Source of the DNA: a virus
Taxonomy: Duplodnaviria > Caudoviricetes
DNA: 64,000 bases
Reading direction: 5' to 3' (one strand)
Virus record (IMG/VR): IMGVR_UViG_2721755846_000001
Location: 5,152 to 69,151 of that record
The translations under genes were made by a program, and so were the position numbers. The notes below the pieces were generated by a model. It was given only the letters and a program-made list of their open reading frames with translations, was not told the origin of the DNA and ran no database searches. Positions 1 through 64,000 of the stretch are shown in pieces; within the stretch, counting starts at the first letter, position 1, and each line of letters opens with the position of its first letter.

Positions 1-98
1 CCCTCTGCCTTCAGTTCGGTGATTTCTTCAAGGAGTTCGCGCGCAACTTCAGTCAGTTGCGTAAGGCGGTCTCCGGTGGGTTCCGGTTCCTGTGTCAT
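1..98 (-). CDS. Partial CDS running off the window, coiled-coil protein in lysis region
   Basis: ATG at 98, open to the window edge: MTQEPEPTGDRLTQLTEVARELLEEITELKAE. Confidence 0.5.
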   Translation of the reverse strand, partial: MTQEPEPTGDRLTQLTEVARELLEEITELKAE

Positions 99-243
99 CG
101 CTCCCCGCTTCCACACGCAGCGCCTGCGTTTCCGCCGTGAGTTGTTCTGAGAACGTCATGAGGCGCGCCGCCATTCTCAAAAGGTCCTCACGCAGCTTCT
201 CCGAATCGGCAAGCAAGCGATCGACGCGGCTTTCTCCTGCCAT
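49..243 (-). CDS. Small coiled-coil protein, lysis region
   Basis: ORF 49..336; likely start MAGESRVD just after the upstream stop at 248. Confidence 0.5.
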   Translation of the reverse strand: MAGESRVDRLLADSEKLREDLLRMAARLMTFSEQLTAETQALRVEAGSDDTGTGTHRRPPYATD

Positions 244-247
244 GGAA

Positions 248-517
248 TCAACTCCGTCGAGCGGCGGCCCTGGCATCTTCAATTGCTCGCGTCGCATCAG
301 AGATGGCGCGCGCAGCAGTGCTGAGGGTGTTGACATATTCGCTTCTCACCGTTTCGTTCAGCTTGCGCAGTTCCTCTTCGAGGCGGTCGGCTCGTTCTGT
401 CTCACGGTCGATCGTGGAACTCAAACGCGTAAACAAAACGCGCACTGCGGCGAGGGCGAGAAGCGCCACCACGCCGACAGCTCCGTACTGAACAAGCACC
501 CCGGTTACAGGGTCCAT
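248..517 (-). CDS. Holin-like membrane protein
   Basis: Start MDPVTG after GAGGGGG RBS; N-terminal hydrophobic helix (YGAVGVVALLALAAVRVLF) then coiled coil; follows the tail genes. Confidence 0.6.
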   Translation of the reverse strand: MDPVTGVLVQYGAVGVVALLALAAVRVLFTRLSSTIDRETERADRLEEELRKLNETVRSEYVNTLSTAARAISDATRAIEDARAAARRS

Positions 518-525
518 GTCCCCCC

Positions 526-1551
526 TCAGTCCAAAAAGTATTCGATGTTGAAGCTGATCCATACCGGGTCGTCCACGGTGTGGCTGTGACCGCCGTGATT
601 GTGAGTGCTGTCATTGGGCGTGGTTGCGTCCGTGCCGCCGTGATTGTGGGCACTGGAACTGGTGCCGCCAATAGCGTGCGTGTGGTCTAGATCGTGGGTG
701 TGGCTGGCATCCTGACCGGCACCGCCCCCGTGGTGGTGCGTGTTGGAAGTGCCCGACGTGGACCCGATGTTCTGCTGATTGGACGTCGGCACCGAATGGC
801 CGTGAGAGCTGCTCGGGATGCCGTGATCGTGGCCCCCGTGATTGTGGACAGAATCACTCGGCGTGGCCGACAGGGGCGCGGTATTCGCGCCGACCATGTT
901 CACGGTGCCGTCAGTGTCAAAGTCCAGCTTTACGACGTTGCTGCCGCCCGCGGTTCGGGCGACGATGACCGAGCGGCGCTCCACAGGGCGGTAGCCGGAA
1001 GCAAGCGGCACAGACACAACAGCCGTGCCGGAAGAACGCGTTGCCGCGCCCTTCCACTGCATCTTGGGTGAGCCGTTGTCCCAGACCTTGCGGTACCGGA
1101 CGTTGCCGTTGCCGTTGCCGTTGTGCCCGAAGCCGGCGCCCAGCGTGACGACCGTCCAGGCGGACGCGGAGAACGCCGCCGCGATGTTCCCCAGGGCGAC
1201 CAGGTCCGTACCCTGCTTGATGATGAGCGCTATGTCACCGACAACCGGCACGTAGCTGGTGATGTAGCAAATACCGTCGATGGTGGTCGTCGTGTCGCCG
1301 GAAATCTGCACGCTGATCGTGGGCGGCGCCGACGTGTCCGCGATCGCGGTGATGACGCCCTTACGGATCGTCGCCGGGTCGAAGTCGAGCACAGCCTGTT
1401 TGGCTATTTCCGTGGCCAGTTCGCGGATAGCGAGCAGCTGAGCGGACTCCGCGGTCTGGTCGTGTGCCGCCTGATCCTGCGCCGCGGCCTCTTCCGGCAC
1501 GATCGGCGGTTCCTGCGGAACCGTCTGGGCGGGATCGGAAGGCGTACTCAT
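526..1551 (-). CDS. Minor tail / tail-tip fibre protein with His-x-His repeats
   Basis: Last tail gene; C-terminal HNHGGHDH, HGH, HTHDLDHTH, HNHGGHSH motifs. Confidence 0.7.
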   Translation of the reverse strand: MSTPSDPAQTVPQEPPIVPEEAAAQDQAAHDQTAESAQLLAIRELATEIAKQAVLDFDPATIRKGVITAIADTSAPPTISVQISGDTTTTIDGICYITSYVPVVGDIALIIKQGTDLVALGNIAAAFSASAWTVVTLGAGFGHNGNGNGNVRYRKVWDNGSPKMQWKGAATRSSGTAVVSVPLASGYRPVERRSVIVARTAGGSNVVKLDFDTDGTVNMVGANTAPLSATPSDSVHNHGGHDHGIPSSSHGHSVPTSNQQNIGSTSGTSNTHHHGGGAGQDASHTHDLDHTHAIGGTSSSAHNHGGTDATTPNDSTHNHGGHSHTVDDPVWISFNIEYFLD

Positions 1552-2699
1552 GTGCCCCCCGCGGTGCTCTTCTGACGGAGCGTCAGAGCCTGTGTCGACT
1601 TGGCGTCCAGCGGCACAGTGAAGGCATCCACGGCGTACACCCCAGTGACGTGCGAGCGGGCGCGCGTCACTGCAACGACCTGGCCGGCCTCGAAGCTCGG
1701 ATTGACGACGCCTGTGATGGAAAGCTGCGCGGAGAATCCGAGCAGATTCCGAAGCAGCTGATCCGCGGTCGCCTGCGCCTCTTCCGTCGTCTTGATCAAC
1801 TGGTCCGTGATGAACTGCGGTACCTCGCCGTACGGGCCGAGGTGGTACGTCGCCGACGTCGGCTCTTCATCCCACGCCACGGCGCGCACCGGCGGGAGCT
1901 GGTCACCGGGCGACTCCCCCGTCAGGACAATCCCGTTGAAACCAGGCTCGTCAGTGAAGACGCGAGACAGGTCGATCATGGTGCACCGCTGACCCTCGAT
2001 GTACGTGAAGTCCGGCGAGGGCAATGCGTCGATGTCCGCGGGCGGCGCGATGACCACACCGCCCTCAACGTCGAAATAGATGTCGCAGCCAAGGGACGTG
2101 GCGAGGTCCGTGACCGCAGACCACGGGTCGTTGCTGACGTCGTACAGCCGCGGCGCCGTCGTCGTCCTGGTGGTGGATATGGCGTCGTACTGAAGATCCG
2201 GAAACGTCCGCTGCAAGATCGCCTTGATGGCGTCGATGACGTTCGTGCCGACAGGGATCACGTACGGCGACGTGAACTTGTCGCGCGCAACGGTGCGGCT
2301 CAGGTCGTACGCCTCAAGCTGGATATCGGGACTGCCGCCCGTCGTGTCATGGATGGTGACCTTGGCCAGCCGGAAGACCCCGAGCGGCAGGACGTCTATC
2401 TCGCCCTCGGGATGCTCGGGAGTGGCCGCGTACCTGACGCCCCTGTACGGCCGCAGCTCCGTGCCGTACGGCGTCAGGAGCGATGACGTGCCGCTCGGGA
2501 CCAGGGTCCCCAGTGGATCTATGCAGACGGCCTTACAGGTCCGCCGCACCGCGGCAGTGCGGTCGCAGTTGACCGCTCCCCCGGTGGCGGGCAGCCGCAC
2601 CCGCTCCTGCGTCGGAGAGATCACGTCCACGTACGAGTAGACCGTGTGCGACGTCCTGATCTCCGAGAGGAGACGGGCCGATGCGCGCTGAACTGTCAT
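1548..2699 (-). CDS. Minor tail protein, baseplate hub-like (DUF5047-like)
   Basis: 383 aa, LxPYGxELxxxRG and PLGVFRL motifs typical of actinophage hub proteins; 4-nt overlap with next gene. Confidence 0.75.
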   Translation of the reverse strand: MTVQRASARLLSEIRTSHTVYSYVDVISPTQERVRLPATGGAVNCDRTAAVRRTCKAVCIDPLGTLVPSGTSSLLTPYGTELRPYRGVRYAATPEHPEGEIDVLPLGVFRLAKVTIHDTTGGSPDIQLEAYDLSRTVARDKFTSPYVIPVGTNVIDAIKAILQRTFPDLQYDAISTTRTTTAPRLYDVSNDPWSAVTDLATSLGCDIYFDVEGGVVIAPPADIDALPSPDFTYIEGQRCTMIDLSRVFTDEPGFNGIVLTGESPGDQLPPVRAVAWDEEPTSATYHLGPYGEVPQFITDQLIKTTEEAQATADQLLRNLLGFSAQLSITGVVNPSFEAGQVVAVTRARSHVTGVYAVDAFTVPLDAKSTQALTLRQKSTAGGT

Positions 2700-2713
2700 C
2701 GGCCCGCCTCTCG

Positions 2714-5700
2714 TTACACAGGTGCCGCAACTTGAACGAAGGTCAGGGTCACTTCACGGATCGGATCGACCTTGCGCCGTCCGGTCGGCAGGATGCCGGC
2801 CTTGATATCGCCGACCGGGCGCACCCACCACGCGTGATCCACGTCCGACTGAAGGAAGAGCGTCCGGCCGGACTTGATGAGCTTCTTCAGCGGCGCGTAC
2901 TCATCACGCCGGAGGATCAGCGTCAGGGCGAGGGCGTCGCCCTTGTAGCCCTCAGTGAGGACAACGGGCCTGTCTTCGCCCAGCGGCTGATACATGACGC
3001 TCGTACCGGTCGTGCCAACCTGAAGCGTCTCCCACTTCACCCGCAGAGCTATATTGCTCGCCGGATCGGTGATGTCCTTCAACCACCAACTCAGAGCCGA
3101 CAGCGACACCTCGTCACTCGCCGGCCCGTAGCCGGATACGAATTGGTCCCCTGCGAGACCGTATGAAGTGGTCTGCGCCCGATAGCGCCGGTTCACCAGG
3201 GGAACGATGGTGTGATCCGTGTATGTGGCGATGCCCGACAGCGGATCATAAACAGGCGGACTCGTATCCAGCCCCGCAAGGGTCTGCCATTCCCCGTACC
3301 CGTTGCCGTCATCATCGGCGTACTGGATAACCGGCGTATGCCACACAGCGTGAGTCAAGCGCCCGGTGCCGTTCCGCCATACCGGCGACGAACCGAGCAT
3401 GATTCCCACCCGGTCGAAATAGACCAGATCGCTCACGGCACGGTCCGTCACGGAGACCTCGCCCTTGATGCGGGTCGTGCCGTCGGGAACGTCGTACGTC
3501 CCCGATGACTTGACCCAAAGCGATGTGCCGAAGCTGGTCCCCTGAATCGTCTGAGAACTTATCAGCTGGTTCGCTCGGTAAAAATAGAGCTTCAGGTACG
3601 GCGTTCCTGCCGTCGACCCGAGGAACGAGGATACAAACGTCACTTGATTTCCGGCAAGTCCGAGAATCTTCGGATCGATACCCGATATCCCAATGGTGTC
3701 CGGCATTGTCGCAACGGTCATACCGGCCACGATCGGAACAGCCGGCTTGACCAAGCCGATCCATGACGCCGCCGACTCCAGGTCGGTACCCGAGCCCGGA
3801 GTGAAGGCACCCGTCACGGATGTCTGCCCCGCGGCCACGGGCCCGTTCGAGTCGTAAACGCCAGTCGTCAGCCACGGAGTGGCGCTGCCGACCGTCGTGT
3901 CATTGCGTTCCGTCTCATTGGCACCCGCGGGCGGCGCCGACGCCAACGGCCGGATAACGCCGATCCACGATGCCGCCGCGTAGTAGCTGCGGTTCAGGCT
4001 GGCCGTACGGCTGTGACTCCCCGTACCGATCTTCCCGTTCGAGTCGGCCATCATCAGGGTCGCCGTGCGGTACGAGTACGAGCTGATCTGGTATTCGGCC
4101 GAATCGTCGGCGCGCTCCGACACCTCCGAGGTACTGCCCCACGACGTGAAGTAGTCGCCGCTCGAACCGAACGCACAGATGCGCCAGGCTCGGGAGTCGG
4201 TATTCGTCACCGTCGCCGTGGTCACAGTGTTGCCAGAACCAGACGTTGACGTGCCGTCGGCAATGAACTGATTCGCGACCAGGTCCGCATTCCGGTAGGC
4301 GAGACACTGCGTCACGGCAGGCTTTACGGTGCCGCTCAGCGTGCCCGTCCAGGACGATGGCTCACTGCCGCCCGCCGTCCGCTTAAGCACCGCGAAGCGG
4401 CAGGAAGCGAAGCCGCCGCTGGACGTCAGCTGCTGCACAACCGTCCAGCCGGCGGGCGCGGTCACCGTCGCGATGACCGTGTCACTGATCGCCAACGTAG
4501 CGATCATCAGGTCACCGGAGACGACACCCGACGGCCGGTTGATCACGTAGCTCGTGGTGTTACTGAGCGCCGTCCACGCCGTTGCCTTGCCGACGTAAAC
4601 GATGTCCGCCGCCGCGCTCGGAGCCTGGACATTGGCGACCAGGGAGCCACCCGCTGCGTTGTCGTTCACTGCGAACGAAGCGATGCGCCACGCATTGACG
4701 TCTGTGTTGTTGAGCGTCGCCGTGGTCAGCCACAGCGGAGTTCCCGTCGCCCTGGACGTGACGCCCTCGGCAAGGAACTGATCACTCGCGTCGGCGGCGC
4801 CTGAGTAGGCGACCACGACCGCATAGCGCCGCGTTGACGCCGTCCCGAGCGCACCGTCCGTCCAAGTGCCCGGCTCGGAGCCGCCCGCGGTGCGCTTCAG
4901 GATGAACAACGCGGTGTCCGTCGTCCCGTCATCGACCGCGGCCGTGTTGACTGCCGTCCAGCCCGCCGGGGGCGTGATGGCGCCGAACTCGGTCGATGAC
5001 ACGAAGGCAACCATCAGGTCACCCGTCGTCACGCCGGCCGGCTTGTTCAGGGTGTAGTCGGTGCCGGACGTCGGAGACGTGAAGGCGGTACCGGTCGCCC
5101 TGAACGCCAACGTCGGCGTGATGCCCGTATAGGTGAGCCGCTTCGTCAGACTGCCGTCCGAGCCGGTACCGGTGACGGCGACACGGCTGATGGTGGACCC
5201 AGTACCGGCAACCCAGTTGACGCCCACAGGGTCATCGCCCGTGGCAGAGAACGACGTCAGGATATTCCGCGAGGCGTGCCCGCCGTCCGACCACGGTGCG
5301 CCCGCGCCGTACATCAGGCCGACGTGATCGATGTTGTGGACTTCCGCGTTGGCGGGGCTCGCAACTTCGATCTCTGCCTTGGCGTAGACAGCCGTCGAAG
5401 GCGATGTACCTGTGGCAACAACCTCCGTCCAAGTGGACGTTGAGTCAGTGCCGCTGCCCGTGATCGTGCCCGCGATCGCAGTGAACGTTCCGTCGTAGAA
5501 CCTGATCCGCACGTTGCAGGTACGGCCGGTAGCTGCGGCTCGCAGCTGGGCCCGCACCGTGACCGGGGCGTCCGGCGCCAGCTCAACGAACGGGCTCTGC
5601 ACAGACATCGTCGCCGCCGACGCTGCGGTCAGCTTCAGCGAGGCCACGCCGGCGTAGTACGTGGACGTGTCCTGCGCGGCAGTGCAATTGGTCGTTGTGT

Positions 5701-6676
5701 ACTCGGGGGCGTCGGTGAGCGTCTCGAAGTCGGCGCTCTGGACGCTCAGCAGGTTCGAGCTGTCCCGCAGGGTCAGCGACACCGACGAGTCGTAGGCGTC
5801 CGGGACGACGGAGACGACCCCGATGCCGGGCGTGCCGCTGACGGTGTTGTCGTCGCCGGGCACGCCGGGCGACGGGCCCTGTACGGAGAACTGCCTTCCG
5901 ACCCAAGTCGACTTTGCGCCGAAGCTGGAGTACACCCGCACGTACACGGCGTACGTGTCGGCATTGATCGAGGTCGGCAAGATCTGCGACGTCAGGTCAC
6001 CGCCGACCGTGGTCGCGTAGACAGGCGGTGTCGTATCCGGCGAGAACGTACTGTCCGCCGTCTGAATGCCCGTAAAGATCCGGTACTCGGCTTTGGCCTG
6101 CGGGTCGCCGTCCGCCTGCGCGTACGTCCAGCTGATGACCGGAGACGGCGTCAGGACGGTACCTGTCGGCGCCTCTACCGTGACGGTAGGCCGCACCCGG
6201 TAGTTGATCTGCGCGTACACCTTGTACACGCGGATGCAGTCGAAGACCGCGGACACCGAAAAGCACTGGCAGAGAATCTTGTTGAGCCGGTGAATGTCCC
6301 ACGGATTGCTGAGCGGGTCGCGCGTGTAAGTGGCAACCTCGTACGTAGTCGGGGTCTGCGTCGGGTAAATCGTCCTTGTCGTGAACTTCGACGTGTCGTC
6401 CAGACAGATCACGTTTACGGTGATCGAGCGCGACTGGCTGTCCTGCTTCGCGCACCGAATGTAGATCGTGATCGACGTGATGACAGCGCCGTCGGGCACG
6501 GCGGTGATGTCGACGGGAAACGACACGCAAGCCCGCCCCTTGTGGGGCGGGTTCTTGCAGTACTTCGTGTCGTCATCGTTGTTCCAGCACTGGAAGATCT
6601 TCGAGACGCCGGAGCCCACCAGCGCCCAGCCTTCATTCCTGAAGTCGCCAGTACATACGTGGGCAAGACCGGTCAT
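2714..6676 (-). CDS. Large minor tail protein (distal-tail position) with inserted carbohydrate-binding-like domains
   Basis: 1320 aa directly after tape measure; Thr/Ser/Gly-rich beta domains; two CBM-like and two PxGxxxGDLM...PAGWT domains. Confidence 0.75.
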   Translation of the reverse strand: MTGLAHVCTGDFRNEGWALVGSGVSKIFQCWNNDDDTKYCKNPPHKGRACVSFPVDITAVPDGAVITSITIYIRCAKQDSQSRSITVNVICLDDTSKFTTRTIYPTQTPTTYEVATYTRDPLSNPWDIHRLNKILCQCFSVSAVFDCIRVYKVYAQINYRVRPTVTVEAPTGTVLTPSPVISWTYAQADGDPQAKAEYRIFTGIQTADSTFSPDTTPPVYATTVGGDLTSQILPTSINADTYAVYVRVYSSFGAKSTWVGRQFSVQGPSPGVPGDDNTVSGTPGIGVVSVVPDAYDSSVSLTLRDSSNLLSVQSADFETLTDAPEYTTTNCTAAQDTSTYYAGVASLKLTAASAATMSVQSPFVELAPDAPVTVRAQLRAAATGRTCNVRIRFYDGTFTAIAGTITGSGTDSTSTWTEVVATGTSPSTAVYAKAEIEVASPANAEVHNIDHVGLMYGAGAPWSDGGHASRNILTSFSATGDDPVGVNWVAGTGSTISRVAVTGTGSDGSLTKRLTYTGITPTLAFRATGTAFTSPTSGTDYTLNKPAGVTTGDLMVAFVSSTEFGAITPPAGWTAVNTAAVDDGTTDTALFILKRTAGGSEPGTWTDGALGTASTRRYAVVVAYSGAADASDQFLAEGVTSRATGTPLWLTTATLNNTDVNAWRIASFAVNDNAAGGSLVANVQAPSAAADIVYVGKATAWTALSNTTSYVINRPSGVVSGDLMIATLAISDTVIATVTAPAGWTVVQQLTSSGGFASCRFAVLKRTAGGSEPSSWTGTLSGTVKPAVTQCLAYRNADLVANQFIADGTSTSGSGNTVTTATVTNTDSRAWRICAFGSSGDYFTSWGSTSEVSERADDSAEYQISSYSYRTATLMMADSNGKIGTGSHSRTASLNRSYYAAASWIGVIRPLASAPPAGANETERNDTTVGSATPWLTTGVYDSNGPVAAGQTSVTGAFTPGSGTDLESAASWIGLVKPAVPIVAGMTVATMPDTIGISGIDPKILGLAGNQVTFVSSFLGSTAGTPYLKLYFYRANQLISSQTIQGTSFGTSLWVKSSGTYDVPDGTTRIKGEVSVTDRAVSDLVYFDRVGIMLGSSPVWRNGTGRLTHAVWHTPVIQYADDDGNGYGEWQTLAGLDTSPPVYDPLSGIATYTDHTIVPLVNRRYRAQTTSYGLAGDQFVSGYGPASDEVSLSALSWWLKDITDPASNIALRVKWETLQVGTTGTSVMYQPLGEDRPVVLTEGYKGDALALTLILRRDEYAPLKKLIKSGRTLFLQSDVDHAWWVRPVGDIKAGILPTGRRKVDPIREVTLTFVQVAAPV

Positions 6677-6677
6677 C

Positions 6678-9600
6678 TCAGCGCCTCTTTCCTACGCCTT
6701 GCTTAATGGCCATCGTGAGTTTCGGAATGGTCTGCTGCTCAAGGCGATCGACAACCCCGTGATCGGCATTGCCACTGATGGGAATCGTCACAGTTACGTT
6801 GACGTCTCCGCTGCCGCCATTGCCGATCAGATCCCGCAGCGGGTCAACACGTTCGCCGCCACGGAAACGAATCCGCTCAGGCCCCTGCTCGCCAACAGTC
6901 GCCCATCCTGAATTGGCGCCCGGAGTGCCGAGTACATACCCCTTGGGCGGCAGGCCCGCGTTCGCCTGCTGAACGTTGGTGATGTTGCCGTACCCTCTGG
7001 TTATGTACCGGATGGCAGCCGCGACGTTAGCAACCGGGTCAAGAATGTTATTGCTCGTTCCGGCAACATGGTTCGAAACGAAGGTCGGCGGGATCACCTG
7101 AGCAAGACCCTGAGACGGAACACCGTTCTTCGCGTTGATATCCGTCTGGTTGACGGCATTGGGATTCCATCCCGACTCCCTAGTGATCAAGGTGTTGAGC
7201 CCGGTCTCCCACTGCGCAAGAGTTCCCGGCGGCGGGACACCCGCCGCCTTCAGCGCCGCATCGATGACGGCCCGATGCTGGCCTGAAGGAATGGAACCAA
7301 CCGCAGAGCTGGTGAACTGCGCGACATCCTTGCCCTTGATCCAGGAAAGGACGGTATCCCCAATCTTCTTAGGGATAGCCTCGCCCAATTTCTGAATCCC
7401 ACTGCCATCCGCAGTCACCCCGCGGACGGCAGCTTGCGCGGCCTTGACAGCCGTATTGATCGGTCCACTGATGACCTTGTACACGCCACCCAGGACCAAG
7501 TTCTTCAGCTTGCCGACCACGCTGCCGATGGCCCCGCCGATATCTCCGGCTACGCTGCCAATGGCCCCGCCGATCTTTCCTAGGATTCCGCCGCCGTTAT
7601 CGAAGGCGCCGCCCGGCTGTCCCATGACGCGGACCCCGGAACCGCCCAGGACCATGGAACGCATCGCCGCGACCGCCTTGTGCCCGCCGGCCGCATCAAC
7701 TTCCGCGGAAGTCCACACATGCTCGTTAGGGTGCAGCACCGCGGGGAATCCCTGCGCACTGCCCGGTCCGGTGGGACCGCCTTCGGCGAACTGAGGCAAG
7801 TTGAAAGCGCTCAACTTGGACGCACCAAATACTCCCGCAACCGCATTCCAGAGTTTCACGATTCCGCCGTTGTAAACAACGTTCACAACCGCCTGAATAG
7901 GATCTCGGACCAGCTTCTTAATCGCACCCCAAGCCTTGCCCAGCGCGTCAGCTCCAGTGGTGAATGCGCCCGGAATCGTTTTCGTGAAGAAGTTACTGAC
8001 CGGATTCCAGAACGTATTCCGTAGCCAGGTGGACCCGCCAGAGAACGCCGTGCGGATTGCATTCCAGAAAACGGTGGCCGCGGTGATGACGCCATTCACT
8101 GCCGTCTGGAAGAGCGTACGCACAGCCGTCCAGGCCGTGTTCCATACCGCTTGCACTGCGGTGAGAAAGAGGCCTACCGCAGCCCGCAGTGTCGACCATG
8201 CTGCGGACGCCACGTTGATCACGGCATTGATGTCCGTCTGAAAGATCATACGGACCGCAGCCCAGGCCGTATTCCAAACAGCTTGCACCGCTGTAAGGAA
8301 CGCCTGAAAGAATCCTCGGAAAGCAGACCAGGCAGTCGAGGCTACCGCCTGTATCGCGGTCCAGAAGGCGTGCCAGGCGGCAGACAATACGCCGACGAAC
8401 GCTGAGAAGACCGCCGCAACGACGTTGAGGAATGCCTGCCACGCAGTCTTGATCAGATTCCAGATGGCAGCCGCGGCGTCCTTGATGGCATTCCAGGCCA
8501 TACCCCAGTTACCGGTGAAGATTGCCGTGAACGTCAGGAATATCGCGGTCACTACAGCCCAAAGCGCCGTCCACGCGGCCTTTACTACATTCCAGATTCC
8601 AGTGGCTATCGCGACGATGACACTCCAGGCACCGGCGAAGATCGCCCCGAACGTGGCATAGAAGACATTCCAGATTCCGGTGACAACCGCCCAGATGACG
8701 GACCATGCGCCGGTGAAAATCGCCCACGCCATCTGCGCGGCGCCGGTGAGAAATGCCCAGCCGACGGACCAGGCCCCCGAGAGGATCGCCCAACCGACTT
8801 GATAGACGCTGACAATAACCGTCCAGACGAGTTGCCAAGCGGCAGTCAGGAAACCCCAGACAGCCGAAGTGGTAGCGCCGGCTCCGGTCCAAGCCGTGGT
8901 GAAGGTTCCGCCGAAGACCCCCCAGAAGGCATTCCAGACCGCCGTTACACCCGCCCACAAAACGCCCCAAGCGATCGTGAGAGCGGTCCATATGTTCGCC
9001 GCGGCTTGCTGTACCTGCGGCCAAACCGTATTCCAGGACGTCAAGAACGGGGAACTGAACGCGTTCCACGCCGTGAGCAGCCCGCCCAGTACGGTATCCC
9101 AGGCACCGGAAAGCCAGCCAATAGAGGCGGACCAAGCTGTCTTCAGCGCATCCCAGACGGCTTGCGCCGCGACCTGTATCGCACCCCAGATGTCCCGCCA
9201 GTGCAAGTACAGAAGCGTGAGCAGACCAATAGGCCCCAGCAAGAGCAGGATGAACTGACCCCAGCCGTGCGACAGGAAGCCCCAGACCGTGAGAGCCGTG
9301 TTCTTAATCCAATTCCAGGTGGCATCCCAGATCTTGACCAAGAAGGCCGATACCGTCGACCAGTTCTGTACCAGGAAGTAGATTCCGACGGCCAGAGCGG
9401 CGAGGGCAAGAACAACGATCCCGACCGTCAGGGCCATTCCCAGGAATATCAGGCCCATGCCGGTAGCGGCGAGAGCCAGCGCGGCCGTAACCGTCGCAGC
9501 GATTGCACCAACAATGCCGTAAACAACCAGCGCCGCATTCCATAGAAGCCACGCACGAACTAGATTCGCCAGCAGATCGGGCGGCAGAGAGGCAAGCACC

Positions 9601-10826
9601 TGAAGGAGCACGGTAAGGACGTTGAACGACGTCCCGCTCAGGTTTGCGGCAGCCTTACCGATATTGACCAGGGCCGTGACCAACGCCCTGAAGAAGTCGC
9701 CGACCTGCGGAGCTACCCCGTGGACATAGTCAAGGAAGCGCTGAAACCCTCCGCCGCCCGCCCAGTCCGCTAGCTTCCTCGCGCCCTCGGCCAGCTTGGC
9801 AACCACCTTGTTCCCGAAAGGCAGGAAGTCACGGAACCCCTGGCCAAGAACAGTAACAACGCTCCGGCCGATCTCGATGAAATTGTGCAGCGCTGGTACG
9901 CCCTGCTTGACAATCGTCTTAACAAAGCGGTCGAGTCCCGGGCCGTTCAGCCATTTGGCAAAGTCCCTGGCCAATCCGGTAACGAGAGGGCTCACGGCCT
10001 TCACTACAGGAACCAATTTTCCGAGATTCCGGCCGATCGCATCAAGAACAATCGCTACGGGGGTAAGCGTGCTGCTCTCGGTCTGCTGGATGAACTTGCC
10101 CCAGGCGCCACTCAAGGTGTCAACCGAGTTCGCGTATTTCTGCTGCGCGGGGGAAAGCGTGCTGATAACCTGCGCAAGGCCCGTTTGGGCGGCCTGAACT
10201 TTCTTGAGCTGGTCCGCGTACTTTTTCGTTCCCGGCGTAAGCGTTGCCAATAGATCCTGCTGCCGCTTCAGCGCAGAATGAGCCGACTTGGTGGCGCTAT
10301 CTGCCGACTTCATGGCGCCGACCAGCGCGCCGCCGAAAATGCCAGCCGCCGCGCCGGCCGCCGCCGCCGATGCCACGAGCCCGCCGGCGACACCAGCAGC
10401 AGCGGACGCAATCGGGACGATGGCGGGACCCAGGCCCAAGACCGCGTTACTGATGGACGTCATCGCGCCGGTGACAGTGGACTGGACCTTTGTCCAGCCT
10501 TGCTTGAAGTCGTCCTGGACCTGCTGCATGTGCTGACGCTCTGCATCGAGCTGCGCAGCCAATACGGCCCGTCGGCGGGCAAGCTCCTGCCGCCAGGCTT
10601 CCTCCCGCATGCGCAAGGCGGTGTCCAGCTCCCTGCGCTGCGCGGCAAGGCGAGCCGCCGCCTCCTGCTGATCAAGCCGCGCCTGAGCCGCGGCGGTCGT
10701 AGCGCGCAAACGGTTCTGCCTGCGTTGCTCCTCATCGAAAGCCGCCATAGCTGCCCGAGCCTCAGCGATGCCCGTGCTGCTGAATCGACTGTTGATGTTG
10801 AAGTTCAGCCCGGTAACCGTGGCCAC
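6678..10826 (-). CDS. Tape measure protein with C-terminal lytic transglycosylase (SLT) domain
   Basis: 1382 aa; ~11-residue Trp/Phe periodic repeats; RESGWNPNAVN...SQGLAQVIPPTF motif. Confidence 0.95.
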   Translation of the reverse strand: MATVTGLNFNINSRFSSTGIAEARAAMAAFDEEQRRQNRLRATTAAAQARLDQQEAAARLAAQRRELDTALRMREEAWRQELARRRAVLAAQLDAERQHMQQVQDDFKQGWTKVQSTVTGAMTSISNAVLGLGPAIVPIASAAAGVAGGLVASAAAAGAAAGIFGGALVGAMKSADSATKSAHSALKRQQDLLATLTPGTKKYADQLKKVQAAQTGLAQVISTLSPAQQKYANSVDTLSGAWGKFIQQTESSTLTPVAIVLDAIGRNLGKLVPVVKAVSPLVTGLARDFAKWLNGPGLDRFVKTIVKQGVPALHNFIEIGRSVVTVLGQGFRDFLPFGNKVVAKLAEGARKLADWAGGGGFQRFLDYVHGVAPQVGDFFRALVTALVNIGKAAANLSGTSFNVLTVLLQVLASLPPDLLANLVRAWLLWNAALVVYGIVGAIAATVTAALALAATGMGLIFLGMALTVGIVVLALAALAVGIYFLVQNWSTVSAFLVKIWDATWNWIKNTALTVWGFLSHGWGQFILLLLGPIGLLTLLYLHWRDIWGAIQVAAQAVWDALKTAWSASIGWLSGAWDTVLGGLLTAWNAFSSPFLTSWNTVWPQVQQAAANIWTALTIAWGVLWAGVTAVWNAFWGVFGGTFTTAWTGAGATTSAVWGFLTAAWQLVWTVIVSVYQVGWAILSGAWSVGWAFLTGAAQMAWAIFTGAWSVIWAVVTGIWNVFYATFGAIFAGAWSVIVAIATGIWNVVKAAWTALWAVVTAIFLTFTAIFTGNWGMAWNAIKDAAAAIWNLIKTAWQAFLNVVAAVFSAFVGVLSAAWHAFWTAIQAVASTAWSAFRGFFQAFLTAVQAVWNTAWAAVRMIFQTDINAVINVASAAWSTLRAAVGLFLTAVQAVWNTAWTAVRTLFQTAVNGVITAATVFWNAIRTAFSGGSTWLRNTFWNPVSNFFTKTIPGAFTTGADALGKAWGAIKKLVRDPIQAVVNVVYNGGIVKLWNAVAGVFGASKLSAFNLPQFAEGGPTGPGSAQGFPAVLHPNEHVWTSAEVDAAGGHKAVAAMRSMVLGGSGVRVMGQPGGAFDNGGGILGKIGGAIGSVAGDIGGAIGSVVGKLKNLVLGGVYKVISGPINTAVKAAQAAVRGVTADGSGIQKLGEAIPKKIGDTVLSWIKGKDVAQFTSSAVGSIPSGQHRAVIDAALKAAGVPPPGTLAQWETGLNTLITRESGWNPNAVNQTDINAKNGVPSQGLAQVIPPTFVSNHVAGTSNNILDPVANVAAAIRYITRGYGNITNVQQANAGLPPKGYVLGTPGANSGWATVGEQGPERIRFRGGERVDPLRDLIGNGGSGDVNVTVTIPISGNADHGVVDRLEQQTIPKLTMAIKQGVGKRR

Positions 10827-10838
10827 GACGCCCCCTAT

Positions 10839-11165
10839 TCAGTTGTCGTCCCCCTGTTCGGAGGCGCGCTGGTACAGCTCGTGCGAGCGGGGGTAGCGCT
10901 CCGGTTCGGAAACCGGATTGGTCGTGTTCTGCTTATCCGTAAAGTGCGCGGCACCGAGCAGGTGATTCATCGCCTGCAACTGCTCATGAATCGCGGCCAA
11001 TGCCTCTTGGTCGTACGACCGGTCGATGGGGCCGGCATACCGCTCGTATGCCGCCCATTCGGCCAGCTCTCGGGAGGTATGCCGGGCGAGCACCGCACGA
11101 ACCGGTATCCCGAAGGCGAGCGCTAGCCGGTGATAGAGCCCTCGCTCGGGGCGTCGTCGAAACCC
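10839..11165 (-). CDS. Tail assembly chaperone, -1 frameshift extension (lambda gpT analogue)
   Basis: The -1 frame after GGGTTTC reads RRRPERGLYHRLALAFGIPVRAVLARHTSRELAEW, continuous with ORF 10839..11093. Confidence 0.85.
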   Translation of the reverse strand, partial: GFRRRPERGLYHRLALAFGIPVRAVLARHTSRELAEWAAYERYAGPIDRSYDQEALAAIHEQLQAMNHLLGAAHFTDKQNTTNPVSEPERYPRSHELYQRASEQGDDN

Positions 11166-11515
11166 TCGGTCAGCTCCGCAACATCAGTCTCTGAGAAACC
11201 GTTCATGCGCTGACATGCGTCAAAGACCCGACCGAGAGCCTTCGCCGACTTCTTGCCGAGTTCGTCGACATCCCTCGGGTTGAACATCACCTCGCCCGCT
11301 TCGGTGACGATGCACTGAGCGACCATGCGGGCGCGGAAGTTTGCGAGATTCTGCTTCGTCTTGTTCCCCTTGGTCTCCACCATGGAAGCCTCGAACTTGT
11401 CCCGCTCGGTGCCGGTGAGCATCCTCAACCGCACCTCGCCGCCCCACTCGGGGACGGGGATGTCCTCGGTCTCAATGTCCTTGGCCTCAAGGATTTGATC
11501 ACGGCTAAGCAGCAT
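11123..11515 (-). CDS. Tail assembly chaperone (lambda gpG analogue)
   Basis: LLSRDQIL...VPEWGGEVRLR motif; upstream of tape measure. Confidence 0.9.
   Translation of the reverse strand: MLLSRDQILEAKDIETEDIPVPEWGGEVRLRMLTGTERDKFEASMVETKGNKTKQNLANFRARMVAQCIVTEAGEVMFNPRDVDELGKKSAKALGRVFDACQRMNGFSETDVAELTEGFDDAPSEGSITG
11159..11165 (-). other. Programmed -1 ribosomal frameshift slippery site G GGT TTC
   Basis: X XXY YYZ heptamer in the correct phase near the 3' end of the chaperone gene. Confidence 0.85.
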
Positions 11516-11554
11516 CGCGGGTACCTCTCGATCACGGGTAAAGGAAACTCGGGG

Positions 11555-11588
11555 TGGACAGCCTTAAGAATTGGGGTAGGATCCGCCC
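11555..11588 (+). promoter_or_regulatory. Housekeeping-type promoter for a leaderless lsr2 mRNA
   Basis: TGGACA (11555)-N16-TAGGAT (11577), ATG 6 nt later, no RBS. Confidence 0.6.
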
Positions 11589-11915
11589 ATGGTTCAGAAG
11601 ACAGTTGTTATTTACACGGACGACCTCACCGGCAAAGAATCCGAAGAGGTTCAGACCTATGAGTTCACGCTGAACGGCGTGGCCTATGAGATCGACCTCG
11701 CGCCGGAAAGCTACGACCAGATGCTTGATGACTTCGGCCCCTACATGGAGAAGGGCCGCAAGACGGGTCGGGTAAAGGGCGCGCAGCCCAAGGCCAAGGC
11801 GGGAGGCCCCAGCGCTTCGGACATGCGGGCATGGGCGACTGAAAACGGGTACGAGGTGAGCCCCAGGGGCCGCGTCCCCGCTGGAGTCCGCGAGGCATAC
11901 GAAGCCGCCCACTGA
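11589..11915 (+). CDS. lsr2: Lsr2 nucleoid-associated protein / xenogeneic silencer
   Basis: MVQKTVVIYTDDL, YEIDL, and RAWAxENGYEVSPRGRVP with RGR AT-hook; only convincing plus-strand gene. Confidence 0.95.
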   Translation: MVQKTVVIYTDDLTGKESEEVQTYEFTLNGVAYEIDLAPESYDQMLDDFGPYMEKGRKTGRVKGAQPKAKAGGPSASDMRAWATENGYEVSPRGRVPAGVREAYEAAH

Positions 11916-11922
11916 CCACGAC

Positions 11923-11953
11923 AGAAGCCCCCGGCAAGGTTGCCGGGGGCTCT
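11923..11953. terminator. Likely bidirectional terminator after lsr2
   Basis: 12-bp inverted repeat AGCCCCCGGCAA / TTGCCGGGGGCT between convergent genes. Confidence 0.75.
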
Positions 11954-12004
11954 GCTATGCGCGGGCCGACCGGGGTACCCGCGGACCCCGACCGACCCGC
12001 TCGA

Positions 12005-12493
12005 TCAACCGCGGCTGGCCGCGGCGATCGTCTCGGCAGCGTGCTCCAGTACCTCTTGAAGGTCACGCTCCATCTGCGGGCGGTGCTCAGCGATCGTCGC
12101 CATGAACCAGCTGCCGCCCGTCGTCTGCCTGACCCAGTTGTGCCGGTTGCCGAAAACGGGGTGTCGCCAGCCGCGCTGATCGTCCAGATACCGCGGCAGG
12201 TTCGCCTCCTGCGGGTCTGTCATCCCGGCAACGATGCGCACCCCCAGACCGCGCGCCACACCCGCCTGGACAGCGACTCCGCGGGCCACACGACTGCGCA
12301 GGCCCGAATGCGCGGCGCCTTGCACAGGCAGAGCAAGGACGCGCCGCTTGGCGTCGTCCGCGGCCGGCTTCGCAGCGTCCCGCAAGGCCCTCCGAAGCTC
12401 GTCCGGAAGGGTCCGGTCGACCTCGCGCAGGGCGATCCCGGTACGACGCCACTCGTCTCCCAGCCGGACGTTGTACGTCGCCCTGGCAGCCAT
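12005..12493 (-). CDS. Neck / tail-completion protein (HK97 gp10-like)
   Basis: Start MAARATYNV overlapping upstream TGA; WRHPVFGNR..WV.Q motif. Confidence 0.65.
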   Translation of the reverse strand: MAARATYNVRLGDEWRRTGIALREVDRTLPDELRRALRDAAKPAADDAKRRVLALPVQGAAHSGLRSRVARGVAVQAGVARGLGVRIVAGMTDPQEANLPRYLDDQRGWRHPVFGNRHNWVRQTTGGSWFMATIAEHRPQMERDLQEVLEHAAETIAAASRG

Positions 12494-12909
12494 CAGCTCG
12501 TTGCCCGCGTGATGCCCGTCCGCTGCGCAGGCAACTTCACCTGGGTCTCGGAGAGGTCGCCCACCTTGCCCGAAAGGGGCTTGTATTCGAGGAGAATGCA
12601 GGTTGCCGTGTACTTGGGATTTGTCGTCGATGCAGCCGCAGAGGTGGGCCGAACTTCGACGGTGAATTCCGTCTCGTTGTTCCACAGCGGGTAGAACGTG
12701 GCGTCGATCTGAGCCGCCGCGTAATCCTGCTGGAAGTTGATGACAAAGCCATCGTCCTTGAGTCCGGCGACACGCTCACGGCCGGAACCGGAAAAGTTCG
12801 TTGTCTCGACTTCCGCCTTCGAAAGGTCTACTTCGACCGAGGAAGCGTGGTCAGAGAAGTTGACTCCGTTGATGACTATATAGCAGTCCCGCAGGACCAA
12901 TTTGGCCAT
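12493..12909 (-). CDS. Major tail tube protein
   Basis: 138 aa; ETTNFSG..RERVAGLKD motif; strong RBS. Confidence 0.85.
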   Translation of the reverse strand: MAKLVLRDCYIVINGVNFSDHASSVEVDLSKAEVETTNFSGSGRERVAGLKDDGFVINFQQDYAAAQIDATFYPLWNNETEFTVEVRPTSAAASTTNPKYTATCILLEYKPLSGKVGDLSETQVKLPAQRTGITRATS

Positions 12910-12972
12910 GGCTAAACTACCTTCTTATGGATTGATTGGGCCCGCGGAGGACTGCTCGCGGCGAGCTAAAGG

Positions 12973-13011
12973 GGCATGAAAAAAGGGCTAGACATATTTG
13001 CCTTCGCCCTT
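12973..13011 (-). terminator. Intrinsic terminator-like element upstream of major tail gene
   Basis: AAGGGC...GCCCTTTTTTCATGCCC. Confidence 0.55.
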
Positions 13012-13024
13012 GCTGTGTGCGGGA

Positions 13025-13258
13025 CTACTTCTTGAGTGACGCCTTCTTCGCCGGTGCGACAACCTCAGCCTTGACCGGCTCGATGTGGCCAGCTTCGATG
13101 AGCGCGGCCTCAGCCGCATCGGTCAAGCGGAGCGTGACCTCTTCGCCCTTGACCTTGCCGCCGACTTCGCGCGGACCGATGACGACATACGTCCGGTCGC
13201 GCGGCTCTTCCGGGGGCTTGGGCTGACGCCCTGGCGGCGCCATACGCGCAAAGGACAT
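13025..13258 (-). CDS. Small phage structural-region protein
   Basis: Start MSFARMAPP after GAGGA RBS. Confidence 0.6.
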   Translation of the reverse strand: MSFARMAPPGRQPKPPEEPRDRTYVVIGPREVGGKVKGEEVTLRLTDAAEAALIEAGHIEPVKAEVVAPAKKASLKK

Positions 13259-13260
13259 CG

Positions 13261-13602
13261 TCAGCCCATCCTCACGACGGCTACCTGAAGCGTGGCACCG
13301 GAGTTTGTTGCGGAAAGAGTCGCGCGGCCGGAGCCGTCGCCGGGGTCGTATTCCTTGCGCATCGGAATCCACTTCTCGCCAGTCGTGGCGGGAACAGTGA
13401 CGGCCGGCTGCGGATTGGGCTGACCGTACGACGTATTACCGAGAACCGTGATCGTGACAACGGAGGCCGAGCCGCCGGTGTTCCTGTAGACCACAAACGT
13501 ATTGAGGCCATTGCCGATCTCGGCCGTATCCGAGGCGGACGAGTTTCCGAAACTCGGCGCCGTGCCCGCATTGGCGATGTTGTTAGTTGTGAGCGCTGCC
13601 AT
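13261..13602 (-). CDS. Virion structural protein
   Basis: Start MAALTTNNI after GAGGAG RBS; beta-rich. Confidence 0.65.
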   Translation of the reverse strand: MAALTTNNIANAGTAPSFGNSSASDTAEIGNGLNTFVVYRNTGGSASVVTITVLGNTSYGQPNPQPAVTVPATTGEKWIPMRKEYDPGDGSGRATLSATNSGATLQVAVVRMG

Positions 13603-13612
13603 AGCTCCTCGC

Positions 13613-14062
13613 TTAATTACTGGGGGTGCGCACAGTGGTTCGCAGGACAGCGCCCACGTATTGAATTCCGGCCGCATTCATCGGCATCATCGCGTCGTAT
13701 TCGCGGATACCGTCAGCTTGCGCGTCCGTGCCGTCGGAAAGTCCGAGGCTCGGATTCAGAAAGAGAACCTCGCGGATACTCTTAGGGCCCTTGCCCGTTA
13801 CGTATTGGTCCAGCTTCTGTTGCGCCAGGGACGCATCCACACGCGAGACCATGACGTAAAGGTCGAGGGTCCATTCGTCCATGCCGCGACCGAACGCGCC
13901 GTTAAAATCACACGAAAGCTGCGTCCGCCTAGGGATTGCGGGCATGATGGCAACCGCGGGGATCTGCTGAACGTCGGACACCAGGGCATACACGTTCAGT
14001 TCAGGAATGCTCGCCCTGATTGTCGTCTTCATAGCTACGCGGATTTCGGATAGCGACGCCAT
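13613..14062 (-). CDS. Tail terminator / head-tail joining protein
   Basis: 149 aa; position after adaptor. Confidence 0.65.
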   Translation of the reverse strand: MASLSEIRVAMKTTIRASIPELNVYALVSDVQQIPAVAIMPAIPRRTQLSCDFNGAFGRGMDEWTLDLYVMVSRVDASLAQQKLDQYVTGKGPKSIREVLFLNPSLGLSDGTDAQADGIREYDAMMPMNAAGIQYVGAVLRTTVRTPSN

Positions 14063-14063
14063 G

Positions 14064-14708
14064 TCACCTCACCTGGATAGGGTCCCTGACATAGGGCGCG
14101 AGCTTGCTTTCCGCCATGCGATTGTCGCGGACCCGGATCACACCGAACTGGTCAAGTCCGGCGACACCAAAAGGCGCGTCCTTGATCTGGAATGTCTCCG
14201 AGGCGAGAATCAGACAGGCCTGCTTCACGGGAGTCGGCACAGACGCCCAGCCCCACTTAGCGGTAACCGTGACATCCGGCGGGGTCTCGAATCGCACGCC
14301 ATAAGACGTATCGAATCGAAGACTCCCCGCCGCGTGGATCTCGCGGTACGGCCAGCCCGGCTGCCCGTCGACAACGCCATTACGCGGATACAGCTTGTAG
14401 TCCGACGCTGTCCACGTGGTTGTGCCGGACTGCACTACCAGGCCCGCCGTGTCGTAGAAGTCATCGACTTCCACCCACTGAGTGACAGACCATTGATCCC
14501 TGATCGTGAAAATACTGCCCGCGTCGTAAATGCGATCCGTCGCCGTGTCCGTGTTATTGAACTGGCGATGACAATGCGATTCGATTTCCCGGCTCACGGA
14601 AGCAAGAGCGTCCGTCAGAATGCCGTCGTACGTCGTGACGTCATCAAGACTCGATTTCATGTACGCGTGAAGCTGTGCGAGCGTGGCATAGCTGTCGCCC
14701 AGGGGCAT
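14064..14708 (-). CDS. Head-to-tail adaptor
   Basis: YATLAQL, SREIESHCHRQF, VTAKWGW..VP..VKQA motifs. Confidence 0.85.
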   Translation of the reverse strand: MPLGDSYATLAQLHAYMKSSLDDVTTYDGILTDALASVSREIESHCHRQFNNTDTATDRIYDAGSIFTIRDQWSVTQWVEVDDFYDTAGLVVQSGTTTWTASDYKLYPRNGVVDGQPGWPYREIHAAGSLRFDTSYGVRFETPPDVTVTAKWGWASVPTPVKQACLILASETFQIKDAPFGVAGLDQFGVIRVRDNRMAESKLAPYVRDPIQVR

Positions 14709-14711
14709 AAG

Positions 14712-14993
14712 TCAGACCCCCGTCCGCAGCACCCTCACCGCGCCCGCCGATGTGCCCGCTGCCGAAATCGCGTACAGAGCCTCACCGACCCCGAGCCGAA
14801 CCGGCCAAGGAAGGCTTGCACCCGCGGCGAGTGAATAGCCCGTACCCGCCGTGACTCCAGAGGCGCCCAGGAAGATTGCCGCGGCGTCGCCGTTCGTGAC
14901 GTAGACACTCTGGCCGGCGATGTTGTCGCCGTCAGCGCCGCTCAGGAGCGTTGCCGACGTGGCGACCGTGATCTGTGCGCCCTGAACGGCCAC
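14712..14993 (-). CDS. Small virion protein
   Basis: 93 aa, tight spacing in head operon. Confidence 0.6.
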   Translation of the reverse strand: MAVQGAQITVATSATLLSGADGDNIAGQSVYVTNGDAAAIFLGASGVTAGTGYSLAAGASLPWPVRLGVGEALYAISAAGTSAGAVRVLRTGV

Positions 14994-14996
14994 GGC

Positions 14997-15263
14997 CTAC
15001 CGCCTCTTGTTCTGAGTCGGATAGATGGCCTTGTTCTCCGCCGGCGTCGCCTTCTTCACGGCCGGCGCGGCTGCCTTCTTCGGCGGCTCGGGGGCCGGCT
15101 CAGGCTCGATGGCGCCCAGGCGTTCGGCTTCCTCGCGCTTGACGAGGGTTCCGGGCGACCAGTGCAGCCAACGGGCCTCGGGGTCCGTCTCCAGGACCAC
15201 ACGGTCCCGCGCCTCAGTGAGGCACCAATGCTGATCAATCGTGATCCACTCGGGGCCGCTCAC
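14997..15263 (-). CDS. Small head-region protein
   Basis: 88 aa with PAENK tail typical of genes following capsid genes. Confidence 0.6.
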   Translation of the reverse strand: MSGPEWITIDQHWCLTEARDRVVLETDPEARWLHWSPGTLVKREEAERLGAIEPEPAPEPPKKAAAPAVKKATPAENKAIYPTQNKRR

Positions 15264-15847
15264 GTGTAGTAGTCCACGATCACGGGAGTGCCGTTCAGGG
15301 CACTGGCCAGATATACCGTGTTGGACTCGACCGCCGTCGATGAGAACGCGATCACCGGGCGTGTCGACTCGCGAACACCATTCAGGAATCCGGCGACGAT
15401 CGTGTCACGGTCCAGCTTCACCGGAATACCAAGCTTCGCATTGATATTGCCCGAGCCGCCCACGCCGGTACCGATAGCGGTAGTCGCCCCGGTACCGTCA
15501 TGCGCGGGAATCGTGATCGATGTGACCGTCTTGAAGGCCTTCGACCCGACAACCGTTCCGGTCGTGTCCACAGTGAATGCCGGAAGCGTCTCGGTGATCA
15601 CGTCGCCGTAAGCATTGGTACCGGTGACGATTACCTGAATCGCCTTGACGTCAGTGTTCGTACCGCCCGTAGTCGCCGTGACGTTCCGGGGAACGTCGGG
15701 GTTCGTGATGGCAGTCGTAATGACCTGCGGCGCACCGTTGTCGGTGACCGCGGCGTGAATCGCCGTGTTCGTTCCGACCGCCGGAGACCCCAGCGTCTCG
15801 CTCATGACGCGCGAGCGAGTGCCCGGCATCCTGTTAATTACAGCCAT
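15260..15847 (-). CDS. Capsid decoration-like protein
   Basis: Start MAVINRMP; PRNVT and GSKAFKTVTSIT motifs; follows major capsid. Confidence 0.6.
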   Translation of the reverse strand: MAVINRMPGTRSRVMSETLGSPAVGTNTAIHAAVTDNGAPQVITTAITNPDVPRNVTATTGGTNTDVKAIQVIVTGTNAYGDVITETLPAFTVDTTGTVVGSKAFKTVTSITIPAHDGTGATTAIGTGVGGSGNINAKLGIPVKLDRDTIVAGFLNGVRESTRPVIAFSSTAVESNTVYLASALNGTPVIVDYYT

Positions 15848-15936
15848 TGTCCATTTCCCTTCATTGGGTTGCGGACCACGCTTGGCCCAATGCCAAAGGG
15901 CCCGAGCGGTATGCCCGAGCCCTTTGCTGGTATCAC

Positions 15937-17196
15937 TTAAAGACCGGTCACGGCGCAGAACGCGAGAGGCCGGTAATGGAGCACAGCGCACCGGATGTCG
16001 GCGCGTATGGCGAGCTTTCCGGAGGCGAAGAACGTGCTGTGCGAGTTCGACACCTGGACGTCCATACCGCGGCGCACCGAAAGCTCAGAGAAGTTCCGGT
16101 AATCGCCCAGCAGGCACTTTGTGCTCGTAACCGCCGTGGTCTCCACGACCGGAACGCCCCACATGGTGTACGGACCGGGCATCGACGGGTGACCCCAGAT
16201 GTAAACACCATCGGCGGTCTTGAGAAGCCGGACGCCCTCCCACTTCGAGGGAGCGATGAACATCACATTGGGCTCACTGAAGCCCGTGTCCCGGCACTTC
16301 CGGATTCCCTTATAGATGGCGTCGGGGACGCTGTCCGCCGAGAGAGCCTGGGTGTTGATTCCCGAGACATTCTCGGTACCGAGCAGGTTCGGCGCAGAGC
16401 CGTTGCCGCCCAGAACCTGGGCATCGAGCCGCTGCTGAATCATGAACGGCAGGCGGTTATTGACGTAGTCGCGGGCGCGCGGCTCATCCTCGAACTGCTC
16501 GTCAGTGACGGGCAGGAAGACGGCGACCTTGCGAACCTGCTGGTTCCGCTCGGTCAGCTGAAGCGCCGACTCGGGGTACGTGCCACCTTCGGCAGTTTCC
16601 GCCGCGGCATTCGTGAACGTCGTCTCTTCCATGTAGACGACGGCGGACTGAACAGTGGTCGTCTGCGGGAAGTACTGCACCACGGTCGGAGCGGGACGCG
16701 TCGCCAGGAATTCGAGGTGACCCGTACGGATATCCTGCGGGTCCCAGCCGGCCGCGGTCGTGAAGTCGGCCTTGAGGGTCACCTGAGGGCCGGAACCCGA
16801 ACCCTGCTTGTACTCCTTGAAGGCGCGGGACTGGATGAACTCGTCACCCACACTCAGGCGGCGCCCGCCCTTACGCTCAACGTCTCGATCGTCATCCTTG
16901 GCGCCGTCGCCACCCTCGGTGCCTTCGCCTTCGCCGCGCTTAGTAGCAGCCGCAGCACGGGCAACGACCAGGTATTCGTCTACCTTGGTCTTGCACTCGA
17001 TGATCTCCGCGTTCATCTTGCCGAGTTCCGCGACCTTCGCGTGAGTGTCACCCGACAGGGACTTAACCTTGGACATGTCATAGTCGGCGCCGGCCTCGGC
17101 GAGAACGGACGCAAGACCCTTGCGCTTCTCATCGAGCTTTTCCTGCGCAGCCTTCAGTGCCGGAAATTCTACAATCCGGTCAGAGTCGTTATACAT
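15937..17196 (-). CDS. Major capsid protein, HK97 fold
   Basis: Start MYNDSD after AGGAG; coiled-coil delta domain; AEGGTYPES, LKTADGVYIW, GDY motifs. Confidence 0.95.
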   Translation of the reverse strand: MYNDSDRIVEFPALKAAQEKLDEKRKGLASVLAEAGADYDMSKVKSLSGDTHAKVAELGKMNAEIIECKTKVDEYLVVARAAAATKRGEGEGTEGGDGAKDDDRDVERKGGRRLSVGDEFIQSRAFKEYKQGSGSGPQVTLKADFTTAAGWDPQDIRTGHLEFLATRPAPTVVQYFPQTTTVQSAVVYMEETTFTNAAAETAEGGTYPESALQLTERNQQVRKVAVFLPVTDEQFEDEPRARDYVNNRLPFMIQQRLDAQVLGGNGSAPNLLGTENVSGINTQALSADSVPDAIYKGIRKCRDTGFSEPNVMFIAPSKWEGVRLLKTADGVYIWGHPSMPGPYTMWGVPVVETTAVTSTKCLLGDYRNFSELSVRRGMDVQVSNSHSTFFASGKLAIRADIRCAVLHYRPLAFCAVTGL

Positions 17197-17205
17197 GGCT
17201 CTCCT

Positions 17206-17240
17206 GGGCATGAAAAAAGCCCCCGGGGCACGGAGGCTTT
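17206..17240 (-). terminator. Intrinsic terminator-like element upstream of capsid gene
   Basis: AAAGCCTCCG-TGCCC-CGGGGGCTTTTTTCATGCCC. Confidence 0.6.
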
Positions 17241-17255
17241 GAAAGAACGCTTCTC

Positions 17256-18404
17256 TTAGAAGCCGTTGATAAGCGTGAGCGACTGCACGAACAGCGAGGC
17301 CTTCTCTTCAGCGCTCGGCTCGGCCGGCTCGGCGTCATCAACGGGAGTTGCGAGCAAGAAATCGAGTCGCTTCAGGTCATCCTTGATCCAGCTAAGGAGA
17401 TCAGCGGAGCCGTGCGACATGCCCTTGCCCTTCTGCGCCCGGAAAGCCATGACTTCCGCTGCACGATCAATGAGGCTCGACACGTTGGCCATGACGTCAA
17501 CGGCCTGATCGGCGAACCTCTGCTTGCCCTTCGTGTCGCCGTCGGCTGTACGCAGCTGAGGCGGCTCCCTGTCGGCATCGAGCAGATGCGCCGACAGATG
17601 CTTGTAGACGGCGTCACGGTCCTTCTCGGGTACGCCCGAATCACCGTGTGCGCCGTTGAGTTCCGCGATGCCCTGAAGGCACGCCCTGAGGTTCGCCGGC
17701 CCGTCCACGCCGTGGTGGTGGGCGAACTTGTACGAGTCCTTCAGCTCGGGGTCCCCGTCCGGGTCCACCCACGCGAAGACGGTGCGCAGCTGGGACGGCC
17801 GCGCGTCATCGGCCAGAGCCTTCACGGTCGCAGCGCCGTCCCACGCCCGCGTCAGAGTGTCGGTTTCGGTATAGGGGATCGGGCCGCGGACCGCGGTACC
17901 CGTCTTCGCCGTGGTCTTGTCGTTGTCGGTCACGTCGCGTCCCTTCGTGGACAGGGTCCCGGTCCCGATACCGGCGCCCAGCAGGACGGGCGACACCTCG
18001 TGCACGGTCACGCTTTCGAGATAGCGAACCGGCTGATCCTTCTCTTCGCCGAACGAGTACTTATTGATATCGAACCCGTACGACCATTCACCAAGACCGT
18101 CAGCCGCAAGTTCCTTGACGGTCTCAAAGGTGTCTCGGCCGGCCGCCGTGTTCATAAAGAACTGGCCGTCGAGTACGGCCTTCTTGCCCTTGACGCGAAT
18201 GACGCCCTTGCCTACAGGGGGTGCGCCATCCCAAGAGGCGTGACCGTACGCACTGATAACGACAGGCGCCCCGTCAGTAAAAGCGTCCGCGTTCGTGACG
18301 TCTCCGTCGTGATCGCGGACACCCATCGTTGAAAAGACGGCCGTGACCATTCCCTTGTCCGCGTCCTTGATTTCCAGACCGCCGGACAGGCTCTTACGCT
18401 CCAT
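17256..18404 (-). CDS. HK97-type prohead protease with C-terminal extra domain
   Basis: DHDGD, GH, WSYGF, HEVSPV motifs; extra ~220 aa. Confidence 0.9.
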   Translation of the reverse strand: MERKSLSGGLEIKDADKGMVTAVFSTMGVRDHDGDVTNADAFTDGAPVVISAYGHASWDGAPPVGKGVIRVKGKKAVLDGQFFMNTAAGRDTFETVKELAADGLGEWSYGFDINKYSFGEEKDQPVRYLESVTVHEVSPVLLGAGIGTGTLSTKGRDVTDNDKTTAKTGTAVRGPIPYTETDTLTRAWDGAATVKALADDARPSQLRTVFAWVDPDGDPELKDSYKFAHHHGVDGPANLRACLQGIAELNGAHGDSGVPEKDRDAVYKHLSAHLLDADREPPQLRTADGDTKGKQRFADQAVDVMANVSSLIDRAAEVMAFRAQKGKGMSHGSADLLSWIKDDLKRLDFLLATPVDDAEPAEPSAEEKASLFVQSLTLINGF

Positions 18405-19857
18405 TGTTGTTGCCTCCCGGCGTTCCGGATGGGTCTAGTTGCGGTGGTACGGGCGCGGGTTCAATGGCCGGCGGCACTGGGGGTGCATTCGGATCAACCG
18501 GCGGTTGCATCTGGACGCTGACAAGGCCTGTGTGATGACCGACCAGAAGACTGATGTCTTCGTTCATCACGGCCTTGACAACAGCGTCAGGCTCGAACCC
18601 GGACTTGATGCCGGAGTCGATTGTGTTGAACTTGATCCGGACAATCTCCGCCCGGTCCTGCGCGTCCTCGCGCAGGAAAGCTATATCCCGGTCGTCGTAC
18701 CAGAGATGGGTACTGGCGCCCGCAGGCTTGAAGAGCACCTCAAGGCTCGCTGCGGCGATACGCCACAGGGGGCGCATCGTGCCGTCGGCGAAACGGCGCC
18801 TGTTCGCAGCCATGTTGCCCGCGTTGAGCGCCGAACCCTGCATGCCCTCGCTGAAGCCGACCCATGACGGCGGCACGCCGGCCGCGCTGGCTATGCGCGC
18901 CTCGCCCTTACCGACAGTGGCCGAAAAGTCCAGCTGCCGGAAGTCGTGCGTCAACGGCGTGACGTCGGCGCCGCCCTGAAGGAACAGCGTCTTATAGCTG
19001 TTCCATGCACCCTCGTGTCCGGCCTTGAACTGCCGCACGAAGGAATCGAACTGCTCCTTCTGCACGTCCTTGTCGAAGCGCACCACCATGTTCGGCACGG
19101 CTGCGTGATCGAAGAACGTCTTCTTGTGGATCGTCGATGCGGTATCGGCCTCGATCTCCCGGAGGACCGGCGTAAGCCACGACATACCGCGGAAGCGTGC
19201 ATCCGGATCGGGGATCGGCGAATAGTGCGCGACCTCTTCGGGCAGCAGCAGGACCGAACCGCCTGTCGGCATCGGCTCCGACGAAGCCATCATGCCGAAC
19301 TGCCGTGGCTGGTACAGGAAACCAATCACCTTCGCGTCTGCCGCGTACAGGTCGCCACTCGAAGACCCGATAACCATCGAGACCCAGTCGGGGCGCAGGC
19401 GCGCAAGCCTCAGCCCGTCGCCCGCGGCTGAGTTGCCGTAGCGTCCCTGGTTATCGACCTTGGTCCAGAAGCTGTTTCCAGCAAGCGATGCGTCCTGCTC
19501 CATACGCGCGAGCAGTTCGCCAGTCGTGCCAGTCGGCCAGGGGCGGTTAAGAAGCTCAAGCTCCGCATTCGAGAAGAGATCCCCCGGACGGCCCTTGTTG
19601 AACTGCCGCCACATGAAACGCGCTTCGGAGAAGACCATCTGCCGGGCGACGACACACGAGAAGATCGGACCGTTCCGCTTGAAGGCGCCTTCAACGTAGC
19701 CTTCGAAGTTGGTCTCGATCCGTTCCTTGTCGGCGGTGCTGCCCATCATGAACGCAGGTGCTTCGAGGTCCCAGAAATTCGGCTGTGACCAGGACTTGGT
19801 ATTGCGCTTAAGGAATGGCCACTTCCACTGCCACGCCATCTCTACCCCCATGCGCAT
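18394..19857 (-). CDS. Portal protein
   Basis: LAGNSF, LRPDWV, RGMSWL, IASAAGVPP motifs; start may be 19839. Confidence 0.95.
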   Translation of the reverse strand: MRMGVEMAWQWKWPFLKRNTKSWSQPNFWDLEAPAFMMGSTADKERIETNFEGYVEGAFKRNGPIFSCVVARQMVFSEARFMWRQFNKGRPGDLFSNAELELLNRPWPTGTTGELLARMEQDASLAGNSFWTKVDNQGRYGNSAAGDGLRLARLRPDWVSMVIGSSSGDLYAADAKVIGFLYQPRQFGMMASSEPMPTGGSVLLLPEEVAHYSPIPDPDARFRGMSWLTPVLREIEADTASTIHKKTFFDHAAVPNMVVRFDKDVQKEQFDSFVRQFKAGHEGAWNSYKTLFLQGGADVTPLTHDFRQLDFSATVGKGEARIASAAGVPPSWVGFSEGMQGSALNAGNMAANRRRFADGTMRPLWRIAAASLEVLFKPAGASTHLWYDDRDIAFLREDAQDRAEIVRIKFNTIDSGIKSGFEPDAVVKAVMNEDISLLVGHHTGLVSVQMQPPVDPNAPPVPPAIEPAPVPPQLDPSGTPGGNNNGA

Positions 19858-21416
19858 CCGGCTTCGACAACAGGCTTATGGACAGTGCGCTGCAAGCCCC
19901 ACACGGCCAGCGTCGCGGCTTGCAAAGGAGAGATGTCAACGGCCGTTCCCGGCTGGTCCCACGCCCAGAGCCCGGCAGTCACACGCTTGTCGGCGCCGGC
20001 TACCGCGTTCGTCAAAGGGACTTGATCGAGGTGGACCAGCGTCGAATGATTGCCCTTGATCGGCACCACCGCGCTGCCCAACGTCCCGCACGCCTGCGCG
20101 TATTCGCGGACCGTAGGCGAGACCACGCTGACGCCCCGCTCAACGAGTGCCGGGATCAGAGCGCCGGTCTGGCTCGCGCCGTTGATGACCACAGCCTTCG
20201 GCTTCCACCGCTCGCTCAACTCAACGAGGCGCTGTACAAGCCACCGGTCACCGGGCCGGTAATCGAGGGCGTCAGCGGACGTGATCTCGACATGCGTCAA
20301 TCCGTCCGGGTTCATTCCGGCGACGACGATGCACGCCATCTTCCGGTCAGGTGTCAACTGTGCGCCGAACGCCAGATCCCCGACAGGCGAGCTGAGTTCG
20401 TCGATGCACGCCTTCCAGTTCGCCTCGGGAACAACGCGCCACGCCTCGCCCTCAACGGGCCAGTCACCAACGCCCAGCCGTTCGCGCGCAAACTCTTCCG
20501 CGGACATGGAGCGGCGCTCCGCTTCGACGTGCTCGACAGACCGCTCGGGAGAGTGCACGCCACCGATGCGGATACCGAAGCCTGGATTGGCCTTCGCGTA
20601 CGAGCGGTACAGGCGCGACAGCTGGCGGTCGCTCTCCGCCTGGTCCCACCGCGGATCCGGCTTCAGCTCTTGCGCATCGTGCTCTTCGCAGTCCGGCGGG
20701 CAGAACTGCGTGCACGGCTCGATGGACCATTCCAGGTAGCACAAGCGAGGATCGGAGCCGGCGACACCGCGGGCACGGACGCGACCAAGCGCGGTCGACT
20801 CACGGTTGCCCGACGAGCCGGTGTAGATGACCTGCGGATCAGGGACGGCGGACAGAGTCGGCAGGATCGAGCCGACCGCCCTGTCAGTGAGGATCATTGC
20901 TTCGTCCAGGACCAGGCGGTCACAAGTGAAGCCACGTCCGCCGCCCGCAGTGCGGGAGCGGAAGCGCAGGCGGCGCAACGCGCCGTCCCGCATTACCTCG
21001 ATGCCCTCCTCACCATGGGAGCGGCTGACGCGCTTCACCATGCGGTCGAGATCCGGCGTGTTCTCGATCAAGCCCAAGATGCGCTTGAACGCCTCAAGGC
21101 TCGTATCGAAGAGGTGCGCGGAGTGGATGCACAGCTCTTCGTCGAAGAGGAACAGAGAGCCCAGCTCGATGGCTTCGAGCAAGGCCCCTTTCCCGTTCTG
21201 GCGACCGACGATCAGGCCGATCTCAAACGCAGCCCATGTCCCGTCAGCACGCTGACCCAACGCATGGTCCAGTACGAGGCGCTGCCACTCGTCAAGGTCC
21301 AGCCCCGCGATAGAGGCAAGCTCGACAACATCCGGCCCTGCGCTGTAGACGCGCGGCGGCGCATGCAGAATCCGGGGCGCCTGATCTCCGCACCCCGGTA
21401 TGACCACGCCCGTCAT
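19842..21416 (-). CDS. terL: Terminase large subunit
   Basis: GRQNGKG Walker A, LVLDEA Walker B, DISPLQA nuclease motif. Confidence 0.95.
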   Translation of the reverse strand: MTGVVIPGCGDQAPRILHAPPRVYSAGPDVVELASIAGLDLDEWQRLVLDHALGQRADGTWAAFEIGLIVGRQNGKGALLEAIELGSLFLFDEELCIHSAHLFDTSLEAFKRILGLIENTPDLDRMVKRVSRSHGEEGIEVMRDGALRRLRFRSRTAGGGRGFTCDRLVLDEAMILTDRAVGSILPTLSAVPDPQVIYTGSSGNRESTALGRVRARGVAGSDPRLCYLEWSIEPCTQFCPPDCEEHDAQELKPDPRWDQAESDRQLSRLYRSYAKANPGFGIRIGGVHSPERSVEHVEAERRSMSAEEFARERLGVGDWPVEGEAWRVVPEANWKACIDELSSPVGDLAFGAQLTPDRKMACIVVAGMNPDGLTHVEITSADALDYRPGDRWLVQRLVELSERWKPKAVVINGASQTGALIPALVERGVSVVSPTVREYAQACGTLGSAVVPIKGNHSTLVHLDQVPLTNAVAGADKRVTAGLWAWDQPGTAVDISPLQAATLAVWGLQRTVHKPVVEAGCAWG

Positions 21417-21730
21417 GCTCCGGAGCCCCTGCGGCGCCGGCCCGTGCCCTGACGGCGCGAGGCGCCCGCACTGCCGCCCGTACTGTCCCGCTTGGCCTTC
21501 AGTTCGTCGTAACGGGACACGATCGTCTCGTCAGGGATCTTCTCCAGCGCTTCGAGTACGCCCGTCAGCCGCTGCACCAGCGCGGCAGTCTCCGAGCCCG
21601 AAGAGCGGCGCGGCTTACCGCAGCTACAGCAGTCGAACTCGCCGTCCATCTCTACGGCGATCCGGTCGCGGATCGCTTCGAGCTGCTGCCGCTTGCTGCC
21701 GGTAGAGATGACCTCGCCGAACTCGTTCAC
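21413..21730 (-). CDS. terS: Terminase small subunit
   Basis: 105 aa overlapping terL start; DELKAKR tail. Confidence 0.75.
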   Translation of the reverse strand: MNEFGEVISTGSKRQQLEAIRDRIAVEMDGEFDCCSCGKPRRSSGSETAALVQRLTGVLEALEKIPDETIVSRYDELKAKRDSTGGSAGASRRQGTGRRRRGSGA

Positions 21731-21736
21731 CCGAGA

Positions 21737-22981
21737 TCACCCCACCGTCGTCAGCTCGCGTTCATCGGCTTCGATCAGGAGAGTCCGCGACTCGGGAGGC
21801 ACCGCGAGGGTGCGGGAGTCCTCGGCGACAGGGACTGTCCGGCTCTCCGCTGTGACGTAGAGCGTCCGGTCGTCTTCAGGCACGACATACGTACGCGGCC
21901 CGACCAGGCGCGTCGCCACGTAGATCAGCGACTGAGGCGACGGACCCGTAGCAGCAACGCCGCCGTAGACCGTCGCAGCGCCGGCCCCGGAGACATGCGG
22001 GCGCGGGCCGACCACCGACAGCACACCGGGCGCCGCCACTGCGCCGGCCCCGGAGACGCGCGGGTGCGGCCCCTGGACAGCAAGCGGGCCCTTCGCCCGG
22101 ACGTCAACGACGACATGCGCCGAAGGCCGCGGCAAAGCCGCCGCGATCGCGCCCTCTGCGGACGCGCCGCCGTGCAGCGAAGCCGCGGGATGCGGACCCG
22201 TCGGCGTCACGGTGCTCGTCACCGTCAAGTCGCCGGACAACGCCGCCGCCGCCGGATGCGGGCCGACGGTCGTCAAGGCGCCCGCTACGGTCGCGCCTGC
22301 GGCCAGCGACGCCGTGGGGCTGGGTCCGGCCACCGACAGCACGCCGGGGGCGTTCACAGCGGCGCTCACAGCCGCCTGAGGGGACGGGCCGGTGACGTCG
22401 GTCGTTCCCGTAACGGTGGCGTCGCCGGTAAGGGCGGCACGCGGCGAAGGCGCCGAAAGCTCAAGGCGCTTCGTCACACCGCCCACGAAGAACGGCACGG
22501 GGGAAGGCCCGTTGACGCGGAACGAATAGGGGAGCTGCCCGTCCAGGGCCACGCCTGGGCGTGGTCCGGTCACGCCCAGCAGACCAGAAGAGCCGACCGT
22601 TACGGCCGCGCTCGCTGTGGGGTGCGGCGCCGTGACGGCCAGCGTTCCGGAGACCTCAACTGTTGCGGAAACGCCGACCGTCGGGTGCGGGCCGGCGACG
22701 ATCAGCGGCCCGTCGGCCGTGACCGTCACGGAGACGGCGACAGCAGGATGCGGGCCGCTCACGGCGAGCGTGCCGGTGACTTGCGCCGTCGCCGTGACGC
22801 TTACCGCGGGACGGGGCCCCTGAACAGTCAGAGTGCCGACCGCGGCAACCGTCGCGTCGACATGAGCCGCGGGGTGTGGCCCCGTGACGGCAATCGTGCC
22901 GGTTGCCGGGGTCGACGTCTGAGAACCCTGAACGATAGTGACGTACGCGCGCGCCGGCTGTCCGCGTCCAAGACGGGCCAT
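21737..22981 (-). CDS. Repeat-rich fibre-like virion protein
   Basis: About 16 repeats of ~21 aa (GxLxVxGP[HRS]P) plus C-terminal [ED]SRT-like repeats. Confidence 0.7.
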   Translation of the reverse strand: MARLGRGQPARAYVTIVQGSQTSTPATGTIAVTGPHPAAHVDATVAAVGTLTVQGPRPAVSVTATAQVTGTLAVSGPHPAVAVSVTVTADGPLIVAGPHPTVGVSATVEVSGTLAVTAPHPTASAAVTVGSSGLLGVTGPRPGVALDGQLPYSFRVNGPSPVPFFVGGVTKRLELSAPSPRAALTGDATVTGTTDVTGPSPQAAVSAAVNAPGVLSVAGPSPTASLAAGATVAGALTTVGPHPAAAALSGDLTVTSTVTPTGPHPAASLHGGASAEGAIAAALPRPSAHVVVDVRAKGPLAVQGPHPRVSGAGAVAAPGVLSVVGPRPHVSGAGAATVYGGVAATGPSPQSLIYVATRLVGPRTYVVPEDDRTLYVTAESRTVPVAEDSRTLAVPPESRTLLIEADERELTTVG

Positions 22982-22998
22982 GGGTTACCGCCTCCGGG

Positions 22999-23514
22999 TC
23001 AGCACTCCTCGAAGACGATGTACGCAATGGCCGTGAGCGTGGTCGCGGTATTGATGCGGAGCTGGCAGAATTTCGCTCCGTCCACCACGTAATCCCGTCC
23101 CAATGGGAACTGTTTTTCGTACTGGCTGGTCTGGCCGACGAACGCCATTCCGAATTCTTTCTCCGTGGTGTTCGTGACAATCGTGGTCGCGCCAAAGCTG
23201 CTGGAGCTGGTCCCCATGGTCAGGGTGGATGTCTTGTTCCGGTCCCCGATAGCCTTGATCGTCGAAGTGGAATGCGCCAGGTTCCCGCCGGACCCTGACA
23301 CCGTGGTAGCAGCGGAAGCCTGGACCAGGGTGCAGACAGCCGGGGTACCGGCAGCGGACCCGTTAAAAGACACGCCCCACTCCACCAGGCGGATGTCCGA
23401 CCCGGAAGGCGGGGCCAACTGGATAGCCACCTTAGCGCCAGTGGCGTAGGACGTCCCGGAGGCCATACCCGTCGTAGCGTCAAGCGCGCAATTGTATGCG
23501 ATGAACAGCGCCAT
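22999..23514 (-). CDS. Beta-rich putative virion protein
   Basis: 171 aa, operonic spacing. Confidence 0.65.
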   Translation of the reverse strand: MALFIAYNCALDATTGMASGTSYATGAKVAIQLAPPSGSDIRLVEWGVSFNGSAAGTPAVCTLVQASAATTVSGSGGNLAHSTSTIKAIGDRNKTSTLTMGTSSSSFGATTIVTNTTEKEFGMAFVGQTSQYEKQFPLGRDYVVDGAKFCQLRINTATTLTAIAYIVFEEC

Positions 23515-23524
23515 GATCAGCCCC

Positions 23525-24118
23525 CTACCTCGTAGCCGCGCGGTTCATGGACTGCGGCATTACAAGCTGCCCCTTTGGCACTAGCAAACGGCCAACGAAT
23601 ACGTTGTCAATGAAGACGAAGTCACCCGTAGTAAGTCCGGCTACACGCTGTACGTTCAAGCGCAGAAACGCCGTCGTAGCCGGCGTGGTGAACGAGTACG
23701 CCGGATACTGCGTCCAGTACTGGTTATCCAGCGGACTGCCTGATCCCTGAACAGCTGACGCGGTCGTCGTAACAACGCTGTTCACGAAAGCCTGAGCAGC
23801 GGTGTAGTACTCAAGGTTCACGTTAAAGGTGACGCCTGCGGCTGACGTGTAAAGGCCGAAAGTCAGCACATACGAAGTCGAAGCCGCCGCCGGAATGGCG
23901 TCAACGGCATTCACGCACAGCGCCCCAGTATTACCCGCGGCCTTCGTAACCTTCATGGACGTCGTACCGGAATTCGCGGGGTCCGTCGTCCCGTTGCTAT
24001 AGGCGACCGCCGTTGCCTGCGAGCCAATCGACCAGGGAATCACCCCGCCGGACTCGAAGTAAGCCGCGTTGTCCAGCACGATGTTCGCTCCCCACAGGGA
24101 GCGGTCACTACCCGGCAC
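23525..24118 (-). CDS. Stand-alone carbohydrate-binding-module-like protein
   Basis: Same motif pattern as the CBM-like domains in 2714..6676 (LEYY, WT, P, FIDNV). Confidence 0.6.
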   Translation of the reverse strand: MPGSDRSLWGANIVLDNAAYFESGGVIPWSIGSQATAVAYSNGTTDPANSGTTSMKVTKAAGNTGALCVNAVDAIPAAASTSYVLTFGLYTSAAGVTFNVNLEYYTAAQAFVNSVVTTTASAVQGSGSPLDNQYWTQYPAYSFTTPATTAFLRLNVQRVAGLTTGDFVFIDNVFVGRLLVPKGQLVMPQSMNRAATR

Positions 24119-24390
24119 TACCCAGGCCCTGCCGCGCCATAGACCAGCAAGTACGCCGCATCACGACTCGCACCCGCCGGAATAGTCACAATGGTCGGTA
24201 CGGTGACCGAGGCGGACACGGCAGCCGCGATAGTCGTACCCATGATGACGGCGCGCTTCACTACGGTGAATTCCTGCGCGAGGTCGACCGTGTCATTAGC
24301 GGTGACGTCACGCAGGGCATACAGGGCGCATCGGTCTGACTCGCCGTTCATCCACATCAGGGGAAATCTCGTACGCTCCAAAGCCGCCAT
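24118..24390 (-). CDS. Small putative virion protein
   Basis: 90 aa, stop/start overlap. Confidence 0.55.
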   Translation of the reverse strand: MAALERTRFPLMWMNGESDRCALYALRDVTANDTVDLAQEFTVVKRAVIMGTTIAAAVSASVTVPTIVTIPAGASRDAAYLLVYGAAGPG

Positions 24391-24403
24391 TTCGTCACCT
24401 AAC

Positions 24404-24817
24404 TCAGTGCGCAGGCTGGGTAAATGTACCGGAGGTTATTTGCACGCTCACGCCAACGCTAATCGTCGTCGTGTTCAACTGAAGATCCCCGCCGCCGCCC
24501 GTCGCCGTCACGTCACCGTCAAAGACCGTGGCAGGTGTTCCACTGAGGACCCGGAAATGTGTCGCAGTTCCGGCCGCGACGCCGGTAGTCGTCAGCGGAG
24601 TTGCGCCCAGCGTGATGACGCCGCCCGACGCCGCACCGAATGCGGGATTGTCCAGCGTGAACGTCGCGAGCAGCGTGCCGGTGATGGCCGTATTGGCGTT
24701 CACCGGCTGCGTTCCCGAATAGATCTTGATCGTTCCAGGGCCGCTCACATTGACCTGGTCATCGACTTTGTCCGCCATCGCGTTTACCGTCGCTGTGGCG
24801 AGCTGAACGTTCGTCAT
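24404..24817 (-). CDS. Fibre-associated structural protein
   Basis: TIKIYSGTQP...AAGTATHFR motif recurrent in phage virion modules; strong RBS. Confidence 0.65.
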   Translation of the reverse strand: MTNVQLATATVNAMADKVDDQVNVSGPGTIKIYSGTQPVNANTAITGTLLATFTLDNPAFGAASGGVITLGATPLTTTGVAAGTATHFRVLSGTPATVFDGDVTATGGGGDLQLNTTTISVGVSVQITSGTFTQPAH

Positions 24818-24832
24818 ATCTCTTCCTTCTAC

Positions 24833-25297
24833 TCACCATTTGCGGGACGCAGAACGACCAGATGAGGCAGTCGATTCGGGAGACTTCTCAGGGCGCGGCC
24901 TCAAGCCGGACGCATACCAGCGCTTCACGCCGTCCATGGAGGACTCAGGGCGCTCCGCACGGCAGCGGGCCTCAGCTACTTCACGCCCCGGATCGCACGT
25001 CACCACCTCGGCGCCGTACTTCCGGTAATGAGCCATGACCGCAGGGCGCGGCACAGAATGAATCACATAGACGTCGTGCGTCTTCACGTGCCGCAGCGCC
25101 TCATTGATCGCAGCTTGGCGCGCCTCGTACGCAACCCGCGCGAAAGGCTTCCTGAAGCCCCACTCGAAGGGGCCTTCCGCGGCCAGGGCGTTGGCGATGC
25201 GGTCATAGTCGATGACAATGCCGCCGCGCTCGGCATGCTCACGAACCCACGTCGACTTGCCGCCGCACGGCGGGCCGACCACGACGAAGAGCGCCAC
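24833..25297 (-). CDS. P-loop NTPase / kinase-like protein
   Basis: VVGPPCGGKST, IDYD. Confidence 0.85.
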   Translation of the reverse strand: MALFVVVGPPCGGKSTWVREHAERGGIVIDYDRIANALAAEGPFEWGFRKPFARVAYEARQAAINEALRHVKTHDVYVIHSVPRPAVMAHYRKYGAEVVTCDPGREVAEARCRAERPESSMDGVKRWYASGLRPRPEKSPESTASSGRSASRKW

Positions 25298-25300
25298 GGC

Positions 25301-25585
25301 TCAGCGGTTCTTGACCCGGATCGTCAACGACCGGTCATCGGTCCGGGCGGCTGACGTCGTGATCCGGTTCGTCACCAGATACGAAGTACCCTGCGTGCCG
25401 CCGGCCAGCCACGCTATGGCGGTCGTCGCGCTAAAGCTGGAAGAGTTCAGGTCCAGCCCCGCGGACACGATGAACTGCGACGCCGTGATGATCTCGCCGG
25501 GGGCAAGCCAATCCGTCCAGTCCCACGGGTAATCGAGCACCGCGTCTGGGTCCTTGATGTAGACAGGGATCACTACGTCGACCAC
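25301..25585 (-). CDS. Small Ig-like virion adaptor protein (KDP family)
   Basis: KDPDAVLDYPWDW..WL...RTDDRS motif. Confidence 0.7.
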   Translation of the reverse strand: MVDVVIPVYIKDPDAVLDYPWDWTDWLAPGEIITASQFIVSAGLDLNSSSFSATTAIAWLAGGTQGTSYLVTNRITTSAARTDDRSLTIRVKNR

Positions 25586-25601
25586 AGCGTCACCCCTTCG
25601 G

Positions 25602-26438
25602 TCACTTGAGGCCTGCTGTTGCCGCCGCTGCCTTGACCTGGTCGTAGAACGCCTGCGCCGTGATGCCGGTCGGGGTCGGGATGGGAGCAGCGCCGATCAG
25701 ATGCGGCACGGTCACGTCGCCCTGCCTCTTGAGGAGCGTGGCCAGCTCACTGCCCTGGAACCATGCGCGGCCGTCCAGCCCCCACGATTCGCTCCACGAG
25801 TTGTCGACCCACACGCGGTCGTTGTCGGCGTCGAACTTCCGGACGAAGATCTCGTGACCGCCCGCCACACCCGAGCTGTAGTCGATGGTGATCTTTCCAT
25901 CGGCGCCTGGGGTGTACATGCTGTTCTCCCACTCGATGCCGAGGGAGACCGGTCCGGCCTGGAGTGCGGAGACCACGGCCGCGTAGCTGAACGCGTGCTG
26001 GTACTTGTCTGAGAAGCCCAGCATGACCAGGGCCTTGGCCAGAGTGAGGCCGTCCGAGCCGGTGTCGTCCGGCTCCCACTGACCGGGGTAGCTGTCGAGC
26101 CTCGTGAGCAGCCGGTAGAGGTTGACCGCGAAGGGCTCGGCCAACGGCCATAGCGAGCCGGCCGTGAACTCGCCCTTCGTGTCCGCCTTCGGGATCACGA
26201 CCGAGGAAACGCCGGTATATCCGAGCGCGTCGGTGCCGAGGTGCTCGGGCGCGTTGTTGGGGACGCACGACCCGAGGTTGGCCTGATCGAGGATCGGGAT
26301 GTGACGCGGCCACTCCACCGACCTGATCGCGCTCTTCGGCATGACGCCGACGGCATACGCCGCGCTGCGCGAGTCGTGCTTGACGTGGCGTCCGAGCCGC
26401 GGATCGGTCGGCGTATACCGGTGCGTGGTGATCGTCAT
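25602..26438 (-). CDS. Papain-like (C1-type) cysteine peptidase
   Basis: DQANLGSC, GGHEI, DNSWSESWG catalytic motifs. Confidence 0.8.
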   Translation of the reverse strand: MTITTHRYTPTDPRLGRHVKHDSRSAAYAVGVMPKSAIRSVEWPRHIPILDQANLGSCVPNNAPEHLGTDALGYTGVSSVVIPKADTKGEFTAGSLWPLAEPFAVNLYRLLTRLDSYPGQWEPDDTGSDGLTLAKALVMLGFSDKYQHAFSYAAVVSALQAGPVSLGIEWENSMYTPGADGKITIDYSSGVAGGHEIFVRKFDADNDRVWVDNSWSESWGLDGRAWFQGSELATLLKRQGDVTVPHLIGAAPIPTPTGITAQAFYDQVKAAAATAGLK

Positions 26439-26454
26439 TGCGGGATCCTCGCGG

Positions 26455-26493
26455 GGTATGAAAATGCGGCCCTCTGCATAAAAGGCCGCATTT
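26455..26493 (-). terminator. Intrinsic terminator
   Basis: AAATGCGGCC...GGCCGCATTTTCATACCC. Confidence 0.6.
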
Positions 26494-26499
26494 CACTGA

Positions 26500-26946
26500 A
26501 TGAAGAAATACAAAGATCGCGAAAATAGATTTCTGAATATCGCCTGAATATCGATCAAGGTCAGAGGTGAATAGAACCCTGAATGGATGATCAAGCCCCT
26601 GACCTGCAACTATTCAATCGCTATTTCGCGATCATGAACGCTGACGGATTAGCGTCGGACACTGATCGTTGATCATGCCTCTGACCTGCGGTTATGCGGC
26701 GATCATGCACGGATTTGCGTAGAGGGAAATCTTGGAGATAAGAGCGTAGCGGGTCCCCCGAGAGAATAGGCCGGGAGGACCCCCACCCCCCTACCCTTGA
26801 TCGTCGATCATGCCGCTGACCTGCAATGATGGAGCCCCTCGTCAACGATCACTGGTCCCCTATCCGAATGAATAGATCTCTTCAATTCCTCAGGGAGCAA
26901 GATCGCGAGCCGCCTGTATGGATCTATTCAGATATTCAGGATCCAT
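26500..26946. other. Probable packaging (cos) region
   Basis: AT- and GATC-rich non-coding DNA after HNH; minus-strand GGGTAGGGGGGTGGGGG tract; flanking direct and inverted repeats. Confidence 0.6.
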
Positions 26947-27240
26947 TCACCAGCGCTTCGATGCGATGATCGGCAACGGCTTGCGCCGATTACTCTTATT
27001 GATATTGCATCGTCGATGTGATGGCTTAAGCCATTGCACATCATCGGGATCATCACCACGTGCCAGTAGTACTGGCAATGGTGGATCGTGGTCTGCCTGC
27101 CATGACCAGGGTGTGAGGTAGTGCAAGCTCAGGTCGATGGCCTTGCCGCACAGGTGGCACACGGGTGGTGCCTCGCGCCTGAGCTGGGCTACAGCCGCAC
27201 GCCACCGTCCACCGCTGCGGCCGGCCCGCTTCGTCGGCAC
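26947..27240 (-). CDS. Packaging HNH endonuclease (HK97 gp74-like)
   Basis: CHLCG, DH, SHRRCN..K motifs. Confidence 0.9.
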   Translation of the reverse strand: MPTKRAGRSGGRWRAAVAQLRREAPPVCHLCGKAIDLSLHYLTPWSWQADHDPPLPVLLARGDDPDDVQWLKPSHRRCNINKSNRRKPLPIIASKRW

Positions 27241-27295
27241 GCCGCACCTCCGGACATGGGGGCACAGCGTGCCGACTCAGGTAGCACAAGCGAGA

Positions 27296-28441
<1,146 letters not shown>

Positions 28442-28449
28442 CTATCTGC

Positions 28450-28483
28450 GGGCATAAGAAAAGCCGCCCTCGCCGGGGCGGCT
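28450..28483 (-). terminator. Late-leader terminator 2
   Basis: AGCCGCCC-CGGCGA-GGGCGGCTTTTCTTATGCCC. Confidence 0.7.
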
Positions 28484-28526
28484 GAAATCCGGCGCTGCCG
28501 CTCGTCGGGAGCGGAGCGCGCACAGC

Positions 28527-28550
28527 AAAAAGGCCCGCTCTCGGCGGGCC
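28527..28550 (-). terminator. Late-leader terminator 1
   Basis: GGCCCGC-CGAGA-GCGGGCCTTTTT. Confidence 0.75.
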
Positions 28551-28596
28551 GTGATCTAGGGTCAGGGCCCTTCCCGGGCACAGCTGACGTGGCTTC

Positions 28597-28625
28597 ATAG
28601 TGCAATAGATCATTTACATAGTCAA
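28597..28625 (-). promoter_or_regulatory. Putative late promoter
   Basis: TTGACT-N17-CACTAT in an AT-rich patch. Confidence 0.55.
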
Positions 28626-28825
28626 GAACCTCCGCTCATACGGCGTTTGGGCGGCTCTGGCAGAGGCTGCCCAGGTATGTGTGTCGGCAGCTCTTCGAGG
28701 TCCCACAGCGTGCGGCCGTGGCGCCCACGGTGGCGCGTTACGCGCCCTTCGCGGGCCCACCGGTACAGGACGCCGCGCGGTCGGCCCGTGTGCAGCTCCG
28801 CGGCCTCAGTCTCCGCGAGGTACAT
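28622..28825 (-). CDS. Small HTH DNA-binding protein
   Basis: EAAELHTGRPRGVLYRWAREGRV...LWDL. Confidence 0.65.
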   Translation of the reverse strand: MYLAETEAAELHTGRPRGVLYRWAREGRVTRHRGRHGRTLWDLEELPTHIPGQPLPEPPKRRMSGGS

Positions 28826-28991
28826 CGTCGCCGCCCGGTCGCTCCTGCTCACGAAAGATCCGCTCCGCCTGATCGTCCAGGTATTGCGTGTCGTGATCAA
28901 TGCACTCACCGTAGTCCGCGCAGGCGTCGCAGCCCTCCGCATCGGCTGCGAGTTCGGCACGGATCTCTTCCAGGGTCTTGCGCTCGCTCAC
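28806..28991 (-). CDS. Small Cys-containing hypothetical protein
   Basis: Overlapping operonic spacing, CDAC...C..H. Confidence 0.5.
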   Translation of the reverse strand: MSERKTLEEIRAELAADAEGCDACADYGECIDHDTQYLDDQAERIFREQERPGGDDVPRGD

Positions 28992-29710
28992 GCGCCCTCA
29001 CCTTCCAAGAGGTTGATCCAATCCCACCGGTAGTACCTGGTACCACAGGGCGCCGCGTCGGGTGTGCCGATGCAGCGGACGTCTGTCGACGCGTCGTCGG
29101 CGACGACCAAAGCACCTCCGCAGTCGCCGCAGACGACGTCCGCGAGCATGCTCTGACGGGTGTCGTAGCCGAGGATGATCCGCGCGGACCGCACCCGTTT
29201 GCGGAGCACTTCTTTCACATCGCAAACGATTTGCTCGTATCCGCTGTCGCTGGCCATGGCGCACCAGTCGGGCAGCGCACGAAGTGCACTGACAACGCTG
29301 ACATTGCGCTCCGGATGGGCCGGATAAAGCACCTGGCGCAGTCCGCTGTAGCAGATAGCGGCGTCAATTTTGATCGACATCAACAGGTCGAGCGCTTCCT
29401 GATTGCCGGGCGCCTTCGAATGGGGCTTGTCGCCTGACGCTCCGTCACCACCCGTCATGGATACGGGCTCTGCTACAGCCTCTTGCAACTGTTCGATAAG
29501 TGACGGCAATTGAACGGTCCGGGCGCGCGCTTCGATGCTCTCCGGGCACGCGCATTCGTAGTGCTTTCGTCTCGCCGGTGACATGGCAGACCGCCATATC
29601 TGGCAGATCGTCACGTGTCTTTTGACGCTGACTTGATATTCGATGCGCTCACCCCAGCCGTACGCGAGCTGCGCCACGAGGGAGGCTATGAATTCGGCGT
29701 CACTTGCCAT
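28988..29710 (-). CDS. Zinc-ribbon protein, putative late regulator / antiterminator
   Basis: Start MASDAEF; CGDCGGAL...C...CG; position analogous to lambda Q. Confidence 0.55.
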   Translation of the reverse strand: MASDAEFIASLVAQLAYGWGERIEYQVSVKRHVTICQIWRSAMSPARRKHYECACPESIEARARTVQLPSLIEQLQEAVAEPVSMTGGDGASGDKPHSKAPGNQEALDLLMSIKIDAAICYSGLRQVLYPAHPERNVSVVSALRALPDWCAMASDSGYEQIVCDVKEVLRKRVRSARIILGYDTRQSMLADVVCGDCGGALVVADDASTDVRCIGTPDAAPCGTRYYRWDWINLLEGEGA

Positions 29711-29949
29711 CAGCGACGCCTTTGAAAGCCCGCTCGGAGTGATTGCATGAACGCCCGCGCAGCATCGTGCACGACATCGCCAGGGGGTGCCTTCGCGTCC
29801 TTGTCGACATTGATCGCATAAGGCGTCCCGCGGTGCTGGCAAGTGCAGCGCCCTTGCCCCTTGGCGCGGCACTTCGCATGACCTTCGTCGTCGAACTCGG
29901 CTGCGGCCACGGGGTACGCGGCAGCCCAACGGCAGTCATCGCAGGTCAT
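29710..29949 (-). CDS. Small Cys-rich protein
   Basis: MTCDDC...H..C......CTCQH. Confidence 0.6.
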   Translation of the reverse strand: MTCDDCRWAAAYPVAAAEFDDEGHAKCRAKGQGRCTCQHRGTPYAINVDKDAKAPPGDVVHDAARAFMQSLRAGFQRRR

Positions 29950-30231
29950 GAGCCGCTCGCAACCCAGATCAGCAGGCGCTGCGCCCGCTCGGCGAAGGTC
30001 GCGGCGTCGTGGAACGGGCAGCCGGCCAGGCGCGGCCCGCCCGGATGCACCTCGCGATGCAGGCGCTCGGCAAGGCTCGGGAGATCGTTTACGTTCACGG
30101 TCGCTCCAAGGGGCTGTACGCGGCTGTGAGCGCCGCAGGGGGGTTCCAGCGTCGCGGGACGCCGGGAAGGGGCTCTGCGAGCCGCAGAGGCGGCGTGAGA
30201 GACGCGCACGGGGCATCCAAGCCCCGCACCG

Positions 30232-30777
30232 TCAGGGGCAGTCGTCGTGCTGCGCCCAATGGACCGTGGCGTGATCGATCGCCCAGTACGGCTCACCGGG
30301 CTCGATCAGCTGACGGCAGATCTGGCAGCGATGCGCCCAGTCACTCGGGTCAGAACTGGGGTGGGTCGCAGCGCTCGCATGATTGCGGCGGTCGTAGCCC
30401 GTCTGAGGCTGAGAGAAGGCAGAGGGCGGGACCGGGCGCCCAATAGCGCTCACACGGGCTGACGGAGGGCCCGCGGGCACCTCCGTGACTGTCGTCGCAT
30501 CGCGTCCGCCCGCACCGCAGTCATGCGCCGCGACGATCGCGAGGCCTGACGTCGGGACGGACGCGATGCGCTGCCGGAGTTTCCAGGGACGCCCAGCCTG
30601 TGTGATGACGTCGAAGGTGGCGCATCCGGCGATCAGCGCCGCCCTGTACGCGTTCACGTCCAGCGGCTGGGGGTCTGCGGCCGTCGCGAGTCCGGAGACG
30701 TTGGCGGCCAGCACGACGGCGCCGCACCTGTTGCATGTCGCGATCTTTATCGCGGTGTCTATCAGGTGATCGTTTAT
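30232..30777 (-). CDS. Zinc-finger hypothetical protein, probable ATA start
   Basis: AAAGGA RBS 7 nt before in-frame ATA; extension adds CNRCG. Confidence 0.55.
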   Translation of the reverse strand: MNDHLIDTAIKIATCNRCGAVVLAANVSGLATAADPQPLDVNAYRAALIAGCATFDVITQAGRPWKLRQRIASVPTSGLAIVAAHDCGAGGRDATTVTEVPAGPPSARVSAIGRPVPPSAFSQPQTGYDRRNHASAATHPSSDPSDWAHRCQICRQLIEPGEPYWAIDHATVHWAQHDDCP

Positions 30778-30794
30778 TTGGTCTTCCTTTCTCG

Positions 30795-31056
30795 TCCGTC
30801 GCTACTTGTCGCTATGGGGGGTAGTTCCTAACCCCCCACAGATATAGCGACACGATCATGTCTTTTGATCAAGGGATAGCTACGAAAGCACTACACCGCA
30901 GGTCAGAGGTAGCGACGAAAGCACTACGGACTAGCGACGGGCACTACATGATCTTGAAACAGGTAGCTACCAAAGCACTACATGATCTTGTAAACAATCT
31001 TGAAAGCACTACACCGCAGGTCAGAGGGCACTACAGGTAGCTACGCCGCAGGTCAG
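30795..31056. repeat. Iteron-like array, putative replication origin
   Basis: GCACTAC x6, TAGC[TG]AC x6 plus 2 inverted, CCGCAGGTCAG x3; lower GC; directly downstream of helicase. Confidence 0.75.
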
Positions 31057-32378
31057 CTTTCCATCGGAGGCTGGACGTATTCGGGTCCCTGGCGGACCGT
31101 TGCGGCGACCGCTTCGACCTGTCGCAGGCCCGTGTAAGTGATCTCATAGCGCGCCGTTCCGGGGACTTTCCGAAGCAGGTCTTTCTTGATCAGACTATTG
31201 ACGTGCGTCCCGATCCGGCCGCGCTCTTCCTTGGTCAGTCCGAGCGCTGTGGCGACGCCTGTCGTCGAGACCCCTACCTCTCCGAACTCGGCCACCGCGT
31301 GCAGCACCTGAGACTGCTTCCCGGTGACGATGATCTCGACTGCGGCCGGCGGTGTGATGCCCTGCATCTGGAAAGCGAGCGAGTCGAGCAGCGGAAGGCC
31401 TTCGAACTTGATCTCCGGCGCCTCCGGGATGTCCTTCTGGAACCGGCTGACGAAGGTGACCTGAGTCGTGCCCGGCTCGCGCCGCACCTCGAACTCGGCG
31501 TCGACGGCGCCGTCCCACGCGGTCGCCCCGCGTCCGCGCCCGCCTTCCGTGCCGCTGTGGTGCACCAGCAGCACGCAGGCCTTCGTGCGCTCCTTCAGGG
31601 CGTCCAGGGCGCTGATGATGACGCCCATCTCGGTGTTGTCGTTTTCCTTCACGCCGACGGTGCAGCGCGCCTGCGTGTCGAAGATGATGAACTCGAAGCC
31701 GCCCAGCGTGCAGTACGCGATCAGCTGCCGCATCTGGTCGGCATCGCCCACCTGGACGGCTTTGGGGTACCAGGCGACCGCTGAGACTGTCGCCTGGTGC
31801 TTCTCCCACGCCGCGATGCGTTTCTTGGTGCCGCGGGCGCCCTCGGCCACGACGTACAGGACGCGTGCCTTCTGCGTGCCGTATCCGGCCCATCTCAGGC
31901 CCGTGGAAACGCACATAGCCATATCGAGAGCAATGAAGGACTTGAGGCTCTTGGGCGGTCCGAAGATCCTGCACAGCTGTTCCTTGCAAAGAAAGTCATT
32001 GATGAGCGGCTCGGCGTCGGGAATGAGCATGATCCCGTCTCTGTCCATCACGTCCACGGCGAAGGCTTCTGCCTGCTCTGCCATGCCTTCTTCCGATGTG
32101 AGCCGCTCGGTGCGTTCCTGGACGTACTCAAGCCGTGATTCGTCTTTGAGCCGCAGCTCGCGCTTGATGCCGCTTTTCTCGCGACGGTCCCTGGCTCGGT
32201 CGTCGTGCACTGCGAGCTTGACCAGCTCTTCGAATTCCTCGCGCTGGTGATCGGGGACCAGAAGGTTGATCGCCGCATATCTGGAATCGTCCGTTTCGTT
32301 GGCTCGGGCATGAGCCAGGGCATCGAGCTGCGCGGGCGCCAGCCATCGCCCCGGTTGCGCAAAAGGGGATTCCGTCAC
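31053..32378 (-). CDS. RepA-like AAA helicase (AAA_25) with C-terminal HTH
   Basis: GPPKSLKSF Walker A, YVVAEG, IIFDT, LLVHH, RGATAW. Confidence 0.9.
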   Translation of the reverse strand: MTESPFAQPGRWLAPAQLDALAHARANETDDSRYAAINLLVPDHQREEFEELVKLAVHDDRARDRREKSGIKRELRLKDESRLEYVQERTERLTSEEGMAEQAEAFAVDVMDRDGIMLIPDAEPLINDFLCKEQLCRIFGPPKSLKSFIALDMAMCVSTGLRWAGYGTQKARVLYVVAEGARGTKKRIAAWEKHQATVSAVAWYPKAVQVGDADQMRQLIAYCTLGGFEFIIFDTQARCTVGVKENDNTEMGVIISALDALKERTKACVLLVHHSGTEGGRGRGATAWDGAVDAEFEVRREPGTTQVTFVSRFQKDIPEAPEIKFEGLPLLDSLAFQMQGITPPAAVEIIVTGKQSQVLHAVAEFGEVGVSTTGVATALGLTKEERGRIGTHVNSLIKKDLLRKVPGTARYEITYTGLRQVEAVAATVRQGPEYVQPPMES

Positions 32379-32443
32379 GGCTGCGCGCCTTTCGTCCTGC
32401 TGTCATGGTCACTTGGCTTCACAACAGGCGGGCTGTTCTCGCA

Positions 32444-33040
32444 TCACTGCCTCTTCCTTCTTTTTGCAAACAGTGGCGCAACGTCTCTGGGTGTGATCGT
32501 TCCGGCTGCCCACAGGACGCTGACGGCGTGCGGCTCGCTCCACGCGTACAGCACGTCAAGGAGCTTCAGCCGCTGGACGTCCTTGGGCGACATCGGGCGC
32601 CGGCGCCCTTGCACCAGGGCCAGCACCGACGCGGCATAGGGGGCTGTCTCCGCGCTTTTGGGCGGGCGCGGACCCGACGTGTCCGGTGTGATGAGTTCGT
32701 ATGCCAGGCACACCGCCACGGCCGCGCTGAGGCTGGGCGTGACGCGCAGCCTCCGGCGGGCGCGCATGATGCTCTGCCGGACGCCGTCGACAGTGACGCC
32801 GTCGCGCTCTGCGATCTCTTCTTCGGTCATGCCGTCGGCGCGGCCCTGGAGTACGTCTAGCTGCCCCGGCGTCGGCGCGAGAGCGAGCGGCGGCAGCGGG
32901 CGGGCCCTGCGCGCCGCGACTTCGCACGGCAGGCAGTAGCGCCGCGGCATGCCGTCCGCCTTGCGTCTGAACGCGACGTTGTGCGGGTCGTTCAGCGAGT
33001 GCAGTCCGCGCCCGCACCAGTCCTGCCGTGGTCTTCCCAT
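32444..33040 (-). CDS. Zinc-finger plus LuxR/sigma-region-4 type HTH regulator
   Basis: C.RG.H...RYCLPC; GMTEEEIAERDGVTVDGVRQSIMRARRRL. Confidence 0.7.
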   Translation of the reverse strand: MGRPRQDWCGRGLHSLNDPHNVAFRRKADGMPRRYCLPCEVAARRARPLPPLALAPTPGQLDVLQGRADGMTEEEIAERDGVTVDGVRQSIMRARRRLRVTPSLSAAVAVCLAYELITPDTSGPRPPKSAETAPYAASVLALVQGRRRPMSPKDVQRLKLLDVLYAWSEPHAVSVLWAAGTITPRDVAPLFAKRRKRQ

Positions 33041-33043
33041 CGC

Positions 33044-33325
33044 TCACCCCCTGAGTCCGCGTATGACGTCCCGCCACGTGCGCACCGTCGCCGCCGCGGC
33101 GGCTGGCGTGTCGAGCGTGTGAACGATGCCCACCGGGTCCGGCACGGCGAGCGCAGGGCGCAGAGGCGGCTTCCACGCCCCTTCCCGGGGTGCCTTCGAC
33201 GGCGGGCCCCCCGACCCCGGGCAGCGCGGCCCTAGGTATGTCTCCAAGTGATGGATCAACACCCCGCCCTGCACCTCGACTTCCTTGTTGCAGAAGCGGC
33301 AGTAGCCCCATACGACTTCGCTCAC
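33044..33325 (-). CDS. Hypothetical zinc-binding protein
   Basis: CRFC...HH...CPGSG. Confidence 0.6.
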   Translation of the reverse strand: MSEVVWGYCRFCNKEVEVQGGVLIHHLETYLGPRCPGSGGPPSKAPREGAWKPPLRPALAVPDPVGIVHTLDTPAAAAATVRTWRDVIRGLRG

Positions 33326-34521
33326 GGGCCGGCCCCCGGCTCCGGGATGCGCTCCCGCAGCTCCCTGCGCACGAACCGGCCGACGTCGCGCGCGACTTCT
33401 TCCGCGTAGCCGGGCTCGCCGAAGACGGACGGACTGATGGCCGCGGACACTTGCAGCTCCCCGGACGGGGCGCGCAGCCGCAGTGTCAGCGTCTGCAACC
33501 CGTCGGTGTAGTCGCTGTCTCCGAGCTGCATGTCCGCGTCCTCCGGGGGCGCCCCCGTGACGTCGATGTACGCCTGCCGCACTTCGACCAGGACGCGGGC
33601 GATCGGTTCCGACATCGCGTCGCCGGTGTACTGGATCTCCGATGACCGGGCGGCGTTGCGGAAGAAGTCCGCTGACGATGGCCTGAAGCGCCGTTCGAGC
33701 TGCGTCCGCGCCTCTGCGGTGGCCCGCCGGATCAGGTCGTCCAGCGCTGCCTGATCGGCCAGGACAGGGGCGGGTATGTGCGTTGCGAACTGGAAGCCGT
33801 CCGGCTGTATGTACCCGTGCAGCTGCGCGCCGCCTCTGCCGTCGGGCTCCGGTGTGATGTGCACGGACTGTCGCTGCCCGGTGACGTCCGCAAGCACCGT
33901 CTCCAGCGCGTCGCGCAGGTCTCGCGCCGCATGACGCATCGCGGTATGGCGCTCTGTCAGAGGCAAGTCCGGCGCCTCGTTGATCGTCATTGAGCTGACG
34001 ATGTCCGTGATGTCGACGCCGTTCACTGCGACATGCGACGGCCGCAGGCTCTGCGGCACGGTGCTGGACGTCATCGCCTCGCGCACCGCGCCGCGGTTCG
34101 TCGCCGCCTGTATGGCGCGTTCCAACTGCTCAGTCGTCAGCGTGTGCTCTTCGGCGACGACCGCCGGAAAGCCTGCGATGGTCTCGCGCATCGCCTCGCC
34201 CGTGCTGAGGAATGCCTCGCTGGTCGCGTGCGCCGCTCGCGCGAGCGTCTCTGAGATGACGTCGCCCAGCCGTATGGGACCGTCGTCCTGGGACGGCGAC
34301 AGGACGGTCTCAGGCACCCACGCCCAGTCTTCGGAGTCGTCCAGCGCGGCCGGCTCGCCCTTGGAGCCGCCGCACTCTTCGACGTCGTAGCCCATGCCGT
34401 TGACGACGACGTGATGGGTCCGCAAAACAAGATCCCCCTGGCCGTCGGGCACCAGGGGGATCAGCTTGCGGCAGCGAGGGCAGGCGCCCTCTTCGGGATC
34501 TTTACTTCGCTTGCGGGGCAT
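33322..34521 (-). CDS. Hypothetical protein with N-terminal zinc motif
   Basis: 399 aa; CPRC...H...CGGS; operonic overlaps. Confidence 0.6.
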   Translation of the reverse strand: MPRKRSKDPEEGACPRCRKLIPLVPDGQGDLVLRTHHVVVNGMGYDVEECGGSKGEPAALDDSEDWAWVPETVLSPSQDDGPIRLGDVISETLARAAHATSEAFLSTGEAMRETIAGFPAVVAEEHTLTTEQLERAIQAATNRGAVREAMTSSTVPQSLRPSHVAVNGVDITDIVSSMTINEAPDLPLTERHTAMRHAARDLRDALETVLADVTGQRQSVHITPEPDGRGGAQLHGYIQPDGFQFATHIPAPVLADQAALDDLIRRATAEARTQLERRFRPSSADFFRNAARSSEIQYTGDAMSEPIARVLVEVRQAYIDVTGAPPEDADMQLGDSDYTDGLQTLTLRLRAPSGELQVSAAISPSVFGEPGYAEEVARDVGRFVRRELRERIPEPGAGP

Positions 34522-34726
34522 CGCTCACCTTCTTGGGCCTGATCACGTCGGCGAGTTCGTCAACGATGTCGTCCAGCTCCGGCGTGATGTGATCCGCCGC
34601 ATAGCTGGTGATCTTCTCGGCGCAGTCGTGCGCGGTCTCCCGCTCAATGCCCTTCAGCAACCGGTCCAGTTCCACGTCAGTGAGGACGCCCCGGAAGGCG
34701 TCCCAGGCCTCTTCGTACGCGCTCAC
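34502..34726 (-). CDS. Hypothetical protein
   Basis: 74 aa, overlaps neighbours. Confidence 0.55.
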   Translation of the reverse strand: MSAYEEAWDAFRGVLTDVELDRLLKGIERETAHDCAEKITSYAADHITPELDDIVDELADVIRPKKVSDAPQAK

Positions 34727-34898
34727 CGGTCGCTCACCTCCGGGTCGATCCGCGCGGCGGCTACGTCGCAGGTACCGGCTCCTGCGAGGCAGTTGCAGCC
34801 TTCGCGGATCTGTTCGGCCAGCAGGTGCGCGTGAGCGTCCAGCATCTGGGCGAAGGTCGCCCCGTTCGCGTGCATCAGGGCGAGGTCACCTTGCATGG

Positions 34899-35429
34899 TC
34901 ATTCGCTGTCCAGACTCTTCGGGTCGCGCGGGTCGATGAGTGCTGCGGCGTGCGATGCCGTCGCCTTGTCCACGCCGTCGACGATCAGCCGGTCGCGGAT
35001 CTTGTCGGACGCCTGCATGAGCGCCCTGTTCCGTACGCCCATCGCGGCGTTGCCCCATGCGGCGCGGATCTTTACGGGGAGGTCGTCCCACTCCGGCATG
35101 GGCTCGCCGCGGTAGTTGAGGCCATCGACGATGACGCTGTACGCCGCGTACGCGTGCTTGCCGTCGTGCCCGCCCGCGTCCTCGCCAACGATCTGCCGCG
35201 CCGCGGTGACGATGCAGTCGCGCGGCACGATGACGGCCCGCTCGTCCGGTCCGATGCTCGCCCCGGAGACGCCCGCGAACGAGGATGCGCGGATACTGCC
35301 GCCCACCCCGTTGCCGCTGTCGATCTTCCCGATAACGAGATAGTCGCCGCCGTCCAGTTCGAAGACGTCGGGGCAGCTCTGTCCGGTCGCGCTCCCCCGC
35401 TGCTGCGGCGTTGAGCCGATGCGGCGCAT
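34899..35429 (-). CDS. Hypothetical protein
   Basis: Start MRRIGST overlapping upstream TGA; SCPDVFELDGGDYLVIG. Confidence 0.6.
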   Translation of the reverse strand: MRRIGSTPQQRGSATGQSCPDVFELDGGDYLVIGKIDSGNGVGGSIRASSFAGVSGASIGPDERAVIVPRDCIVTAARQIVGEDAGGHDGKHAYAAYSVIVDGLNYRGEPMPEWDDLPVKIRAAWGNAAMGVRNRALMQASDKIRDRLIVDGVDKATASHAAALIDPRDPKSLDSE

Positions 35430-35658
35430 CAGTTGCTCTCCTTCGTCATGTACGGCTCGCTGTCCTCGCCGCGGACCGCATCCCATTCGTCGCCGATCTC
35501 CAGCGAGTCATTCCGGCTGTCGCCGCACTGATGGCACAGCGACGGCGACGCGGCTTCGGTCGCAAGCTCTGCGATCTTCTCGGGGTCGGTCTCGTCCGTC
35601 TCGACCGTGACGGCGATGTTCGCCCAGCCGGTGAGCGGGACCGTGTACTTAGGCATAG

Positions 35659-35662
<4 letters not shown>
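35429..35662 (-). CDS. Hypothetical protein
   Basis: 77 aa; LCHQC. Confidence 0.6.
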
Positions 35663-36171
<509 letters not shown>

Positions 36172-36185
36172 GACTCTCCGATCGA

Positions 36186-36224
36186 GGGCATACGAAAGCC
36201 CGCCCCCAGTCAGGAGCGGGCGGG
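36186..36224 (-). terminator. Intrinsic terminator
   Basis: GCCCGCTCC...GGGGCGGGCTTTCGTATGCCC. Confidence 0.6.
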
Positions 36225-36233
36225 ATGGTGCGG

Positions 36234-36539
36234 CTATGCGTTGTCCGGGAAGCGCGCGCCCAGCTCAGCTTCGGTCAAGTCGCGCTGCGTCTCGTCATAG
36301 AAGTCGTGCTGATCGAGCGTCACCGCGACGGCGTGCGCTTCGGGCCGGACGATCGCCGTCATCGGATCGGCGAGGATCTTGATCGCGAGATCAACCCAGT
36401 GATCCCACGGCCCTTCCGCGTTGTTGTTGCTGTTGCGCGGCGACCAGGACGTGAACCAATCATCCATCCACGGCGCCCACTGCACGCCGCACCGCTTCCC
36501 GCCCTGGATCGCGGGCACCTCTTCGTACTCACCGGGCAT
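36234..36539 (-). CDS. Hypothetical protein
   Basis: 101 aa, Trp-rich. Confidence 0.55.
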   Translation of the reverse strand: MPGEYEEVPAIQGGKRCGVQWAPWMDDWFTSWSPRNSNNNAEGPWDHWVDLAIKILADPMTAIVRPEAHAVAVTLDQHDFYDETQRDLTEAELGARFPDNA

Positions 36540-37401
36540 CGCTGCCGTCCTCCCTGAACTGTTCGAGTAGCCCCGCGTCGTCCAAAGCTCCGAGCGCCCG
36601 CCGCGCTGCCACGGGGTCCGGGTAGGGCTCGCTGCCAGCCACGTACTCAGCGACCCGCACGAGGCCGCGCAGCGCCTCCCTGGGGACGCTGACGGTGCCG
36701 TCGGGCGGGCAGTCGCACCCTTCGCCTTCCGTGTGCCCGCAGCCCCGGCAGCGCTCCGTCCACTGCGCCCCGTTGGCGTCTTCGTGCCAGCCCTTGTGCC
36801 GCTCGCGCTTGATGCACGGGCCGAACGTCATGTCCGCCGTGGTTGCGGACGCCTCGCAGTCGCGCGGCCCGCAGCCGGGTCCCGGGCAGTCTTCGACGCG
36901 GCCCGTGTGCTTGCCGGTGATCCCGTCGCCGTTGTCTCCGTAGTGGAATGGCGGGCCGGTAGGCGGCTCGCTGAACGACGGCAGCGGTCCGAGCCCGATG
37001 TCACCGGGCGACCCCTCGCCGGGTTCGGGGCGGTCGTCGCATTCGCACGGCGCCCCGAAGCCCGCGCCGCACGTGATTGCGTGGCCGGTGGTCGCCTCGT
37101 AGTCGTCGGCGCCCTCGATCGGACACCCCCCGACGGCGCGACCGCATCGCGTGCACCGGTCATGCATTGAGCCGCACGGCTCCGGGCAGACGGAGCGGTC
37201 GAACCAGGTCGATACGCCGATGCCTGAGTGACTGCACGGCGCAGCGAAGGGCGGATCGCTCCCGATGATCGCCGGGTTGGTGTAGGCGTCGACGAAGTCC
37301 GGTTCCGGCGACTGCCCGGGGCTGTAGCCCGACGGCGCCTCCGGATGCCCCATGTACCACCAGACGGAGCGCCAGAACGCGGCGGTGAAGAACTCCTTCA
37401 C
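36529..37401 (-). CDS. Multi-Cys/His composite hypothetical protein
   Basis: GTG start (MKEFFTAAFW) after GGAGG, overlapping upstream stop. Confidence 0.55.
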   Translation of the reverse strand: MKEFFTAAFWRSVWWYMGHPEAPSGYSPGQSPEPDFVDAYTNPAIIGSDPPFAAPCSHSGIGVSTWFDRSVCPEPCGSMHDRCTRCGRAVGGCPIEGADDYEATTGHAITCGAGFGAPCECDDRPEPGEGSPGDIGLGPLPSFSEPPTGPPFHYGDNGDGITGKHTGRVEDCPGPGCGPRDCEASATTADMTFGPCIKRERHKGWHEDANGAQWTERCRGCGHTEGEGCDCPPDGTVSVPREALRGLVRVAEYVAGSEPYPDPVAARRALGALDDAGLLEQFREDGSDAR

Positions 37402-37859
37402 GCCGTTCCCTCCTTTCTCTGCGGCACGATGACGGCGGCTTCGGTGAGCACGCCGCGGGCTCGCAGCTCTCCCGCGAGGGCGGGCGTGACGCGGTGCCCG
37501 ATGATGAGCAGCTGCCCTGAAGTCAGCTCGAAAGCGTTGCCGTCCACGCGCCGCGTGATCCGGTCCTCTGCCCGGTAGCGGACGTACAGCCGGTACTCGC
37601 CGTCGATGGTGCGCGCCGTCGCGTCGTACGCGTAGGCCGGCCGGTACGCGGACAGCTGCCCCATCTTGATGCGGGTCGCCATCGTGCTGGACGAATTGAT
37701 ACGGCAGTACGCGCCGACGAACGCCCATTCGCCGGGGCGTGCCCGCAGCGCTGCCGCGATCGCCCGGTGCTTCAGGACGCTGCCGCGCCGCGTCGTCGGG
37801 GCGTGGGTGCCGGGCGCCGCGCGGCGCGTCGGCGGATCCTCGAAGCGGAGCAGGGTCAC
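37398..37859 (-). CDS. Hypothetical protein, paralog A (RPGEWA family)
   Basis: FEDPP...AAALRARPGEWA...AYRPA. Confidence 0.7.
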   Translation of the reverse strand: MTLLRFEDPPTRRAAPGTHAPTTRRGSVLKHRAIAAALRARPGEWAFVGAYCRINSSSTMATRIKMGQLSAYRPAYAYDATARTIDGEYRLYVRYRAEDRITRRVDGNAFELTSGQLLIIGHRVTPALAGELRARGVLTEAAVIVPQRKEGTA

Positions 37860-38104
37860 TGCCGCCCCTCACGCCGCAGCGCCGCGGCCATCAGGTCCAT
37901 GGGCTGCTTGGCCGCCGACTCTGGGCCGCTCTCCCGGATGGCGTCGGCGACATCCAGCAGTGCGGCGGCGATGGCGAGTTGAGCCCGGGCCCCCGCTGCC
38001 GCAACCAACTGGTCGGCGGTGAAGCCGCGCGGCTTGTTCAGGTCCCCCCTGGTCTCATTGATCTCGGCTGTCGCGAAGTCTCGCGGCGTCTGATCGGCAG
38101 GCAT
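37856..38104 (-). CDS. Hypothetical protein
   Basis: Start MPADQTP overlapping upstream TGA. Confidence 0.5.
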   Translation of the reverse strand: MPADQTPRDFATAEINETRGDLNKPRGFTADQLVAAAGARAQLAIAAALLDVADAIRESGPESAAKQPMDLMAAALRREGRQ

Positions 38105-38373
38105 CAGGTGCCCTCCCCTCGGTACATCGCGTAGGTGCGGTGCTCGCCGTTGACGGTCCGCCCCACAGCGTCGAAGGCGCCGGCCGGTCGGTAGGCGTGC
38201 GGGTGCCCGCTCTTGATGCGTCCCGCCGCGGTGTTGGCGGCGCCACCGGTCGCGTGCGTGCCGACGATGGCCCACTCGCCGGGGCGCGCCTTCAGCTCCG
38301 CGGCGACCGCGGCGTGGTCGACACGCGACCCGAGCCGCGCGGCGGGCGGCGGATCCTCGAAGTGAAGTCCCAT
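38104..38373 (-). CDS. Hypothetical protein, paralog B (RPGEWA family)
   Basis: FEDPP...AAELKARPGEWA...AYRPA. Confidence 0.7.
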   Translation of the reverse strand: MGLHFEDPPPAARLGSRVDHAAVAAELKARPGEWAIVGTHATGGAANTAAGRIKSGHPHAYRPAGAFDAVGRTVNGEHRTYAMYRGEGT

Positions 38374-38375
38374 GG

Positions 38376-38789
38376 CTATGCCGTCCCTCCCATGATCGCG
38401 GCCAGTTCGCGGTCCATGTCGACGCCGTCCATCTCGTGGCACAGCGGCACCGCCGCATAGGTCAGCGTCAGGAACTGGTCGATGTCGTCGGCTATCGCAT
38501 GGAGTTCGCAGCGCCCGTCGGGGCTGTCCAGCGTGATGTGAACTTCGACGGGGTTGCACCGCCAGACGCGGACGTCGCCGCCTGTGCGGGGTTCGAGCTG
38601 CCGGGCGAGGCCGTCGGTGAGCAGGTCGCGGGCGAACGTCCACACCTGGACAGTGCCGTGCATCTCGTCACGGGTGACCATGACGACGGCGTAGGGATCA
38701 TCCGGCTCGTAGATCAGTTCGGAGCCTTCGAGCGGGCGGACGTGCCCGCGTCCGAGGATCAGTTCGAGGTCGATCGGTAGGGTTATCAC
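38376..38789 (-). CDS. SsgA-like protein (SALP; sporulation cell-division family)
   Basis: YEPDDPYAV, WTFARDLL..GL, GDVRVW, L.SPDG, FL..T...VP...E motifs; 137 aa. Confidence 0.9.
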   Translation of the reverse strand: MITLPIDLELILGRGHVRPLEGSELIYEPDDPYAVVMVTRDEMHGTVQVWTFARDLLTDGLARQLEPRTGGDVRVWRCNPVEVHITLDSPDGRCELHAIADDIDQFLTLTYAAVPLCHEMDGVDMDRELAAIMGGTA

Positions 38790-39966
38790 TACTCCCCCAA
38801 GGAGTGGTTGACGCCGTCACGCGGCAAGGGGATCTTCTGCGTGACGGCGTCGTCGTCGTTCAGGTCAAGTCCCTGTAGCGGGACGTCTGTCGGGATGTAG
38901 GGGTCGACGCGCGGGCCGCGCCGCCAGATGGGCCGGTGCTCGCCGCGGTGACGCCGCGGGTTGCGGTGCGTCAGGTGCGAGAAGAGCGCGCCGCACGCGC
39001 CGGCGCCGACACTCGCTATGGCGATTTCGATCGCAGCGTTCACGAGTGTTCGGCTTCGAGGCGGTCGGCGCACGGCTCGCATACGGCGCCGCCCTCGATC
39101 CACCCGTACCGGTCGCCGCCCCTGAGGGCGCGGGTGCACTCCGCACAGCGGAATGCGTCGACTGCTGTCGCCATGACGTACCGCGGAATGATCAGCGGGC
39201 CGAAGACGATGGTGTCCATAGCGCCCCTCTCCCGTGCTTCAGGCAGGGGAACGGGTCACCGCAGATGGGGCAGCCGTCCCGCAGCAGCCGGAGAATCAAC
39301 CCGATCACCGCTCCTCCACCTCCACCAGGGCCATGAGTTGCGCGGCGTCGTCACCGCTGCCGCCGGTATGGCTGGCGACGACGTGGTCCCACAGCGCGGA
39401 GAACGAGGCGTCTTCGTTGTGCGGTGCCACCCGCTCTTCGTGCGTGCAGCCGCTCGTCGGGCAAGGGAAGACGCAGCCGATCACGGTGCCTCCGCTTCGT
39501 CGCAGCAGCCGCCGCACGAGGCGCGGTCGTCGTCGTCGATGTAGCCGGCTTCGTCGTCCGGCTCGATGTCACGGCCGCACCGCTCGCACTCCGAGTCGTA
39601 CGCGGCGGTGAAACGGCGGACGCCCCCGGTCGGTGGCGACTCGGGGGCGTCGGGACGCTGGAAGGGTCCGGTCATACGGGGAATTCCTTCCCGCAGCCGC
39701 AGGGGCACGGCGCCATCTCGGGGTTGTCGGGGTCGGGCGGCGGCGCTGGTACCGGCCAGACGCGGGCTTCGTCGTTGCTCATGAGTCCGGTACCTCCGTC
39801 ATGACGTGCCGCTCCCACGGCATCGCGAAGTCGTCCAGTGACTTGTCCGGCGTGATGTTGCCGAAGGACTTGCCGCACTGGCAGTGCCCCCAGAGATCGC
39901 AGTCCCCGAGTTCGACGACCAGGGCGTGACCGCCCTCCCACGACGCGGCCTCGATGTCGTCTTCGT

Positions 39967-40326
39967 TCATGACTCACGCTCCGGCCAGTGCCAAGTGCCG
40001 CCCTTGCGCGAGCGCTCCGACCAGCCACATGCGCACGGGCCGAATGCCGGGGCGTGCCTGGCCGCGTCGATGCACTCCGGATCACCCGGGTCTGTTCCGT
40101 CCGTGGTGTATGGCACGCCCCGGTTGAAGAAGAACCCTTCCGGATTCAAGACGGCGAGCCCGGCGATCCATTGCCCGTCGGTGCCGTTGGGGCAGCCGTC
40201 GAACGGCTCTGCCGTCAGGTACTGCGGCACCTCGGTGATGACCGCTGCCCGGCATACGGACGGGTGCTCGCCGCCGGGCGTGCCGTAGCTGACGTAATGG
40301 ACGATGCGTCCTACTGATGGCTTCAC
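39967..40326 (-). CDS. Conserved phage hypothetical protein
   Basis: KPSVGRIVHY...AAVIT...GTWHWPER. Confidence 0.7.
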   Translation of the reverse strand: MKPSVGRIVHYVSYGTPGGEHPSVCRAAVITEVPQYLTAEPFDGCPNGTDGQWIAGLAVLNPEGFFFNRGVPYTTDGTDPGDPECIDAARHAPAFGPCACGWSERSRKGGTWHWPERES

Positions 40327-40631
40327 GTGATCGCCTCGAATCGGTCGATGGCCAGTTCCTCGCCGCAGCCCTCGCAGGGAACGGGCTGCGTGTTCAGCCA
40401 CGCCCGCCAGAACGGGTGCGTGGTCCGCTCGATCAGGCGGCGGTGTTCCGGGCACACCGGGAACGGCGGCTGCGCGTTGCAGTCGACGTCCGCCAGGTGC
40501 CGGAAGTAGACGACCCACGCCGCGGCGTTCGGGCACGGCGGGTCTTCCAGCGCGAAGAAGCACGGGACGTTGTCCTTGAACATCTCCAGCGCCAGAGCGC
40601 GGGTATCCGCCGTCGCGATGGGCTGCGTCAT
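40323..40631 (-). CDS. Cys-rich hypothetical protein
   Basis: 102 aa, 4-nt overlaps. Confidence 0.55.
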   Translation of the reverse strand: MTQPIATADTRALALEMFKDNVPCFFALEDPPCPNAAAWVVYFRHLADVDCNAQPPFPVCPEHRRLIERTTHPFWRAWLNTQPVPCEGCGEELAIDRFEAIT

Positions 40632-40939
40632 GAGGTCAGCCCCTTCAGCCGTTCGACGCCCGCGCCAACGCGCTTCTCGAAGAACTCCGCAGGCTGGTCG
40701 GTGAAATCGTGCAGCGACACCATCGCCGCGAGGATGACGTCACACAGTTCCGCGGCCACGTCGTCGCGGGCATGCGTGACTCCCTTGCGCGGATTCCTGC
40801 CGAGTGAACCCGAGTACGCCTGCGCGACCTCGCCCAACTCTTCGGAGATCTTGACCAGGCCCATCGCCGGATCGCTGCCGCTGTTGCTGTCGTCCAGCCA
40901 CCGCACGACGTCGTCTATGTACTGCCACGCGGCCGTCAC
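40628..40939 (-). CDS. MazG-like nucleotide pyrophosphohydrolase
   Basis: KISEELGEVA...NPRKG...ELCDV. Confidence 0.85.
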   Translation of the reverse strand: MTAAWQYIDDVVRWLDDSNSGSDPAMGLVKISEELGEVAQAYSGSLGRNPRKGVTHARDDVAAELCDVILAAMVSLHDFTDQPAEFFEKRVGAGVERLKGLTS

Positions 40940-41481
40940 GTCGCACCCCCTGCCTGCTGCTCGGCAAGCCGCACCAGGTCGCCGGGCGTGACGTCGCCGG
41001 GCCAGCGCCCGTCACTGAACAGATTCCAGCCGCCGTCCATCGCGGCGCGGTCCGCGAGCTGCGAACAGATCATGGACTTCGACGACTCGATGAACCGCTT
41101 CAGTCGCGGGGTGGGGATGTGGAAGCGGTGCAGCGCCAAGGCGCCGTAGTCCGCCCAGGAGTAGGGGACGCCCCGCCTGATCAGGCGTCCGCTCGCGTCG
41201 CGCTGCGGGCCGAAGGAACGCGCGGCGTCCGCGACGGCTGCACGGCATTCCTCGGGGCAGCACAGCCATAGCGGCGTCTGGTCGTCGTACCTGGACAGCG
41301 GCGACAGCAGCGCCCCGCCCGGCATCGCTTCGATGATCTTCCCGTCGCCGACGTAGACGAAGGCGTGACTGAAGTCCGCAAAGCCGTCGCCGTTCAGCCA
41401 CTGGCCGAAGCGGATCAACTGCCCGACGTAGCCGTCTATTCGCACCAGGCCGATGTCACCGGCCTGCGGTTCGTAGGTCAT
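40936..41481 (-). CDS. Permuted papain-like NlpC/P60 (YiiX-type) enzyme
   Basis: GDI, FSHAFVYVG, IEA, PY, ICSQL, TPGDL with His before Cys. Confidence 0.8.
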   Translation of the reverse strand: MTYEPQAGDIGLVRIDGYVGQLIRFGQWLNGDGFADFSHAFVYVGDGKIIEAMPGGALLSPLSRYDDQTPLWLCCPEECRAAVADAARSFGPQRDASGRLIRRGVPYSWADYGALALHRFHIPTPRLKRFIESSKSMICSQLADRAAMDGGWNLFSDGRWPGDVTPGDLVRLAEQQAGGAT

Positions 41482-41771
41482 GAGCCATCACCGTCCGGGA
41501 TCGTCGTCCTGATCGACCAGCGGGTGACGCTCTCGGCAGCGTCCCCCGTGCCGGTCACGTGCTTGTGCCCTTCGTCGTTCAGGTCGTAGACCCGCGTCCA
41601 GACCCACAGTTCGAATGGGCTGATTCGGATCTCTGCCGTGCAGTCCGGTCGGACACCCAGGCGACGGCACAGCTCTGCGACCAGGTCTCCGGTCTCCAGC
41701 GGCTGGCTCTGTTCGGCGATGCTCACCGGCAGGTGCTCGAAGTCGGCGGGGACGTCCGTGGGGCGCCCCAT
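41478..41771 (-). CDS. Hypothetical protein
   Basis: Start MGRPTD overlapping upstream TGA. Confidence 0.5.
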   Translation of the reverse strand: MGRPTDVPADFEHLPVSIAEQSQPLETGDLVAELCRRLGVRPDCTAEIRISPFELWVWTRVYDLNDEGHKHVTGTGDAAESVTRWSIRTTIPDGDGS

Positions 41772-42688
41772 CACTTCGCCGTGTAGCAGGTAGCCCACGT
41801 GACTTCGAGCGTGGCCTTCGCACCAGGCTTGGCGTAGCCGCGGTTCGACAGCTTGCTGTTGCCGATGATCCGGCTCTCGTTCTGCCACACCCACGACGAC
41901 GTGGTCAGCGACGTCCCGCCGGACCGCAGCTTCTTCCCGTCCAGGTAGACGGTGACCGTGCCGCCGCGGCGCTCCCACGTGTACGTGTGCGCGGTCGTCA
42001 TGTACGCGGACGTCTGGACGTTCCACTCGCCGCCGCCGTGGTTGAACATCGCCACGTTGGAATCGGTGTAGTCGTCCACCTCGGGGTAGTCGACTTCGGC
42101 GCGGCCTTCGTAGCGCAGCCATGCCGACTTGAAGCCGGGGTTGGCCTGCGTCACCTTGACGCGGGCGCTGTACCGGCCGTCGCGCAGGTTCATGCACTTC
42201 TTGGGGACGACCGTGCCGACGACGTTGTTGCCGCCGCCAGCCGGCCGGTACATGGCGACCTTGAGCGTGCCGCCGCCGTCGTAGCCCTTGCCGATCGACA
42301 CCGTCTTCTGCGGCTCGTAGGTGCCGCCGTACGGGGCGCCCCCGTTGCCGTCGTTACCGGACTTGGCGGTGTCGTCCCAGCCCGACGGGTACGCCCACAA
42401 AGTGTCGCGCCACTTGCCCTTCAGCCCGGAGCAGTAGGCGTTGGGGCGGTCGGCGTTGTTGTTGCAGCCGCTGAATGAGCCGACCTTCACGGGCGCCGCA
42501 ACAGCGGAGTTGAAGTTCTCCGCCCACACCTGATGCCAGCCGGGGAGGTCCCCCGTCGGCATCGAGTTGGAGACAGGCGCCCCGGACGCGCCGGGGGCAA
42601 AAGAAAGGGCCGCCACGATGACGGCCCCTGTAGTGGCGGCTACCCCCGCCATAATGGATCGCTGCTTTACCTTCGCGTGCTTACCCAT
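41771..42688 (-). CDS. Secreted GH16-like glycoside hydrolase
   Basis: Signal peptide; W..VWAENF, GRYSARVK, EVDYPE (ExDxxE), HTYTWE, YLDG. Confidence 0.75.
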   Translation of the reverse strand: MGKHAKVKQRSIMAGVAATTGAVIVAALSFAPGASGAPVSNSMPTGDLPGWHQVWAENFNSAVAAPVKVGSFSGCNNNADRPNAYCSGLKGKWRDTLWAYPSGWDDTAKSGNDGNGGAPYGGTYEPQKTVSIGKGYDGGGTLKVAMYRPAGGGNNVVGTVVPKKCMNLRDGRYSARVKVTQANPGFKSAWLRYEGRAEVDYPEVDDYTDSNVAMFNHGGGEWNVQTSAYMTTAHTYTWERRGGTVTVYLDGKKLRSGGTSLTTSSWVWQNESRIIGNSKLSNRGYAKPGAKATLEVTWATCYTAK

Positions 42689-42700
42689 GGTTCTCCTCGT

Positions 42701-43890
42701 TCATCGCTGGGCGTCCTCTTCGAATGCGCCGGCCGCGGCGTCGACGACGCGCGCGACGAATGCGGCAGGGCCGTGAACGGATATCGCCCACAGTTGGCCG
42801 CCGTCGCGGCCGAATGACACGTCCGCCTGATATTGCGGCAGCGTGTCGGCGGGCGCGGCCGTCTTCTCTCCGTCCATGCGTTTCAGCTCCTCCGATATGC
42901 GCCCCTGCGGACGGCACGTTTCGTGCGCGCACCACGCGAATAGGTCTGACCATTCCTTGCGGCACGGGTGTTGGGCCTTTGCTGCCATCTATGGCGCCCT
43001 GTCTTTCACTAGATCGATGACGCCGCCGGGACAGATTTCCTTGGCGAGCGACTCGCCGATCTTGTACTCATCGCCCTTGGGCCACGGTCCGGAGCGGTAG
43101 ATGTAGTGGCGCATGACGACGGCCGCGCTCTCGCGCTCCCCTACGCCCCCTTCGGGGCGGACCTGGCCGCAGCCGGGGCAGTAGTAGCGGGGCGCCGTCA
43201 CGTCCGGCTCAGACAGCGGCGGCGGCACGCTGGGGATGGGCCGCTTACGCCGCCGTACCTGGTTGACTGCCATGCTCCTGGGGGTCATCGTCCGTGCCTT
43301 CCTTTGCGGGATGCCGGTAGCAGATGCCGTCGTCGGTGCCGCCGCCCTCGGCAGTCCAGACCTGTCGTCGCCGTCCGCATCTACAAGCAGGCCCTGGCGC
43401 GACTTGCTTCGCCCACAGACCCGCCTCCCATGCCGCGATATCCGCCCGGATCACTGCAACCTTTTCGGTGCTGATCTCGTTGGCAGTCTCGCGCTTCCCT
43501 TTAGCCATCCGCTTCGGCGAGTTCGACCAGCCGCCGGAAGCTCGCGGCGAGTTCGTCGACTCGCCCTTTCTCGCGGTAGCGGCGGGACGCCGATGCGGCG
43601 CTTTCGCCGGGATACCTGACGTCCAGGGATATGGATTTGAGGTCCAGCTGCGCGGCGCGGATTTTCAGCTCTGCTATGACCAGCGGGTGAACGGTCATTG
43701 GCTACCCTCCTTGCTTCACGGTCGTGGACATGGTCAGATCTCCGGTGATTTTGAAGTCGTGCTCGTAGGCGCACAGGAACGCGTCGAAGTGCTCGCCCCT
43801 GGTCGCGATGAACCCGTGCGGCAGGCAGCGGACAGCAAACCCGCCCGGCTCTTCGTCGATCCACACGACGTGCCAGCGGTCGTCTTGCAC
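42701..43890 (-). other. Cluster of about five small hypothetical genes
   Basis: ORFs 42701..42988, 42989..43288, 43245..43508, 43501..43698, 43702..43890 with tight spacing. Confidence 0.5.
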
Positions 43891-43902
43891 CGCCCCCCCT
43901 CA

Positions 43903-43936
43903 CGAAGAAAGCCCCCGACCGGATGGTCAGGGGCTG
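43903..43936 (-). terminator. Intrinsic terminator
   Basis: AGCCCCTGACC-ATCC-GGTCGGGGGCTTTCTTCG. Confidence 0.65.
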
Positions 43937-43952
43937 CGGTATTTCGAACTGC

Positions 43953-44447
43953 TCAGGCGCTGGCTCGGTCGGCCAGCTGCTGACGCCACGCGACGGAGCC
44001 GGCGACCTCGAAGGCGTACTCAGTGATCACGCATCCGAGGTGTGCGCCCGGTTTCAGGTCCGGTTGCTTCACGGGGACCAGCACGGGCACGCCGTCGCGG
44101 AAGGTGCCGAGGTGCTTCCAGACCCAGCCGTCCGGGACGTAGCGCTCGCCGGGCGGCAAGTACAGATCGCGGAGGTCGTACTCGAATCCGGTTCCCGGGT
44201 TGGTCCACGTGTTGGCTTCGGTGGCCTTCGCGCTGCACGCCTCGCACAGCTGGTCGCCGTTCATGTGGGCGGCGCAGAAGTAGAAGCCGCACCCGAACTC
44301 GTCACCGCCGGGCGTCTGCCCGCAGAGGAACGCCAAGCCTCGGTCTATCGCTTCGTCGCACCCGTCCTTGTCGCATTCGGCGTCGACCCCGTACCCGGCT
44401 TCGATCCCTTCGCCGTTGCGGGTGACTGTGTAGTACGCGTAGCCCAT
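43953..44447 (-). CDS. Cys-rich phage hypothetical protein
   Basis: MGYAYY..AGYGV.A.CD..GC...IDRGLA.LCG...GCG.YFC..H. Confidence 0.7.
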   Translation of the reverse strand: MGYAYYTVTRNGEGIEAGYGVDAECDKDGCDEAIDRGLAFLCGQTPGGDEFGCGFYFCAAHMNGDQLCEACSAKATEANTWTNPGTGFEYDLRDLYLPPGERYVPDGWVWKHLGTFRDGVPVLVPVKQPDLKPGAHLGCVITEYAFEVAGSVAWRQQLADRASA

Positions 44448-44463
44448 CGAGATCCTTTCCGGT

Positions 44464-44486
44464 CCCCGTTGCACGCTGCAACGGGG
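44464..44486. repeat. Perfect 10-bp inverted repeat at the cassette end
   Basis: CCCCGTTGCA-CGC-TGCAACGGGG. Confidence 0.8.
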
Positions 44487-44501
44487 GTGTTGCGGGGGCG
44501 G

Positions 44502-44840
44502 TCAGTCGCGGGACTGCCGCCACATGTCGCGCAGCACGACGACGCAGATCGTCAGCGCGACTGCAACGAGCGCGAGGACGGCCGCAACGATGGCGAGTCC
44601 GATCAGCAGGAAGAACGCGATCACGCCCAGGAAGGCGAGCGCGAACACCGCCGCGCAGCCGCCCGCCAGGTACATCCCCCACGGCCTTGCGACGATCGGC
44701 TGTTGCGGTGCAACGGCAGGCTGTTGCGGCCAGCCGTAGATGGGCCGTCCGTCGCTGTCGATGCCGATCTGCGGGGGCGCGGCGGGCGCCACGGGTACGG
44801 GCTGCGGCGGCGGATGGCGGGGCTGCAACGGGCTGTACAC
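44502..44840 (-). CDS. SpdD-like spread membrane protein
   Basis: Pro/Gln-rich N-terminus, long hydrophobic stretch ending ICVVVLR. Confidence 0.6.
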   Translation of the reverse strand: MYSPLQPRHPPPQPVPVAPAAPPQIGIDSDGRPIYGWPQQPAVAPQQPIVARPWGMYLAGGCAAVFALAFLGVIAFFLLIGLAIVAAVLALVAVALTICVVVLRDMWRQSRD

Positions 44841-44854
44841 GGGTTCCTCCGGAG

Positions 44855-45025
44855 CTAATTGCCGAGGCCGTGACTGACGCCGCCCTCGCGGTTCATCTGG
44901 TCAATGACTTCGTTCATGTTGTGGTGATACGTGGCGTACTGCGGGTCGTCAGCCGACGTGTTCTTGCACAGCTCCGCAGTTTCGGCGAGGTACTTGCGCA
45001 TGTCGTCGGCGCTGGGGTGGCTCAT
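44855..45025 (-). CDS. Small hypothetical protein (56 aa)
   Basis: GAGGAG RBS; MSHPSADDMRKYLAETAELCKN; below ORF-track cutoff. Confidence 0.55.
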   Translation of the reverse strand: MSHPSADDMRKYLAETAELCKNTSADDPQYATYHHNMNEVIDQMNREGGVSHGLGN

Positions 45026-45112
45026 GGATTGCTCCTCAGGTGGCGGGCTCGGGACTGCCCCCGGGCTCCCCTCACCGCCGGGAGTGCAGGGTCCGGCGGA
45101 TCGGGCAGCCAG

Positions 45113-45451
45113 TCAGATCCCGTAGCCGGCGCTGCGGGCGGCCCGCTCGACACGGCGCAGCCCGCGGGCAACTTCGCGCTCTTCGTCGCGTGCGGCACGC
45201 CTGTCCGCCCCGGTGCGGGCGGTGCGCACCTTGATCTTCGCGGCGGCGGCATCGCGCCGGGCTCCGGCGAGGACGTTGCGCATCGCCTCTTCGTCGGTCC
45301 GACGCCGCTCTTCGGCGCGGTCGTGAATGCGGTTCTGCGCGCGGTCGCTGCCGCCTGCGTTGTCGTCGCCGGCCGCGATGACGCGACGGCCGGCCTTCCA
45401 TTCCAGCCGGGCGAGACGCATGGTCTCGCCCCACGTGTACTTGCCGGGCAT
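45113..45451 (-). CDS. Arg-rich AICE/plasmid-type hypothetical protein
   Basis: Start MPGKYTWGE after AGGAGG. Confidence 0.6.
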   Translation of the reverse strand: MPGKYTWGETMRLARLEWKAGRRVIAAGDDNAGGSDRAQNRIHDRAEERRRTDEEAMRNVLAGARRDAAAAKIKVRTARTGADRRAARDEEREVARGLRRVERAARSAGYGI

Positions 45452-45486
45452 GTCGGGCCTCCTGCTGTTGCGGGGTTCGCCGGTGG

Positions 45487-45654
45487 TCACCACCAGCCGG
45501 ACTTCTTCTTGGGCACGATGTTGGGGTGGCCGTGGATCATGTGGTCCACGCACTGCGGGCAGTCCTCCCGGGGACCGAGGTCGCGGTGTGCGCGTCGGTC
45601 GTGGGCGTGCTGCCAGCACTGCGGACACTCGCCCGGTGGCGTCGAAGTGGCCAT
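45487..45654 (-). CDS. pRL2-8-like small Cys/His protein
   Basis: PPGECPQCWQHAHD...H..L.PREDCPQCVDHM..GH. Confidence 0.7.
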   Translation of the reverse strand: MATSTPPGECPQCWQHAHDRRAHRDLGPREDCPQCVDHMIHGHPNIVPKKKSGWW

Positions 45655-45680
45655 CGGCACTCCTCTCGGAGAGACGGATG

Positions 45681-45932
45681 TCATCGGGTGCCCGCGTCGT
45701 GGACGGCGCGGACGGTGTTATGGATGCGGCGGCCCACGCGAAGGCGCAGGCCGGTTGCCTTGCAGCGACGGCATGGCTTGCCGCGCCTGGGCTTGCCGTG
45801 CCGGTCCGTCTTCATGCGAAAACCCATGCCGCCGCACCTGCGGCAGTTGCCGAACGGCTTGACCCAGCAGAGCAGCGAGTAGATGGCCAGCAGTGCAATA
45901 ACGAGCGCCGTAGTGGCCAGCGCAGAAGCCAT
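45681..45932 (-). CDS. Membrane-anchored DnaJ-type zinc-finger protein, usual traB neighbour
   Basis: TM helix, PFGNCRRCGGMG...CRRCKATG.R.R.GRR. Confidence 0.7.
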   Translation of the reverse strand: MASALATTALVIALLAIYSLLCWVKPFGNCRRCGGMGFRMKTDRHGKPRRGKPCRRCKATGLRLRVGRRIHNTVRAVHDAGTR

Positions 45933-45976
45933 GACTTCCGCCTCCCAGGCGGATTTAGGGGGTGTCGCGGGGTGGG

Positions 45977-46056
45977 GGTGCTACGTGCTGCACCGCAGGC
46001 CAGCACCGCTTTAGGGTGCTAGCAGAGGTGCTACGCGTAGCAGCGGACGGTGCTAC
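45977..46056. repeat. clt-like locus with 8-bp repeats GGTGCTAC
   Basis: Perfect copies at 45977, 46027, 46049; variants at 45984, 46015; inverted variants near 46001 and 46037; abuts traB stop. Confidence 0.75.
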
Positions 46057-48149
46057 CGGCCTTGATCGAGCGAGGCGCGCTCAATGCCGCGTCTCGTGGT
46101 GCGCTTGCCGTCGTCGGTGTAGCCCGCGATGTCCTTCGTTTCGATGCCGTGCGGCTTCAGGTTCGCGGTGACGGTCTCGCCCTTCCATCCGTCGTAGATG
46201 TCGGGGCGCAGCGCGGCGAGCCTCGCGGCAACGCGCTCGTTCCAGATGCTCTTCTCGTCTGCGGCGACGACCCTGCGGACGTCGGCGACCAGATCGAATG
46301 TCGGCTCGCCGGACTCGGGGGCCTGGCCGATCGCGTGGCCGGTGACGTTGCCGTATTCCTCGCGCACGCTGCGGGCCCGCTTCGCGACCAGCTCAGCCGC
46401 GGGCGCGTCGACGAACGAACCGCACACGATGATCGGCTCGTCGCCTTCGCCGGACATCCAGCAGATGCCCTTGTCGGAGCGGCTGAACATCGTTGCCCGG
46501 TACCCCGCCTTGTACATCGACGTACTGAGAATCATGTCGTTCTCGATCTGGCCCATGACCTTCAGCGCGAAGCGGAGCACCGCGTTCGCTGAGATGCCGG
46601 TGGGCAGCGACTTCTTGTCGGGGCGCTGCGTGCCGAACATCGCGATCATCCCGAGCGCCGGCCCGCGCTTCACCAGGTCCGTGCAGATCGACTCGATCTC
46701 CGCGCCGTACTTCTCGTGTTCAAAGGCGACCTGGCATTCGTCCAGCGCAACGGCGATCGGATGCAGCCCGTACCGCTTGTCGCTGGCCAGCTGGCTCGTC
46801 ACCTTCGACTCGGGGCAGATGGCGTGCGGCAGTTCCTTGATGACCTTCGCCCGCCGCCGCAGTTCTGCCTTCAGTTCCCGCAGCGCGTACAGGCAGTACT
46901 CGACGTCTTCGTCTTCCTCGCCGGAGCGGTAGCGGTGCGCTACGCACTCCAGCGTGCGGAAGTCGCCGGTGCCCTTGAAGTCGAACATCAGCAGCACAGC
47001 CCGCGGATCGAGGGCGCACATCAGCAGCAGCAGCCGCATCAAGAACGTCTTGCCCATGCGGGGAATCGACCCGATGACGACGGACGCGAACATCAGCGTC
47101 ACGCTGATCCACTGCATGCGCTGGTCGTTGCCGAAGACGACGGGCTTGAACAGGTCGACGGTCCCCGACTTGAGCAGCGGCCACGCGGGCTTCTGCGTCT
47201 CGTTCATCGGGCGGTCCCCGACGTACAGCACGAGACGCCCTTCATGCTCGGCAGGATCGCCAGCCGGCCACACGCAGCCCAGCTTGCGGCGCAGCCCCGA
47301 GGCCATCGCCTTGCGCTCTTCCATCACGTCTTCCGGCGTGACGCCGTAGGGGAGATCGAGTTCGGCGCGGTAGCCGGGGCCGTCGCGGCAGATCTCGGAG
47401 GTGAACCGCATGCCGTCCATGTCGCCGCCCCGCTTCAGCGCGGCGTTGATCTGCGTGTTGCCGATAGCTCCGAGCGCCCGAATCACGATGGACGAAGTCA
47501 GCTTCTGGACTTCGGTCTTCAGCACAGCAGGCCCGATGACGGGGGCGTCCAGGTGCTGGCCTGCGTAGCCGAGACCCATCACGCCCGCCGCGGCGAACAC
47601 CCACAGCCAGCCGGGCGCCATTACGTACAGCGTCGCCGCCAGACCCAGGCCGATGGTTCCCGCAACGACCGTGGCGAGACCCCGCAGCCGCACCCGTCCC
47701 GCCCGCAGCCGGGCGAGGCTCATGTATTCGCTCGCGTCTTCCTGCCGCACCGCGTAGTCCCGCAGCGGCGCCGCCTCGCGGTCCCACAGCCAGCGGTTCG
47801 CGGACGTCACCAGGCGGGCAGCTCCGGCCGGTGCACGCGCCGCGAGGCGGGCCGGATACACACCGCCGACGGTGCGCACCCCGTGGTACAGCGACGCATA
47901 CGCGACGTGCGCACCGACGTGCCGTGCGGTTGCCAGGAAGTCACGGCGGTTCGTCATCCAGTTCGCGATGACAGGGCGCCGCTTCTCGGTCACCACGCCG
48001 GGCGCGGGCAAGTCCGGGTTGTCGACCAGGACGGGCGCCGCGTCGGGTTCCAGGCTGTACGTCTCGGTATCGGGGTCGGCGTCGTCGACTTTGGTGAACG
48101 TCACCGGCCGGTTGTCCAGGGCGCCGCGCGTGCCGTCGGGAATGGTCAT
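46053..48149 (-). CDS. traB: TraB, FtsK/SpoIIIE-family conjugative dsDNA translocase
   Basis: Start MTIPDG overlapping upstream TGA; two TM helices; SIPRMGKT Walker A; DFKGTGD; VALDECQ Walker B; KRGPALG, TQRP; C-terminal winged helix. Confidence 0.9.
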   Translation of the reverse strand: MTIPDGTRGALDNRPVTFTKVDDADPDTETYSLEPDAAPVLVDNPDLPAPGVVTEKRRPVIANWMTNRRDFLATARHVGAHVAYASLYHGVRTVGGVYPARLAARAPAGAARLVTSANRWLWDREAAPLRDYAVRQEDASEYMSLARLRAGRVRLRGLATVVAGTIGLGLAATLYVMAPGWLWVFAAAGVMGLGYAGQHLDAPVIGPAVLKTEVQKLTSSIVIRALGAIGNTQINAALKRGGDMDGMRFTSEICRDGPGYRAELDLPYGVTPEDVMEERKAMASGLRRKLGCVWPAGDPAEHEGRLVLYVGDRPMNETQKPAWPLLKSGTVDLFKPVVFGNDQRMQWISVTLMFASVVIGSIPRMGKTFLMRLLLLMCALDPRAVLLMFDFKGTGDFRTLECVAHRYRSGEEDEDVEYCLYALRELKAELRRRAKVIKELPHAICPESKVTSQLASDKRYGLHPIAVALDECQVAFEHEKYGAEIESICTDLVKRGPALGMIAMFGTQRPDKKSLPTGISANAVLRFALKVMGQIENDMILSTSMYKAGYRATMFSRSDKGICWMSGEGDEPIIVCGSFVDAPAAELVAKRARSVREEYGNVTGHAIGQAPESGEPTFDLVADVRRVVAADEKSIWNERVAARLAALRPDIYDGWKGETVTANLKPHGIETKDIAGYTDDGKRTTRRGIERASLDQGR

Positions 48150-49027
48150 GACCGGAACGCGTCCACGTCTGCGGCGTCGAAGACGTGCGATCCGCCGTCG
48201 GCGCCTTCCGCAACGGGCGTCAGCCGGCCGCGGTGCACCCAGGAGCGGACCGTCTCTGTCTTCACGCCTTTGGCGCGCGCGACCTCCGCCGTCGTCATCG
48301 TCATGCCACGCACCGCAACAGGCGGCGTGGCATGACGCGCGATGGGCAGCAGTGCGACGCCCGCCGGAACGACATCCGCCATCGGTGAACTGCGCCGCGC
48401 AACAGGGGGCGTGACGATGACGGCGGGAGCCGTGGCAGCCGCCACGATGGGCAGCAGCCGCACCCCCGGAGGGACAGCGTCCGCCCACCGGAAAGCAGTC
48501 GCGGCGGGAGACGCTGCAACGGGGGGCGTTGCGCCCCGCGACGCCTGGTACGCCGTCGCAACGCGACCCCATACGAGCGATGCAAGGTGCGTGCCGAACC
48601 CGATACAGATGACGGGCGCCGCGCTCGCGAGGATCACGTGCCCCCATGTCGGCGCATCGCTGGACGCATCGACGCCGGCGGCTGCGCTGCCGTGTGCAAC
48701 GTTCAGGGTGAGGCTGATTGCGGTCAGTCCGATGACGGTGCCGATCGCCCACCGGTAGCCGCTCGATCCGTAAAGGGCGATGGATGCGACGACGGACAGT
48801 CCGGCGAGCAAGTCGATTACCAAGGGGTAGAACTGCCGGACTTCGTGAAGGCCGATGGTGTCGGCGGTGTCGCGCAACGGGACCCATGAGACGCGCATGC
48901 CGACGACGGCGACGAGCGTCAGGGCTACGAGGATGACGGCGAACCCGACCAGTGATGCAGTCAGGTTCCACCGTGCGGCGGTATTGATCACCGCAGGGGG
49001 TGCGGCACTACTCTTCTTGCGGGCCAT
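48146..49027 (-). CDS. SpdA/DUF2637-like membrane protein with C-terminal MerR-type HTH
   Basis: Four TM helices (YPLVID, SLTLNVAH), Pro/Ala linker, TTAEVARAKGVKTETVRSWVHRGRL. Confidence 0.75.
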   Translation of the reverse strand: MARKKSSAAPPAVINTAARWNLTASLVGFAVILVALTLVAVVGMRVSWVPLRDTADTIGLHEVRQFYPLVIDLLAGLSVVASIALYGSSGYRWAIGTVIGLTAISLTLNVAHGSAAAGVDASSDAPTWGHVILASAAPVICIGFGTHLASLVWGRVATAYQASRGATPPVAASPAATAFRWADAVPPGVRLLPIVAAATAPAVIVTPPVARRSSPMADVVPAGVALLPIARHATPPVAVRGMTMTTAEVARAKGVKTETVRSWVHRGRLTPVAEGADGGSHVFDAADVDAFRS

Positions 49028-49201
49028 GGAGGTCGTATCTCCTGGTCAAGGGTCCCGGTGTCGGTTGCAGCCTTCGCCGGGGCCCGCTGGTTGAGCCCCG
49101 CAAGTGCGGGACCGCTTATCGCTATACGCCTCAGCGGCCGTACGCCGCAAGGGTGTTCGGGGATTCGCCACGGCGCGACACCCCTGACGGGGCGGGTGGG
49201 A

Positions 49202-50870
49202 TCAGAAGTCGTGGATGCAGTGCGGGCACGACCAGATCTCTTCGCCGGACGTGGCGTCAGGCATCTCGGCACTGGCTTCGTCGGAGTGCCGCTTGCGCAT
49301 CTCGGCAAGCTCCGCGTTGTGGTCGCGGATGAGATCCGCCTCGGCCTGGAAGACGTGGAAGCACTCGCCGCACACGCGGTAGATGTCCGCGCCCATCGGC
49401 TCGCTGCGGCCGTGACTCCAACACCAGTCACCGGGCAGCGGATCGGGCCAGTCGGCGTCAGGCATTGGCCACCTGCCCGCGCACCCACAGGTCATAGGCG
49501 GCGAACGCCTGCGCCATCGTGCCGTCGTCGGCGTATACGACTTGTGCCAATAGGCAGGAGTCGCAGCCCCCGCAGGGCGGGTCCCATGTCCAGCCGCCGC
49601 ATGACTTGTAGGCGGGACAGTCCTCGTTGGCGCAGAAGAAAACCCCGACCAGTTCGAACCATTGGTCGGGGCAAGTGCAGTCAGTCATGAGCGCGGTCCG
49701 CCTCGGATATGAGATCCGAGTTCCATACCGTGCTAGTGCGGCCGTTGGCCCATTCCACGTCCACGAACTGAGCGTCGGGGTAGGTCGCAGATTCGCGGGG
49801 CCGTACGCTCTTTGCCTTGCCGGGGCTGTCGTCGTACCAGACGTCATCGCCCGGCTTGAATTTGGTCATCAGGTTCCTTTCGTTGCAGTGTTGCTCAGCC
49901 CCACCAGGAGCACAGCAGCCATTGCGCCTGCTCCTGGGTCGGCGTCATGCCGAGGACTGCGAGAGCGTCGCGCAGCTTGTCGTCCCACTCGGGACTAACC
50001 GTGAAGTCGACGTGCTTGCAGTCGCCGCGGTACGCCGTGAGGACCGAGCCCTTAGCGGCGAGCGTGTACATGGGGTATTCGCCGGAACAGTACGACTTGA
50101 ACTCGACTCCGAGGCGGGCCTCTGCCTCGCGCTCGCGGTCGAAGAAGCCGTCAACCATGTAGTCGGTTTCCGTGAATCCGACGGACGCCATCAGCCGCTT
50201 CTCTGCGGCCGACTCGAAGTCGTTCTCTTCGACGTCAAGCCAATCGAGCCTGAGTTCGCCGTACTCGCCGACTTCGCGTACCTTCCACTCCGCGTCGCCC
50301 CCGGCGAGGTCGTAGCCGTAGACGAGAATGCCGTTCGTTGACTGACCCATCAGGTTCCCTTCCGTGACAAGGCGTCGATCAGCCGCCGCGCTTCAGCGAC
50401 ATTGGCGAGCGCCCACTTGTGGTGGTAGTAGCGGTTCCGGCAGTGACGCAATGCGTTGCCGTACGTGCGCTTCCATGTCGTCGTGCCGCCGTAATAGGTA
50501 GAGCCTGTCTGCGAGCAGATCAGGCACACCCAGCGCCACCGGTCTTTGTCTTTGCGGATGATGACGCAGGTGGTCACGGCTTCCGCGCCTTGTGGAATGC
50601 CCGGACTTCAGCGCGAGTCCACGCAAGGCGGACCCGGAGCTGAGTGAAGTTGACACACGCAATCGCTTCGTTGCGCTCGATGCGTACGCTGAAGTTCCGG
50701 CACCGCGGACACGTCGCCGTGAGATTGGCGCCGTTGGGGCAACCCGGTCCCGGATCAGTCGGCTTGCAGTAGTACGAGTAATCCGAATAGCACTCGCAGC
50801 CGAACGCGTTGACGCGATAGCCGTGCCACCCGCAGCCCGTACAGTCGACGCGATAGCGCTGCGGCTTCAC
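49202..50870 (-). other. Cluster of small phage hypothetical genes, several Cys-rich
   Basis: ORFs ending at 49202, 49458, 49681, 49895, 50350, 50574 with overlapping starts and stops. Confidence 0.55.
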
Positions 50871-51787
50871 GTCCCCTTCCTTTCCTGTAGCCGGTAGCCA
50901 CTGCGCACGGTGGCCTCGCCCTGCCGATAGCCGCCGCGCCCGTTCGCGCTGGCATACGCGTTCGCGAGCGCCTCTATGGCTTCGTCAATGGGGATGCTGT
51001 CGCCGCATGCGGCGCGCGCGGCCCACAGCGTGGCGTTGTTAAGGTTCCCGTCTTCGGCATTGCGGACGGTTTCGACCAGGCCTGAGATGCCACCCGTCTT
51101 CCGCGGCTGCGCGAACAGCGGCTTCGGCGGCGGGGGCTTCTCACGGCACAGCTCGACAAGCCACCGCGGGGCAGGCGCTATCGGCGTCGCATTCTCTGCG
51201 ACGTACCGGCCCTTGGATGTGACGGAGCCGGCGCCTAGCACATACCCTCCGTGCTGGCCCCCGTTGCCGCGGACATCGAGACTGCCCTTGACGATGGACG
51301 CCTGCGAAGCGCGGACACCGGGAGGCCACGAGAAATACAAATGCAAACCCATCGACCCGGTTGTCACGCGGTACGTAGCATTCAGTTCTTCCCAGTCGCC
51401 GCCGTGTCGTTCACATACCGCACGCAGTACGTCGTGCCCGTCGACCCAGGGTCCGAGCTTTTCGTGAAGGTCTTCGTACGCCGTACCGCGTAACTGATAC
51501 TCAGCCTTTGCTATGTCACAGTCCAGAATCAGAAGACCGGACTGCCGCGCCGCAACTGCTGGATTGGCGAGCGGCGACCAGGTCCACATCTCGATAACCC
51601 GGTCAAGGTCGCTGGTCACTTCCTCCGGCCAGCGCACTTTGTACGGTTTGTTTGTGCCCGGATAAAGTAGGTGCGGCTGCTTGTCGATGACGTCGCCGGA
51701 CTCCGGGCACACCGTTCCGGCAGGGTTACACGGGAAGATCGACAGGCGTTGTTGAATGGCGCCGATCGCGTAGCCGATCAAGCTCAT
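50867..51787 (-). CDS. Bifunctional DNA primase/polymerase (Prim-Pol)
   Basis: IFPC, KQP, LLILDCD, TGSMGLHLYF, LDVRG..GYV, AP.WL; TTA codon at Leu99. Confidence 0.9.
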   Translation of the reverse strand: MSLIGYAIGAIQQRLSIFPCNPAGTVCPESGDVIDKQPHLLYPGTNKPYKVRWPEEVTSDLDRVIEMWTWSPLANPAVAARQSGLLILDCDIAKAEYQLRGTAYEDLHEKLGPWVDGHDVLRAVCERHGGDWEELNATYRVTTGSMGLHLYFSWPPGVRASQASIVKGSLDVRGNGGQHGGYVLGAGSVTSKGRYVAENATPIAPAPRWLVELCREKPPPPKPLFAQPRKTGGISGLVETVRNAEDGNLNNATLWAARAACGDSIPIDEAIEALANAYASANGRGGYRQGEATVRSGYRLQERKGT

Positions 51788-51909
51788 CGCGAAGTCCCTT
51801 CTTCATCAAACGGGCGGGGACGGGGTGAGCACGCACCGCCGTCAGGGGAAGCACCCGCCCCCGCCCGCATGACGAAGGGGGGCCCGTTCCGAGGCGGGCC
51901 CCCCTGGGA

Positions 51910-52251
51910 TCACTCGCCGTTCAGCGCGGCGTGAGCTTCTTCGAACGCGGCGCGCGCCACGTCCAGCGCCTTGCCCGCCGCTTCGAGAGCCGGCCCGACG
52001 TGGGCGCCCTCGCCCTGTACGGCCTCGAACTTCAGGCGCGCCGCTTCGAGCCGCGCGGCGTGCGTGTCGAAGGCCTTCTGCGCCTTGTCGAACTTCACCG
52101 TGGCGCGCTCGAACTCCCCCGCCACCTTCGCGAAGGTCAGCGGCTTCCGGCCTCGCTTCTTCGGCTCCGACTCCGGCTCGGGGGTCTCGCCCTCGACCCC
52201 GCCGTCCCAGTCCTCATCGTCCTCGTACGGCTCTGCGACAACTTCGCTCAT
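51910..52251 (-). CDS. Coiled-coil hypothetical protein
   Basis: 113 aa; acidic N-terminus, KKRGRKP. Confidence 0.65.
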   Translation of the reverse strand: MSEVVAEPYEDDEDWDGGVEGETPEPESEPKKRGRKPLTFAKVAGEFERATVKFDKAQKAFDTHAARLEAARLKFEAVQGEGAHVGPALEAAGKALDVARAAFEEAHAALNGE

Positions 52252-52278
52252 GCGCGGGTCTCTCTCTTCCTGTGTCGT

Positions 52279-52315
52279 GGCATCAAAAAAGGACGCGCCC
52301 GGCGGGGTCGCGTCC
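52279..52315 (-). terminator. Intrinsic terminator
   Basis: GGACGCG...CGCGTCCTTTTTTGATGCC. Confidence 0.7.
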
Positions 52316-52332
52316 GTCTGGGGTGGGGCGGG

Positions 52333-53223
52333 TTACGCGCCGTACGTCGCCGCGATCATGCGAGCCTGGCCGTCCGTCATGCCCTCGGGATTGACGCCCT
52401 TGGACTGAAGGAACGCGGCCAGCTGCGGGTCAAGCGGCGCTGCGGGTGCAGCCTGCGCAGGGTTCGCCGCAGGTGCTGAAGGGGCGGGGCTCGGGGCAGG
52501 CACTCCCCACGGCTGAGGGGCAGGCGCACCACCCGTCATCGGGGGCGCAGCCTGTGCAGCAGGGGCCTGTACAGGAGCCGAGGCAGCCGCCCCCCACTGC
52601 CCCTGCGGAGGGCCCGCGGGAGCCGCCTGGGGTGCAGCCTGCGTGTTCTGCCACGGGTCGTACGGCAGCTGCGCAGAGGCGTACTGAGGGTGGCCGTTAC
52701 CCGAGGGAGCAGGGGCGGGCGCAGAACCGTAGGAAGGGGCAGCCGGCGCCTGTCCGTACGCAGGCTGCGGGGCTGCGCCGTACGGTGCCTGCGTAGGGCC
52801 CGCCTGCGGCTGGGCGAACTGCTGCCGCGGATGCGTGGCGATGTACTGCTGAGCGCCCGCGGCGTCCTGATCGGAGAAGTCGGCCAGGTAGTAGGCGCCG
52901 GACTTCTGCCCCTGTGCGGGGCTCTGCGTCAGCCGCCCCAGCACCATGGCACCGAGCTGCGTCTTCAGCTGCGGCACGAGAGCCTTGCCGCCGATGGTCG
53001 TTCCGGCCAGGACGGTGGGCTGCCCGGTCTGCGGATCCATCAGGTCGATGATGACCACGTCGGCTTCGACCATGTCCACGGGACCTTCGTCCTGCTGGAA
53101 CGTCTTCGACGTGACGCGGTCCGGATAGATCAGGAACAGCCTGCCGAGCCAGTCGGCGTGATCGCGCGGCGAGAAGAACCCGGAGTTCTTCGCGGGCTGC
53201 TTGAAGGGCGAAGGGGTTGTCAC
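52333..53223 (-). CDS. Putative ssDNA-binding protein with Pro/Ala/Gln tail
   Basis: ~130-aa beta core plus disordered tail; located between exonuclease and primase. Confidence 0.6.
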   Translation of the reverse strand: MTTPSPFKQPAKNSGFFSPRDHADWLGRLFLIYPDRVTSKTFQQDEGPVDMVEADVVIIDLMDPQTGQPTVLAGTTIGGKALVPQLKTQLGAMVLGRLTQSPAQGQKSGAYYLADFSDQDAAGAQQYIATHPRQQFAQPQAGPTQAPYGAAPQPAYGQAPAAPSYGSAPAPAPSGNGHPQYASAQLPYDPWQNTQAAPQAAPAGPPQGQWGAAASAPVQAPAAQAAPPMTGGAPAPQPWGVPAPSPAPSAPAANPAQAAPAAPLDPQLAAFLQSKGVNPEGMTDGQARMIAATYGA

Positions 53224-53699
53224 TGTGCCTCTTTCTCTTATTCGTGGCAGGGGTCGGACGGGTGGTTAGTGGAACGGGAGGGGGCGTTCGCGTCGGCGCC
53301 GCAGCCGAAGGCCACGAACGCGACAACGCCCAGACTGATCGCGAAGAAGACCCAGCTGATGACCTGGCGCCTCACGGCATCTCGGCCTGGTAGCGGGCAA
53401 TGCTCTTCGCTGTACGCCGTCCGTTGATGTCGAGCGGCCCGAGCCGGTACGCCTTGCGCCGCTCAGGCTTCGCTTCTGCGTTGCGCTGCTCTGCCTCGCG
53501 GCGCTTCTCTTCCCGGAGCGTGCGCATCGCGCCGCGCCCTTGCTTGCCGTGCCAGCTCACTTGAGGTTCCTTCCTGTCCACGGCATCTCGTTTCGTCGGG
53601 CGCCGCAGCCCGCGCACGTCCAGCGCAACGGGCCACGCGTCATTTCCGCCCAGCAGTGCAGCTTGGGGAACAGGCTGTGCAGCAGAGCCACCAGGGCGA

Positions 53700-53888
53700 T
53701 CACGCGATGCGCTCCGATCGGGACTCTTCGAGTAGCTCCCGCACTTCCTTTTCGGGGTACCGGCGCACGCCGCCCACGGTCCGCACGGTGGTGAGCTTTC
53801 CGGCCCTCGCCCAGCGGGTTACTGTCCGCGGGTCAACGCGGAACAGCGTCGCCACTTCGGTGGGAGTGAGTAGGGATTCGGCTTCCAA
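53700..53888 (-). CDS. bldC: BldC-family MerR-like DNA-binding protein
   Basis: TTG start after AAGGAGG; LLTPTEVATLFRVDPRTVTRWARAGKLTTVRTVGGVRRY closely matches Streptomyces BldC. Confidence 0.85.
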   Translation of the reverse strand: MEAESLLTPTEVATLFRVDPRTVTRWARAGKLTTVRTVGGVRRYPEKEVRELLEESRSERIA

Positions 53889-53917
53889 TGTGTCCACCTC
53901 CTTAAGCGGGTGGGATG

Positions 53918-55987
53918 TCATGCGCGGCCGTTGCAGCCGCGCGTCATGTCGGCGTCGCCGGGCGCGAAGAACGGGCAGAATTTGCATGACTCAGGGTCGA
54001 TGTCGAATTCCTTCGCGATGCCCAGCTTGTGAGCGTTGATGTCGAGCCCTGCCCACGTGGCGCGCACCGTCTCATGCATCTTGATCTCGGCGGCTATACC
54101 GTCGACCCGTTCCAGCGCATCGCGCGCTATCTGCGGGTCGTACGGTTCAACGACGACGTACAGATCAGCCAGGCTGGACGCTTCGCGCGGCCACGAGATG
54201 ATCGCCACGAAGTCGACGGCCTCGCCCTTGAGGCGCATGCCATATCCGTAGGTGTGGAGCTGGACGCGCTGTGTCGGCGTCATGCCCTGCGTCCGCAGCT
54301 TGTCGAGACTCCAACGCCCCTGCGACTTGTGATCATCGACCATGCACAGCGTGCGGTCCAGGAGATCCGCCGTCCCGCCGGGTACGTGCTGATTGGGGAA
54401 TTGAAGCCGCTGCTCTACAGCGAAGCGGCCAGTATCACCGCTTGCCCACACGAACATTTCGGCGAGCCCAGCGTGAATACAAGTCCCGACGAAAGCGGCC
54501 CAACCATCTCCGCCGGGATTGACCGGGGGGATTTGCAGGAGGGACATAGCCAGACGGCGGTCACAAGGAGTGCCGATCTCCGAAGGTCCGAGGGTAGTTT
54601 GAGCCGAACGGTTATCGGAGGTGTTCCGGTTGTCATAGCTGTAGAACAACTCCTTCATCCGCGCCGCGACTTGCTCGCCCAGCACTGTCATCGGGATCGG
54701 ATCCGTCACGGCCGCGGGCAGCTTCGCCGGCTGACTGAACGGGCTGCCCGGCTGCGCGAACACCGGCGCCTGCGGCTCCTTTTCGTCCAGCGTCAGGACG
54801 CAGTCCACGGTGTGCCCGTCGGCGAGCCCGCAGCTGTGAGCCACCGCCTTCAGGCGCCTCAGGTCGATGGGCGGTCCGCCGCTGGAGTCCGGCACGATCC
54901 AGTACGGCACGTCACTCGAAGGCAGCGCATCCGCTGGGGTCGGCGGGGTCGCAGCCGTCGAAGGTGCCGCATCCGGTGTCGGCGTGGGGGCACCGGGATA
55001 CGTCGTCTTGCAGCCCGTCAGGTGCGGGTCCTGGCCGCATGAGTGCACCGCCAGGGCACCCGCAGGTGTCGGGCCCGCACTTGCCGCTGTGCTGTCCGGG
55101 GTGCGGGCAGAGCGCGGGAAGAGCTTCGCCAGGGCTTTGACGTCCGGCGGTGTCTCGGACTTGCTGCTCTTCGTGCTGGACGACGCAGCCCCCGAGGCAG
55201 CTACAGCATCCGCCGCAGAGCGGGTGCCCGCGGCAGGTTCCGTACTCGCACTGTCCGGCTTGGCAGGCGGCGGCGCTTCGGGTGCGTCGGGTCGCGGCGG
55301 CAAGGCCTGCGGCGTAGGCGTCGATGCCGGGGATGGCTCCGTCTCCGGAAGCTTCCGGTTCTCGATCTCCCGTGCCTTCGTCGCCCACTTGCTGAGCATC
55401 TCCTCGGCTTCCGTCGGTGCCGCAGCCGCAGGTGCCGCCGGGGTCGAGGCAGTCGGGGTGTTCGCCGCATCCGAGGGTGCGGCCTTCGGGGATGGGGGCC
55501 CGCTCAGGCTGGGCGCGGGCGACCCCTCGCTTTCGCGCGCAGGGCTCGCAGCCGGGCGGGCATCCGTGGCAGTACTCGCCGGGACAGTAGGCGCAGTCAG
55601 GCTCTCGCCCGATGTAGGGGATTCCGTCGTCGTGCATTCCTCCCCCTCCGGGGCTTCGTAGGGCTGGCCTGACTTGGGGCAGTCGACGCGTTCGGAGCTG
55701 GGAACGCCCGGCTCTTTGATGTGCAGCGCGTAGCGGCCTTCGTCGTCGAGCAGCGGGGAGCGCTTGCACTCCGGGCACGGCGCGTAGTCCCGTCCGATGA
55801 CGGGGACGTCGGTGTCTTCGGCTTCCGGTCCGCGCTTCACGATCCACGCGGGGATGATCGTGCGGGAGTTGGGGCACTCCGTTGCCTTCTCGCGGTCGTG
55901 CTTGCGGTAGCGGAACGGGCTCGGAGACTGGCCGGTTGCCGCGATGTTCTTATGGCACTCGCGGCAGTTGTATTTATCGACGGCCAC
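53918..55987 (-). CDS. PD-(D/E)XK (Cas4/RecB-like) exonuclease with long N-terminal extension
   Basis: GPSEIGTPCDRR, GTCIH, GTADL..VDDHK, QLHTYG, CKFCPF; two N-terminal Cys/His fingers and Pro-rich linker; start uncertain. Confidence 0.8.
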   Translation of the reverse strand: MAVDKYNCRECHKNIAATGQSPSPFRYRKHDREKATECPNSRTIIPAWIVKRGPEAEDTDVPVIGRDYAPCPECKRSPLLDDEGRYALHIKEPGVPSSERVDCPKSGQPYEAPEGEECTTTESPTSGESLTAPTVPASTATDARPAASPARESEGSPAPSLSGPPSPKAAPSDAANTPTASTPAAPAAAAPTEAEEMLSKWATKAREIENRKLPETEPSPASTPTPQALPPRPDAPEAPPPAKPDSASTEPAAGTRSAADAVAASGAASSSTKSSKSETPPDVKALAKLFPRSARTPDSTAASAGPTPAGALAVHSCGQDPHLTGCKTTYPGAPTPTPDAAPSTAATPPTPADALPSSDVPYWIVPDSSGGPPIDLRRLKAVAHSCGLADGHTVDCVLTLDEKEPQAPVFAQPGSPFSQPAKLPAAVTDPIPMTVLGEQVAARMKELFYSYDNRNTSDNRSAQTTLGPSEIGTPCDRRLAMSLLQIPPVNPGGDGWAAFVGTCIHAGLAEMFVWASGDTGRFAVEQRLQFPNQHVPGGTADLLDRTLCMVDDHKSQGRWSLDKLRTQGMTPTQRVQLHTYGYGMRLKGEAVDFVAIISWPREASSLADLYVVVEPYDPQIARDALERVDGIAAEIKMHETVRATWAGLDINAHKLGIAKEFDIDPESCKFCPFFAPGDADMTRGCNGRA

Positions 55988-56071
55988 GGCGTCCCCCCTG
56001 TCGCCACGCCCATATGAGGACGCAAAGCCAGAACAGCCCAACGCCGTTCCAGCCGATATCGAATTGCGGAA

Positions 56072-56530
56072 TCACGGGTCTACTTCCAGTTGTCGGGCGG
56101 GCGGGTTCTTGAGGTAGCGGTACGCCCGCTTGAAGAAGTCGAGTTCGTCACGGGCATGTCCGAGCGTGCGATTACACGGTGAACACAGCAGCCCGCGCAC
56201 GCAGTTGCCACACGACACCGGGCCCGCACAGCACGCGTGGTCATGGTCGACGGCCAGCGCTTTCGTGGCCCCTGTCGCGCGGCGGCATATCGCACAGCGC
56301 CCGCCTTGCAGCTCGCGAAGGCGGGCGTAGTCTCCGGGGCCGAGGCCGTACGTCTTCTGCGTATACGTTTCGTGCGCCGCCGCCTTACGCCGCTTCTTTT
56401 CCGCGCGGTGGTGAGTCGCGCACCTCGGGCCAGGGTGCGGTGCGGGACGCGGCTTCGCCGGAACCATCGAGCTGCGCAACCCGTGGCCGCTCGGATAGCA
56501 GTCCTTGCAGACCTTCGTCTTCGGCGGCAT
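56072..56530 (-). CDS. Recombination endonuclease VII
   Basis: YGL, QGGRCAIC, LAVDHDH, VRGLLC..CN..LG. Confidence 0.9.
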   Translation of the reverse strand: MPPKTKVCKDCYPSGHGLRSSMVPAKPRPAPHPGPRCATHHRAEKKRRKAAAHETYTQKTYGLGPGDYARLRELQGGRCAICRRATGATKALAVDHDHACCAGPVSCGNCVRGLLCSPCNRTLGHARDELDFFKRAYRYLKNPPARQLEVDP

Positions 56531-56696
56531 CGGCCTCCGCTTTCCACTTCTCAGCCTTCACGGCAGGGTCGATGTAACCGGGGCGCGGCATGCCACAGAC
56601 GACACACCAGTCGGATTCCACGTTCATGGACGGAACCCCTATCGCGGAATTCCATAAGTGCTCGCCTTTGAGCAACTCCCCCCGGCACATGGCGTG

Positions 56697-64000: not shown

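What the first reader, a model, noticed from the sequence alone, without database searches (positions are those of the whole stretch)
11589..53888. Dispersed host-development toolkit: BldC, SsgA-like, Rpf, Lsr2 and a TTA codon
Seen: four separate homologs of Streptomyces life-cycle proteins in one phage, plus a TTA codon in the primase. Known: BldC restrains entry into sporulation, SALPs position sporulation septa, Rpfs aid spore germination, Lsr2 silences AT-rich DNA and metabolite clusters, and TTA needs bldA tRNA. Inference: the phage may time and steer host differentiation, for example keeping hyphae vegetative for replication or conjugation, or entering spores. Combined with TraB this suggests a mycelium-adapted lifestyle.
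Basis: partly seen in the sequence, partly recalled or inferred. Interest (0 to 1): 0.8.

Follow-up and report, generated by a model that had tools for sequence, protein, structure and literature searches.

The report
Streptomyces prophage carrying host-development gene homologs
A temperate Streptomyces phage carries its own copies of four host growth-and-sporulation gene families, kept in place across related prophages but read out in separate programmes, and the rare TTA codon in its primase looks like chance.

Summary
The window is about 64 kb of a 69-kb provirus record. It encodes a two-domain Lsr2 (11589-11915 +), a secreted Rpf-NlpC/P60-LysM hydrolase (27296-28390 -), an SsgA-like protein (38376-38789 -) and a BldC-family wHTH (53700-53888 -). 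It also has one in-frame TTA in a Prim-Pol gene.

All four genes sit in the same order in relatives G001, G010 and G255. G009 has three. G136 has three on the terminase contig and a BldC-like gene on another contig. More distant relatives (terminase 70% identity or less) have one or none.

The genes do not form one unit:
- lsr2 is an antisense, leaderless unit with its own promoter, inside the tail operon.
- The Rpf gene follows conserved terminators at the head of the late region.
- The SALP and BldC genes are embedded in early and replication operons.

The phage SALPs form their own fast-evolving clade. The window's BldC keeps the oligomer interface and Arg30 but replaces the minor-groove His46.

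The TTA is TTG in two relatives and the segment is missing in a third, so it is at background rate.

Steering of host development is plausible but untested. The idea is already published for SsgA, WhiB and Lsr2 (Hardy 2020). A phage BldC and this combination seem new. This scan noted a similar set on other DNA (e1-5897345).

The parts
11555..11582 (+). Promoter-like element of lsr2 (TGGACA-16 nt-TAGGAT). The -10 hexamer ends 6 nt before the ATG, which implies a leaderless mRNA.
   Evidence: Consensus scan found 2 sites against 0.2 expected. Sequence read. The TA(G/C)(G/C)AT hexamer 6-7 nt before the ATG is kept in 5 of 5 lineage members aligned.
11589..11915 (+). Lsr2-like nucleoid-associated protein (108 aa). 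It is a lone + strand gene between the tail assembly chaperone (11123-11515, -) and the major tail gene (12005-12909, -).
   Evidence: PF11774 and PF23359 both above cut-off. phrog_1223, 3.9e-27. The neighbouring genes were identified. An RGR motif is visible in the sequence.
11922..11954 (.). GC-rich hairpin between the convergent lsr2 and major tail genes; a likely bidirectional terminator.
   Evidence: MFE -28.7 kcal/mol, z = -5.28, 0 of 200 shuffles fold as well.
26400..27082 (.). AT-rich island (minimum 40% GC against a window mean of 65.7%) just downstream of the Rpf gene. A candidate Lsr2 target or late regulatory region.
   Evidence: 150-bp sliding GC profile. Binding is an inference only.
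27296..28390 (-). Secreted cell-wall hydrolase: Sec-type signal peptide, Rpf transglycosylase-like domain, NlpC/P60 domain, LysM domain.
   Evidence: Pfam 121.2, 72.4 and 26.8 bits. The motifs CESG, DCSG and HVG are visible in the sequence. Relatives are 54-70% identical.
28462..28550 (-). Two intrinsic-terminator-like hairpins with T tracts directly upstream of the Rpf gene.
   Evidence: One is kept in G001 and both in G010. Sequence read.
30723..31064 (.). Second AT-rich island (45-47% GC), in the intergenic region between the helicase-like gene and the next gene.
38376..38789 (-). SsgA-like protein (SALP, 137 aa). Its GTG start abuts the end of the upstream ORF (38789-39139), so it is operonic with early/middle genes.
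   Evidence: PF04686, 70.9 bits. PDB SsgB-type chains. Own clade in the tree. ORF coordinates.
46053..48149 (-). FtsK/TraB-like DNA translocase (context for the 'TraB' remark). The true start is the ATG at 48149, which overlaps the stop of the upstream gene.
   Evidence: phrog_1358, 3.1e-25. Pfam FtsK_SpoIIIE 22.2 bits, below the cut-off of 24. 12 plasmid records match and 0 phage records match. Frame analysis.
50867..51787 (-). Prim-Pol primase/polymerase gene carrying the single credible TTA codon (codon 99, 51493-51491).
   Evidence: PF09250, 91.1 bits. TTA position. TTG at the same site in G001 and G010.
53700..53888 (-). BldC-family winged-HTH protein (62 aa from a TTG preceded by AAGGAGG). 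An alternative 73-aa form starts at the ATG at 53921, which overlaps the exonuclease stop as ATGA.
   Evidence: NCBIfam HTH_BldC 89.7 bits against cut-off 77. PDB 6ama/6amk. Start-site reading. The upstream gene is an exonuclease (phrog_1674, 7.8e-47).

Best explanation
The window is most of a ~70-kb temperate Streptomyces siphovirus that integrates by a large serine recombinase. Over a long period this lineage has kept four genes of host origin as separate accessory genes, each wired into a different phage programme. They are not one toolkit operon.

(1) lsr2 is an autonomous, leaderless, antisense unit in the tail operon. It is most likely made in the lysogen. I infer that it works like the prophage silencer CgpS, coating AT-rich phage DNA to hold lytic genes off, with possible spill-over onto AT-rich host loci. 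The only stretches under 50% GC in a 150-bp window are 12784-12942, 26.4-27.1 kb and 30.7-31.1 kb.

(2) The Rpf-NlpC/P60-LysM protein is a Sec-exported double muralytic enzyme at the head of the late region, behind conserved terminators. It is most likely a late, antitermination-controlled wall-opening enzyme that supplements the amidase-LysM endolysin in a thick-walled, compartmented mycelium.

(3) The SALP is made with early/middle genes. It most likely interferes with or redirects FtsZ/SALP-dependent septation in infected hyphae.

(4) The BldC-like protein is coupled to the exonuclease/replication operon. It most likely binds direct repeats as head-to-tail oligomers. With His46 changed, its primary targets are probably phage DNA (as an architectural factor, regulator or recombination directionality factor). 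Cross-talk with the host BldC regulon is possible but secondary.

What is shown: identities, domains, synteny, conservation and sequence signals. What is inferred: every functional step. The TTA in the primase is a neutral synonymous variant.
For: The element is a phage: terminase phrog_9 at 1e-60, portal, prohead protease, major head and tail genes, and a tape measure with an SLT domain. The relative G010 has a 510-aa Resolvase-domain recombinase and an Amidase_2+LysM endolysin, and host genes begin beyond about 138.8 kb.

Synteny: all four genes lie in the same order in G001, G010 and G255. G009 has three. G136 has three on the terminase contig.

Constraint (NG86 dN/dS): BldC 0.14-0.30, Lsr2 0.18-0.33 and Rpf 0.25-0.40, against terminase 0.06-0.20.

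Separate wiring: the lsr2 promoter and hairpin are conserved. Terminators upstream of rpf are conserved in 3 of 3 genomes checked. The BldC start is coupled to the exonuclease gene. The SALP start abuts the upstream ORF.

BldC residues, mapped onto PMC5859096 with the alignment: L11, E16, F21, R22, V23, T27, T29, R30, W31, T42, G44, R47 and R48 are kept, while H46 is V. In one search, 9 of 57 family clusters lack His46 and share an ESRSERIA-type tail.

SALP: the phage clade is separate (13 rows at SH-aLRT 95). It scores 66-74 bits on the SsgD model, where host paralogs score 95-231.

Precedents: CgpS, and Lsr2 in about 35% of Streptomyces phages (PMC7650747 and PMC8612146, passages read).
Against: No expression or binding data exist. 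No RNA run could be listed, so the timing of each gene rests on sequence signals alone.

SALP dN/dS of 0.48-0.90 may mean relaxed constraint rather than adaptation.

The BldC-like genes of G136 and G255 keep His46, so the changed specificity applies to a sub-clade, not to the whole lineage.

Kronheim 2023 (PMC10276819, passages read) reports that infection triggers early sporulation and says phages replicate only in growing cells. That makes a development-delaying phage BldC attractive and favours the rival reading.

The four genes are not unusually well retained: by my count from the table, about 30 of 64 non-structural ORFs are shared with both G001 and G010.
Confidence: 0.55

Rival explanations
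1. One reading: the genes form a functional host-development toolkit. Phage BldC holds hyphae vegetative, countering the host's escape into sporulation. The SALP re-patterns septa. The Rpf enzyme wakes spores or opens walls. Lsr2 rewires AT-rich host loci. Together with TraB they adapt the phage to life in a mycelium.
For: All four families have documented developmental roles in the host, according to the papers cited by Hardy 2020 and the BldC papers. The set is co-retained in 3 full relatives, and largely retained in 2 more. Infection accelerates sporulation and phages need growing cells (PMC10276819), which gives a motive. The BldC oligomer-interface residues are conserved, so mixed filaments with host BldC are conceivable. 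The TraB-like gene is of the plasmid type.
Against: There are four unlinked transcription contexts. His46 is replaced in the window's BldC, and H46E abolishes DNA binding in the host protein. The SALP is not an ortholog of any host paralog tested and evolves fast. G009 lacks the BldC-like gene and more distant relatives lack most of the set. The TTA timing element fails. No phenotype data exist.
Confidence: 0.25
2. The BldC-like protein is the recombination directionality factor (excisionase) of the serine integrase, and has nothing to do with development.
For: It also matches the excisionase domain TIGR01764 (33.4 bits, cut-off 28.8) and phrog_66 'excisionase and transcriptional regulator'. 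BldC and Xis share fold and cooperative direct-repeat binding (PMC5859096 and PMC12266134, passages read). From recall only, some serine-integrase elements use small Xis-like HTH RDFs.
Against: It scores much higher on the BldC model (89.7 bits) than on excisionase models. It is about 70% identical to host BldC. It sits more than 45 kb from the integrase end, inside the recombination/replication operon. G009 lacks it.
Confidence: 0.12
3. The genes are passengers: recently captured host DNA, or an artefact of provirus boundaries that fuse a phage with a neighbouring element.
For: The right two-thirds of the window has higher GC (67-71%) than the structural third (61-66%). The TraB-like gene resembles plasmid genes.
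Against: The same gene order holds across the whole length in prophages of different Streptomyces genomes, with integrase and host flanks outside the block. The proteins are 37-87% identical between relatives with dN/dS below 1. The phage SALP clade and the phage-type BldC sub-clade are distinct from the host copies in the same genomes.
Confidence: 0.05

Closest known systems
Streptomyces phages with host-regulator homologs: Dagobah (ssgA), Alderaan and Coruscant (whiB), Coruscant, Endor1 and Endor2 (lsr2). Hardy et al. 2020, PMC7650747.
   Same: These are phage-borne homologs of Streptomyces developmental and nucleoid regulators. The authors already propose that phages manipulate host development (passages read).
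   Different: Dagobah's SALP is only 31% identical to this one (E 2e-3). No BldC or Rpf enzyme is reported in the passages I read. Here four families sit in one temperate lineage, with synteny shown across relatives.
CgpS, the prophage-encoded Lsr2-like silencer of Corynebacterium glutamicum CGP3, and the phage Lsr2 survey (Sharma et al. 2021, PMC8612146).
   Same: A prophage-borne Lsr2-type protein. Such genes are enriched in temperate, lower-GC phages, and Lsr2 is reported in about 35% of Streptomyces phages (passages read). 389 of 50,697 phage records match this protein.
   Different: Best identity to any isolated phage is 46% (phage Success). Here the gene is an antisense leaderless unit within the tail operon. 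Silencing activity is not tested.
Host BldC (S. coelicolor and S. venezuelae; PDB 6AMA and 6AMK; Schumacher et al. 2018, PMC5859096).
   Same: About 70% identity. A small wHTH without a coiled coil. The head-to-tail interface residues, Arg30 and Arg47/48 are conserved.
   Different: His46 is Val here and Met or Ala in the sub-clade. Lys26 is Arg. There is a distinct C-terminal ESRSERIA tail. The gene sits in a phage replication operon.
Rpf motifs in actinophage tape-measure proteins and phage transglycosylases (Piuri & Hatfull 2006, as cited in PMC4255298).
   Same: Rpf-type and NlpC/P60-type wall-degrading modules carried by actinophages. 611 phage records match part of this protein.
   Different: Here it is a free, signal-peptide-bearing three-domain enzyme, not part of a virion protein. 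No isolated-phage record covers 80% or more of it. The same architecture is common in Streptomyces genome and metagenome proteins.
Phage Hau3 UUA codons in the terminase gene (Antonov et al. 2023, PMC10732093).
   Same: A rare UUA in an essential Streptomyces phage gene, proposed there as a sensor of host life-cycle stage (passages read).
   Different: In Hau3 the UUAs head frame-disrupting 10-nt inserts. Here it is a plain synonymous Leu codon that relatives write as TTG.

Membership tests
Lsr2 family | N-terminal dimerization domain (PF11774) | tested here: met
   65.7 bits against cut-off 29.6, residues 1-60.
Lsr2 family | C-terminal DNA-binding domain (PF23359) with an RGR-type AT-hook-like motif | tested here: met
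   54.6 bits against cut-off 26.9. 'PRGRVP' is visible in G000 and 'RGR' in all relatives. That RGR is the critical motif is recalled, not from a call.
Lsr2 family | Binds and bridges AT-rich DNA and represses transcription | not testable with these tools
   Only AT-rich islands were located.
SsgA-like proteins (SALP) | Single SsgA domain (PF04686) in a protein of about 130-145 aa | tested here: met
   70.9 bits against cut-off 25; 137 aa. PDB SsgB-type chains at 5.8e-15 and 3.8e-14.
SsgA-like proteins (SALP) | Orthology to a named host paralog (only the SsgD equivalog model NF052496 was available) | tested here: not met
   70.2 bits against cut-off 185. Host SsgD scores 200-231 bits and other host paralogs 95-118 bits. 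The phage proteins form a separate clade.
SsgA-like proteins (SALP) | Controls FtsZ and septum placement | not testable with these tools
BldC family | Score at or above the curated cut-off of NCBIfam HTH_BldC (NF033787) | tested here: met
   89.7 bits against cut-off 77.
BldC family | Small wHTH lacking the MerR coiled-coil and effector domains | tested here: met
   62-73 aa. Only HTH_17, MerR and MerR_1 N-terminal HTH matches.
BldC family | Head-to-tail interface (L11, E16, F21, R22, V23, W31, I40, T42, L43, G44) and base-reading Arg30 | tested here: met
   All identical except I40V and L43V, from the alignment mapped to the residues named in PMC5859096.
BldC family | His46 in the AT-rich minor groove (H46E abolishes binding) | tested here: not met
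   Val in G000, Met in G001 and G010. 48 of 57 family clusters have His; 9 of 57 (the phage-type clusters) do not. G136 and G255 keep His.
Rpf (resuscitation-promoting factor) | Transglycosylase-like Rpf domain (PF06737) with the catalytic Glu and the Cys pair | tested here: met
   121.2 bits against cut-off 27. 'KCESG' and 'WPVC' are visible. The role of these residues is recalled.
Rpf (resuscitation-promoting factor) | Equivalog-level match to a named Rpf (NF046106 or NF046107) | tested here: not met
   135.9 bits against cut-off 180, and 103.7 against cut-off 200. Membership is at domain level only.
bldA-dependent (TTA-containing) gene | In-frame TTA in a real coding frame | tested here: met
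   Prim-Pol codon 99.
bldA-dependent (TTA-containing) gene | TTA conserved in orthologs, or enriched over background | tested here: not met
   0 of 3 relatives have TTA in Prim-Pol: TTG, TTG, and segment absent. Credible TTAs per prophage are 1, 0, 1 and 0, at unrelated sites.
TraB-type conjugative translocase | FtsK/SpoIIIE ATPase domain | tested here: inconclusive
   Pfam 22.2 bits, below cut-off 24. phrog_1358 'FtsK/SpoIIIE-like' at 3.1e-25.
TraB-type conjugative translocase | Closest relatives on actinomycete plasmids | tested here: met
   12 plasmid records match; the best is 54% identical over 94% of the query on an 18,451-bp Streptomyces plasmid. 0 phage records match.
TraB-type conjugative translocase | clt/TRS 8-bp repeats bound by the protein | not tested
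   Noted by another first-stage entry (e1-6201448). I did not examine it.

The most novel reading that the evidence does not exclude
This temperate phage lineage treats the mycelium as its habitat. During infection or induction, a phage BldC variant and a phage SALP would hold the hypha vegetative and re-pattern cross-walls. A secreted Rpf/NlpC-P60 enzyme would open walls, and a plasmid-type TraB would move phage DNA between compartments. The phage genome would then spread inside the colony like a conjugative plasmid, in addition to spreading as virions. In the lysogen, Lsr2 would keep all of this silent.
Probability: 0.12. Interest if true: 0.85.

Novelty: new variant of a known kind. Interest (0 to 1): 0.5.

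Why it matters
Streptomyces phages can replicate only in growing hyphae, and infected colonies respond by sporulating early (PMC10276819). A phage lineage that stably keeps its own BldC, SALP, Rpf-type hydrolase and Lsr2 gives four concrete, separable genes with which to ask whether phages counter that escape.

The phage-type BldC sub-clade, with His46 replaced and a new tail, is a natural specificity variant of a structurally solved regulator. The antisense leaderless lsr2 unit is a clean candidate for a prophage silencer in Streptomyces.

If the genes prove phage-centred, that warns against reading 'host-development homolog' as 'host manipulation'.

Tried and rejected
Rejected readings and dead ends:

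- I first took the signal-peptide ORF 41771-42688 for the Rpf. It has no Pfam, NCBIfam or PHROG match, so I rejected it. A motif search located the true Rpf gene.
- My GC3 gene call produced a + strand 'g8' (11957-12694) next to lsr2. Its dN/dS of about 1, together with PHROG matches on the - strand, showed it was a miscall over the major tail gene.
- The long Arg-rich N-terminus of ORF 46053-48971 and its TTA at 48773 are out of frame. The real gene there is 48146-49027.
- A megablast of 20 kb of the window against phage records found nothing.
- The IMG/VR pattern scan with the SALP found no relative. Relatives were reached through BldC and the terminase instead.
- Rfam at gathering threshold found only a tRNA. 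There is no ydaO-type riboswitch before the Rpf gene.
- TRF found no BldC-box-like direct-repeat array. I did not search for degenerate AATT-N repeats.
- No WhiB-like or other developmental regulator turned up in 20 further small ORFs scanned with Pfam.
- Sequencing runs: no RNA holder was listed.
- In a sample of 401 Streptomyces genomes, the SALP matched only the centre genome at E <= 1e-25. That threshold misses the more divergent SALPs of G255 and G136. The lineage proved too rare in the sample for co-occurrence statistics.
- Complex prediction, structure prediction, fold search, the search of protein representatives and the protein-atlas search were not used. No claim here rests on binding or on a fold.
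- Supplements are closed and I did not ask for them. Supplementary Tables S7/S8 of PMC10023795 (Pfam domains in actinobacterial prophages) and the gene tables of PMC7650747 and PMC10276819 could already list SsgA, HTH_17/BldC or Rpf domains in prophages. That bears on novelty.
- The claim that a phage-encoded BldC-family gene is not in print rests on two searches: 'BldC'+'phage' (39 papers, 15 listed) and 'BldC'+'prophage' (10 papers, 9 listed). I read titles and abstract starts, plus passages of PMC12266134, where D29 Gp36 is only a structural look-alike of BldC.

Full report
WHAT THE WINDOW IS

The window is bases 5152-69151 of a 69,151-bp virus record classed as a provirus, with CheckV completeness 100. 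Nearly all genes run on the minus strand.

The left third (about 0.5-25.6 kb) is a siphovirus structural module:
- tape measure with a C-terminal SLT domain, portal and prohead protease
- major head protein, tail terminator, tail assembly chaperone and major tail protein
- large terminase (phrog_9, 1e-60)

The right two-thirds holds replication, recombination and many small genes:
- AAA_25 helicase-like gene and C-5 methylase
- Prim-Pol
- Cas4-type exonuclease
- endonuclease VII
- a weak sigma-factor match

An Amidase_2+LysM endolysin lies just left of the window. I read it in the record and confirmed it by Pfam in relative G010.

G010 is a Streptomyces sp. genome. There the same element runs from a 510-aa Resolvase-domain recombinase (about 68.1 kb) to about 138.5 kb. 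Beyond that come high-GC3 ORFs that I read as ordinary host genes; I did not scan them against any family library. The DUF6415/DUF6879/XRE-DUF5753 cassette at the left end of the record is shared with G010, so it is prophage DNA and not host flank.

The host genus of the window itself is not shown directly. The closest prophages are in genomes titled Streptomyces sp..

THE OBSERVATION

All four homologs are real.

- Lsr2 (11589-11915, +) has both Pfam domains above cut-off.
- The SsgA-like protein (38376-38789, -) matches PF04686 at 70.9 bits and SsgB-type PDB chains.
- The BldC-like protein (53700-53888, -) passes the curated NCBIfam BldC cut-off, 89.7 bits against 77. It is about 70% identical to the chains of 6AMA and 6AMK, which are the BldC-DNA structures (PMC5859096, data-availability passage).
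- The Rpf is at 27296-28390 (-). It has a Sec-type signal peptide (my reading of the sequence), an Rpf domain (121.2 bits), NlpC/P60 (72.4 bits) and LysM (26.8 bits).
- The TTA is codon 99 of the Prim-Pol gene.

THE TTA IS NOISE

My gene call had 5 in-frame TTAs in 18,478 codons.
- Two lie upstream of the likely true start of ORF 15260-15991.
- One lies in a doubtful + strand ORF.
- One, at 48773, is out of the real coding frame. The real gene there is 48146-49027.

That leaves the Prim-Pol codon. At the homologous Leu, G001 and G010 read TTG, and G009 lacks the segment. None of the three relatives has any TTA in Prim-Pol. Credible TTAs in the aligned parts of the relatives number 0 (G001), 1 (G010, in a tail gene) and 0 (G009). 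Streptomyces phages usually avoid UUA (PMC10732093, passage). One stray synonymous TTA fits that background. The only tRNA gene in the window is tRNA-Asn.

RELATIVES AND CO-OCCURRENCE

I used the large terminase as lineage marker and searched each relative with the four proteins. 'TerL' is terminase identity to the window.

| Relative | TerL | What it carries |
|---|---|---|
| G004 (13-kb fragment) | 86% | Lsr2; the other sites are off the fragment |
| G001 | 85% | 4 of 4 (BldC 87%, Rpf 73%, Lsr2 60%, SALP 58%) |
| G010 | 83% | 4 of 4 |
| G136 | 80% | Lsr2, Rpf and SALP on the terminase contig; see note below |
| G255 | 79% | 4 of 4 in the same order (SALP 44%, BldC-like 51%) |
| G009 | 76% | 3 of 4; genome-wide only the host BldC plus one weak hit |
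| G005 (77% complete) | 70% | the Rpf enzyme only |
| G138 | 60% | none near the terminase |
| G006, G007, G008 | 49% or less | none, apart from weak partial hits in G006 |

Note on G136: the terminase contig ends about 450 bp past the SALP. A 62%-identical BldC-like gene lies 14.5 kb into another contig. That distance would fit continuity, but continuity is unproven.

Gene order and spacing match the window. About 30 of 64 non-structural ORFs are shared with both G001 and G010 (my count). So the four belong to the conserved half of a mosaic genome and are not uniquely retained.

The lineage is rare. In 401 sampled Streptomyces genomes, 3 have a terminase at 79% identity or more, and those three carry the SALPs.

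Matches in 50,697 isolated-phage records:
- BldC: 1 record, an unannotated faecal fragment, at E <= 1e-5.
- SALP: 0 records at 1e-5 and 10 at E <= 5. The latter include Dagobah's annotated SsgA at 31% identity.
- Lsr2: 389 records.
- Rpf protein: 611 records match part of it, and none covers 80% or more.

EACH GENE IN ITS CONTEXT

lsr2. It is the only credible + strand gene in the structural module. It lies between the tail chaperone and the major tail gene. A TGGACA-16 nt-TAGGAT element ends 6 nt before the ATG. The -10-like hexamer at that distance is kept in 5 of 5 relatives aligned, which implies a leaderless mRNA. A hairpin of -28.7 kcal/mol follows the stop codon. This is the anatomy of a moron expressed independently of the late operon.

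The phage proteins share an MAQK(I/V)VT.YTDDLTG start, with MVQKTVVIYTDDLTG in the window itself, and are 40-48% identical to the host Lsr2 paralogs of G010. The only stretches under 50% GC in a 150-bp window are 12784-12942 (49%), 26400-27082 (minimum 40%) and 30723-31064. Silencing of those sites by the phage Lsr2 is my inference, by analogy with CgpS (passages).

Rpf enzyme. Two intrinsic-terminator-like hairpins lie directly upstream. One is conserved in G001 and both in G010. They are preceded by an AT-rich promoter-like stretch. The layout resembles a late-promoter/terminator unit read through by antitermination, which is an inference. That would make the enzyme the first late product. 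It is additional to the amidase-LysM endolysin.

The three-domain architecture is widespread. All but one of the best 120 of 7,637 matching clusters listed carry PF06737+PF00877, mostly with LysM. The exception is the window's own shorter call, P0186, which lacks PF06737. Many sit in Streptomyces genomes under the name 'transglycosylase family protein'.

SALP. It starts at the last base of the upstream ORF and is flanked by small conserved ORFs. Of 755 matches, only about 13 clusters are 49% identical or more, and then identity drops to 46% or less. In a quick IQ-TREE run, 13 of these rows form a clade at SH-aLRT 95. Together with three more divergent prophage SALPs and P0014 they make 17 rows at 93, apart from host SsgD and from the ultra-conserved host SALP. 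I recall that ultra-conserved protein as SsgB. dN/dS is 0.48-0.90, the highest of the four genes. NG86 values in such GC3-biased DNA are only qualitative.

BldC-like. An ATG at 53921 overlaps the exonuclease stop as ATGA. A strong AAGGAGG precedes the TTG at 53888, and both features recur in G001. Either way the gene belongs to the exonuclease/replication operon.

I mapped the residues named by Schumacher et al. onto the alignment.
- Kept: the head-to-tail interface (L11, E16, F21, R22, V23, W31, T42, G44; I40V and L43V are conservative).
- Kept: the phosphate contacts T27 and T29.
- Kept: the base-reading R30 and the wing residues R47 and R48.
- Changed: K26 and K33 are Arg.
- Changed: His46, the minor-groove residue whose H46E mutant no longer binds DNA, is Val.

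Among 57 family clusters, 9 lack His46 (V, M or A), and all 9 carry an ESR(S/T)ER(I/S)A tail. The other 48 have His. The G136 and G255 genes keep His46, so the change marks a sub-clade. dN/dS is 0.14-0.30.

TraB-like gene. The true ORF is 46053-48149. It matches phrog_1358. It matches 12 actinomycete plasmid records, the best at 54% over 94% of the query, and no isolated-phage record. It is kept in G001 (73%), G009 (74%) and G010 (38%). I did not test the clt repeats.

READING

The set is real, old and lineage-specific, but it is not one unit. There is one gene with lysogen-type wiring, two embedded in early/replication operons, and one at the head of the late region.

I therefore favour separate, mainly phage-centred roles (confidence 0.55). 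The host-development programme is a live rival (0.25). It draws support from reports that infection hastens sporulation and that phages need growing hyphae (PMC10276819), and from BldC's published role in prolonging vegetative growth (title and abstract). The RDF reading of BldC (0.12) and the passenger/artefact reading (0.05) are less likely.

KNOWN OR NEW

Phage Lsr2 is common (PMC8612146). A phage ssgA, and the idea of developmental manipulation, are published (PMC7650747). Rpf/NlpC-type modules in actinophage virion proteins are known (PMC4255298, citing Piuri & Hatfull).

I found no paper describing a phage-encoded member of the BldC family or this four-fold combination. Supplementary tables that I could not open might list such domains.

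This scan's own notes hold a follow-up on another genome with the same kind of set and the same verdict (e1-5897345). I treated it as a lead only.

LIMITS

Several of them share contig lengths across, which hints at more lineage members. That is not verified.

Noticed in passing
window 12005-12909 (-): The major tail gene appears as two overlapping reading frames: 12493-12909 (phrog_4574 'major tail protein') and 12005-12685 (phrog_11991). This could be a frameshifted or two-part tail tube gene, or a sequencing frameshift.
   Followed up: no
window 28462-28630 (-): An AT-rich promoter-like stretch is followed by two intrinsic terminators just before the Rpf gene. One terminator is conserved in G001 and both in G010. 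The layout resembles a lambda PR'-tR' late antitermination unit.
   Followed up: partly
window 48146-49027 (-): A 293-aa protein with several hydrophobic segments and a C-terminal excisionase/MerR-like HTH tail. Its stop overlaps the TraB-like start as ATGA. The apparent 972-aa 'TraB' ORF is an artefact of an open wrong frame over this gene.
   Followed up: partly
window 59667-59740 (-): Phage-borne tRNA-Asn (GTT), Rfam 69 bits. It is the only tRNA in the window and is not a bldA-type tRNA-Leu.
   Followed up: no
G012 (Nonomuraea typhae) C22:13270-15894 and C18:28448-29118: BldC-like genes (47-48% identity to the phage protein) lie directly beside SsgA-like genes at two separate loci, on the same strand. 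This suggests a recurrent BldC-like/SALP pairing outside this phage lineage.
   Followed up: no
G255:C2:1179953-1180330 and G136:C52:25350-25736: A second, more divergent SALP lies 26-30 kb beyond the first in two relatives. This would be at or past the right end of the window's record.
   Followed up: no
record bases 1-3600 (left of the window) and G010:C1:70797-73369: A DUF6415 / DUF6879 / XRE-DUF5753 cassette lies between the lysis genes and the serine integrase. It is shared by both prophages, so it is phage cargo (possibly a defence or regulatory module) rather than host flank.
   Followed up: partly
window 25602-26438 (-): A papain-like peptidase gene (phrog_16701, 4.6e-39; weak Peptidase_C1 match). 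It is present in the window but has no counterpart in G001, G010 or G009.
   Followed up: no
window 1-32000 versus 32000-64000: There is a GC step: the structural third is 61-66% GC and the early/replication part 67-71% GC. This fits a mosaic origin, although synteny with relatives spans both parts.
   Followed up: partly

What the first reader, a model, noticed from the sequence alone, without database searches (positions are those of the whole stretch)
44464..49027. A tailed phage carrying a TraB/clt/Spd conjugation cassette
Seen: between ordinary small phage genes sits a co-oriented block of spdA-like, traB (intact Walker A/B, TM helices, winged helix), an 8-bp repeat array, a DnaJ-type finger gene, a pRL2-8-like gene, two small genes and an SpdD-like membrane gene. 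The block has no integrase, excisionase, Rep or GntR-type TraR. Known: in Streptomyces, TraB plus clt suffices for dsDNA transfer between hyphae and Spd proteins promote intramycelial spread; the plasmid-phage pZL12 is a precedent for phage plus tra genes. Inference: the substrate would be the whole circular phage genome, giving a virion-independent, receptor-independent transmission route. Full integration into the phage's own gene array, rather than a plasmid backbone, is the unusual point.
Basis: partly seen in the sequence, partly recalled or inferred. Interest (0 to 1): 0.88.

Follow-up and report, generated by a model that had tools for sequence, protein, structure and literature searches.

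The report
Streptomyces prophage with TraB transfer cassette
A tailed temperate phage of a Streptomyces-type bacterium carries, as a conserved part of its own genome, the DNA pump and docking repeats that Streptomyces plasmids use for mating, so it may also spread as naked DNA between hyphae, which nobody has tested.

Summary
At 43953-49201 (minus strand) a complete-looking siphophage provirus carries a co-oriented block. It holds a membrane/HTH gene, a 698-aa TraB (FtsK-fold motor, two TM helices, winged-helix-like C-terminus), four TAGCACC repeats at the traB stop, a membrane zinc-finger gene, three small genes and a two-TM "SpdD-like" gene.

traB, repeats and zinc-finger gene are syntenic with an integrative conjugative element (AICE) family of Streptomyces (TraB 54-74% identical). 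The block is not a nested AICE or an assembly artefact. A sister provirus has it at the same place, a third relative has it rearranged, no flanking repeats, integrase, GntR or NUDIX lie nearby, and contigs bridge both borders.

Phage-context TraBs form their own clades inside AICE TraBs. dN/dS is 0.23-0.29. Six further Streptomyces genomes and a Pseudonocardia "plasmid" that is a whole phage carry related TraBs beside capsid genes.

Corrections: gene 1 is not SpdA; a Prim-Pol lies 1.8 kb upstream; the missing integrase is probably a trimming effect, since a relative has a serine integrase beyond the record's end.

Transfer of phage DNA remains inference. Precedents are the plasmid-phages pZL12 and pFP4. 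This scan noted similar cassettes before on other DNA.

The parts
49028..49201 (-). Non-coding spacer upstream of the cassette. Candidate promoter/operator: TTGCGG-N18-TATAGC and a short hairpin.
   Evidence: Mean column identity 89% to the sister provirus over the 221 aligned columns, which take in a few flanking coding bases, against about 80% for the cassette itself. The sequence was read. The promoter reading is my inference; the sigma-70 consensus scan found none.
48146..49027 (-). 293-aa membrane protein with a C-terminal HTH_17/MerR-type DNA-binding domain. Distant DUF2637+HTH relative. Its stop overlaps the traB start.
   Evidence: Pfam HTH_17 E 2.9e-6. 4-5 hydrophobic segments. 64 homologues, of which 2 distant ones carry PF10935 (DUF2637) plus HTH_17. 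75% identical in the sister provirus. dN/dS 0.27.
46053..48149 (-). traB: membrane-anchored FtsK-fold dsDNA translocase of the Streptomyces plasmid/AICE type, 698 aa.
   Evidence: 54% identity to the FtsK gene of an 18-kb AICE-like plasmid. 63-77% (best segment) to 73 of the 80 chromosomal relatives and 54-56% to the other 7. Walker A/B invariant. FtsK motor fold. Winged-helix-like C-terminus. dN/dS 0.23.
45977..46055 (-). clt-like array: 4 direct TAGCACC copies with GGTGC(T/A)G inverted copies between them. The first copy overlaps the traB stop codon.
   Evidence: All 4 window copies lie here. Sequence read. The same spacer in 23 of 26 related loci examined (phage and AICE contexts) holds CTAGCACC/CTAGCAGC/(C)TAGCG-type repeats.
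45681..45932 (-). 83-aa membrane zinc-finger protein (TM helix plus CxxC...CxxC). Conserved partner gene directly after traB-clt.
   Evidence: A homologue follows traB in 73 of 80 genome loci, in L002 and L005 and in L007 and L009. TM helix. Weak DnaJ_CXXCXGXG hit. dN/dS 0.25.
45487..45684 (-). 65-aa CxxC...CxxC protein. Its start overlaps the stop of the zinc-finger gene.
   Evidence: ORF. Homologues near traB in 3 of 80 loci (L024, L031, L068). Absent from the sister provirus.
45113..45451 (-).
   Evidence: 10 homologues, 2 of them with PF19771. 56% identical in the sister provirus. dN/dS 0.55.
44855..45025 (-). 56-aa acidic protein of unknown role.
   Evidence: ORF with GC3 0.86. No family hit. 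Absent from the sister provirus.
44502..44840 (-). 112-aa protein with a Pro-rich N-terminus and two TM helices ('SpdD-like'). Found only beside phage-context TraBs.
   Evidence: 28 homologues with a conserved QPIVARPWG motif and a TM pair. One is named SpdD by UniRef. tblastn hits in 5 of 80 loci, all in non-AICE contexts. 71% identical in the sister provirus. dN/dS 0.29.
43953..44474 (-). 173-aa Cys-rich protein, last gene before the terminator. Probably the end of the transcription unit.
   Evidence: phrog_18518 E 1.7e-14 and phrog_9476 E 1.7e-13, both of unknown function. A partial homologue lies directly upstream of traB in L024.
43910..43935 (-). Terminator-like hairpin (11-bp stem, 8 G-C pairs) followed by a T-rich tail.

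Best explanation
The block is a working Streptomyces-type double-stranded-DNA transfer module. It consists of a TraB pump, its cis-acting clt repeats and small membrane partner proteins. Temperate siphophages captured it from an actinomycete integrative conjugative element (AICE), and it is now a stable, selected part of their genomes.

Proposed mechanism:
1. After excision, or during replication, the phage genome carries the TAGCACC array.
2. The C-terminal winged helix of membrane-bound TraB hexamers docks on that array.
3. The FtsK-type motor pumps the phage DNA as dsDNA through the hyphal envelope or septal cross-walls into a neighbouring compartment or hypha.
4. The membrane proteins (293-aa HTH protein, 83-aa zinc-finger protein, 112-aa two-TM protein) help, as Spd proteins do for plasmids.

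Shown: the parts, their relatedness to AICE modules, their conservation and selection in phages, and their recurrence.

Inferred: DNA binding, pumping, the identity of the substrate, and whether movement is between mycelia (conjugation), within one mycelium (spread), or both.
For: Parts.
- TraB has the FtsK motor fold (Foldseek E 1.9e-15), invariant Walker A/B, TM helices and a winged-helix-like C-terminus.
- The clt-like array lies exactly where plasmid clt sites lie. All 4 TAGCACC copies of the window fall within 79 nt at the traB stop. pWTY27 has 4 x TGACACC overlapping the end of traA, footprinted by TraA (PMC3583192, passages).
- The motif type is kept in the same spacer in 23 of 26 related loci.

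Origin.
- TraB is 54% identical to that of an excised AICE-like plasmid with GntR, NUDIX, Prim-Pol, xis and int.
- Of the 80 best genome relatives, 73 are 63-77% identical (best segment) and 7 are 54-56%. I class 62 of the 80 as AICE-type neighbourhoods.

Residence in phages.
- A collinear sister provirus has the cassette at the same place.
- A third relative (terL 77%) has traB-znf with the 112-aa and 65-aa genes in a different order.
- There are no flanking repeats.
- Contigs bridge both borders.

Selection.
- dN/dS is 0.23-0.29 for traB, the 293-aa, zinc-finger and 112-aa genes.
- 17 of 17 non-AICE-context traB genes are open frames without stops.

Phylogeny.
- All 18 rows that I treat as phage-type (9 in phage context, 9 without any AICE gene beside traB) fall into two clades, SH-aLRT 96 and 95, nested among AICE TraBs.
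- One clade for all 18 is not rejected (AU p 0.384).

Recurrence.
- An HK97-type capsid gene lies 7-25 kb from traB on the same contig in 6 of 17 such genomes. In 3 of them terL lies 2-6 kb downstream.
- pPaSha2 of Pseudonocardia alni, a 41.9-kb circular 'plasmid', is a whole phage (terminase, portal, protease, capsid, holin) with DUF2637 plus a TraB 44% identical.

Literature.
- TraB alone drives transfer, and TraB plus Spd proteins drive spread (PMC4447253, passages).
Against: - No experiment exists, and no RNA run was on offer.
- No Kor/TraR-type (GntR) repressor is in the record. The block is co-oriented with early/replication genes, so it may be expressed only during lytic growth, when virions are made anyway.
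- Only traB, the zinc-finger gene and (remotely) the DUF2637-like gene are shared with AICEs. The AICE genes s2-s4 have no counterpart here. I did not show any SpdB2-type gene.
- The Pfam FtsK hit is below the curated cut-off.
- tblastn of TraB against 50,697 deposited phage records found nothing at E 1e-5. Every example is therefore a predicted prophage or a 'plasmid' record, and none is known to make virions.
- The first TAGCACC copy is TAGCACG in the sister provirus.
- 10 of the 17 non-AICE loci are not shown to be phages. An eleventh (L088) has its capsid and terL genes on another, small contig.
- Transfer of an integrated prophage would first need excision. The integrase is seen only in a relative.
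Confidence: 0.58

Rival explanations
1. The module is kept by the phage for something other than moving its own genome. Possibilities: lysogenic conversion that mobilises host chromosome or resident AICEs, which share the same repeat motif; exclusion of incoming plasmids or AICEs; tethering or segregating phage DNA at septa during sporulation.
For: - The repeat motif type (CTAGCACC/CTAGCAGC) is shared between phage-context and AICE loci, so cross-recognition is conceivable.
- Streptomyces phage papers list FtsK-like genes among host-development look-alikes (PMC13587820 and bioRxiv 10.1101/2024.02.16.580700, passages).
- The phage also carries an SsgA-like gene (Pfam E 8.5e-20).
- No repressor of the Kor/TraR type was found.
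Against: - The clt-like array sits in cis on the phage genome, directly after traB, and 3 of its 4 copies are kept in the sister provirus. That is what a self-transfer system needs.
- TraB here is close to AICE transfer proteins (up to 77% best-segment identity among the 80 genome loci), not to chromosomal FtsK.
- No evidence was found for any of the alternative roles.
Confidence: 0.25
2. The block is an independent AICE, or a remnant of one, that inserted into the prophage and is merely a passenger.
For: - traB-clt-zinc-finger synteny with AICEs.
- A Prim-Pol gene, the putative Rep type of those AICEs, lies 1.8 kb upstream.
- Gene 1 ends in an excisionase-type HTH.
Against: - No integrase, GntR or NUDIX in the 69-kb record.
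- The longest repeat flanking the block is 13 bp, within chance.
- The block has the same position in a sister provirus about 80% identical in DNA over the cassette, and is present but rearranged in a third relative.
- Prim-Pol is 28-34% identical to the AICE ones but 72% and 59% to those of the phage relatives.
- dN/dS is 0.23-0.29.
- Phage-context TraBs form their own clades.
Confidence: 0.05
3. The prophage is defective, or the cassette is inert: a fossil of a past phage-AICE recombination with no present function.
For: - No isolated phage in the collection carries this TraB.
- The closest isolated phage by terL is only 46.7% identical (Rhodococcus phage REQ1).
- All examples are computational proviruses.
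Against: - Open frames with intact catalytic motifs in all 26 aligned relatives and in 17 of 17 non-AICE loci.
- Purifying selection.
- A full virion gene set and a CheckV estimate of 100%.
- Near-identical fragments in soil metagenome contigs of another study.
Confidence: 0.1

Closest known systems
Transfer module of a Streptomyces AICE family with Prim-Pol replication genes. Example: plasmid unnamed1 of Streptomyces sp. NBC_00562, NZ_CP107792.1, with the gene order GntR-HD-NUDIX-XRE ... DUF2637 - RRQRL zinc protein - FtsK/TraB - 4 small genes - Prim-Pol - YfjI - HTH - integrase.
   Same: - TraB is 54% identical over 93% of its length.
- An 83-aa zinc-finger gene directly follows traB, 59% identical.
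- The repeat-rich spacer between them has a related motif.
- A membrane (DUF2637-type) gene lies upstream of traB.
   Different: - No integrase/xis, GntR, NUDIX, YfjI, RRQRL or GGDEF genes here.
- The small genes after the zinc-finger gene are unrelated.
- The surrounding 60 kb are phage genes.
Streptomyces plasmid-phages pZL12 (Zhong et al. 2010, J Bacteriol 192:3747) and pFP4 (Chen et al. 2012). I know both only through citing papers.
   Same: - One replicon combines tailed-phage virion genes with a Streptomyces tra function.
[quoted passage not shown]
   Different: - Those are free plasmids; pZL12 has ParA/ParB (PMC4487206, passages). This element has no ParB match. Its protein is on record on a 12-Mb contig, and a relative has a serine integrase at its end.
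- Its TraB gave no tblastn match in the phage collection. I could not confirm that pZL12 is in that collection.
- The primary pZL12 paper is not held.
TraB-clt-Spd system of small Streptomyces plasmids (pSVH1, pIJ101, pWTY27).
   Same: - A single FtsK-like translocase with N-terminal TM helices and a C-terminal wHTH.
- clt made of short direct repeats next to or overlapping the 3' end of tra.
- Small hydrophobic genes with overlapping stop/start codons (PMC4447253 and PMC3583192, passages; here).
   Different: - No TraR/Kor repressor.
- No demonstrated SpdB2, SpdB3 or Spd79 homologue.
- Sequence similarity to 7 other Streptomyces plasmid translocases is only 25-31% (rows H5-H12 less the Pseudonocardia row). 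I did not compare directly with pSVH1 TraB.
FtsK/SpoIIIE-like genes of lytic Streptomyces phages (for example Mandalore, Naboo, Jaresh, AndoPrime; PHROG 1358).
   Same: A phage-borne FtsK-family ATPase. PHROG 1358 matches residues 255-544 at E 3.2e-25.
   Different: - Those are reported without clt or partner genes and are discussed as development-related.
- None is similar enough to give a tblastn hit at E 1e-5.

Membership tests
TraB (Streptomyces conjugative dsDNA translocase) | FtsK/SpoIIIE-type motor domain with Walker A and B | tested here: met
   G366-K367-T368 and D470-E471 invariant in 26 of 26 rows. Foldseek FtsK motor E 1.9e-15, TM-score 0.66 on the target. Profile against PDB sequences: TcpA 7.8e-6, FtsK 8.7e-6. 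The Pfam hit is below the cut-off, 22.9 against 24 bits.
TraB (Streptomyces conjugative dsDNA translocase) | N-terminal transmembrane helices | tested here: met
   A hydrophobic segment at 158-176 by Kyte-Doolittle scan, with a second hydrophobic stretch read in the sequence up to about 200. Long helices 139-176 and 182-196 in the model.
TraB (Streptomyces conjugative dsDNA translocase) | [quoted passage not shown] | tested here: inconclusive
   The model shows a1-b1-a2-a3-b2-b3 at 620-695 with pLDDT about 83-87. No fold search of this domain alone was made, and binding was not tested.
TraB (Streptomyces conjugative dsDNA translocase) | Homology to Tra proteins of elements with conjugative architecture | tested here: met
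   54% identity to the FtsK gene of an int/xis/Prim-Pol/GntR/NUDIX plasmid. 62 of the 80 best genome relatives sit in such neighbourhoods. No direct comparison with an experimentally studied TraB.
TraB (Streptomyces conjugative dsDNA translocase) | Required for conjugative transfer | not testable with these tools
   Needs mating experiments.
[quoted passage not shown] | Several short direct repeats (7-9 bp), with inverted repeats, beside or overlapping the 3' end of tra | tested here: met
   4 x TAGCACC at 45977-46055, found nowhere else in 64 kb. Inverted GGTGCTGG/GGTGCAGC copies lie between them. The same layout occurs in relatives. Compare pWTY27.
[quoted passage not shown] | Bound by its Tra protein and needed in cis for transfer | not testable with these tools
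   Needs EMSA or footprinting and deletion matings.
SpdA (small DNA-binding spread/stability protein with sps palindromes) | About 14.7-kDa soluble protein with a conserved N-terminal DNA-binding region and SRDD/E motifs (PMC4170104) | tested here: not met
   Gene 1 is 293 aa with 4-5 membrane helices and a C-terminal HTH_17. Its homologues are HTH_17 or DUF2637 proteins. By eye there is no SRDD/E motif in the sequence. Family description from passages of PMC4170104.
DUF2637 (PF10935) membrane proteins found upstream of traB in AICEs | Match to the PF10935 profile | tested here: inconclusive
   No PF10935 hit at E 0.01 and no pairwise similarity to the H1 DUF2637 protein. However, 2 of 64 homologues (31% and 55% identity) carry PF10935 plus HTH_17, and 8 AICE loci have a 33-39% homologue upstream of traB.
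Spd proteins in general | Small, often hydrophobic proteins in an operon with tra, with overlapping stop/start codons | tested here: met
   TM helices in the 83-aa and 112-aa proteins. Overlaps at 48146-48149 and 45681-45684. Function in spread not testable. The name 'SpdD' rests on one UniRef label.
AICE (actinomycete integrative and conjugative element) | Own integrase/excisionase and att repeats bounding Int + Rep + Tra modules | tested here: not met
   No PF00589 or PF00239 match in the record. No flanking repeat over 13 bp. No GntR or NUDIX.
Plasmid-phage (pZL12 type) | Extrachromosomal maintenance with partition genes | tested here: not met
   No ParB_N match. The element's protein is on record on a 12,053,667-bp contig. 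A relative is integrated in a 354.6-kb contig between host genes, with a serine recombinase at its end. ParA was not searched.
Tailed temperate phage (Caudoviricetes provirus) | Terminase, portal, protease, HK97-type capsid, tape measure and tail genes in one array | tested here: met
   PHROG hits E 1e-60 to 3.4e-14. CheckV estimate 100%. Virion production not testable.

The most novel reading that the evidence does not exclude
A lineage of chromosome-integrating tailed phages of Streptomyces has two routes of transmission. One route is virions. The other is TraB-driven passage of the excised or replicating phage genome as naked dsDNA between hyphae and across septa. The second route does not depend on receptors and is invisible to adsorption-based resistance. 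Because the phage clt motif is of the same type as that of a large AICE family, phages and AICEs could also mobilise each other. The phage-specific 112-aa membrane protein would be a new partner of the pump.
Probability: 0.35. Interest if true: 0.85.

Novelty: new variant of a known kind. Interest (0 to 1): 0.62.

Why it matters
Phage spread is normally thought to depend on virions and receptors. Streptomyces plasmids show that one membrane pump plus a short DNA site is enough to move dsDNA between hyphae.

If integrating prophages use the same device, several things follow:
- Lysogeny could spread through a mycelium, or to phage-resistant neighbours, without lysis.
- Host-range and resistance assays based on plaques would miss this route.
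- The line between prophage and integrative conjugative element would blur for a whole group of soil bacteria that matter for antibiotic production.

The case is directly testable in laboratory Streptomyces with standard knockouts and matings. It also points to gene flow from AICEs to phages, with one or two captures, which bears on how mobile elements exchange modules.

Tried and rejected
1. Megablast of 44000-49500, and tblastn of TraB, against 50,697 phage records gave no match. No isolated phage could therefore serve as a comparison.

2. I looked for an integrase inside the record and found none. I first read this as a possible plasmid-prophage. I dropped that reading for three reasons: the record ends fall on gene borders, a relative has a serine recombinase beyond the homologous end, and the protein is on record on a 12-Mb contig.
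   - The PF07508 and PF00589 genome searches did not flag that recombinase. It was found by reading ORFs and confirmed by Pfam.

3. Pairwise BLASTP of gene 1 against the H1 DUF2637 protein showed no similarity.

4. The sigma-70 consensus scan found no promoter in 43000-52500. The consensus suits Streptomyces poorly, so this says little.

5. Sequencing runs: no RNA holder was listed, so nothing can be said on expression.
   - In one search, two other contigs of the source run gave matches of 19-29 nt at 44557-44585, 45232-45250, 45726-45750, 48611-48629 and 52112-52133, and a 'joint' 44585>52112 with 1863 letters between. I treated these as short chance or paralogous matches and did not follow them.

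6. The IMG/VR relatives L008 (13.9 kb, 27% complete) and L009 (46 kb, with a tyrosine integrase) gave no PF05065 capsid match and no terL match. Their nature stays open, and I did not count them as phages.

7. Literature searches for a TraB/AICE-type module in integrated prophages found no paper describing it.
   - The primary pZL12 paper is not held.
   - I did not open supplementary files of any paper. The AICE tables of PMC9513070 and PMC3218068 might list Tra genes in prophage regions.

8. I considered and rejected assembly chimerism and a nested AICE.

Full report
WHAT THE WINDOW IS

The window is bases 5152-69151 of a 69,151-bp IMG/VR record classed as a provirus, with a CheckV estimate of 100%. 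G+C is 61-71%, and nearly all high-GC3 frames run on the minus strand.

PHROG profiles identify the following genes:
- terL, 19842-21416, E 1e-60
- portal, 18394-19857, E 2.2e-41
- prohead protease, 17256-18404
- major capsid protein, 15937-17211, E 1.5e-37
- tape measure, 6678-10826
- a tail protein, 1548-2699

Upstream in the direction of transcription lie non-structural genes:
- an Rpf-type transglycosylase/NlpC-P60/LysM protein, an AAA_25 helicase-like protein and a Prim-Pol at 50867-51787
- an exonuclease and a DNA methyltransferase
- an SsgA-like protein

The closest deposited phage by terL is Rhodococcus phage REQ1, at 46.7%. This is therefore a tailed-phage genome of a Streptomyces-type host, known only as a prophage.

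THE BLOCK, GENE BY GENE

Gene 1 (48146-49027, 293 aa)
- It has 4-5 hydrophobic helices and a C-terminal HTH_17/MerR domain.
- Of its 64 homologues, most carry HTH_17 only. Two distant ones carry DUF2637 plus HTH_17.
- It is not a SpdA in the sense of Thoma et al. 2014, which is a 14.7-kDa DNA binder with SRDD/E motifs (PMC4170104, passages).

traB (46053-48149)
- It starts at an ATG that overlaps the stop of gene 1.
- It has invariant Walker A and B residues and hydrophobic helices at about 158-200.
- Its AlphaFold model has a mean pLDDT of 72.6. The core of the model matches FtsK motor domains (E 1.9e-15) and the pCW3 coupling protein TcpA.
- Its C-terminus at 620-695 has the strand-helix order of a winged helix.
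- The Pfam FtsK match is just under the curated cut-off.

The small genes after the traB spacer
- An 83-aa protein with one TM helix and CxxC...CxxC.
- A 65-aa CxxC protein.
- A basic protein of about 112 aa whose relatives include DUF6257.
- A 56-aa protein.
- A 112-aa protein with a proline-rich head and two TM helices. It has 28 homologues, one of them labelled SpdD by UniRef.

The end of the unit
- A 173-aa Cys-rich gene and a strong terminator-like hairpin at 43910-43935 probably close the unit. The functional block thus runs from about 49201 to 43910, slightly beyond the given coordinates.

THE REPEAT ARRAY

TAGCACC occurs 4 times in 64 kb. All four copies lie at 45977-46055 on the gene strand, and the first spans the traB stop codon.

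About 4 copies are expected by chance in the whole window. By my own arithmetic, the chance that three further copies fall within 79 nt of the first on the same strand is of the order of 1e-10.

I examined the same spacer, between traB and the zinc-finger gene, in 26 related loci. In 23 of them, phage and AICE contexts alike, it holds a patterned set of CTAGCACC / CTAGCAGC / (C)TAGCG-type repeats. The exceptions are L004, L008 and L009.

This is the layout described for plasmid clt sites. An example is the four TGACACC repeats that overlap the end of traA in pWTY27 and are footprinted by TraA (PMC3583192, passages).

WHERE THE MODULE COMES FROM

TraB gave 12 plasmid records. The best is an 18-kb circular Streptomyces plasmid with the architecture of an excised AICE: GntR, HD, NUDIX, XRE, DUF2637, an RRQRL zinc protein, FtsK, four small genes, Prim-Pol, YfjI, HTH and integrase. 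Its TraB is 54% identical to this one.

A scan of one genome per species found 518 relatives among 600 candidate stretches. The best 80 were kept, and nearly all come from Streptomycetaceae.

tblastn with the plasmid's proteins and the window's proteins against these 80 loci gave the following:
- The zinc-finger gene follows traB in 73 of 80.
- 62 of 80 have further AICE genes beside traB.
- 18 of 80 have none. One of those 18 is a 2-kb contig without context.

Of the window's cassette, only traB, the zinc-finger gene and, weakly, gene 1 (8 of 80 loci) have counterparts in AICE loci. The 112-aa gene has hits in 5 loci, all without AICE genes.

NOT A NESTED AICE AND NOT A CHIMERA

- The record has no tyrosine or serine recombinase, GntR, NUDIX or ParB match.
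- The longest direct repeat between the two flanks is 13 bp, which is no more than chance gives.
- A sister provirus (G001, 71,107 bp; terL 85%) is collinear with this record from end to end. It carries gene 1 (75%), traB (82%), the zinc-finger gene (70%), the DUF6257-like gene (56%) and the 112-aa gene (71%) at the same place. It lacks the 65-aa, 56-aa and 173-aa genes.
- A third relative lies in a 354.6-kb Streptomyces contig (G005; terL 77%) and is collinear over 81 kb. There the order is Prim-Pol ... 112-aa gene, 65-aa gene, a fragment of the 173-aa gene, traB, zinc-finger gene, SsgA-like gene.
- The Prim-Pol of the window is 72% and 59% identical to those of the two phage relatives, but only 28-34% identical to AICE Prim-Pols. 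It belongs to the phage.
- Contigs of the (possibly source) run bridge 41000-46611 and 46585-53000 without a difference. Soil-metagenome contigs of another study bridge 44364-45026 and 48465-49204.

SELECTION AND PHYLOGENY

Between the two sister proviruses, dN/dS (NG86, my script) is:
- 0.23 for traB
- 0.27 for gene 1
- 0.25 for the zinc-finger gene
- 0.29 for the 112-aa gene
- 0.55 for the DUF6257-like gene

I built a quick maximum-likelihood tree of 86 TraB rows (LG+G4, SH-aLRT only; row L092 was dropped because its match was short). The window groups with G001, L024 and L046, with support 96. A second clade of 14 rows (support 95) holds 5 rows in phage context and 9 rows with no AICE gene. 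That second clade is sister to 29 AICE rows (support 98), and everything is nested among further AICE rows.

A tree that holds all 18 non-AICE rows together is not rejected (AU p 0.384). I chose that group after seeing the tree, so the test only shows that one capture is not excluded.

HOW OFTEN IT RECURS

Seventeen loci lack AICE genes and have usable context.
- Six have an HK97-type capsid gene 7-25 kb from traB on the same contig: L024, L045, L046, L048, L067 and L069.
- Three of these have a terL 2-6 kb after traB and the zinc-finger gene.
- L088 has its capsid and terL genes on a separate small contig.
- Of the other ten, two have tape-measure-like hits and most share upstream neighbours with the phage loci. 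They are not shown to be phages.

L069 lies on a 56.9-kb contig that its record labels as a plasmid.

pPaSha2 of Pseudonocardia alni is filed as a 41.9-kb circular plasmid. It encodes terminase, portal, prohead protease, major capsid protein, holin and Bet, together with DUF2637 and a TraB 44% identical to this one.

Notes of this scan report similar cassettes in many other genomes: 125 notes in at least 110 genomes. These are unchecked AI notes. I use them only to say that the scan has seen this before.

INTEGRATION

The record begins with the reverse of a stop codon and ends with the reverse of a start codon, as does the sister record. Its borders were therefore set by a gene-based tool and are not att sites.

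In G005 the homologous region ends at 92,117. A 513-aa protein with a Resolvase domain (E 1.5e-12) and a recombinase zinc ribbon lies at 96,646-98,187, next to host-like genes. Urease genes lie on the other side.

The window's own gene-1 protein is on record on a 12,053,667-bp contig. So the phage is an integrating prophage, and its integrase most likely lies just outside the record.

MECHANISM AND RIVALS

Established knowledge (Thoma et al. 2015, PMC4447253, passages; PMC3583192):
- TraB hexamers in the membrane recognise clt through the C-terminal domain and pump unprocessed dsDNA.
- traB is the only gene essential for transfer of pSVH1.
- Spd membrane proteins are needed for spread across septa.

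This phage carries a close relative of such a pump, with a matching repeat array in cis and conserved membrane partners, all under purifying selection. The most economical reading is that it moves its own DNA in this way. That could happen from a lysogen after excision, or between compartments during infection.

I put 0.58 on this reading. The rivals are:
- another role for the module (0.25)
- an inert fossil (0.10)
- a passenger AICE (0.05)

The main weaknesses are these:
- no repressor of the TraR/Kor type
- co-orientation with lytic early genes
- no expression data
- no isolated phage with this TraB

WHAT IS KNOWN AND WHAT IS NEW

Already known:
- Plasmid-phages that conjugate as episomes and also make particles: pZL12 and pFP4. 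I saw them only through citing passages, and the primary pZL12 paper is not held.
- Thoma et al. 2015 remark that SpdB2 homologues on actinophages might help spread phage DNA.
- FtsK-like genes are listed in lytic Streptomyces phages as development-related.
- Ghinet et al. 2011 set aside FtsK-domain hits outside Int+Rep+Tra regions as possible remnants or prophages, without describing them (PMC3218068, passages).

My six full-text searches found no description of an AICE-type traB-clt-zinc-finger module as a resident, selected part of chromosome-integrating tailed prophages. I did not open supplementary files.

I therefore rate it a new variant of a known kind.

LIMITS

- All function is inferred.
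- The tree is a quick one.
- The neighbourhood classes rest on tblastn with one plasmid's genes and one phage's genes.
- The TM and dN/dS figures come from simple scripts.
- The winged-helix reading rests on a predicted model.

Noticed in passing
window 44478-44493, 44710-44727, 48516-48532; L007 9618-9634, 12890-12907, 12911-12928: The palindrome GCAAC-N6-8-GTTGC occurs 4 times in the window against 0.26 expected. Three copies lie in the cassette: one in the spacer after the 112-aa gene, one inside that gene, and one inside gene 1. In the sister provirus all 3 copies in 22 kb lie in the homologues of the same two genes. By my reading of the sequences, the copies in gene 1 and in the 112-aa gene sit in different reading frames, and the spacers differ between the two phages while the arms are kept. 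This suggests binding sites (perhaps for the HTH of gene 1) embedded in coding DNA, like sps in spdA. The lead came from another first-reader note.
   Followed up: partly
window 49028-49201: The 174-bp spacer upstream of gene 1 is better conserved with the sister provirus (about 89% over the aligned stretch) than the coding DNA around it (about 80%). It holds TTGCGG-N18-TATAGC and a CCCGC/GCGGG hairpin. It may be the cassette's own promoter or leader.
   Followed up: partly
G005:C6 96646-98187 (L100 16646-18187), relative of this phage: A large serine recombinase (Resolvase plus a recombinase zinc ribbon) lies 4.5 kb beyond the homologue of this record's leftmost gene, after an IrrE/M78-type peptidase gene. 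The IMG/VR record of this window probably stops short of its integrase and immunity genes.
   Followed up: yes
CP052773.1 (L004, L006), Pseudonocardia alni plasmid pPaSha2: A 41.9-kb circular record filed as a plasmid encodes terminase, portal, prohead protease, major capsid protein, holin and Bet, plus DUF2637 and a TraB homologue. It is a phage-plasmid or an excised prophage with a transfer gene, in another actinomycete order.
   Followed up: partly
L069 (Streptomyces sp. CWNU-52B, contig labelled plasmid unnamed2, 56.9 kb); also L048 and L067: A second type of phage context: 112-aa-like gene, traB, repeats, zinc-finger gene, an AAA_33 kinase-like gene, then terL, portal, protease and capsid within about 8 kb. 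Here the transfer module abuts the packaging genes.
   Followed up: partly
window 38376-38789 and 27296-28438: An SsgA-family protein (Pfam E 8.5e-20) and a secreted Rpf-transglycosylase/NlpC-P60/LysM protein (E 2.9e-35, 3.4e-20, 5.1e-6) are encoded by the phage. Both look like host cell-division or cell-wall factors and could bear on septa and wall passage.
   Followed up: partly
window 41000-53000, runs X2 and X3: Soil-metagenome contigs of a 2025 study hold fragments 96-99% identical to parts of the cassette and its flanks. Close relatives of this phage therefore occur in soil.
   Followed up: partly
window 59667-59740: A tRNA-Asn(GTT) gene lies on the minus strand among early genes (ARAGORN).
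   Followed up: no
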